NCBI RefSeq assembly: GCF_006345805.1
Contig: NW_021827558.1
Coordinates: 1-27,115, forward strand
From: Octopus sinensis
Lineage: Eukaryota
Direction: 5' to 3'
DNA: 27,115 bases
Shown: one piece after another, positions 1-27,115 of the stretch
Numbering within the stretch: position 1 is the first letter of the stretch
Layout of the letters: each line of letters opens with the position of its first letter
Position numbers and translations under genes: made by a program
The notes under the pieces: generated by a model
The model's input: the letters and a program-made list of their open reading frames with translations, nothing else
Told to the model about the DNA's origin: nothing
The model's database searches: none

Positions 1-218
1 AACAAGGGGCATAGACAAGGATGGTCCAGAAGATTGTTTCGCCTGTGACACGTGTGGGATTATAACTTTGTTTATGTTTCTACGGAATGTGTTATAATCA
101 TAATTAAGTATAACTTCTCTTTATTGCTTGCAAAACGTGGACGTGATTCTCTCGGAGTACACTTCCGACAATAAGGTCTATTTATGTGTACTCACTCGAT
201 TCGATCAGGCCAACGTTG

Positions 219-242
219 ATTATTATTATTATTATTATTATT
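219..242 (-). repeat. (ATT)8 microsatellite = (TAA)n 3' tail of the adjacent RTE-like element
   Basis: Eight perfect ATT units about 20 bp after the stop codon (264) of the minus-strand RTE C-terminal ORF. Confidence 0.8.
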
Positions 243-1468
243 TGCAACATACGTAGAATCATATTAGTTATAATTTACTCGTGCAGCATTAAAAACAATC
301 CTTTGAACCAGCCTCCTCCAACCTTCTCTGTCGTGAGCGAGTTTCCTCAGCTCGTCCAGATCCTCACCACTCCTTAGCCTTTTCTTCACACATTTCAGGT
401 CTCCGTCAAGTGTTTCCGGCAGCGTAACACGTGGGACGTCCACGGAAGCTCGATCCCTCTTCAGGAAGTAGCCCTCCATTGCTATGTTAGCTGGGGCAAG
501 CATGCCAGTCGTAGAATATGGCCAAATAACCTCCACCGCATATTGACGATTTCCACACTCAGAGGGCCAGTTCTGCATCTATTGTATAGCGATTCCTGGT
601 TGATTCTTATAGGCCAGTTCAATCCCAGTAGGGATCTAAGTTGCCTGCGGTGAAAAGAATCGAGTCACGTTGTTCAGTACTAGACATTCCCCAGGTCGCC
701 GAATTAATGTCAGGATTGGTTTGACAAAGGCTTCATACATCCTCAGACGAAGTGACTACAGAGTCGTCGTTTGCCGATCCACTCTTTCTTTATCTTGTTC
801 ATCGTGGCCCAAGCGAGAGCCTTTCTTCTGACGATATCATGGCCGTCCCCAAGTAGAGAACCGAGTTTGTTCGTTTTGCGCCAGGCTTCACTTGAGCTGC
901 TCTCCATCCTCATGATTTCAACGATGTCGGTTTTTCCAACGTCATTTTAAGGAACCATCTGTTCAGCTCAGCAGGTGCCACTTCAAGGAGTCGAAGTAAG
1001 GCCGATTTGTCGTCTGACACGAAGTCGACGTCATCTGCATATACAATTTCGACGATATTGCCAGCATAGAATTTTCGAAGGTCTCGTAGTACCGTCTCCA
1101 GATAGATCACGAATAGCAACGGCGAGAGGGCGTCTCCCTGAGGGGTACCGACGTTGCACGTGAATTCACGGAAAACGCCGTGCCGACCCGCACCTTGAGC
1201 TTGTGTTTTCGATAGTAGTACTCTTATCATATTGACAGAGTCAGGGTCCAGGAATTGTTCCAGTATTTTGAGGAGTATACCACGGCGTACCGTGTCAAAG
1301 GCCCTAGACAGGTCTATTCCCAGGACTGTTGTTGCACTTTTGTATCTCTGGGTGATAGCGCAGTACCACTTGTGGGCCCAGACAGCATCGGCGGTGGATC
1401 TTCCTGTCCTAAATCCACTATGACTCGGGGATAGATAGTTGTCCACTTGTTCTCTTATTCGGTTCAGT
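219..1468 (-). mobile_element. 5'-truncated, frameshifted RTE-clade non-LTR retrotransposon (RT domain + C-terminus)
   Basis: Minus strand: LNRIREQVDNYLSPSHSGFRTGRST, GIDLSRAFD, GTPQGDALSPLLF, YADD. After frameshifts: RWRLFGHILRL and AHDREGWRRLV, typical RTE C-terminal motifs. Ends in a TAA tail. Confidence 0.85.
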
Positions 1469-1469
1469 T

Positions 1470-1863
1470 GATTGATGACATTAAATGTTATTTATTTTAT
1501 TTTTTAAATGTTTTTATTTATCGAATTAAATACAATAAATTATCACGCACGTTATATTATTTTCGTTTTGTGCATGTATGCAGTTAATTCTTATTTTATT
1601 TTTTCGTGCTTTTATGTTTTTATTTTATAATTTTTTTGTTTTTTTATTTGTTTGACTATTAATTAAATTGATTACTGGTAAAATATCTTGCATAAAGTAT
1701 ATTTTGCAAGTGAATTTGTATTCATTTTATCAATTAATTAATATGCATTCATACAGACATTTTTAAATTTATTTCTCTTTAGTATTCTATTGTTTATTTT
1801 GATCTTTTTATTATTCTGATCCTATTCTATTATTCTGATCCTATTCTATTATTCTGATTTTTC
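1470..1863. repeat. RepA copy 1 (subtype A1), unclassified T-rich repeat with 2.5 copies of a 19-nt unit TTATTCTGATCCTATTCTA at 1811-1858
   Basis: Aligns by eye with 14207-14564, 20555-20993 and 23263-23702, starting GACATTAAATGTTATTTATTTT. Confidence 0.9.
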
Positions 1864-2698
1864 AATACACTCAACCCTCTCAAATTGGCTATTTTTGGGC
1901 CTTTCAATTTTGTTGGCAAATTAGATGATAAAATCGATAATTTTTCAAAGAAACTACTTTAATATGTCATGGTCGGCTCATATGGGTGGGCGACACGTAT
2001 GGCCCTACCCATTACATGCTTTTACATGGAAGAGCTTTATAAAATGTCAACGGTTTTTAGAGCGGACCCGGTTTTTGGAAGGACCACAGAAAAAAATTGT
2101 ATAAATCGTTTTATTTTATCCTGAAAATAGTTATATAATAAATTAGACCATGTTTAAATAATTTCTTAAGCTGTTTCTGATTTTATCATTGCTCACAAAA
2201 CCAACATACCCTTCAAAAGTGCTTTTTAAATTTTAAATAAGTATATTTTATTTGAAAAAAAAAAAAAATTGATTCACGTTACATTTTTATACAGATTTAT
2301 CATGTTCCATTAGAAAATAATTCAAAAACAAATGTAAAATATGTGAAAACCACAATCTTTTAACTTTTTTGCTTTAGTGACTGGTATATATAAATACCAG
2401 TTCCTTTGATAAACAGTCCTTGGATGAATCATTCCATTCCAAATGAATCAAAATCTTTCTTGTCAAAGCCTTGAAATTGTTCGTTACCTACTTCTTCGAT
2501 TCTTTGACCAAATTTTGAATTTGCGCATTTTTCGTCATTTTTTATTATATAATGTGACCGGTCGAAAATGAGATACGGCTAAATACGAGCCGTTAAAAAA
2601 TCGATAGTCAATATACCGATAAAAAAAGCCAATTGACAAAATGGCAAACGGCGCGTACTAATGATTGAACCTTTAATCTTTTAAAAAATGAAGTTTTA

Positions 2699-4215
2699 CA
2701 GTACCGCTCAAATGTTTCGGACCACCCTATTTTTCTCAATTTCCAAGTCAATCCTAAATTATTTTTTATACGGTTCTTTAGAGAAACTTATTAGATAAGC
2801 TTAAACACATTTATTCTATTTTAAAAACTTGGACAGATATTCATGTTTGGGCGCAATTTTAAAATTATCGATTTTATACTCGATCATATGTTCCGGACCA
2901 GTTTAAAAAAAACCGAAAATTTATTAAACTTATAAAAAGTTAATAATTAATATTTCCTCCGTTGTTCGTTATAACAGCATTTATTCGCTCTGGAAGTGAA
3001 TTGTATAATTTTTCAATGTACGAATTATCAATCTCGTACCAAATTTTTTTGGTCAAATTCCAGAGCTCTGGAAGATCTTTTGGTTCCGATCATAAAGTTT
3101 TTGTTTTAGTACCGACCACATATTTTCAATAATATTCAGTTCGGGTGACTGGCTCGGCCAAGTTTCTAAGATTTTTATTTGTTTTACTTTGAAAAAAATT
3201 CATTGTCGACATGGACCGATGGGAAGGAGCGCCGTCTTGCTGGAGATACATGGTCTCATCATAAAAATTTTCGAGTCCAACATTTATAATTCTCTGATAC
3301 TCTGCGGAATCAACATTTTTAATGCATAAGACAATGTTTCTCCATCCATTTGCAGCAATAGCTCCCCAGACCATAATGCTAGGAGAAAATTTTCGTGTTT
3401 TTAACAATATTTTGAGTCAAATCTAGAGTTTGGTGGCCTTCTAACATAATTTTTTTGTGTTTGAATGCAAATTTATTTTGCATTCATCACTAAAAATAAT
3501 TTTACCCCCATCATTTTGGCTCCAAGTTAATTTCTCAATGCACCAATTTTTTCTAGCCTTTTATGGCATATGGAAAGACTTGGTTTTGGGCATTGCTTTC
3601 GCCATTCAAATTATTATCTTTCTTTGTAGGCATCTTTTAATTGTATTTGTGCTTACAATAGAATTTAATTTCATATCAAATTTAATTTGATTTGCCGTTT
3701 TTGTGGGGTCTGCTTTCGAAATTCTCACTAATTTGCGTTCAGATCTTGGGATAAAATCTCGGTCGACCAGATTTGGGTCTGTCGGAATATAGTCCACGGA
3801 TGAATATCTGAAATTGTTCTTTGAACAGCAGTTTTGGATATTTTTAATTTTTCGGCAATTTCTCTTTGAAGCTCCATCTTTAAAAAAAGTGATGATAGCG
3901 ACCCGATCAACCAGTGAAACACGCGGCATTTGTTATTATTAGTCTTTTGTTTTTAATTGAATCAAAAATTATTTAAATTTAAAGAGATTTAACTGGTTCG
4001 AAACATATGATTGCAACTGGTCCGGAACATATGATCGAGTCAAAAATCAATTATATTCAATGGCGCCAAACAAAATATTTAAAGAAAATTTTAGAATAGA
4101 ATAAATGTATTTAAGCTTATCTAATAAGTTTCTCTAAAGAACCGTATAAAAATAATTTAGGATTGACTTGGAAATTGAGAAAAATAGGGTGGTCCGAAAC
4201 ATTTGAGCGGTACTG
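2699..4215 (-). mobile_element. Full-length Tc1-family transposon with ~200-bp IR/DR-type TIRs, nested in Ginger-a
   Basis: TA|CAGTACCGCTCAAATGTTTCGGACC... at 2699 and its reverse complement ending 4215|TA. Inverted identity extends about 200 bp. 16-nt DR motif at 2709, 2885, 3994, 4018 and 4190. Confidence 0.92.
2940..3929 (-). pseudogene. Tc1 DD34E transposase, frameshifted
   Basis: IIFSDECK, SIMVWGAI, YLQQDGAPSH, WPSQSPELNIIENMW reconstructed across several 1-nt frameshifts. Confidence 0.9.
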
Positions 4216-4339
4216 TATATCTAAACCAAGTTTGCTTTAAATTAGTCAAATTATTCACAACATTAGCAATTATAATTTACATCATTTTAATTTTTGATAA
4301 TATACATTTCATTGATAGGCGGAAAGTATGTATAAAAAG

Positions 4340-4460
4340 GAGAAGGAAAGAGGCCACGCAGCCCCCAATGAGAGACGCTGAAACAGCCATTGGGTCTTGC
4401 GAGTGTCCTTCATGTACACAGATCAGCGATCCGAGCCATCTGACAAAAGAATTGATTGAA
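4340..4460 (-). mobile_element. CRE-like RLE retrotransposon, extreme C-terminal fragment
   Basis: SINSFVRWLGSLIC and, after a frameshift, DTRKTQWLFQRLSL, homologous to DTRETRWLLQLISV at 6247-6576. Confidence 0.6.
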
Positions 4461-4601
4461 TTTTGATTAAACAGAAAAAAATTGCTGAACAACTTTTCTT
4501 GATCATATTCGGGAATAATTTTAGAAGATCTTTGTTCCTGTTATCACTTAAATAATCTTATTTAAATTAATTTGTAAGAAATCTTTAAATTTCGATTAAG
4601 C

Positions 4602-5923
4602 TATTCTAGCCTCGCTAAGTCTCTGCTATTTTCTTGTATCACAGTACCATCTTCTGCCTCGAGATCAACAACATCCTGTGGCAGATACTCCTCTAAATAT
4701 TGTGAATGTATCAATGTGCTCATTTAAGGCACTTTTCCGTGTTTTTTTATTATTGTCAAGATACAACCCTCCTGACAACTCGATCGCCGATGTTAAAAAT
4801 GGAAATATCATTCTTCCAGGTTCTTTTTCCTAACATTTTTCTTTCGGCATGGTCTGAATTCGAAATTGCTTTCGTTCTCGTGGTTTCATCATTCAATGAC
4901 CAAACCATGCAAGATATTCAGTTGCTTCACTTTGTGTTTCTTTATTCCCCGAATCAATTTGGTGGAATATTTCATTCATTTCGTTTTCTGAGTAGTGATT
5001 ATTAACGGTGTCATCGGCAGAAGCTCCAAACATCAATTCGAATGGAGCGTGCAAAGTGGTCGAATGCTGGACAGAATTATACGACTTGTAATTTCTTCGA
5101 TGATATCGATCCATCTGAATTCAAATTCTTTGAAAAGCACGTAGAAGAAATCATGAACTTCAATGTCTGATTCAGACGCTCTACTTGTCCCTGCACCCAT
5201 GGACACCTAGGACGCCCTCTGACGTGTTTTATACGATATGTTGAGCATAAATCGACTTTTTTTCGTTTACGAATTTCTTGCCATTGTCTGTGTGCAAAAT
5301 GGTTGGTTTTCCAAACATCAGAATTATACTTTTTATTGCACCTGACACCTCCATGGCCGATTTAGTCTTTAGAGGTCTTGTCCAACAAAATTTAGAAAAA
5401 AATCCAACCCAACCAAAAGCCAGCAAAAATTGTCATTGGCATTTGAATAATGCCGTAGATCACTAAAAATCAAAAATATATCTTATATTAGAGTAGATAA
5501 CTACTACCTTTCTCTGACTGTATATGCTCTGATAGGTGTTATACTTGGTCGAATGTTCATAAGTCGTCTTGCAAGACATTGTGGACAAGACCTGAGAACA
5601 AGCATAACTTCATCTCTGCAAGATCCATAGACTAAATTCTTTAAAAGAGAAAGAAGTCTATCACGACCAGGATGTCCATTTTTGAGGTGAACATTTTCAA
5701 TAAATATCCTCTGCTGTTAATCCTCTTCCACAGCGAACACATGCAAAAGAATTCCACTTGTTTTGAAACAAAATAATTGATCCGGCGAGGAGTCTATTAA
5801 TCTGAATAAGGATGTAGTTCTTATAAAATTTCGCTTCTCCTTTAGCAAATTGGATTGTATATTTGATATTTCAGATAGGTTAATTTCTTGCTTTTGTAGC
5901 AGATTGAAACGGACAACCTTCAT
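4602..5923 (-). pseudogene. Ginger-a integrase-like transposase (HHCC zinc finger + DDE core + C-terminal domain), disrupted
   Basis: HLKNGHPGRD...CPQC; D-x-x-D-L motif after removing 5482-5507; HTDNG; GRPRCPWVQGQVERLNQTLK; FNIGDRVVRR. One premature TAA and several frameshifts. Confidence 0.85.
5482..5507 (-). other. Candidate 26-nt spliceosomal intron (GTAGTAGTTATCTACTCTAATATAAG), phase 2
   Basis: Removal gives GAA AG|A TAT ATT TTT GAT (E-R-Y-I-F-D), colinear with D-R-Y-I-A-D of the paralogs. Contains CTAAT near the AG. A separate 1-nt slip remains in the following T run. Confidence 0.65.
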
Positions 5924-6134
5924 AACAAAAAAAACTAACGTGAGGAAAATCTATTACTATTCTATCTGACTAAACCGTTAGAAAACAAAAATTTGTAAAA
6001 AATTTAGAATTATTAAAATTACAAATCATAAAGGTATTAATTAATTGATTAATTTTTTCATTAAAAAAATATTGACGATTTTTTTAACGGCTCGTATTCA
6101 ACCGGTCACATATAAAATAACGTATCTCAACAGA

Positions 6135-6175
6135 AATTGCCATTCCATCTTATCCTCTGCTGCTAATTAAATACT
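6135..6175 (+). mobile_element. 41-nt 3'-terminal shard of a CRE-like element (NCHSILSSAAN*)
   Basis: Exact reverse complement of 12917-12957. Confidence 0.7.
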
Positions 6176-6246
6176 ATGAAAATCGAGAATAATATTAATT
6201 TTACTATAAACGTTTTTATTACAGATACAGAAGTTAATTTATGGAA

Positions 6247-6827
6247 TTAATTAAGAAAATTTAACCGGTCCGAAGTGAACCCCGCAACATAATTGACGTT
6301 GCGTTTGCCTCTCACGATAGCAACGGAGATCAACTGGAGAAGCCACCGGGTCTCACGTGTATCGTGGCTTTTTAATGTGGCTAAGCGTCCAAGCTTCTTT
6401 AGGAAGCGAAGCGATTTCCCACTTATTCCTCCAGTTGTCTCGACCACAATCGGACAGAACACGAATCGATCTCGCAGCGCTTCATATTTTCTCTCCTTCG
6501 CCCTCATCGTTTTTTTTGCGGCATACAGTCTGTCCACTGCGCTCCCGGCAATGTTGGACGGGCAGAGAGTGTCCACACAGGTTGCGTCCTAGACTAGGGG
6601 TTTCCCCTCTTCAAATGGGAAAATTGTGATCTAATCAGGACGTTTTCCATCTCCTCGGTCAAGCCCGACCGGTTCAAGTACGGCCGGGTATCCTGCAGAC
6701 TCCAGGGCTCGCTTGACAATTTCGTTGATCGCCTTGTGTCTTGGAAATCGTCCTGCACTTCTTCGACAAGAGAGATCATGGTGTCCTAACAATCGACGGT
6801 GGCCCCACAACGGCATTTGTGAGTACT
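6247..6827 (-). mobile_element. CRE-like RLE retrotransposon 3' fragment (zinc knuckle + RLE endonuclease)
   Basis: HKCRCG...GHHDLSC...[61 protein letters not shown]. Two in-frame TAG stops. Confidence 0.85.
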
Positions 6828-7624
6828 AGTAAACTATAAATCAAATAAAACAATGATTTTTAAAATTCAAAAATTAATCATTCAACAAGTCTACCTGAAA
6901 ACTAACTCAATATTTTATGAATTTATTATTAAATTTTCTAACATAAATCAAAATATTCAAATAAACAAAGATTTTTTAGTTTTCTTTGAATCAAGAATGT
7001 TGATTTTTCATCCAAAAAATATTCTTATATAAATGGACTTATCTCTGTTCTAATACTAATTTCCTATTCTGTTCTAATACTATTTTTTAAACGTTTATCT
7101 CTTTTAAAATTAAATTAATTTGTGATTAGTATTTTTATATTTTCTAGTATATTAATATTAAAAAAAAATTTGACTTATAATTTCTTCAAAAAATCGTAAA
7201 TAAAATTCGTCGGAATAGCCAGATGGTCATAGGTCTTGATGAAAATCTGTCCCCGCTTTTACGAAAAAGCACACGTGCATGGTTGTCGATGAGTCGACTG
7301 ATCGCAGTCACTCGCCCTCCAGTTCTGTAGATAATCAATCGTTTTCCGTGATTCCCTTAGTACTAAAGCTGACGTAAGAATTTTCTGCTTCTGTCTCCTT
7401 TTTGGTCACCTCAATGCTTGTTCTTTTCTTATTTTTTAAAAACGGATTGTTCATTTTTATGAGATTATTATTATTTAAGCCAAACAAAATCACCGTCTTA
7501 ACCATTAACTAACACGTTCAGATAAAAATTGAAAGAATTCAAATGAGGGTTCGACACTTTTACAAATTTCCCAAACTTGTTATTTATATATTTAATTATT
7601 TGTTTATAAATAACTTTGATTATA

Positions 7625-8097
7625 TTATAATAAAATTTTTTTTTTCGAAATAGAAAAGAAAATGGAACAGGAAGTCAGCTACTAGCCGCAGAGAGAATAG
7701 AGAAACTGTTCCCCCTGAGTACGGCTATTGAGACGCGCTCAAAAAGCCGATTGACCTCGCGGGGGTCGTTTCTGATCCTCCCGAGGTGACGGCCTCTCTC
7801 GGTGAGAAAACGTAGCGTGGCTGGGCCGAATGTGCCTGATGTTTCGACTGAAACAGGCACAAAGAAGAATCTGTCGGCGAGCGAGGCGTACTTGTCTTTC
7901 TTCTGGGTCTCTGCCATCCTCGCCGCTGTGCCAGCTTCGATCGCGGACGCGAGAAAGCATGTTGACGCAAAAGTGTCAGAGCATGTCGCGTCCCAGACGA
8001 TCGCTTTGCCGCACTTGAACGGGATGAGCGAGACGCCGTCCGGCCTCTTGCCATCGCCCCTGTTAAGGCCAGAGGGCTCCAGCTGGCACGTATGACC
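7625..8097 (-). mobile_element. CRE-like RLE retrotransposon 3' fragment; RLE domain in one open frame, followed by a T-rich UTR and A tract
   Basis: [42 protein letters not shown]...KYASLAD...VETSG...ERVSIAVLRGNSFSIL*. Confidence 0.88.
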
Positions 8098-8519
8098 TTT
8101 TATAATAAAATATCTGGTAAACCTAATGTAATTAGATAACCACGTTGCAACTTACAATGCTTTTGTTGTGGATTCAACAAATTTTGTTTTCTTAATAATT
8201 TTATTTGTTTGTTGTTGTGCTTTATCACTTTTATTTATCACTTTTTATTCTTGTATATTAATGTTTAATGTATGTATTAAAATCGATTAAATATATTGTT
8301 GACTTACAGAATTCCTTATAGTATTCGATATTCTGTAATATAATTGGTTTTATTTTGACAATAATTTAATCTTTTTAATGCTAACGATTTAATACTTTTT
8401 GGATATTTTCCAAAACCCTATTTTTTCGTATTTTCATGTTTATTAAGATTGTATTTTGTTGTATTTTTGGGCAAAAATAACAACTCGATATCTGAGCATT
8501 GTATATATGTCGTAAACTA

Positions 8520-8662
8520 CCCTCGCGACCTAGGTTGAGATCGAGACCGTAGGCCAACTTAATGGCGTAACGCCTCGTTTTCTCGAGTTTGTTGGTTAGA
8601 CAAACCCTCTCACCTGTGTCATACCAGCCCTCAAACCCGTAAGTGAGAATCGGTTGTACACA
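8520..8662 (-). mobile_element. LINE reverse-transcriptase thumb-region fragment (not in ORF track)
   Basis: CVQPILTYGFEGW...KLEKTRRYAIKLAYGL resembles the (I/V)xPxLxYGxxxW motif that follows RT domains of APE-type LINEs. Confidence 0.55.
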
Positions 8663-8683
8663 TGTCTTGTATATGTAAATGTA

Positions 8684-9315
8684 CAGTGCTGGTAGAAAAA
8701 AACCGGTTTTGCAGTTAATAATATTTTTTGGCGCATAGCTATTAATTTTCTAAATGAAATTTATTTTTTTTATTTTTTATTTATTGAATGAAATGAAATG
8801 AAATAAAGAGTTTGAAGTTGATTATATGTATAACTTTTTTTACTTTTAAAAAATTTCAATAATCGGCGGAAATTTTAAAAATTTAAATTTTTGCTTGTGA
8901 ATAAAAAACCGGTTTTAAACAAAAAGAGTTAACAAAATCAACAGTTAATATGTTGTGTTGTATCCCGATTAATAAATAGCTCGTATGACCTTTTAGGCAT
9001 ACTATCAATTAACATCTGAATACTTTCACGACGCAATTCGTTCCAAATTTTTGTTAATTTGACTTCCAGATCCAGTTTATTTTTTGCAGGATCTAAAGAA
9101 TACTTCTGCTTCATCATGCTCCAAACATGTTCCATTGGGTTCATGTCTGGAGATTGCGGAGCCCAATCAAGAATTGGAACTTTATTTTCTTCAAAAAACT
9201 TGGTTGTCAATGCAGATTGATGACAGGGAAACAAATCTTGTTGGAAAGTGAACTGATTTAGTCCCATTTTTCGCGCCGAAACGAACAAATTATTCGTTAT
9301 AACTAGGGCAACCAC
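8684..9315 (-). mobile_element. Tc1 3' half with one TIR
   Basis: TA|CAGTGCTGGTAGAAAAAAACCGG terminus; AAAAAACCGGTTTT repeated at ~8696 and ~8903; FQQD...WAPQSPDMNPMEHVW...SMPKR. Confidence 0.85.
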
Positions 9316-9442
9316 AAAGTTGACCTAAAAAAAGCACAAATTGACTTCCATAAAGTCAACAAAATTGATTCAAAAAATGAAAGTTGACCAGAATGTAGAC
9401 CTAAAAAAAGTTTTTCAGGTAATTTTTATGCAATAATTTTTT

Positions 9443-9763
9443 CTAGAAACATGAATTATATAGAATCATATAATATTTGACGTTTTCAGTTTTAAAATTT
9501 CGGTCTTTGGCCAAAATTGTTTGAAAAACTGAAAACGAGCGCTCTACTGAACACGTAGTGGCCTGACACTGGAGTAGTTGAAACTTTTCCAAAGGCAAAA
9601 AAATTCCACCTCCGTTAACAATTTTTAAAATTTCATTCGTGTTCAATCTCTTTTCGATATATTCATTTATTTTACATGTATCTTCTTTGACATCGAGTTT
9701 TCTCAGAAAATTCTCAGAAACAGAAAAAATTTTAGAGCCAATTTGAAAAAAATCAATAATCAA
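9443..9763 (-). mobile_element. hAT-like transposase C-terminal (dimerisation-type) fragment
   Basis: ATTCSVERSFS...RNFKTENVKYYMILY matches the xERxFS hAT C-terminal motif. Confidence 0.65.
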
Positions 9764-10024
9764 AAAATAAAATAAACACGTTTAAATTTAATTAAACTAC
9801 AATTTAATCGCCAATTCCTTTCTATTTGCTGCTTTTAATTTTAAATTTTAACAGAGTTATCAAGTTTTTTTTCGAAAATACTCAAATTAGTGGGAATGCA
9901 GATATGAAAATTAGGACATGACCTATCCCATTAAATAAATACTATCAGATTTTTTTAATATAAACTCATAAAAATGCATGAACGTAGTGTAAACGCAATA
10001 CGTTATGTAAACGGCTTAAAGCAA

Positions 10025-10290
10025 ACAAATAAATTACTCGAAAGCCAGAAGAATGAAGCAGCAGGTATCGGTCAAAGAGCCATATTTGCAGTTTTTCTAG
10101 ATTCGGCAAGGGCAGATGCAGATCCAGGACGAGAAGCGGAGTCAACCAGCGATGTGAGGAAAATGAGTCTGCGCAGGTAACATCCCACACGAGTGCAATT
10201 TCTTCCCTTAACTGGAATAAAGTCTACCCAACTGGGCGTTTTCCGTCCCCACGGTCCAGTCCTACCGGTTCTAACGTTGAGGGGGATGAT
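10025..10290 (-). mobile_element. CRE-like RLE fragment, decayed
   Basis: [22 protein letters not shown]...ALVWDVTCADSFS, then SASRPGSASALAESRKT and KYGSLTD across frameshifts. Confidence 0.75.
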
Positions 10291-11163
10291 ACACCAAATG
10301 TATGTAGTGTATTACTCAGAATGTCCATTAATATTGTCAAATGTTGAATTGAAAACGTTTAATAATCAATTTAATTTTCTTATCAATTATTAATAAATCG
10401 TTTAAACTTGTATAATAAAAATGTTTCATTTAACTTAATTTACCTAATAACGGATATCTTTTTTGTTATTAAGCCACTTTACTTTTTTCTCTTCATGTAG
10501 CCGTAGATAGAATATTCTACGATTAAACGCATTATTGGGGATAATACGCCGAATAAAGTATGCAGTAGTATTACTCATAATGCTCATTAATTAGACCAGC
10601 TGTATTTTGTAAAATTGTTAGACCGTGCTAATGATTACTTTCTTTCTTTGTGTCATTTCTTGTCTGTATTACATTCTTTTATATTTCCAGCATGGATAGC
10701 ATGGTCGAGTTCTGCAGGAGAGACAAAGCCAGATTAGTGGGTGAACTGGGTACCCACAATTGGTTCTCTATAGCTCGTCAGCAAGCTAGTTTTAATTTTT
10801 AAATACACCACATCGACGAATTATATATTTTAACAAATAAATCGGAAGCATCAGCTTTGAAAATCATTTTAAATAGCTTATCTGGCAACATTGTCCTCGT
10901 ACAACTGCTAAAAGATAATCAAGTAACCTCGTTAATCAGAATGAGAATTGATGTTTTCAGTATAGCAGCACACTATCTATCTGATTTTTTTCCAAAGTTT
11001 ATTATAATGAGGAGACAATGACAAATAATTTGAAACAGTGTAATTTGAATGCAAATAACTAAAATTATAATTTTATTTTTTTTAAAATTTCAAGATTTTA
11101 TTTAATTCCTAAAATAGCGTATTATTGACGTGTAGTTTGACATTACTTTTTGTGGTTGATGTA

Positions 11164-11552
11164 TTTATATTTTTCTGTGATGAATTGTTTTTACTTGTTA
11201 TTTATGGTTTTTTTCCTTATTTCTATGTTTATTGGTTCCTTGATCCTTTAATTTTATAATTAATTATTGGTTTGAAGAATCATGTATTTTTAATCATTCT
11301 ATAAACATTATTAATAATGACTGAAGCATTTTAATTGATTTCTCACATTTTTATATTTTCTATATCTAAAAAATATTTATTTTATATTTTTCTCTGATGA
11401 ATAGTTTTTACTTGTTATTTATGGTTTTTTTCATTATTTCTATGTTATTGGTTCCTTGATCCTTTAATTTCTATAATTAATTATTGGTTTGAAGAATCAT
11501 GTATTTTTAAATAAACATTATTAATAAGACTGAACATTTTAATTGATTTCTC
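11164..11552. repeat. Imperfect tandem duplication, ~180-bp units with a 217-bp period
   Basis: 11164-11344 and 11381-11552 share TTTATATTTTTCT.TGATGAAT...GGTTCCTTGATCCTTTAATT...GGTTTGAAGAATCATGTATTTTTAA...TTAATTGATTTCTC. Confidence 0.85.
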
Positions 11553-11665
11553 CCATTGCCCCTAAGATAGAGGTATATATAATTTTTATATTTCAAACGC
11601 AAATATTTGTATTTTTAATATATAAAATATGTTTTTTCGTATTAAAAAAGAGGAATTAATTTATT

Positions 11666-11995
11666 CTATGAAAAATAATCAGTTATTTTGAATCCAGTAT
11701 TATATTTATTTCTTAGAATCTTCGACATTTTTATCTTGAATTCATAGTATTCTTTGAGTCCTTCAGGGCAAGTGTTGAATAAGGAAGTTTCAAGATCATT
11801 GATTATTCTCATTGAATCTTTTAAGTCGGACCCTTCAATTTCATCATTTCCATTATACAAAGTATCATTATCCTCAATTCCGTTTATTCAAGATCCATTA
11901 AAGCTAAAACATGCTTATCAATTAATTCAGATTCTTTTTTTGAATTAGTTTCAGGAAAACATGTTCTCTGTTCGTTTATTTTCATCCACAATTGA
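11666..11995 (-). mobile_element. pogo/Tigger transposase C-terminal fragment
   Basis: IVNC(W) motif, acidic stretch and terminal KITDYFS*, paralleling KITDYIYRN* of the neighbouring Tigger. Confidence 0.5.
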
Positions 11996-12124
11996 CAATT
12001 GTGTTGTTGTTACTCGACTTCATGCTTCTCCCCACATATGCGATTATTTTGTCACATGGGCCCGCGATACTATGGGCAGTTAATTCATTTTATTAATGAA
12101 ACCACAAAGAGTAAAATTTTGGTA

Positions 12125-14037
12125 CAGTAAAACCTCTCGAATCCGCCAAATTTGGGACCTGGGAAATTACGGCGGATTCGAGAGACAAATTTGAATATTT
12201 TTATAGACTAATTAAAAAATGAAGACATTAATTTCTGTAAATATAGTCAGTTATTTTAGTTTTAATATTTATTTTGATGTTTCTACTAACATCATCAAGG
12301 TGATTGAAGACATTTAAATTAGTTTCATCCTTTTGTTTGAAGTACTTCCTCAATGTATGGAGAGCATTCAAAGCATCGTGGTCTAAAACGACTTGTCCAT
12401 TCTTTTTTTCTCCACAATCAATGTCCTCATCATCATTTTCATCCAAATTGTCCAGGATCTCTTCATTCTCTTAGAATTTTGTAAATAGTCACGTGTTACC
12501 AATGTTCTCCCTGGTATTTGAATGTACGTACAAACGGAATATTTATGGGCAAATTTGTCACCGACTGTCGACTAATTGGGAGGACTATACATGTTCCGTT
12601 GATAAGGGGCAGTACTCGGGGGAATACTCGTATATCAAAAAACTTTTTTCGCATTTGAGGGCAAAACTTTCTTGGACTATTAAGTGGCCATTCAAGCCTA
12701 TTCATGCACCACTAAAACCCAAAAAAATTGTTTTTTGAAGAAATTAATTAATATATTATTAATATCTTTTTTGCTTTTCAATTTGATAAATCGTCGTAAC
12801 TAAATCTGTCTTTCCTACAGATTGGCATCTTAAAAGAAATTTATAATTTTTTATTAAAATTTTTTTTTACATATATTTTTTTTAAAAACGAAATTATCAT
12901 ATTTGAATCTGTATTTAGTATTTAATTAGCAGCAGAGGATAAGATGGAATGGCAATTCCCACGCAAGATGGCTATTGATATGCGTTGAAAAAGCCATGTC
13001 CGTTCCCGATGATCATTTCTTCTTCTGCTTGCCAAATCCCCCAGTTTATAATAAGAAAAACTTAGAATCCATCCATGCTTTTTTTGAATTATGATAGGTC
13101 ACAAAACTTCGATAGCTAAAATTTTTAAAGCATCTAGGATTTTTGAATTTTCCAATTATGAATGGTGTTAGTTTATCGGTACCAGTCATATTTGAACAGA
13201 ACATTATCGATATTCGATCCTTCAATAATTTATGCCCATATCTCTTGATCTTGCAAATGCTTTTACATGGAAGAACTTTATAAAATAATCCTGTCTCATC
13301 TGCATAATAGACATTTTCGCGACCATATAATTTTATTTTTGCTCTTATATTAATGAGAAAATCATTAACTTCAGAATTTGAGAAATTCTCTGTAGAAGAT
13401 TCTCCATAAAGTTTCTTCAATTTTAACCCATGTCTTCTTTCAAATTTTTTAAGCCATCCACGACTGGCTTTAAACTCAGTTATTTGACGTTTCTTCGCAA
13501 AGTCTTCAGCCTTTGTAAGAATAATCGAATCATTAAGAATTGCTCCTCTGGTTTCCATCATTTGAATCCAGACATATTATCTTCATCAATTTAATTGAAC
13601 TTTAAATATGGATTCCGAGATAATTCTGAAAAAAGCAAGGCAGATACATTCCTTCTGCTCCTAAGGTCGTTTAAGGATCGTCTTGGAATAACGCGTCTGA
13701 ATCTTTCGGAAAAGATAGCGGACACGCTTGTAAGCGAAATCCCTGGATTTTGATCGATAAATTTAATAATTTGTTCATCTTCGGAATTTTTCAATCTGGT
13801 ACAATTACGTTTCATTACAATTAACAGGACCAACCACACAATAAGATGATAATGTCTCGTGTAAAAGTGTTTTTGAATTTAAAAAAATAATAATTAAGAA
13901 AATAACAAATATATATTTCTAAAAATGCGGCGGATTCGAGAAATTGGCGGATTCGGGAATTTCTCATAGGAAATTTCGTATTCTTGTAAAAAATTCGGCG
14001 GATTCGAGAGGTGGCGGATTCGAGAGGTTTTACACTG
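12125..14037 (-). mobile_element. Tigger/pogo transposon with both TIRs; catalytic core interrupted and partly lost
   Basis: TA|CAGTAAAACCTCTCGAATCCGCC and GGCGGATTCGAGAGGTTTTAC(AC)TG. GGCGGATTCG motif at 12171, 13929, 13946, 13997 and 14013. CENP-B-type HTH (FKASRGWLKKFERRH), YADETGLFY, KDRISIMFCSN, KKAWM. C-terminus at 12228-12490. Confidence 0.9.
12911..13047 (-). mobile_element. 5'-truncated CRE-like 3' end at the break point of the Tigger ORF
   Basis: KLGDLASRRRNDHRERTWLFQRISIAILRGNCHSILSSAAN* begins where the Tigger frame stops (13046). Confidence 0.8.
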
Positions 14038-14206
14038 ACGAAATCAATTTTGCATCTAAGGATGTGGAAATTCCGGCATTTTTCCTATGGCTCAACGAAC
14101 TTGTTTTTTGAAGACAAAATCGTCTTTTTAGTGGCAGGTTTACAGAAAAGGATCCTTGTAGAACAATTTCTTTTTGCCCTTACAATTGACGAGGTGAAAT
14201 AATACA

Positions 14207-14564
14207 GATTGATTACATTAAATGTTATTTATTTTATTTTTTAAATGTTTTTAATTTATCGAATTAACTACAATAAATTATTACGCACGTTATATTATTT
14301 TCTTTGTTGTGCATGTATGCAGTTAATTCTTATTTTATTTTTTCGTGCTTTTATGTTTTAATTTTATAATTTTTTGTTTTTTTATTTGTTTGACTATTAA
14401 TTAAATTGATTACTGGTAAAATATCTTGCATAAAGTATATTTTGCAAGTGAATGTGTATTCATTTTATCAATTAATTAATATGCAAATTCGATACTATTG
14501 GTTTAAAAAAAATTAATATGCATTCATACAGACTTGTTTAAATTTATTTCTTTCTAGTATTTTA
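14207..14564. repeat. RepA copy 2 (subtype A1), right end truncated; carries a 25-nt insert with a 12-bp duplication
   Basis: Aligns with copy 1, sharing GATTGAT start, TCGAATT, GTGCATGT and GATTACTGG. Confidence 0.9.
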
Positions 14565-14740
14565 TGTCACCGGCTCATTAATGGACCCGGCATATTAATG
14601 GACCGCATCAAAATGTCATTAATATCAATTACGTCCATATGAAAAGTATCTTACTTTTTTCTAAGTCCAATTTTAAACCTATTTTTGATGGTTTTAATGA
14701 CTTCTGGAAAACTAAGATCGACAACATAACAAACCTAACC

Positions 14741-15420
14741 TCATTTTTGAAAATTATTGATTAATGAAGAGAGAAGGATGTCATTTATTAGAGAGGCCAA
14801 AGATTCGGATGCCAGCGGCCGGGCAACCTTAGGGATTTTTCCGAGCACAAAGCGGCTGCGGCGGAGCGAGGAAATTGCGAGGAGGAGGACATCTTCTTCG
14901 GAAAATTCGTCCAGGCAAATAGCGTCCGCGGGGGTTTCCGAGAGGAGATTTTTGGATTTCTGCGAGGCTGAGGTAGGCAAGAGGGACATAGCCAGCATTT
15001 TAGTGCCATAGCCTCGCGTTTACGGATATTTAGGCAATACAGGTGGAAATACTCATCGCAAGAGGAGCAGCGAAGTGCGTTCTTTCTGGGGGCTGAAGAC
15101 AGGCAATGCCTGCAAAGTGTAGGTTCACGAAGGAAACAACTGGGTGGTTGTGAAGCTTTGGGTGTCATGGATATAAGAAAAAAAACAGAATGAGTGAAAT
15201 GAAATGAAAAAAGAGTAAGAGAGGATAGGAAAGATAGAAATGGGGCTAAGAGTGAAAGTAAGAGGTAATAAAGAGATGGAAAGATGAGAAAAAGTGAACA
15301 AAGATACAAAGGATGAATACAATAGAAAAAAAGGACTACAGAATTACAATGAAAAAGACACCACCACAACGATGAGTATGAGTACAAAATTCCCCACTGT
15401 TTAATATCCTCAGAAGGCAT
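14741..15420 (-). mobile_element. 5' part of a CRE-like retrotransposon: pyrimidine-rich leader, PHD finger (14977-15114) and N-terminal helical region
   Basis: CRHC-x11-CSSC-x4-HLYC-x15-CPSC with a WLC motif. Then SSLRRSRFVLGKIPKVARPLASESLASLIND, homologous to the N-terminus of the RT-bearing copy at 17043. Confidence 0.75.
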
Positions 15421-16330
15421 TGATTAATTATTATATTGTTTATTATATTTAGAGGGTCTCCATTTTAAAATAATCAATTTTTCATTTTAAAATAGTAATA
15501 GTAAACTTTTAAAATTTGAGATATGAATATTCTAACGTAAAAAGTCAATTTCGAAAGACAATCTTACTCAAACCCTAATTGTTGCAAGTCAATTTGATAC
15601 TGTTCCCTATGCGGCCTGCGGCCGCAGTGTATTTGACTCGGATTTTATGATTAATACGATCTTTAATACTTTCTGATTACACTTTCTAGTGTTACGCGAA
15701 CTCTAAATAACAGTTTTATTAAAACTTAATTAAAAAACCCCGTATACGACACAATGCAAAACATTAAAAGTTTCAACTATTTATTTTAAAATTTTAGAAA
15801 GTCTCGAGATATTAACATTTTTGATTACATTTTTTTCCATATCTTCTAGATCATAATTATGAAATTCTTGATTAATCACTGTATACATATTTGTTTGTAG
15901 TTCATCATACAAAGGATACTTTCTGTTTGAAACATTTCCATCATAATCATGTCTAATAATCACTTTATCTCCCACGTTTATATTTTCCTCATCATATCGC
16001 CATTTTCTTTTTTTCTTCATTTTCTCGCCTGCTTTTTGAAGATTTTCCAGAATCTTCATATTCTGCTGGTCATCTTCCGAGCATTCATTTTTTTCGTAAT
16101 TTATTTCTTCTTCTGGATCAGTTCCATCGAATGCCATTAATGCATTTATTTCATTTTCGTCTGGTCTTTTTTTAATTCCCATAAAACTTCGAAAAGGAAT
16201 ATTCTTGGTCGTGTCATGTTTTGTTCGATTGTAATCATATACGATCCTCTTTATAATGTTGAAGTAAACTCCAAAACTTCCAGCTGAAGCACTTGTTGAG
16301 GATATCCACCGTTTAATTGATTGGTTGAAC

Positions 16331-16356
16331 CTTTTTATTATAGCTTTAAAATAAAC
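16331..16356 (-). other. Candidate 26-nt intron (GTTTATTTTAAAGCTATAATAAAAAG), phase 2
   Basis: Removal converts VERFILKL* into VE-R|FNQSIKRWISST, colinear with VERLNQTLKFMISST in Ginger-a, and opens the frame through to the stop at 15781. Confidence 0.8.
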
Positions 16357-16761
16357 CTTTCAACTTGTCCTTGTACCCAAGGTGCTCTAGGTCTTCCACA
16401 GATATGCTTTATTTTAAAAAATTCACACAGCTTATCCATTTCAGAATTGCGAAACTCCCTTCCGTTATCAGTTTGGAGAATGACGGGTTCTCCAATAACG
16501 TAAAAAATATTCTCAAGTAGAGATGAAATTTCCAATGCACTTTTATTCTTTGCTAATTTTACAACAGCATACTTAGTAAACGAATCAATGACCACTAGTA
16601 AACGAACCTTCATATAAATAATTATTTAAGTTTCCCCACGAGTTTGATCGATTTATTTCTAAATATCTTCTGAGATCTATAAGATCTGCGATATAACGGT
16701 CTCTAGGACCTCTGGCAATGATTGGAGTGATAGGTGGCTTGGTTGCCATCAATTTTTTGGA

Positions 16762-16787
16762 CTAGCTAATAAATAAATAGCCAATAC
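16762..16787 (-). other. Candidate 26-nt intron (GTATTGGCTATTTATTTATTAGCTAG), phase 0
   Basis: Removal gives CVYCQ|SKKLMATKPPITP, with the same spacing as CPQCLARRLMNIRPSITP in Ginger-a. Confidence 0.8.
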
Positions 16788-16907
16788 TTGACAGTAAACA
16801 CATTTGTCTAAAACAAAGCGGATATCTTCTCTCATTATGTTATAGAAAGTATTCCTCCACATACTACTAAGTCTATCTCGGCCAAAATGGTTTTTATTAT
16901 GCTCAGA

Positions 16908-16930
16908 CTTCAATAAAGCAGATAAACTAC
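16908..16930 (-). other. Candidate 23-nt intron (GTAGTTTATCTGCTTTATTGAAG), phase 0
   Basis: Removal gives KIIE|SEHNKNH, matching FIENVHLKNGH of Ginger-a. Without splicing, the upstream frame has stops. Confidence 0.72.
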
Positions 16931-16969
16931 CTCAATTATCTTTAATTTCAGTTCCTTATCTTTATGCCT

Positions 16970-18337
16970 CCTCCCGAACTGCACCCCACTCCCTGGTTCC
17001 CCTGAACCCTCTAAACAGACAACTAGTGCTAGTGCTCATCAATTGGTTGTCAACTCATTCCTCATCAAACTGTCCAGCTTCCGAAGTTCTTTGAAAATCA
17101 CCCTTCGCATTCTAAAGTCAGCAAGGATACAAGTTTCCAAATGTCTTATTTCCTTTATAAACGATACGCTCGCGTCCAACAGTTGGGAGGCATGGTCTTG
17201 TCTAATCTGTTTTGCCCCACTGGCGCTCGGAAACTTCATCCGCACTGGGAAAAATCCACCTTCTCTAGCAGAATTGATTAAAGAGAACAACAACAGAATT
17301 TTTTCGCACTCAATAACAACTTTGCCCGATGTTGATCGCAAGCAATCCCCAAATAAGAAAAAGAAAACCCCACAGTGCCTTGAGGACACACTGAATGATC
17401 TTGTTCGTGCCAAACGAGCCGAGGGTGACGTCCGGGCTGCCATATGCACAGTCTCAAACGACGGCACAGTGTTAAAACCAACTCCTGAGATCCAAACACC
17501 CGAATCCTCTTCCTGATCTGCGGCCTCTGTGTCTTGCACGCTCAACCCATCAAAAGATGAAATCAAGTTCTCAATTCAATCTTTTGGCAAATGTACTTGC
17601 GGCGGACTTGATGGCCTCCGCCCGGGCCACATCAGTGACCTCACCTCTCCCTCAATTGGCGAGGCAGGCAACTCTCTGATATCCGCTATAGCCGCCTTAG
17701 TCGGTAAGATACTAAACGGGGATATCCCCTACTATGCGAGGAACATTCTCCTCTCAGCACATCTACTTGCATTCCAGAAGAAGGATGGCGGAATCCGTCC
17801 CATAACAGTCAGAAATTACTTCCGCCGCCTGATTGCTAAATTGGCCTCGAGGATCGTATGTCCCCGCTTAAGTACCAAATTTGCTCATCTTTGGTAACGA
17901 AATCGTCCACTTCCAGACAGGAGTTCAGCAGGGAGACCCGCTTGGGCCCCTCCTCTTTGAACTTGCAATCGATGATGCAGTGCACTCTGTTGAATCTCCG
18001 TTCAATCTATGGTACTTGGATGATGCCTCGGTTTGTGGATCTATCGAGGATATATTCAACGATCTTCCACATCTAATCCCTACCATCAAACACCTTGGGC
18101 TTGAAGTAAATGAAGAAAAATGTGAGCTCATGAATGGTAACTACCCGCTGGCAAATTTTCTCGACTCAAAAAAGCCCACAACCGATCTCATCTCAGGCAA
18201 TCAGACTATCAGCATGTCAGAGGCTGCATTCCTTGACTGCCCTCTAAGCCCATCTGGCCTAAGGGTCCATCTGGCCAAGAAGGACATGGAAGTCTGTAAT
18301 CTCACAAGCAGACTCTTGGAGCTAGACTCGCACATTG
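16970..18337 (+). mobile_element. CRE-like retrotransposon N-terminal + RT fragment with an internal deletion
   Basis: RAKRAEGDVRAA, GGLDGLRPGHI, KKDGGIRPITV..YFRRL, GVQQGDPLGPLLF, WYLDD, GLEVNEEKCEL. Stop at 17516 and a deletion at ~17880. Confidence 0.88.
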
Positions 18338-18829
18338 ATGTGACCCCAAAGGGGAGATCCTGAAAGGTTTTATTTATCACAGCGAAAATAATCTGAATGA
18401 ATTCTTTGGTAATAAAATTATTTAAAATTGGCCAAACACTGGAAAGTATTTAACCAATAAAAATACGGGGAAATATTTATGTATTGTTTTGCTCGAATGA
18501 CATTTTCAAGAAAAATGTAATAAGGACTGTCTTGTGGAGGACTCTTTTTATTATCCGATAGCTATAGTAAATTGTATTCTTGCTCTGCGATTATCTATTG
18601 GTAATCATTTTATTCTTAAATAAGGAAACCGAGTTTGAAGTATCCTGCGCTAATTGGTTGAGCTCATTTTGGGCATGTTTTGAGACGGTTCCTAAACCCA
18701 CTTATCTTAGGTACTGCATTAATTCTGCTTCTTTGGATTTTGTGAAAGAAGACAAATAATTACATTTCTGTCTAATTAGTTTTCTAACATTAAAAAATTG
18801 ATTTCTTTTTATAAAATGAATCTCGAATT

Positions 18830-19175
18830 ACTCATTCAAAAAAAAGAAATTTGTGATTTACTCAAAGACCGAAGGCCGATTACTTGCATCCAAATCTGAT
18901 TTAGACTTAAATCTGAAGGAATCGTCCTGGTGGTTATCGCGTGGTAACAACTCTCTAAAGTCGGAGGGAATTCTATGTATGATTTAGGACCTTAACTTAT
19001 TTTTTGATAGCAAGAGTATTAGTTCCAACCATTGCAACGCCGCCAAAAAGGCTGTGGATCATCTTGCTATAAAATGTGCTAGAATGTTGAACATCAATTA
19101 TCTGTGTCGTCATAATGAGGTGGTAAGGTGAATTCACTTGCAAATCTATCCATAATATGGGATCAAACAGTCTAG
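18830..19175 (+). mobile_element. R4/NeSL-like RLE retrotransposon fragment (post-RT region + zinc knuckle), decayed
   Basis: ESSWWLSRGNN..SEGILCMI*D.N...NHC...VDHLAIKC..ML..NYLCRHNEVVR*IHL...YGIK. Confidence 0.75.
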
Positions 19176-19189
19176 ATCAGGGGTAAATT

Positions 19190-19335
19190 AGAGTCTAAAC
19201 GATCTTTCGAGGTAATTCTCATTTCGATTAAATCAATTTTTTTTCCTATTGTCATTAACGAAAATATCAGGTTTATTGAATTGAACTTTCGTTTCAGTCA
19301 TAATTGACGTGTCAAATCTCATTTCGTGTAAAAAG
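19190..19335 (-). mobile_element. R4/NeSL-like RLE endonuclease fragment, opposite orientation to 18830-19175
   Basis: EMRFDTSIMTETKVQFNKPDIFVND, then IDLIEMRITSKDRL (PD...D-x-E catalytic motif). Close nucleotide match to ~23076-23128. Confidence 0.75.
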
Positions 19336-19550
19336 GTAGATTTTACTTCTTCCTTTTCTATACAAAAAAATCTGAGTAAGCAATTGTTTTTTTGAATAAA
19401 TTCCTTTCCGTCAGAGAATTCAAAATTTTTTGTGTTAATTTTCAATCTGTTTTTCACTTTTTCAATCATTTCATTAAGATCCCTAAACTCTTTGATTTTT
19501 TAAATTTTTTGAAGATTTGCTTTTGAAAGTACAACGAAACCCATTTTTAT

Positions 19551-20530
19551 ATTATTATTTAACCCCTGGAACACAGAAAAGAGGAATAGTAATTGTCTAA
19601 TTAAGTGATCCCGGTGTCAGTGCGTCTCCTTTTATCTTTTCCTTATCTCGAATTCTTAATCAATGTCCAAAGGGTAAGGTTTTTTTTCATTTTCTAACAC
19701 AATTCTTATAGGCAAGATACTCCTCTTCAAGGGGACCTCCGGTAGATCTTTCCATTGTTAAGAAGATGTGCTGTCATAAATAACGTCCCACATGATTGTT
19801 TGGGCAATGGATGGGGCAGCTAGAGTTATATCAGGTGACGTTCGGGAGTCACCATTTCTGGAAGTTCTTGTATGTTTGTTCCGGTCGTTCAGAATTAACA
19901 AGTTGTCAATCTGTCCAATATTATAGATCCTCTTTGGTCCAATCGTTGGTTTTTATACCATAGGAGGCTTTTTGCATTCAAATCCCCGCAAATTAATATT
20001 TTTTTCAATTTTGTAAAATCTTCAAGTTTAGGACGATATCCTCTATAACATGAAGACGCAGGAGGTATATATATCGTCATCCGGAAGGATCTTAAACTTA
20101 TTTTCACTGTGATTTGTTCTAAGGATCATCCATGTCCATAATGGCCGATATCTTGTTTGATAGGTCCATAACATTAATCTGATTGCGGATAAAGATTAGG
20201 AGGCCTCTACCTTTTCCAAGTTTTCGGTCTTTACGGAATATCCAGGGAAAGTTGGGGTTAAATCTTTCTGTGTAAGTTTTGACTCCTGAATTAAAGCAAT
20301 ATCCACTGAGTTGGACTGAAGAAATCGTCTAAGTCTCATAATCTTTGTTCGAATTCAATTGAGTTGACTTGGACATTAATCAAAGCTGTTTCTGAAATTG
20401 GTTTGACAACGCCAGAGATAAGTAGAAATGCACGACACCATCCACGTCTCCATGAAGAAGGGATAGGGAGTTTGCGGCTCTTTTTCACATTTATTGTGGA
20501 ATGCCACCACGTCGTAGGTGAGGCACGCCA
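19551..20530 (-). mobile_element. APE-type LINE remnant: AP-endonuclease domain, internal deletion, TAA-type tail
   Basis: IRTKIMRLRRFLQSNSVDIALIQESKL, RKDRKLGKGRGLLIFIR, YIPP, ICGDLNA, ILND...TSPDITL across frameshifts. 3' end GGGGTTAAATAATAAT. Confidence 0.8.
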
Positions 20531-20554
20531 CATATCTTATAGTGTTCTGAATTT

Positions 20555-20993
20555 ACGTTCCGATCAGAATTAAAACAGAATTTGACATTAAATGTTATTT
20601 ATTTTATTTTTAAATGTTTTTAATTTATGAATTAACTACGATAAATTATTACGCACGTTATATTATTTTCTTTTGTTGTGCGTGTATGCAGTTAATTCTT
20701 ATTTTATTTTTTCGTGCTTTTATGTTTTAATTTTATAATTTTTTGTTTTTTTATTTGTTTGACTATTAATTAAATTGATTGCTGGTAAAATATCTTGCAT
20801 AAAGTATATTTTGCAAGTGAATTTGTATTCATTTTATCAATTAATTAATATGCATTTATACAGACTTTTTTAAATTTATTTCTTTCTAACATTTTATTGT
20901 TTATTCTGATTTTTTTATAATATTCTGATCTTTTCTACTATTCTGATTTTTTCTAATATTTTGATCTTCTATTATTTTTAATTAATTAAACTT
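20555..20993. repeat. RepA copy 3 (subtype A2)
   Basis: Near-identical to 23263-23702 from ACGTTCCGATCAG to TAATTAATTAAACTT. Confidence 0.92.
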
Positions 20994-21158
20994 CTCCTGG
21001 GAGAGAGGTATTTGTCGACAGGCTCTTTTATTCAGTTCATGATGATCAGTGCAAGCACTTTTCGAAGAGAGTGCCCGTTTGTCGTATCTAAAATAAAAAA
21101 ATACATTTATTCTTGCGTGTCTGATGATCGACTGGATAGAATTGAGAAACTGTTTTCC

Positions 21159-21389
21159 CTAAGACAGGGGTGCGATTTCACGTAAATTTGGATAATCTGT
21201 CGCTGATTTCCATACATTCAACAAATCTTCGCTTTCATTAAATTTATTTATCAAAATTAAATCATTTTTTAATTTCAATAATTCAACTTGAAATTTCAAT
21301 GGCGCATTCTCAATCGAAACAGTATGTGGTGCTGCAGTTAATTGAAGTTTGAGTTCAATTTTTTTTAAATTCGTTAAATCGCTCTTCAA
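21159..21389 (-). mobile_element. hAT (Buster/Spin-like) transposase C-terminal fragment
   Basis: PLKFQVELLKLKND..L..KF....VWKSATDYPNLREIA matches the QxELxxL...W...YPxL pattern. Confidence 0.6.
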
Positions 21390-21429
21390 ATTGTTTCAAA
21401 ATATAATCGAATATAGTATTAAATGTATT

Positions 21430-21750
21430 TGGTGTAAGATCGTCATAATTACAGCGGGAAGCAAGGAAATGGGCCTGTATCCCCCGGGGACATCATGAGG
21501 CATTCTGGGTTTTCCGATAAGGATTACCTCAGCCACTTTCCATATAGAGGGGATCGTCCCAAGTCGCAAGCTCCCGCTAAACAGGACCTGTAAGGCGGTG
21601 ATCAACAACGGAGGGGCCTTCTTAAAAATAGCCATAGGGATCCGGTCCAGACTCGCCGCAGTGTTTTTATTTTGGGAGATCGCTGCCAGAATCTCCGCTT
21701 CGGAAATATCGCCTGCATCGTTCCTTCATATGCCCAGCTGGCAGCGCTTG
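21430..21750 (-). mobile_element. APE-type LINE RT N-terminal fragment
   Basis: ISEAEILAAISQNKNTAASLDRIP...GTIPSIWKVAEVILIGKP..YRPISLL. Confidence 0.8.
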
Positions 21751-21779
21751 TCCCACGACAATATCTGCTGGACAGTATC

Positions 21780-22200
21780 AAAGGACGATGTCTCCGCGAA
21801 CTGGCTTCCGTCAGTTCCAAAGCGTAGACGGGAAAGAGGAATAGTTTTGCCCACGAAAGGGCGTCGGAGTGTTTTTTCGTGGCATTTCCAATCAAGGTGG
21901 CAAGACTCTCTGCAGCAAGTAACCTGACTTCCTTTGGAATCCTGACGGGGATGTACCTGTACCGTCGCAAAGCGGACAGATATCGCAGAAAATCCTCTGC
22001 ATCAGAGACGGGAAGGGCAAAGGGAGGTGGACACCATCCAGGAACTACGCACGAAGGGCAATTCCACGTCTGGAGGGCAGATGCCTGCTTCCCCTTGAGA
22101 CCAATACAAGAGAGATGGAAAAAATTCTCACAGGTCGAGCAATTAATTCCACGTTTTCCTCTTCGATTTCTTGCAAGAAAGGCATGTGGGATTATCTACT
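21780..22200 (-). mobile_element. Second PHD-finger CRE-like 5' fragment (PHD 22049-22184; not in ORF track)
   Basis: CLSC...(1-nt shift)...INCSTCENFFHLSCIGL...TWNCPSC, in frame with FLRYLSALRRYRYIPVRIPKEVRLLAAESLATLI. Confidence 0.78.
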
Positions 22201-22353
22201 TTTTCCATGAATAGATTGGAATAGAATACAATAGGATACACAAAAATAAGACAATACAATAGATACACAGAAAATAGATAATACAATGTTTAAAGTCAGT
22301 TTAACCAAAAAAAATTTTTAATAATTAAAAAATAGTTGCGAGATTTAGAATTT

Positions 22354-22445
22354 GGCGAGCAATAGAGGTTTCTTTAGAAATTCTCAATTTTTTTGGAAAA
22401 AAGTGGCGAGCAATAGAGATGGCGACCAATAGAGGTTTGACCGTA
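22354..22445. mobile_element. Single terminus of a second pogo/Tigger family with three subterminal repeats
   Basis: GGCGA(G/C)CAATAGAG at 22354, 22405 and 22421, ending GGTTTGACCG|TA; same layout as the Tigger end at 13929-14037. Confidence 0.7.
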
Positions 22446-22447
22446 TG

Positions 22448-22635
22448 CTAATAATCAGGAATTTCAATCTTTTAATTCCAAATATCTCCATAAGTTAATG
22501 AGATCGGCTATGTATCTATCACGCAGGCCTCTCGCAATGATTGCGTAATATGAGTTTTTGGTGTCATCAATCTCTTTGACTAATCGTCTTATTTTTATTA
22601 TTATACCTCACTAGAAAACATAATTTTACTAAGAT
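22448..22635 (-). mobile_element. Ginger-c transposase fragment (not in ORF track), close to Ginger-b
   Basis: SKRLMTPKTHIT(P)IIARGLRDRYIADLINLWRYLELKD*NS*LLA. Cut at the TA of the pogo terminus. Confidence 0.75.
22580..22606 (-). other. Candidate 27-nt intron (GTATAATAATAAAAATAAGACGATTAG) at the same position as 16762-16787
   Basis: Followed directly by TCA AAG AGA TTG ATG (SKRLM). The preceding TGTTTTCTAGTGAG reads C-F-L-C-E if one lost T is allowed. Confidence 0.65.
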
Positions 22636-22656
22636 GTCAATTCTATTTTAAATTAT

Positions 22657-23200
22657 CTAATTAAAAATCCAAATCTTCAGTGATTTCTTTTCTTCGCTTG
22701 GAAGAAGAGTTTTCCGTAAACTTCCTTTCATTTCTATTTCTGCGTCAATGATTTTATTCAACTGAGTGTCCTCACGACATGCCAGCTCCGCAAGTTGATT
22801 GGCGGCACAGGCGTACTCCTCGCTGTCTACCTTCATCCCATGTCTGTACTCGATAAGCATACTCTCTGGCGTCCTCTTAACCACAACCGACTGGATTTAT
22901 GTCCTCGTTTCTTCTTCAATGGATAACTTGTCCACATGACTTTTAAAGAACTTTGAGACAACTCCGTCTTATGTTAAGACAATTAAAATAATCTTCACTT
23001 TTGCTTCATTGAAAACCGACAGTTTGTTTGCAAACAAGTCATATTTGTGAAATTTCTCCATTTCAACTTGCTTTAAACGGTCTTGCGAGGTAATTCTCAC
23101 TTCGATTAAATCAATTTCCTTTTTCCTAGACAAAAACAGTTTTTAAAAACATTTTCAATCTCATTTCGAGTGAAACCGTAAATTTTTTCTGACAGCTGAT
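22657..23200 (-). mobile_element. R4/NeSL-like RLE C-terminal fragment with internal deletions
   Basis: KNLRFHS; EIDLIEVRITSQDRLKQVEMEKFHKYDLFANKL...LT*DGVV...IQSVVVKRTPES. Confidence 0.8.
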
Positions 23201-23262
23201 TTTTCACATTTATCGTGAAACGCCACCACGTCGTAGGTTATTATTATTATTTAAGCCATGCG

Positions 23263-23702
23263 ACGTTCCGATCAGAATTAAAACAGAATTTGACATTAAA
23301 TGTTATTTATTTTATTTTTAAATGTTTTTAATTTATGAATTAACTACGATAAATTATTACGCACGTTATATTATTTTCTTTTGTTGTGCGTGTATGCAGT
23401 TAATTCTTATTTTATTTTTTCGTGCTTTTATGTTTTAATTTTATAATTTTTGTTTTTTTATTTGTTTGACTATTATTAAATTGATTGCTGGTAAAATATC
23501 TTGCATAAAGTATATTTTGCAAGTGAATTTGTATTCATTTTATCAATTAATTAATATGCATTTATATAGACTTTTTTAAATTTATTTCTTTCTAACATTT
23601 TATTCTTTATTCTGATTTTTTATAATATTCTGATCTTTTCTACTATTCTGATTTTTTCTAATATTTTGATCTTTTTCTAGTCTTTTTTAATTAATTAAAC
23701 TT
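23263..23702. repeat. RepA copy 4 (subtype A2)
   Basis: Near-identical to copy 3. Confidence 0.92.
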
Positions 23703-23941
23703 TTGTTTCTAGTCGTTACATTCTTTATTCGCAAAGTGATGCTGGTAGGCAAGCTCGCCTCTTTCTTTTCCAGGTACTGACAGCCATTGGCGATGTTGAA
23801 GACACACTTATTTGGTGATAAATCTCGGCGATGGTTCGCCGAAAAATAATATCTAATGATGTGATGGTTTGCCGACAAATAATCCTATTTTTATTATGGA
23901 AATTCAAAGAAAAAAAGATCAAGAGTAAATTATCGTTATTC

Positions 23942-24393
23942 TTAAATTACTTCAGAATTTGAGCATTTATTCAAATACGTTAACATCTTTCTGTAGAAGG
24001 ATCCGCAATGTTCACTTGTTATTTCGTTGAATTTAGATGTAATTAGGCATCTAAGATCTTTTTCATTCTTGGCTTTACGACGGACTACCAAGTTTTCCAT
24101 ACTGAAAAAACATTTGGTGGCAAAAATTTCCTGATTATAGTTGATACTTCAGTATCATTTTCCAGTCCACGGTAGTGATGAATCCTCGCATTATCCATAA
24201 TAAAAATAGGATTAGTAATATCTTTCGATAAACATAATGCTTTTATTTCTAGTAAAACGGTTTTGAAATCTTCTGCGTTAACTGCCTTATCATGAATTTT
24301 ATGGAATAACATCCCATATTTATTCATTGCAGCTACCACCGATGTGTTTCGACTGCGGGATGCCGAAACTGATAAATATACAGTGCACGACAA
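23942..24393 (-). mobile_element. IS630/Tc1-like (DDE_3) transposase fragment
   Basis: SRNTSVVAAM, IFIMDNARIHH, FLPP|NVFSVWK, then (frameshift) NLVVRRKAKNEKDL...HCGSFYRKML..*. Confidence 0.8.
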
Positions 24394-24579
24394 AAGTAAC
24401 CGGACAGCAAAATTTCCATTATTTTAAGTCATTTTAAAACTTTTTTCACATAAATCACCCTTTGTACTTAATTTACACGAAACATTTTTTACATTTTAAT
24501 TTTTTTTCAATTGTAACTTTTTTAGTTATAAATTTAATAATGTCAGTTATAAATTCAGAGAAGAGATTGATTTGAGAAA

Positions 24580-24990
24580 TCAATTGAGAAGCCCGCTGCT
24601 GATGGAAAGCGAGTTCCCTCGGAGTATGGCTATTCCGACCTTTGTCTTAGCCATACACCTTCACGGGATCATTTTTCTTTGTGGCGAGCTTCTTCCGAGT
24701 TCGCGCAAGAACTCGGCAGTCGCTGGGCCAAAGCTCTGATGACTCAGCCGCAACAGGTGAATCTGTAGCGGTCCCCGAGGAAGGAATATTTTTGGTTTTA
24801 AGGTTTTCCGCGATTGAGGCAGCTGCTCCAGTGTCTGAACCGATTTAAGGAGATTCGTGCTTGAGTAAGTATCGACGCAAGTTGCGTCCAGACCAAAGAT
24901 CGTCCGGAGTTAAAGGGAAAAGAGTCATCCCGTCAGGTCTCTTTCCATCACCTCGATCGAGACCCATGGTTCAAGCTGTGCTGGGAATTT
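24580..24990 (-). mobile_element. CRE-like RLE 3' fragment, frameshifted
   Basis: [24 protein letters not shown]...WDATCVDTYS...IAILRGNSLSISSGLLN*. Confidence 0.82.
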
Positions 24991-25039
24991 TTTTTTATTA
25001 TAAAATTTTTTTTTGTCAAAAATTGTTAATCAATTATTT

Positions 25040-26480
25040 TAGAATGACCTCAGGATAGCGTGTGAATTTCCGCGGACAATTGCACGCGAAATCCTCTGGA
25101 AGAGCCACGACGTCTCCCGCGGATCACCTGTTTTTTTTGGTGATTAGACCACCCAATCTTCGAATGAACGAAAAACTCTCTGATCCAAAGACTCCGGAAG
25201 TCTCCACAGCGATCTGCTGGAAAAGATATCTGTCTGCCAGGAAAGAGTATTTCTTTTTCTTCAACTCTTCAAACGTTTTGCAGCAGAGCCAGGAAAGGAT
25301 GCCCAACTTCCGAATGAAGAAGGTCCAAACGTGTCAGGGCAGGTAAAATCCCAAACAAGTGCTTTCCCTCTCGTGTACGGGTAGATGGTTACGCCGTCTG
25401 GGCGTTTGCCATCTCCTCTATCGAGACCAGCTGGTTCGAGTTGAGAGTGGAATCCGGCAGCGTCCATGGCCCTTTTGATGATGTCATTGCGGCGGAATGT
25501 CGGGGAAACGACCGGCGCTACGAGTGCAAGAAAGTGGGTGCCTTCCCAATGGACCAATCCTCTTTCCACATTTGCAGGGGTGTGGGGGTGCACATCGGTA
25601 AGCCGAGACGTAGACATAGGCCGATCCTAATGGTATCGTTGTCCAGTTTACAGCCGGTAGACGCAATAGGACAAGCGCTTATCCAGGAGCCAGAATTGGG
25701 TTGTGCACCCGATCTGAGACATATGATCCGTTCTTGGTCCATGCACAGTTCGATAACTTTGTAAGTCTCCTCTGCACCAGATTTCGTCCCAATGTCTCTG
25801 TGAAGATTCCACTTCGGGAATCTCAGACCATGACTGCTCCAAGACTCGAGCCGTTTTGCATCCACCGACACGGGGTACATTCATTTAAAGACTTGAGAAT
25901 GACGCCGATGAGGGGACCACAAAATGATCGTGAGGCCAAATAGGCTGGAAGAGCCAAGTCGGTAGGTGAACGGAGACCGATACCTCCAATACGAATAGGT
26001 AGGGAAGCTTGTTTCCATGCGAGATCATCAAGTTGCACATTACAAATAAGTTCGGCATGACGACGAATGATAGAGTCTATTGACCCAAGATGTTTAGGAT
26101 GAAGGAAACATGGAGATGAACGGAGGATATACAGAATTTTTGGAATGGATAAAAAATTCTTCAAGAGGAACAAGCCTTCATGTGCATCTAGCTGGGATAA
26201 CCGACTCGCTGCTTGTTCCATATTTGATGTCTTTTCCATCAAAATTTTTTCTGTTGCCTGACCGTGGAGAGGAGAGCCGAGAATAATAAGGTCTTCCTTT
26301 TGGGTTATTCTGATTTCAGGAATGAGTGAGGTAAAGTTTCTGTGGATTTCATCGAAAGAGGCCACGTAAAGATTAGTCAGCTCACACTTTGACGGATTCA
26401 AGGATAACCCGATGTGGCCGAGCCGAGAGGATATCATAAGGGCGTCTTTGAAGGCTGGAATCTGCTTTAGACGGTGCTCA
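25040..26480 (-). mobile_element. CRE-like retrotransposon 3' third (end of RT, thumb, zinc knuckle, RLE), frameshifted
   Basis: IGLSLNPSKCEL, ILGSPL, QASLPIRIGGIGLR, RLGLP, PCKCG..GRHPLSC, KRPDG..WDFTCPDT, VETSG, WLFQRISRAIVRGNSHAIL*. Confidence 0.9.
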
Positions 26481-26664
26481 CTCTTCATTAAGAAATGAAC
26501 GACAAAATAACGAAAAAACAAAAATTCTTATTAGTGATTTTACAATCAGTTTTATTTGAAGTGAAAACAGAATCGGAAAGAAGATTTGAAGCAGTAATTT
26601 GTACATTAAATTTAAAGCATAAATAATTAAGAGGTGCGACAAAAGAAACCGACAGACAAAAATA

Positions 26665-27115
26665 ATAATAATAAGTATCTAGAATTGCCTCCTTTGGCAT
26701 TATACACTGCGTAGCTTCTATCCTTCATTGGTAAAATTAGTTTTTGTATGAACTCTATCGGGATTGATCTCCAAATTTGGATAATTTCCTCTTTTAGGTC
26801 ATTGTGACATGTTGGGGTTTTTTCATCTATTTTTCTTTTCATATATGCCCAGACGTGCTCAATGGGATTGAGATCAGGTGACTGGGCCGGCCATGAAAGA
26901 ACTTTGATTTGATTTTCGTTGAAATATTCCGTCACAATTTTTGCTTTGTGGCAGGGAGCATTGTCCTGTTGGAATGTGAAATCCGTTAAATTCATTTTTG
27001 CTGCAGATTCTATCAGGTTATTCGTCAACAAATTCACATATCGTCCACTGTTTAACGTACCATCAAAAAAAACTAAATTCCCCCACTCCGTTGTATGAGA
27101 TGCATCCCAAACCAT
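26665..27115 (-). mobile_element. Tc1 DD34E transposase C-terminal part (continues beyond the window)
   Basis: FQQDNAPCH...WPAQSPDLNPIEHVW...KGGNSRY in one open frame. Confidence 0.88.

Follow-up and report, generated by a model that had tools for sequence, protein, structure and literature searches.

The window analysed here, a 27-kb stretch of DNA from Octopus sinensis (27,115 nucleotides), holds fragmentary, interleaved and largely co-oriented transposon pieces, four copies of a repeat called RepA, and a single relic of a host gene. All six frames were translated, and stop-free segments of at least 35 amino acids on both strands were scanned with Pfam at E<=0.01, the two strands being treated alike. 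Searches by tblastn within the window, with window-derived and database homologues as queries, added six copies of a LINE C-terminal domain carrying the motif GDGKRPDG and a third Ginger fragment, all of them on the minus strand. Polarity could be assigned over only about half of the window, and the features are as follows.

250-1464, minus: 5'-truncated non-LTR retrotransposon, reverse transcriptase (RT; RVT_1 E=4e-27 at 847-1464) and C-terminal ORF
1470-1862, no coding polarity: RepA copy 1, AT-rich with 18-19-nt tandem sub-repeats, 97% identical to copy 2
2692-4222, minus: complete Tc1-like DNA transposon with broken ORF (DDE_3 E=4.9e-10 and HTH_Tnp_Tc3_2, 3086-3737)
4683-5908, minus: Ginger-type (stand-alone integrase) fragment a (rve and Integrase_H2C2, 5209-5710; tblastn with RT-less rve proteins)
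6135-6176, plus: 42-nt shard, identical in inverted orientation to 12916-12957, where the ORF of LINE fragment d ends
6280-6813, minus: LINE 3' fragment a, CCHC and GDGKRPDG C-terminal domain (tblastn, domain 6304-6693)
7678-8151, minus: LINE 3' fragment b, GDGKRPDG domain, intact 158-aa stretch (tblastn)
8950-9336, minus: Tc1-like fragment b (DDE_3, 9094-9231; tblastn with 121 database Tc1 proteins)
9443-9763, minus: weak hAT C-terminal dimerisation-domain fragment (Dimer_Tnp_hAT E=0.018, missing the Pfam cut-off)
10056-10346, minus: LINE 3' fragment c (tblastn, GDGKRPDG domain 10056-10274)
12916-13029, minus: LINE 3' fragment d, last 35 codons (tblastn, GDGKRPDG domain 12925-13029)
13046-13573, minus: pogo/Tc5 transposase fragment (HTH_Tnp_Tc5 E=1.2e-11 and DDE_1 E=1e-10, 13055-13573)
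14196-14565, no coding polarity: RepA copy 2
14780-15114, minus: PHD-finger N-terminal piece of a PHD-RT LINE (PHD E=1.3e-6, 14977-15114; tblastn)
15784-16925, minus: Ginger-type b, young copy with near-full transposase (rve E=1.3e-10 and H2C2, 16380-16916)
17043-18363, plus: LINE N-terminal region and RT, three frameshift-separated ORFs (RVT_1 E=3.2e-8; tblastn)
18613-18758, plus: terminal pseudo-exon of MsrB (methionine-R-sulfoxide reductase B), two or more frameshifts (SelR E=1.5e-3)
19764-20077, minus: AP-endonuclease fragment of a LINE (Exo_endo_phos_2 E=4e-7)
20481-20993, no coding polarity: RepA copy 3, full unit of about 510 nt
21400-22195, minus: LINE PHD N-terminus and RT start (PHD E=2e-5, 22049-22162; tblastn)
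22383-22577, minus: Ginger-type fragment c (tblastn, 60% to Ginger b)
23200-23702, no coding polarity: RepA copy 4, full unit
23945-24366, minus: IS630/Tc1-superfamily DDE_3 transposase fragment (DDE_3 E=8.6e-8 and 5.9e-9, 24142-24366)
24592-24985, minus: LINE 3' fragment e (tblastn, GDGKRPDG domain 24592-24964)
25033-26521, minus: LINE 3' half f, post-RT region and C-terminal domain, 232-aa ORF (tblastn, domain 25051-25497)
26630-27115, minus: Tc1-like fragment d, ORF overrunning the window end (DDE_3 E=1.9e-13, 26807-27073)

The complete Tc1-like element has inverted terminal repeats of about 210 bp (2697-2903 and 4015-4217, 90% identical). The rve matches correspond to RT-less Ginger-type proteins, and the Pfam scan of the window found no LTR-type RT, RNase H, protease or gag domain on either strand. 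Among the LINE pieces, the first carries an (AAT)n tail at 219-246, so that a plus-strand (ATT)8 adjoins its 3' end; the closest database relative of 3' half f is O. sinensis LOC115228448 (50% identical), and the order PHD-then-RT is also present in L001 and in the octopus locus L003. Judged from motifs only, most LINE pieces appear to carry a restriction-enzyme-like C-terminal domain rather than an AP endonuclease.

The strand polarity of the window is real and unusual. By coding polarity, the six-frame Pfam scan and within-window homology place 19 transposon pieces on the minus strand and two on the plus strand (two-sided binomial p=2.2e-4), or 12.2 kb against 1.4 kb by length. The two exceptions are the LINE block at 17043-18363, which is the sole sizeable plus-strand piece, and the shard, previously given as 41 nt; p falls to 4e-5 if the shard is left out, and a conservative count, in which some neighbouring pieces are possibly one element, still gives 15:1 (p=5e-4). 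On the plus strand the only Pfam matches are RVT_1 at 17908-18135 and a weak SelR. A preliminary description had counted 26:3, for which we recalculated the same p of 1.5e-5; the piece counts differ from ours, but the strong minus bias holds, and so does its extension to cut-and-paste elements. While retroelement pieces divide 10:2, all nine cut-and-paste pieces (three Tc1, one IS630-like DDE_3, one pogo, three Ginger and the weak hAT) are minus (p=0.002-0.004), and to our knowledge such elements have no orientation preference. The bias reaches both window edges, implying a biased domain of at least 27 kb, and it spans at least ten lineages from both transposon classes (Tc1, IS630-like, pogo, Ginger, hAT and several LINE lineages). 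Orientations are mixed in 50 kb of control octopus DNA, with about 4:4 in L002 and 1:3 in L003.

Copies of the same superfamily share only 27-60% amino acid identity. Apart from RepA, the shard and the inverted terminal repeats of one Tc1, self-BLASTN of the window picked up only a tandem duplication of 217 bp and a pair of short matches (30 and 55 nt), with no segmental or other large duplication. Because of this divergence and the lack of segmental duplication, the insertions are largely independent; adjacent pieces may in places be one element. Segmental or tandem duplication was rejected as the source of the co-orientation, as the pieces are not DNA-level copies of one another. Old and young insertions alike obey the polarity: Ginger b matches O. 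sinensis VCDQ01009226.1 at 98.9% identity over 731 nt without gaps. This match assigns the window to O. sinensis or a close relative.

The SelR match is, by its sequence, a relic of a host gene and no transposon, and the sole such relic in the window. A phmmer search against PDB matched it to the C-termini of MsrB/MSRB3 (E=7e-8), and a pyrimidine tract followed by AG lies directly upstream; no further MsrB exons were found in the window, and the minus bias continues for 8 kb downstream of this terminal pseudo-exon. The relic lies on the plus strand, which is the strand predicted to be transcribed.

These observations lead us to propose, tentatively and with less than even confidence, that the window is a candidate unistrand piRNA source, or trap, within a long plus-strand Pol II unit of germline or gonadal cells. 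The window, a transposon graveyard on a chromosome of the Octopus sinensis/vulgaris group, would lie inside this unit, active now or for long in the past; insertions whose sense strand matched the transcript would have been lost and antisense insertions kept. The resulting plus-strand transcript would be antisense to ten or more families (the lineages named above), and the PIWI machinery would turn it into antisense piRNAs. That the window is transcribed, gives rise to piRNAs and is under selection is our inference. The proposal draws support from the 19:2 polarity with its unbroken run of DNA-transposon pieces, from the independence of the insertions and their differing ages, from the mixed orientations in control DNA and from the reach of the bias to both edges. 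A small-RNA cluster is plausible here because octopus has Piwil1 and Piwil2, reported in O. bimaculoides (PMC6128900), as well as abundant piRNAs, which are reported from the soma and gonad of molluscs including octopus (PMC12479628). Many fragmentary families lie mostly in one orientation, and the host has a PIWI/piRNA pathway, as with the unistrand piRNA clusters by which animals silence transposons. The plus strand shows no depletion of AATAAA (33 observed against 30-37 expected from Markov and composition-based models); the motif's 3:1 strand asymmetry stems from enrichment on the minus strand only, and as an indirect test of transcription the plus-strand count is neutral.

Among known systems, flamenco and flam-like clusters of Drosophila (PMC10643416; FlaHMM, PMC11400887) are likewise dense mosaics of fragments from many families, mostly antisense to one inferred transcription direction and detectable from sequence alone; strand bias by itself predicts Drosophila unistrand clusters well (TPR 0.80, FPR 0.011; PMC11400887), which also favors a trap. 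In flam-like clusters, however, only Gypsy/ERV LTR elements account for the bias (PMC10643416), whereas such elements are absent from the window and its bias lies in Tc1, pogo, Ginger, hAT and LINEs, which counts against the proposal; moreover, flam clusters extend over 200-1000 kb, while 27 kb are visible here, in a cephalopod. Mosquito core piRNA clusters are one-strand traps with antisense inserts within or downstream of a host transcription unit, and they are fed by read-through of upstream genes (bioRxiv 10.1101/2022.08.22.504762). The octopus counterpart to such a host unit would be the MsrB pseudo-exon inside the array, and the two together lend the trap reading further support. Unlike our window, the mosquito clusters are defined by small-RNA and chromatin data and are enriched in viral fragments; in the octopus window the gene relic lies broken in the middle of the array, and no viral fragments were seen. 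Head-to-tail co-orientation is shared with HeT-A/TART, Cnl1 and R2/Dong-type arrays, and one octopus element ends in an (AAT)n tail, but those arrays are built from no more than three families and sit at a chromosome end or a defined target. A telomeric or site-specific LINE array is not supported here: at least ten families are present, half of them DNA transposons, (TTAGGG)n telomere repeats are absent from the window, and the 3' flanks of the LINE pieces are unrelated and share no 3' junction. Of the earlier reading as a trap or small-RNA cluster, the structural hallmark (many unrelated families of both classes, co-oriented) stands, while the analogy with HeT-A/TART and Cnl1 is not supported. 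It is possible, though we hold this somewhat more doubtfully than the trap itself, that the window is part of a flamenco-like cephalopod master locus, whose long plus-strand precursor, perhaps supplied by read-through of a decayed gene of the MsrB type, would yield antisense piRNAs directed at LINEs and DNA transposons (Tc1, pogo, Ginger, hAT) instead of ERVs.

RepA may count against a one-strand trap. Its four copies are direct repeats, as described previously, and may represent retroposons in plus orientation: copies 1, 3 and 4 exit rightward through a tandem-repeat tail, whereas on the left they end differently. Such a polarity is uncertain because the tail is missing from copy 2 and copy 1 ends before the point at which copies 3 and 4 both stop.

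Neutral accumulation is an unlikely but serious alternative, in which target-primed reverse transcription favors the orientation of A-rich resident retroelements, the DNA transposons agree by chance, and the window is a tail case in a 2.7-Gb genome. Nested LINE and SINE insertions in human intergenic DNA are sense about 2.2 times as often as antisense (PMC2836564), which is local co-orientation without selection and would give a probability of 0.10 for at least 10 of 11 retroelements. The plus strand is T-rich (AT skew -0.09 outside coding pieces), and AATAAA on it bears no sign of selection. Null or neutral models predict that 4-80 of the roughly 1e5 windows in such a genome would be comparably biased. 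Against this, the human preference is only about twofold and concerns retroelements mobilised by AP endonuclease, so that cut-and-paste elements lie outside its reach; we know of no mechanism that would turn nine of nine such pieces one way. The T-rich target argument likewise applies to AP endonuclease, whereas most LINE pieces here have, by motifs only, the restriction-enzyme-like domain. The joint probability is below 1e-3 for a window that was not picked for its polarity, and the control octopus loci are mixed.

Octopus genes have very long introns, and the plus-strand MsrB pseudo-exon with its upstream pyrimidine tract and AG would suit an ordinary transcription unit. The window could then belong to a plus-strand host gene or lncRNA, as part of a long intron or of its read-through tail. 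Purifying selection would purge sense-oriented insertions there because of the polyadenylation and splice signals they introduce, and the antisense ones that survive would have no small-RNA role; we consider this improbable. Intronic bias in mammals is modest, roughly 60-80% antisense for LINE and LTR elements with little in DNA transposons, whereas here it is at least 90% and the DNA transposons (9:0) are no less biased than the retroelements (10:2). The only trace of an enclosing gene within the window is the frameshifted MsrB exon, whose companion exons are absent and beyond which the bias runs on, and the six-frame Pfam scan found no intact host exon on either strand. Antisense bias of LINEs and LTR elements within genes is well documented and resembles our case in that transposons lie opposite to the transcription unit and sense copies are removed, but the known bias is moderate and the study left DNA transposons out of its orientation analysis (PMC3088655), while the window reaches about 90% and includes all nine of them. 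Finally, it is very improbable that local duplication or misassembly multiplied a few co-oriented pieces or that polarity calls are wrong: RepA occurs four times in direct orientation and annotation covers only about half of the window, but no large duplications were found, protein identities are low, both strands were scanned identically, and the gap-free match of Ginger b to an assembly made independently speaks for good quality at the base level.

Our search of a limited library found no paper characterising a cephalopod or octopus piRNA cluster. About half of the genome in the octopus lineage consists of repeats, and transposon activity in the brain is debated. If the window yields no piRNAs, it would be a warning that striking local polarity can arise without function in a 2.7-Gb genome. 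If one-strand piRNAs do come from this locus, it would offer an entry point to cephalopod transposon control, and selection for antisense capture would act on cut-and-paste elements. Orientation-selected unistrand traps are best documented in Drosophila, for Gypsy-family ERVs only, with related antisense traps in mosquitoes; a flamenco-like locus in octopus, if true, would place the evolution of such traps beyond arthropods and extend it to transposon classes that are not infectious.

The near-uniform minus-strand polarity of the transposon pieces, put at 26 minus to 3 plus in the preliminary description, holds in a strand-neutral test in which the window was translated in six frames, stop-free segments of at least 35 aa were kept (207 plus and 186 minus, about 11.7 k residues per strand) and Pfam was scanned at E<=0.01. 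The minus strand gave 16 domain matches in 11 blocks (RVT_1, four DDE_3, HTH_Tnp_Tc3_2, HTH_Tnp_Tc5 with DDE_1, two rve with Integrase_H2C2, two PHD and Exo_endo_phos_2), and the plus strand gave a single transposon match, RVT_1 at 17908-18135, along with one weak SelR match. Database homologues of LINE, Tc1 and Ginger (stand-alone-integrase) elements fall at minus positions only, except for the plus block with this RVT_1, and the C-terminal "GDGKRPDG" domain of the LINE pieces, which is not in Pfam, has six copies in the window, minus each time. Elements located in the window and at two comparison loci (L001 and L003) include the following:

2697-2903 and 4015-4217: inverted terminal repeats of a complete Tc1, by self-BLASTN
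15784-16925, minus: Ginger-type transposon (Ginger b); also at L003 14960-16203
22383-22577, minus: third Ginger fragment, by homologue search
21400-22195, 14780-15114, 25033-26521 and others: PHD-RT LINE lineage; also at L001 1362-3933 and L003 8898-11945
minus: weak hAT dimerisation domain (E=0.018)

Altogether, 19 oriented pieces are minus and 2 plus (two-sided binomial p=2.2e-4, or p=4e-5 without a 42-nt plus-strand LINE scrap), and conservatively merging neighbours that are possibly one element gives 15:1 (p=5e-4). The earlier p of about 1.5e-5 for 26:3 was reproduced on recomputation, and the cut-and-paste elements said to share the bias are indeed counted at 9:0 (p=0.004), or 7:0 for robust calls (p=0.016). 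The plus-strand scrap, described before as about 41 nt, lies at 6135-6176 and is a perfect inverted copy of 12916-12957. It matches the terminal codons of a LINE ORF at 100% identity, lies within the 3' flank of another LINE fragment and is perfect despite the age of the surrounding elements; micro-conversion, twin priming or a tiny insertion are candidate origins.

Judged by sequence comparison, the oriented pieces are evidently separate insertions from different lineages, not block copies. Amino acid identity within the window is 27-45% among Tc1 pieces, 40-60% among Ginger pieces, 43-46% among PHD pieces and 30-43% among LINE C-terminal domains, with 60% over one 35-aa stretch of the latter. 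Self-BLASTN of the window, which rules out a duplication artefact as the source of the polarity, returned the four copies of the AT-rich repeat RepA, the inverted terminal repeats of one Tc1, the LINE scrap, a 217-bp tandem duplication and, beyond these, just two brief stretches, 30 and 55 nt long. The tandem duplication (11164-11557, unit about 217 bp, 92% identity) is unannotated and sits in the most AT-rich stretch of the window (22% G+C); no transposon polarity could be assigned within 10350-12900.

The LINE lineage is laid out as an N-terminal PHD finger, RT and a C-terminal CCHC plus "GDGKRPDG" domain, and PHD also precedes RT at L001 and L003. The "GDGKRPDG" domain had no match in Pfam or in a PDB phmmer search, and its AlphaFold model (mean pLDDT 44) was too poor for a fold search; by the motif pattern CCHC...RH...E...RPD...D-T...K, known from R2-type elements, we take it to resemble the restriction-enzyme-like endonuclease of R2/R4/HERO-type elements. 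An (ATT)8 microsatellite at 219-246 directly adjoins the 3' end of the minus LINE at 250-1464, and represents an (AAT)n tail as found in microsatellite-tailed or microsatellite-targeting LINEs, and no such tail is present on the other LINE pieces of the window. Site-specific insertion or a LINE array was rejected, as the LINE 3' flanks have no common target or junction, and the analogy to telomeric arrays drawn in the preliminary description was not borne out either, given many families, DNA transposons among them, and no telomere repeats in the window.

A 731-nt part of Ginger b (15844-16574) is 98.9% identical, gap-free, to a different O. sinensis locus (VCDQ01009226.1), with the adjoining 153 nt at 94%, and a further 201 nt align at 85% to another O. 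sinensis contig. These matches place the window in O. sinensis or a species very near it, at a locus of its own, and the 98.9% identical copy points to recent activity of this Ginger family in Octopus. Proteins related to this transposon are of the stand-alone rve(+H2C2) type, lack RT and measure 340-470 aa; one is annotated in the microsporidian Dictyocoela muelleri. Best database protein identities are 50% for a LINE piece (top match in O. sinensis) and do not exceed 59% for Tc1 or 39% for Ginger, and such distant relatives fit transposon fragments left out by genome annotations; three window ORFs had no exact-protein match on record. The O. sinensis database protein P0174 ("craniofacial development protein 2-like", comparison locus L002 10001-19228) is a chimeric RefSeq gene model that joins a LINE AP-endonuclease to 42 aa of Ginger sequence 79% identical to Ginger b, which shows that octopus annotation includes transposon-derived exons.

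In two well-documented settings transposon orientation follows a long transcription unit, and either would imply plus-strand transcription here. One is the interior of genes, where sense copies are selected against (PMC3088655); the other is the unistrand piRNA cluster, Drosophila flamenco for example, which favours antisense captures (PMC10643416). To our knowledge, no third process would co-orient many families of both transposon classes. A rough weighing, whose priors gave such clusters 0.1-0.5% of the genome, introns about 40% and intergenic DNA the remainder, leads us to regard the window tentatively as a candidate piRNA source, a reading to which we would give somewhat less than an even chance. 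It is favoured by the size of the bias and its extension to DNA transposons, and by the presence of a young piece, Ginger b, among old fragments. Piwil1/2 (PMC6128900) and abundant piRNAs (PMC12479628) in molluscs, octopus among them, also count for it, as does the finding that strand bias by itself predicts clusters successfully in Drosophila (PMC11400887).

Neutral accumulation plus chance is a rather unlikely explanation, yet one to be reckoned with. In human intergenic DNA, LINEs and SINEs insert into one another about 2.2 times more often in sense than in antisense, for mechanistic causes (PMC2836564), and with a sense probability of 0.69 the chance of 10 of 11 retroelements being co-oriented is 0.10. 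Retroelement co-orientation is thus known to be partly neutral, so that the signal rests mainly on the cut-and-paste elements, where the preliminary description had also placed the weight. At about 2.7 Gb, an octopus genome divides into about 1e5 windows this large, of which 4-80 would be equally biased under null or neutral models, and for a window not chosen for polarity the probability of such bias is <1e-3. A small control, 50 kb of further O. sinensis sequence that surrounds two gene models derived from transposons, contains the same kinds of elements in mixed orientation (about 4:4 at L002, 1:3 at L003); co-orientation is thus not what prevails locally.

An ordinary transcription unit appears unlikely. 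The only host-gene relic in the window is a plus-strand terminal pseudo-exon of MsrB (methionine-R-sulfoxide reductase B/SelR) at 18613-18758, comprising the last ~45 codons with at least two frameshifts (PDB phmmer E=7e-8) and reading "...EFEVSCAN", frameshift, "AHFGHV", frameshift, "ETVPKPTYLRYCINSASLDFVKEDK*". A pyrimidine tract and AG just before it resemble a genomic exon, not a retrocopy, and further MsrB exons are absent from the window. Mosquito piRNA clusters are transcribed through read-through of upstream genes (bioRxiv 10.1101/2022.08.22.504762), and beside these the plus-strand relic may be a further clue for a piRNA source. The asymmetry of AATAAA (33 plus vs 96 minus; 31 vs 67 with RepA excluded) was dropped as support for a plus-strand transcript after Markov simulations, which placed the plus strand at expectation (30-37) and the enrichment on the minus strand only; it restates transposon orientation and gives no separate sign that a plus-strand transcript was under selection, which was counted against a piRNA source. 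An artefact is highly improbable.

RepA (about 400-510 nt, AT-rich, with 18-19-nt tandem sub-repeats, TATTCTGAT...) lies at 1470-1862, 14196-14565, 20481-20993 and 23200-23702 (copies 1-4) and forms two subfamilies, copies 1/2 being 97% and copies 3/4 92% identical. Copies 1, 3 and 4 exit on the right through a tandem-repeat tail, left ends fall into two classes, and both ends of copy 3 coincide exactly with those of copy 4. The pattern would fit plus-oriented retroposons, and this polarity, uncertain as it is, we counted against a piRNA source. No target-site duplications were seen at the four copies, and a conserved 25-mer had 0 matches in JGI metagenome contigs. As Rfam at gathering thresholds and ARAGORN found 0 families and 0 tRNAs in the window, RepA cannot be recognised as a SINE derived from tRNA or 7SL; it may be a retroposon tail, a MITE or a cluster-specific module. 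With four co-oriented copies in 27 kb vs 0 in the 50 kb of octopus control sequence, it is locally enriched. Base composition (35% G+C) carries no signature of RIP or methylation decay, CpG not being depleted (observed/expected 1.04).

The unistrand trap proposed in the preliminary description thus stands in part: architecture and multi-family polarity are trap-like, whereas AATAAA is neutral on the plus strand and the Gypsy component is missing. Bias in flam-like clusters is Gypsy-specific (PMC10643416), and the Pfam scan of both strands found no LTR elements in the window, both of which count against a piRNA source; the likeness to a flamenco-type trap is one of architecture only, the Drosophila-specific Gypsy feature being absent. 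The window is a candidate that, if confirmed by small-RNA data, would be a unistrand trap with an unusual cargo.

What the first reader, a model, noticed from the sequence alone, without database searches (positions are those of the whole stretch)
15781..16966. Ginger-type transposase split by a series of 23-26-nt GT..AG mini-introns
Seen: three AT-rich inserts of 23 nt (16908-16930), 26 nt (16762-16787) and 26 nt (16331-16356), each starting GT and ending AG, none a multiple of 3. Removing exactly these segments restores both frame and residue-for-residue colinearity with Ginger-a (IE|SEH vs IENVH; CQ|SKKLM vs CLARRLM; ER|FNQS vs ERLNQT), and the 3' half becomes one uninterrupted ORF to the stop. 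A fourth, weaker candidate (16608-16635, 28 nt) ends in AG and restores frame but starts GG. Known: introns have been described in some Ginger-type transposons; spliceosomal introns in this size class occur in only a few lineages (e.g. dicyemids, Paramecium, some microsporidia). Inference: this is an intron-dense DNA transposon adapted to an ultra-short-intron host with degenerate donors (GTAG, GTAT, GTTT). ORF-based annotation would wrongly dismiss such copies as dead pseudogenes.
Basis: partly seen in the sequence, partly recalled or inferred. Interest (0 to 1): 0.88.

Follow-up and report, generated by a model that had tools for sequence, protein, structure and literature searches.

The report
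Transposase gene with dicyemid-size mini-introns
A broken copy of a Ginger-type jumping gene is interrupted by four 23-28-base introns; this is the intron size typical of dicyemids (tiny octopus-kidney parasites), so the inserts are real introns and not decay, but they are what one expects for any gene living in such a genome.

Summary
On the minus strand, removing 16908-16930 (23 nt), 16762-16787 (26 nt), 16608-16635 (28 nt) and 16331-16356 (26 nt) joins five pieces into one 360-aa reading frame. That frame carries an H2C2 zinc finger and an intact D,D35E integrase core, and it is colinear with intronless relatives.

Evidence that the inserts are spliceosomal introns:
- A diverged copy (66% aa identity, dN/dS 0.14, synonymous sites saturated) lies on a contig filed as Octopus sinensis. 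It has inserts at the same four codon positions, with unrelated sequence and different lengths (27/26/32/33 nt), all GT..AG.
- Two more copies add further cases, and 9 of 10 inserts are GT..AG.
- The same octopus-labelled contig carries a conserved cellular gene (DCN1-like) that is only readable after removing five 23-30-nt GT..AG introns.

That contig is therefore most likely dicyemid DNA, and by inference so is the window. No RNA evidence was available.

This particular copy is dead. A LINE fragment cuts off its 5' end, and the donor of its third intron reads GG.

The element is a stand-alone KRBA2/Ginger2-like integrase transposase. No terminal repeats were found in the window. Interest is moderate: it is a new intron-bearing variant of a known transposon group in a known ultra-short-intron lineage.

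The parts
16931..16966 (-). Remnant of exon 1 (HKDKELKLKIIE). Homology and AT-richness stop upstream of it.
   Evidence: aligns with EDEVELREKTLE at the end of exon 1 of the L001 copy. GC rises from about 0.33 to 0.48 beyond 16967.
16908..16930 (-). Mini-intron 1: 23 nt, GT..AG, phase 0, between E12 and S13.
   Evidence: A 27-nt GT..AG insert sits at the same codon boundary in L001 12911-12937.
16788..16907 (-). Exon 2: H2C2 zinc finger (H15, H19, C48, C51).
   Evidence: Pfam Integrase_H2C2 E=3.4e-7. Nearly invariant columns in alignment A1.
16762..16787 (-). Mini-intron 2: 26 nt, GT..AG, phase 0, between Q52 and S53.
   Evidence: Same position in L001 13058-13083 (26 nt) and in window fragment D 22580-22606 (27 nt).
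16636..16761 (-). Exon 3: includes the first catalytic Asp (D78). It equals the exon that the octopus gene model XP_029656711.1 picked up.
   Evidence: The octopus-labelled protein matches from SLKLM to SFSW, exactly the exon limits.
16608..16635 (-). Mini-intron 3: 28 nt, GG..AG, phase 0, after W94. The donor is probably mutated.
   Evidence: L001 has a 32-nt GT..AG insert at the same place, 13210-13241. No equivalent placement gives GT. The window keeps 2 extra residues (VR) relative to homologues.
16357..16607 (-). Exon 4: DDE core with D141 and E177 (D,D35E spacing).
   Evidence: Pfam rve E=9.4e-13. Invariant D141 and N142/G143/E145, and the nearly invariant QG.VER block that contains E177, in A1.
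16331..16356 (-). Mini-intron 4: 26 nt, GT..AG, phase 2, inside codon R178.
   Evidence: Same position and phase in L001 13487-13519 (33 nt), and a 27-28-nt insert starting GT in L001 copy 2.
15781..16330 (-). Exon 5: C-terminal half, ending in the TAA at 15781-15783.
   Evidence: The end is colinear with the ends of uninterrupted homologues P0001/P0002.
15601..15627 (.). Candidate 3' terminus of the element: a GC-rich island TGTTCCCTATGCGGCCTGCGGCCGCAG containing the palindrome CTGCGGCCGCAG. Unproven.
   Evidence: There is only one copy in the window and no inverted partner. It resembles the GC-rich TIRs starting TGTCA of the intronless relative L002.
16967..18400 (+). GC-rich non-LTR retrotransposon fragment that replaces the 5' part of the Ginger gene.
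   Evidence: RVT_1 E=1.9e-9 at 17872-18360 (+). Composition; sequence.
4601..5923 (-). 'Ginger-a': a second, diverged family member. It is a pseudogene (one nonsense codon, about five 1-nt frameshifts) and lacks all four Ginger-b introns.
5482..5507 (-). Private mini-intron of Ginger-a: 26 nt, GT..AG, between RER and Y.
   Evidence: Removal gives RERYIFDF, colinear with RERYCFDL of P0004.
19323..19544 (-). Fragment C: exon 1 (MGFVVLSKANLQKI...STFLHE) of another Ginger-b-like copy. Homology ends at the exon 1 / intron 1 boundary.
   Evidence: Matches the start MGFVKLKASDLKII of the L001 copy.
22458..22606 (-). Fragment D: intron 2 (22580-22606, 27 nt, GT..AG) plus exon 3 of a third Ginger-b-like copy.
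23126..23192 (-). Fragment E: part of exon 2 of that same third copy. About 500 nt of inserted DNA separate it from fragment D.

Best explanation
Window 15781-16966 (minus strand) is the 3' four-fifths of the transposase gene of a Ginger2/KRBA2-like cut-and-paste DNA transposon. The protein is a stand-alone integrase-type enzyme with an H2C2 zinc finger and a D,D35E core.

The gene is split by four genuine spliceosomal introns of 23-28 nt. These are of the same class as the introns of cellular genes in dicyemids: median about 27 nt, AT-rich, with signals reduced to GTa...AG.

In an active family member the host spliceosome would remove them from the pre-mRNA to give a transposase of about 430 aa. 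Related intronless elements, and the sister family Ginger-a, lack these four introns. They were therefore gained in this transposon lineage (inference).

The window is most likely dicyemid genomic DNA: a repeat-rich stretch made only of transposon debris.

This particular copy is dead. A LINE fragment has replaced its 5' end, and the donor of intron 3 reads GG.

Shown: the anatomy, colinearity, positional conservation, purifying selection between copies, and the same intron class in a cellular gene on the related contig.

Inferred: actual splicing, the dicyemid identity of the window, and intron gain rather than loss.
For: **Gene and domains**
- Removing the four inserts gives a 360-aa ORF with Integrase_H2C2 and rve domains.
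- H15/H19/C48/C51 and D78/D141/E177 are all conserved.
- It is colinear with uninterrupted homologues from genomic contigs.

**Positional conservation**
- The copy at L001 12875-13811 has inserts at the same four codon positions and phases. They are 27/26/32/33 nt, all GT..AG, and intron sequence is not conserved (12-20 matching bases).
- Over 221 aligned codons, aa identity is 66% and third-position identity 49% against 80% at second positions. dN/dS is 0.14 with dS about 2. The two lineages therefore diverged as working genes while keeping the introns.
- Window fragment D adds a case at position 2, and L001 copy 2 adds one at position 4.
- Ginger-a has a different 26-nt GT..AG intron, and its other frame breaks are plain 1-nt indels.

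**Host intron class**
- A DCN1-like gene at L001 1506-2365 becomes a 241-aa ATG-to-TAA ORF only after removing five GT..AG introns of 30/27/23/28/26 nt.
- That ORF hits Pfam Cullin_binding at E=5.7e-19 (scored on the 220-aa partial spliced product) and human DCN1-like 2 at E=3.5e-28, colinear across the junctions.
- Transposon introns average 27.4 nt and 20.5% GC. The DCN1-like introns average 26.8 nt and 20% GC.

**Literature**
- Dicyema sp. has a median intron of 27 bp (PMC6543705).
- D. japonicum has 36.7% GC and 48.9% repeats, is LINE-rich, and its host is O. sinensis (PMC6736024).
- Among animals, introns under 30 bp are known only in myxobolids and D. japonicum, with a GTa...AG signal (PMC13644364).

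**Link between window and L001**
- They share the same Ginger family, a 197-nt stretch at 85% identity, and the same mix of transposon families and composition.
- A 234-aa RT fragment from the window finds no annotated octopus protein.
Against: - No transcript evidence. The spliced product has no near-identical protein in 5.8 billion sequences.
- The window contains no recognisable cellular gene. Its host is therefore inferred only through L001.
- L001 is deposited as Octopus sinensis.
- Apart from one 197-nt stretch, window and L001 share transposon families only at 35-70% aa identity. They need not come from the same species.
- One of the four inserts in this copy is GG..AG.
- No TIRs or target-site duplications were found for any copy in the window.
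Confidence: 0.72

Rival explanations
1. The window, and perhaps L001's transposons, are true cephalopod DNA. Ginger elements carrying dicyemid-type introns moved horizontally from the kidney parasite into its host, where they cannot be spliced and so decay.
For: L001 is filed under Octopus sinensis and carries a RefSeq gene model. All Ginger copies seen here are damaged. The window has no cellular gene to anchor it.
Against: L001 itself carries an intact cellular DCN1-like gene with five mini-introns. That argues for contamination, not transfer. The window holds at least three diverged Ginger lineages with mini-introns within 27 kb, which would need several transfers. The window's RT fragment has no annotated octopus relative.
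Confidence: 0.1
2. The host is a different ultra-short-intron organism, such as a myxobolid myxozoan, a microsporidian or a ciliate, and not a dicyemid.
For: Myxobolids have 22-27-bp median introns (PMC13644364). The closest named homologues of the transposase come from the microsporidia Dictyocoela and Nosema granulosis. The literature also lists ciliates and microsporidia as having short introns (PMC13644364).
Against: The only close relative lies on an octopus-derived contig, and octopus is the dicyemid host (PMC6736024). TAA ends both the transposase and the DCN1-like ORF, and neither has in-frame TAA or TAG, so a TAA/TAG-reassigned ciliate code is unlikely. The microsporidian homologues are only 38-45% identical and intronless. 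The window holds metazoan-type LINE, Tc1/mariner and pogo debris.
Confidence: 0.1
3. The inserts are not introns. They are chance insertions or assembly artefacts in a decaying pseudogene.
For: The copy is truncated and one insert lacks GT. Ginger-a shows that frame-breaking mutations do occur in this window.
Against: 9 of 10 inserts are GT..AG, against roughly 1% expected per insert. Positions and phases are identical in a copy whose synonymous sites are saturated. Every frame break in Ginger-b is a 23-28-nt AT-rich insert, whereas true decay in Ginger-a shows up as 1-nt indels and a nonsense codon.
Confidence: 0.03
4. The inserts are germline-limited DNA, like ciliate internal eliminated sequences (IES), removed at the DNA level and not the RNA level.
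For: The size class (about 26-30 nt) and AT-richness resemble the shortest Paramecium IESs (own knowledge).
Against: None of the inserts has TA..TA boundaries in any equivalent placement. The boundaries are GT..AG, and the genetic code is standard.
Confidence: 0.02

Closest known systems
Ginger2/TDD DNA transposons (Bao, Kapitonov & Jurka 2010, PMC2836005) and the KRBA2/SCAND3 integrase domain derived from them (PMC3575427)
   Same: A stand-alone Gypsy-integrase-like transposase with an H2C2 finger and a DDE core. The best named hits are 'KRAB-A domain-containing protein 2'. An intronless relative (L002) is a 2.3-kb element whose TIRs start TGTCA, which fits the Ginger TGTNR terminus. There are no OTU, Ulp1 or PHD C-terminal domains.
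   Different: The Ginger2 table in the 2010 paper has no intron column. This lineage has four introns, and its sister family has a different one, all under 30 nt. TIRs and 4-bp TSDs were not found for the window copies.
Intron-containing Ginger1 transposases (0-4 introns, mostly GT-AG; PMC2836005)
   Same: A transposase gene of the same superfamily, interrupted by up to four canonical GT-AG introns that are conserved between related elements.
   Different: Ginger1 is a different group, with a GPY/F motif and OTU/Ulp1 domains. Its hosts are Hydra, Aplysia, lancelet and aphid, with introns of ordinary size. I did not compare intron positions.
Dicyemid ultra-short spliceosomal introns (Ogino 2010 cited in PMC6543705; Lu 2019 PMC6736024; Hadjez 2026 PMC13644364)
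   Same: Length of 23-33 nt around a median of about 27, about 20% GC, and only GT(a) and AG conserved. A cellular gene on the related contig shows the same class.
   Different: Those studies describe cellular genes. My literature searches found no description of transposon genes carrying such introns.
Intronless KRBA2-like elements of the amphipod microsporidia Dictyocoela muelleri and Nosema granulosis, and of unnamed ENA/Logan contigs
   Same: 38-51% aa identity over most of the protein, and the same overall length of about 340-430 aa.
   Different: These are single uninterrupted ORFs on genomic contigs.

Membership tests
Ginger2/TDD DNA transposon | Integrase-like transposase with an H2C2 zinc finger and a DDE (D,D35E) catalytic core | tested here: met
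   Pfam Integrase_H2C2 and rve both score above their cut-offs. H15/H19/C48/C51 and D78/D141/E177 are conserved in A1.
Ginger2/TDD DNA transposon | Stand-alone gene with its own start codon; no adjacent RT, RNase H or LTR | tested here: met
   The L001 copy and window fragment C start with ATG (MGFV...) about 75 codons before the zinc finger. Intronless relatives are 340-430-aa ORFs starting with M. The only RT next to the window copy is an opposite-strand LINE fragment.
Ginger2/TDD DNA transposon | Terminal inverted repeats of about 50-180 bp with TGTNR termini | tested here: inconclusive
   No TIR pair was found around any window copy. The 5' end of Ginger-b is lost. There is one candidate 3' terminus, TGTTC... 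at 15601. The 43%-identical relative L002 does have TIRs starting TGTCA.
Ginger2/TDD DNA transposon | 4-bp (TDD: 5-bp) target-site duplication | not testable with these tools
   No complete copy is available. The flanks of L002 showed no obvious 4-bp duplication.
Ginger2/TDD DNA transposon | Closer to Ginger2/KRBA2 than to Ginger1 or Gypsy; lacks the Ginger1 C-terminal OTU/Ulp1/PHD domains | tested here: met
   Named hits are KRBA2-like, plus a Dictyostelium integrase protein. Pfam finds no extra domains. No phylogeny was made.
U2-type spliceosomal GT-AG intron | GT at the 5' end and AG at the 3' end | tested here: met
   3 of 4 in the window copy and 9 of 10 across copies. Intron 3 of this copy is GG..AG.
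U2-type spliceosomal GT-AG intron | Removal restores the frame and colinearity with uninterrupted homologues | tested here: met
   At intron 3 the window keeps 2 extra residues, while the L001 copy is exactly colinear.
U2-type spliceosomal GT-AG intron | Position and phase conserved between diverged copies while intron sequence is free to drift | tested here: met
   All four positions are shared with L001 at 66% aa identity and dN/dS 0.14. Intron alignments show 12-20 matching bases and different lengths.
U2-type spliceosomal GT-AG intron | Absent from mature mRNA | not testable with these tools
   No read data were available, and no near-identical spliced protein is in the protein collection.
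Dicyemid-type ultra-short introns | Length about 20-35 nt (median 27), AT-rich, signal reduced to GTa...AG; cellular genes of the same genome share the class | tested here: inconclusive
   Length, composition and ends match (PMC6543705, PMC13644364). Shared by a DCN1-like gene on L001. The window itself has no cellular gene, and L001's organism is inferred, not named.
Ciliate internal eliminated sequence | TA dinucleotide at both boundaries | tested here: not met
   No equivalent placement of any insert gives TA..TA.

The most novel reading that the evidence does not exclude
The window is cephalopod chromosomal DNA, and the Ginger copies are parasite-to-host transfers from dicyemids. The donor's 23-33-nt introns would mark them as such: a transposon 'passport stamp' that dates and directs horizontal transfer between an animal parasite and its host.
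Probability: 0.08. Interest if true: 0.8.

Novelty: new variant of a known kind. Interest (0 to 1): 0.45.

Why it matters
**Annotation.** In dicyemid-type genomes, transposon genes, like cellular genes, are unreadable to ORF-based or default splice-aware tools, because their minimum intron settings exceed 30 nt. Repeat and gene censuses there will undercount intact transposases.

**Intron evolution.** Two sister transposon families with disjoint intron sets (four versus one), plus intronless relatives elsewhere, give a dated and countable record of intron gain. The lineage is one whose introns are at the lower size limit for animals.

**Database hygiene.** At least one contig of the public Octopus sinensis assembly, and the RefSeq protein XP_029656711.1 built on it, probably derive from the octopus's dicyemid parasite.

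Tried and rejected
**Database look-ups**
- Exact look-ups of two window ORFs found nothing.
- The last homologue search, with the DCN1-like protein, returned no hit because the protein is too divergent for the word index. PDB and Pfam comparisons replaced it.
- The homologue search with a window RT fragment gave only unnamed ENA hits at 39-49% identity. One of them (L008) shares no DNA or Ginger similarity with the window.
- The metagenome scan for relatives gave only 26%-identical loci.
- Rfam and tRNA scans of the window and L001 found nothing.

**Search for cellular genes and other mini-introns in the window**
- Pfam on 70 unassigned ORFs of at least 40 aa found no cellular gene.
- The mariner and pogo copies show ordinary 1-nt frameshifts and no mini-introns.
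- I considered a permissive 'spliced-ORF' finder and dropped it. GT..AG pairs are too frequent in AT-rich DNA for it to discriminate.

**Terminal repeats**
- TIR searches around Ginger-b, Ginger-a and L001 copy 2 were negative or ambiguous.
- A 41-nt, 78% inverted match (15681-15721 versus 18410-18447) is too weak to call.

**Intron 3**
- Alternative GT..AG boundaries do not restore the frame. The GT-started candidates are 32 and 45 nt, and a length of 1 mod 3 is needed (read).

- Whole-frame translations could not be passed to Pfam.
Full report
**Observation.** The gene lies on the minus strand.
- 16908-16930 (23 nt, GT..AG)
- 16762-16787 (26 nt, GT..AG)
- 16331-16356 (26 nt, GT..AG)
- 16608-16635 (28 nt, GG..AG)

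Without them, the pieces in three different frames join into one stop-free frame of 360 codons, ending at the TAA at 15781-15783. The product has Pfam Integrase_H2C2 (E=3.4e-7) and rve (E=9.4e-13) domains, both above their curated cut-offs.

**What the gene is.** A search of 5.8 billion proteins gave 24 relatives.
- The best hits (38-51% identity) are uninterrupted ORFs of 340-430 aa. They come from unnamed ENA/Logan contigs and from the microsporidia Dictyocoela muelleri and Nosema granulosis, with source names such as 'KRAB-A domain-containing protein 2' and 'Pro-Pol polyprotein'.
- In the alignment (A1) the zinc-finger residues H15, H19, C48, C51 and the catalytic D78, D141, E177 (35 residues between the last two) are conserved.
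- Junctions 1, 2 and 4 are colinear residue for residue. At junction 3 the window product has two extra residues (VR).
- One relative, L002, is a complete 2.3-kb element with GC-rich terminal inverted repeats starting TGTCA, which fits the TGTNR terminus defined for Ginger elements (PMC2836005).
- KRBA2-type integrase domains are assigned to the Ginger2 clade (PMC3575427).

I therefore file the element as Ginger2/KRBA2-like on protein evidence. No TIRs or target-site duplications could be found for the window copies.

**Are the inserts introns?** The key evidence came from one weak-looking hit, the Octopus sinensis protein XP_029656711.1 'craniofacial development protein 2-like'.
- This protein matches the window only from SLKLM to SFSW, which is exactly exon 3.
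- Its contig, VCDQ01012456.1 (29 kb fetched as L001), holds a Ginger-b-like copy at 12672-13811.
- That copy has inserts at all four positions, at the same codon boundaries and phases: 12911-12937 (27 nt), 13058-13083 (26 nt), 13210-13241 (32 nt) and 13487-13519 (33 nt). Every one is GT..AG, including the position where the window copy has GG.
- Over 221 aligned codons the two copies are 66% identical in protein. Identity is 80% at second codon positions and 49% at third positions. dN/dS is 0.14 with dS about 2, i.e. saturated.
- The homologous introns differ in length and share only 12-20 bases.

Long divergence under purifying selection, with intron positions and GT/AG ends kept while intron sequence drifts, is the signature of introns that are spliced.

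Further cases:
- Fragment D in the window has a 27-nt GT..AG insert at position 2 (22580-22606).
- A second, internally deleted copy in L001 has a 27-28-nt insert starting GT at position 4.
- Ginger-a (4601-5923) lacks all four but has its own 26-nt GT..AG insert at 5482-5507. Removing it turns RER**LSTLI*D into RERYIFDF, colinear with RERYCFDL of the Dictyocoela protein.
- The remaining defects of Ginger-a are a nonsense codon and about five single-base frameshifts. Ordinary decay in this window therefore looks quite different from the inserts.

On chance: GT and AG frequencies are 0.046 and 0.070, and each insert has 1-8 equivalent placements. A random insert would have a GT..AG placement about 1% of the time. 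Nine of ten do.

**Which host?** The window contains no recognisable cellular gene. Pfam on the larger ORFs finds the following:
- reverse transcriptase at 913-1491 (-) and 17872-18360 (+)
- Tc1/mariner DDE_3 at 8941-9324 (-) and 26630-27115 (-)
- a pogo-type transposase at 13049-13576 (-)
- a PHD finger at 14791-15423 (-)

Seventy unassigned ORFs gave nothing.

L001, however, carries a cellular gene. At 1506-2365 (+), a 241-aa ATG-to-TAA frame appears only after removing five GT..AG segments of 30, 27, 23, 28 and 26 nt.
- The 220-aa partial spliced product hits Pfam Cullin_binding (E=5.7e-19).
- The full 241-aa product hits human DCN1-like protein 2 (E=3.5e-28), and the alignment runs straight across the junctions.
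- These host introns average 26.8 nt and 20% GC. The ten transposon introns average 27.4 nt and 20.5% GC.

Among animals, introns under 30 bp are documented only in myxobolid myxozoans and in Dicyema, with the splice signal reduced to GTa...AG (PMC13644364). Dicyema sp. has a 27-bp median (PMC6543705). D. japonicum lives in O. sinensis, and its genome has 36.7% GC and 48.9% repeats, with many LINE copies (PMC6736024). The simplest reading is that VCDQ01012456.1 is dicyemid DNA in the octopus assembly.

The window is tied to that contig in three ways:
- It has the same Ginger family with the same introns.
- It shares a 197-nt stretch at 85% identity (19551-19747 versus L001 28985-29182).
- It has the same mosaic of GC-rich LINE pieces in an AT-rich background, plus hAT, pogo and mariner debris at 35-70% aa identity.

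A 234-aa RT fragment from the window has no annotated octopus relative. TAA terminates both ORFs and neither contains in-frame TAA or TAG, which argues against a ciliate with those codons reassigned. I put the dicyemid origin of the window at roughly 0.75-0.8. It remains an inference.

**State of this copy.**
- Homology stops at about 16966. Upstream lies a GC-rich LINE fragment on the other strand.
- About the first 70-80 codons are therefore missing. They are present in the L001 copy and in fragment C at 19323-19544.
- Intron 3 starts GG, and no equivalent placement or alternative GT..AG pair restores the frame.
- The copy is thus a dead member of an intron-bearing family.

**Intron history (inference).** Genomic relatives are intronless. 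Ginger-a and Ginger-b have disjoint intron sets, and a more distant copy in L001 reads VERFNQT without interruption. Gain of four introns in the Ginger-b lineage and one in Ginger-a, inside an ultra-short-intron host, is the most parsimonious account. Most junctions have AG|G or G|G exon context.

**Rivals.**
- Horizontal transfer into cephalopod DNA is not excluded for the window (about 0.1). It is disfavoured by the intact mini-intron cellular gene on L001 and by the several diverged Ginger lineages within 27 kb.
- Another short-intron host has a probability of about 0.1.
- Chance insertions or artefacts are about 0.03.
- IES-like DNA elimination is about 0.02, because there are no TA boundaries.

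**Novelty.** Ginger1 transposases with up to four ordinary introns are known (PMC2836005). Dicyemid mini-introns are known. Searches for transposon genes with such introns in dicyemids found nothing. I rate this a new variant of a known kind, of moderate interest. It is useful for annotation practice, as a record of intron gain, and as a flag for a probable contaminant contig and chimeric RefSeq model.

Noticed in passing
L001 1506-2365 (contig VCDQ01012456.1 of GCA_006345805.1): A contig deposited as Octopus sinensis carries a DCN1-like gene with five 23-30-nt GT..AG introns, so it is probably dicyemid contamination. The RefSeq protein XP_029656711.1 on it is a chimera of a LINE endonuclease ORF and one Ginger exon.
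   Followed up: yes
window 4601-5923 (-): Ginger-a is a decayed sister family.
   Followed up: yes
window 22458-22627 and 23126-23192 (-): A third Ginger-b-like copy is split by about 500 nt of foreign DNA. The insertion is flanked by the similar strings AAAACTGTTTTTGTCTAG (23126-23143) and AAAATTATGTTTTCTAG (22611-22627), which look like a diverged target-site duplication.
   Followed up: partly
window 19208-19237 and 23086-23115 (-): The same unidentified repeat begins (ATTGATTTAATCGAA.TGAGAATTACCTCG) just downstream of a Ginger fragment at two separate places. Fragment C loses Ginger homology exactly at the exon 1 / intron 1 boundary, 85 nt before this repeat. Unexplained.
   Followed up: no
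window 19551-19747 vs L001 28985-29182: This is the only long nucleotide match between the window and the octopus-labelled contig (85% over 197 nt). It lies beside a LINE endonuclease-like stretch. The element it belongs to was not identified.
   Followed up: partly
window 15601-15627: A GC-rich island, TGTTCCCTATGCGGCCTGCGGCCGCAG, contains a perfect 12-nt palindrome (a NotI site) in otherwise AT-rich DNA, 154 nt 3' of the Ginger-b stop. It may be the element's terminus.
   Followed up: partly
window 1-1500, 6250-8150, 14750-15420, 16967-18400, 21400-22200, 24500-26530: LINE-derived pieces stand out at 45-49% GC against a 22-35% GC background. Two carry an N-terminal PHD finger (14791-15423 and 21605-22195, both on the minus strand).
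   Followed up: partly
L001 22806-23380 (-): An internally deleted Ginger-b-like copy: the first 30 or so codons are joined directly to about residue 115, as in non-autonomous derivatives of cut-and-paste transposons. It still has the intron-4 insert.
   Followed up: partly
L002 (Logan SRR26596599 contig, 2342 nt): A complete intronless relative (413-aa ORF) with GC-rich TIRs starting TGTCACCGTCC. No obvious 4-bp target-site duplication.
   Followed up: partly
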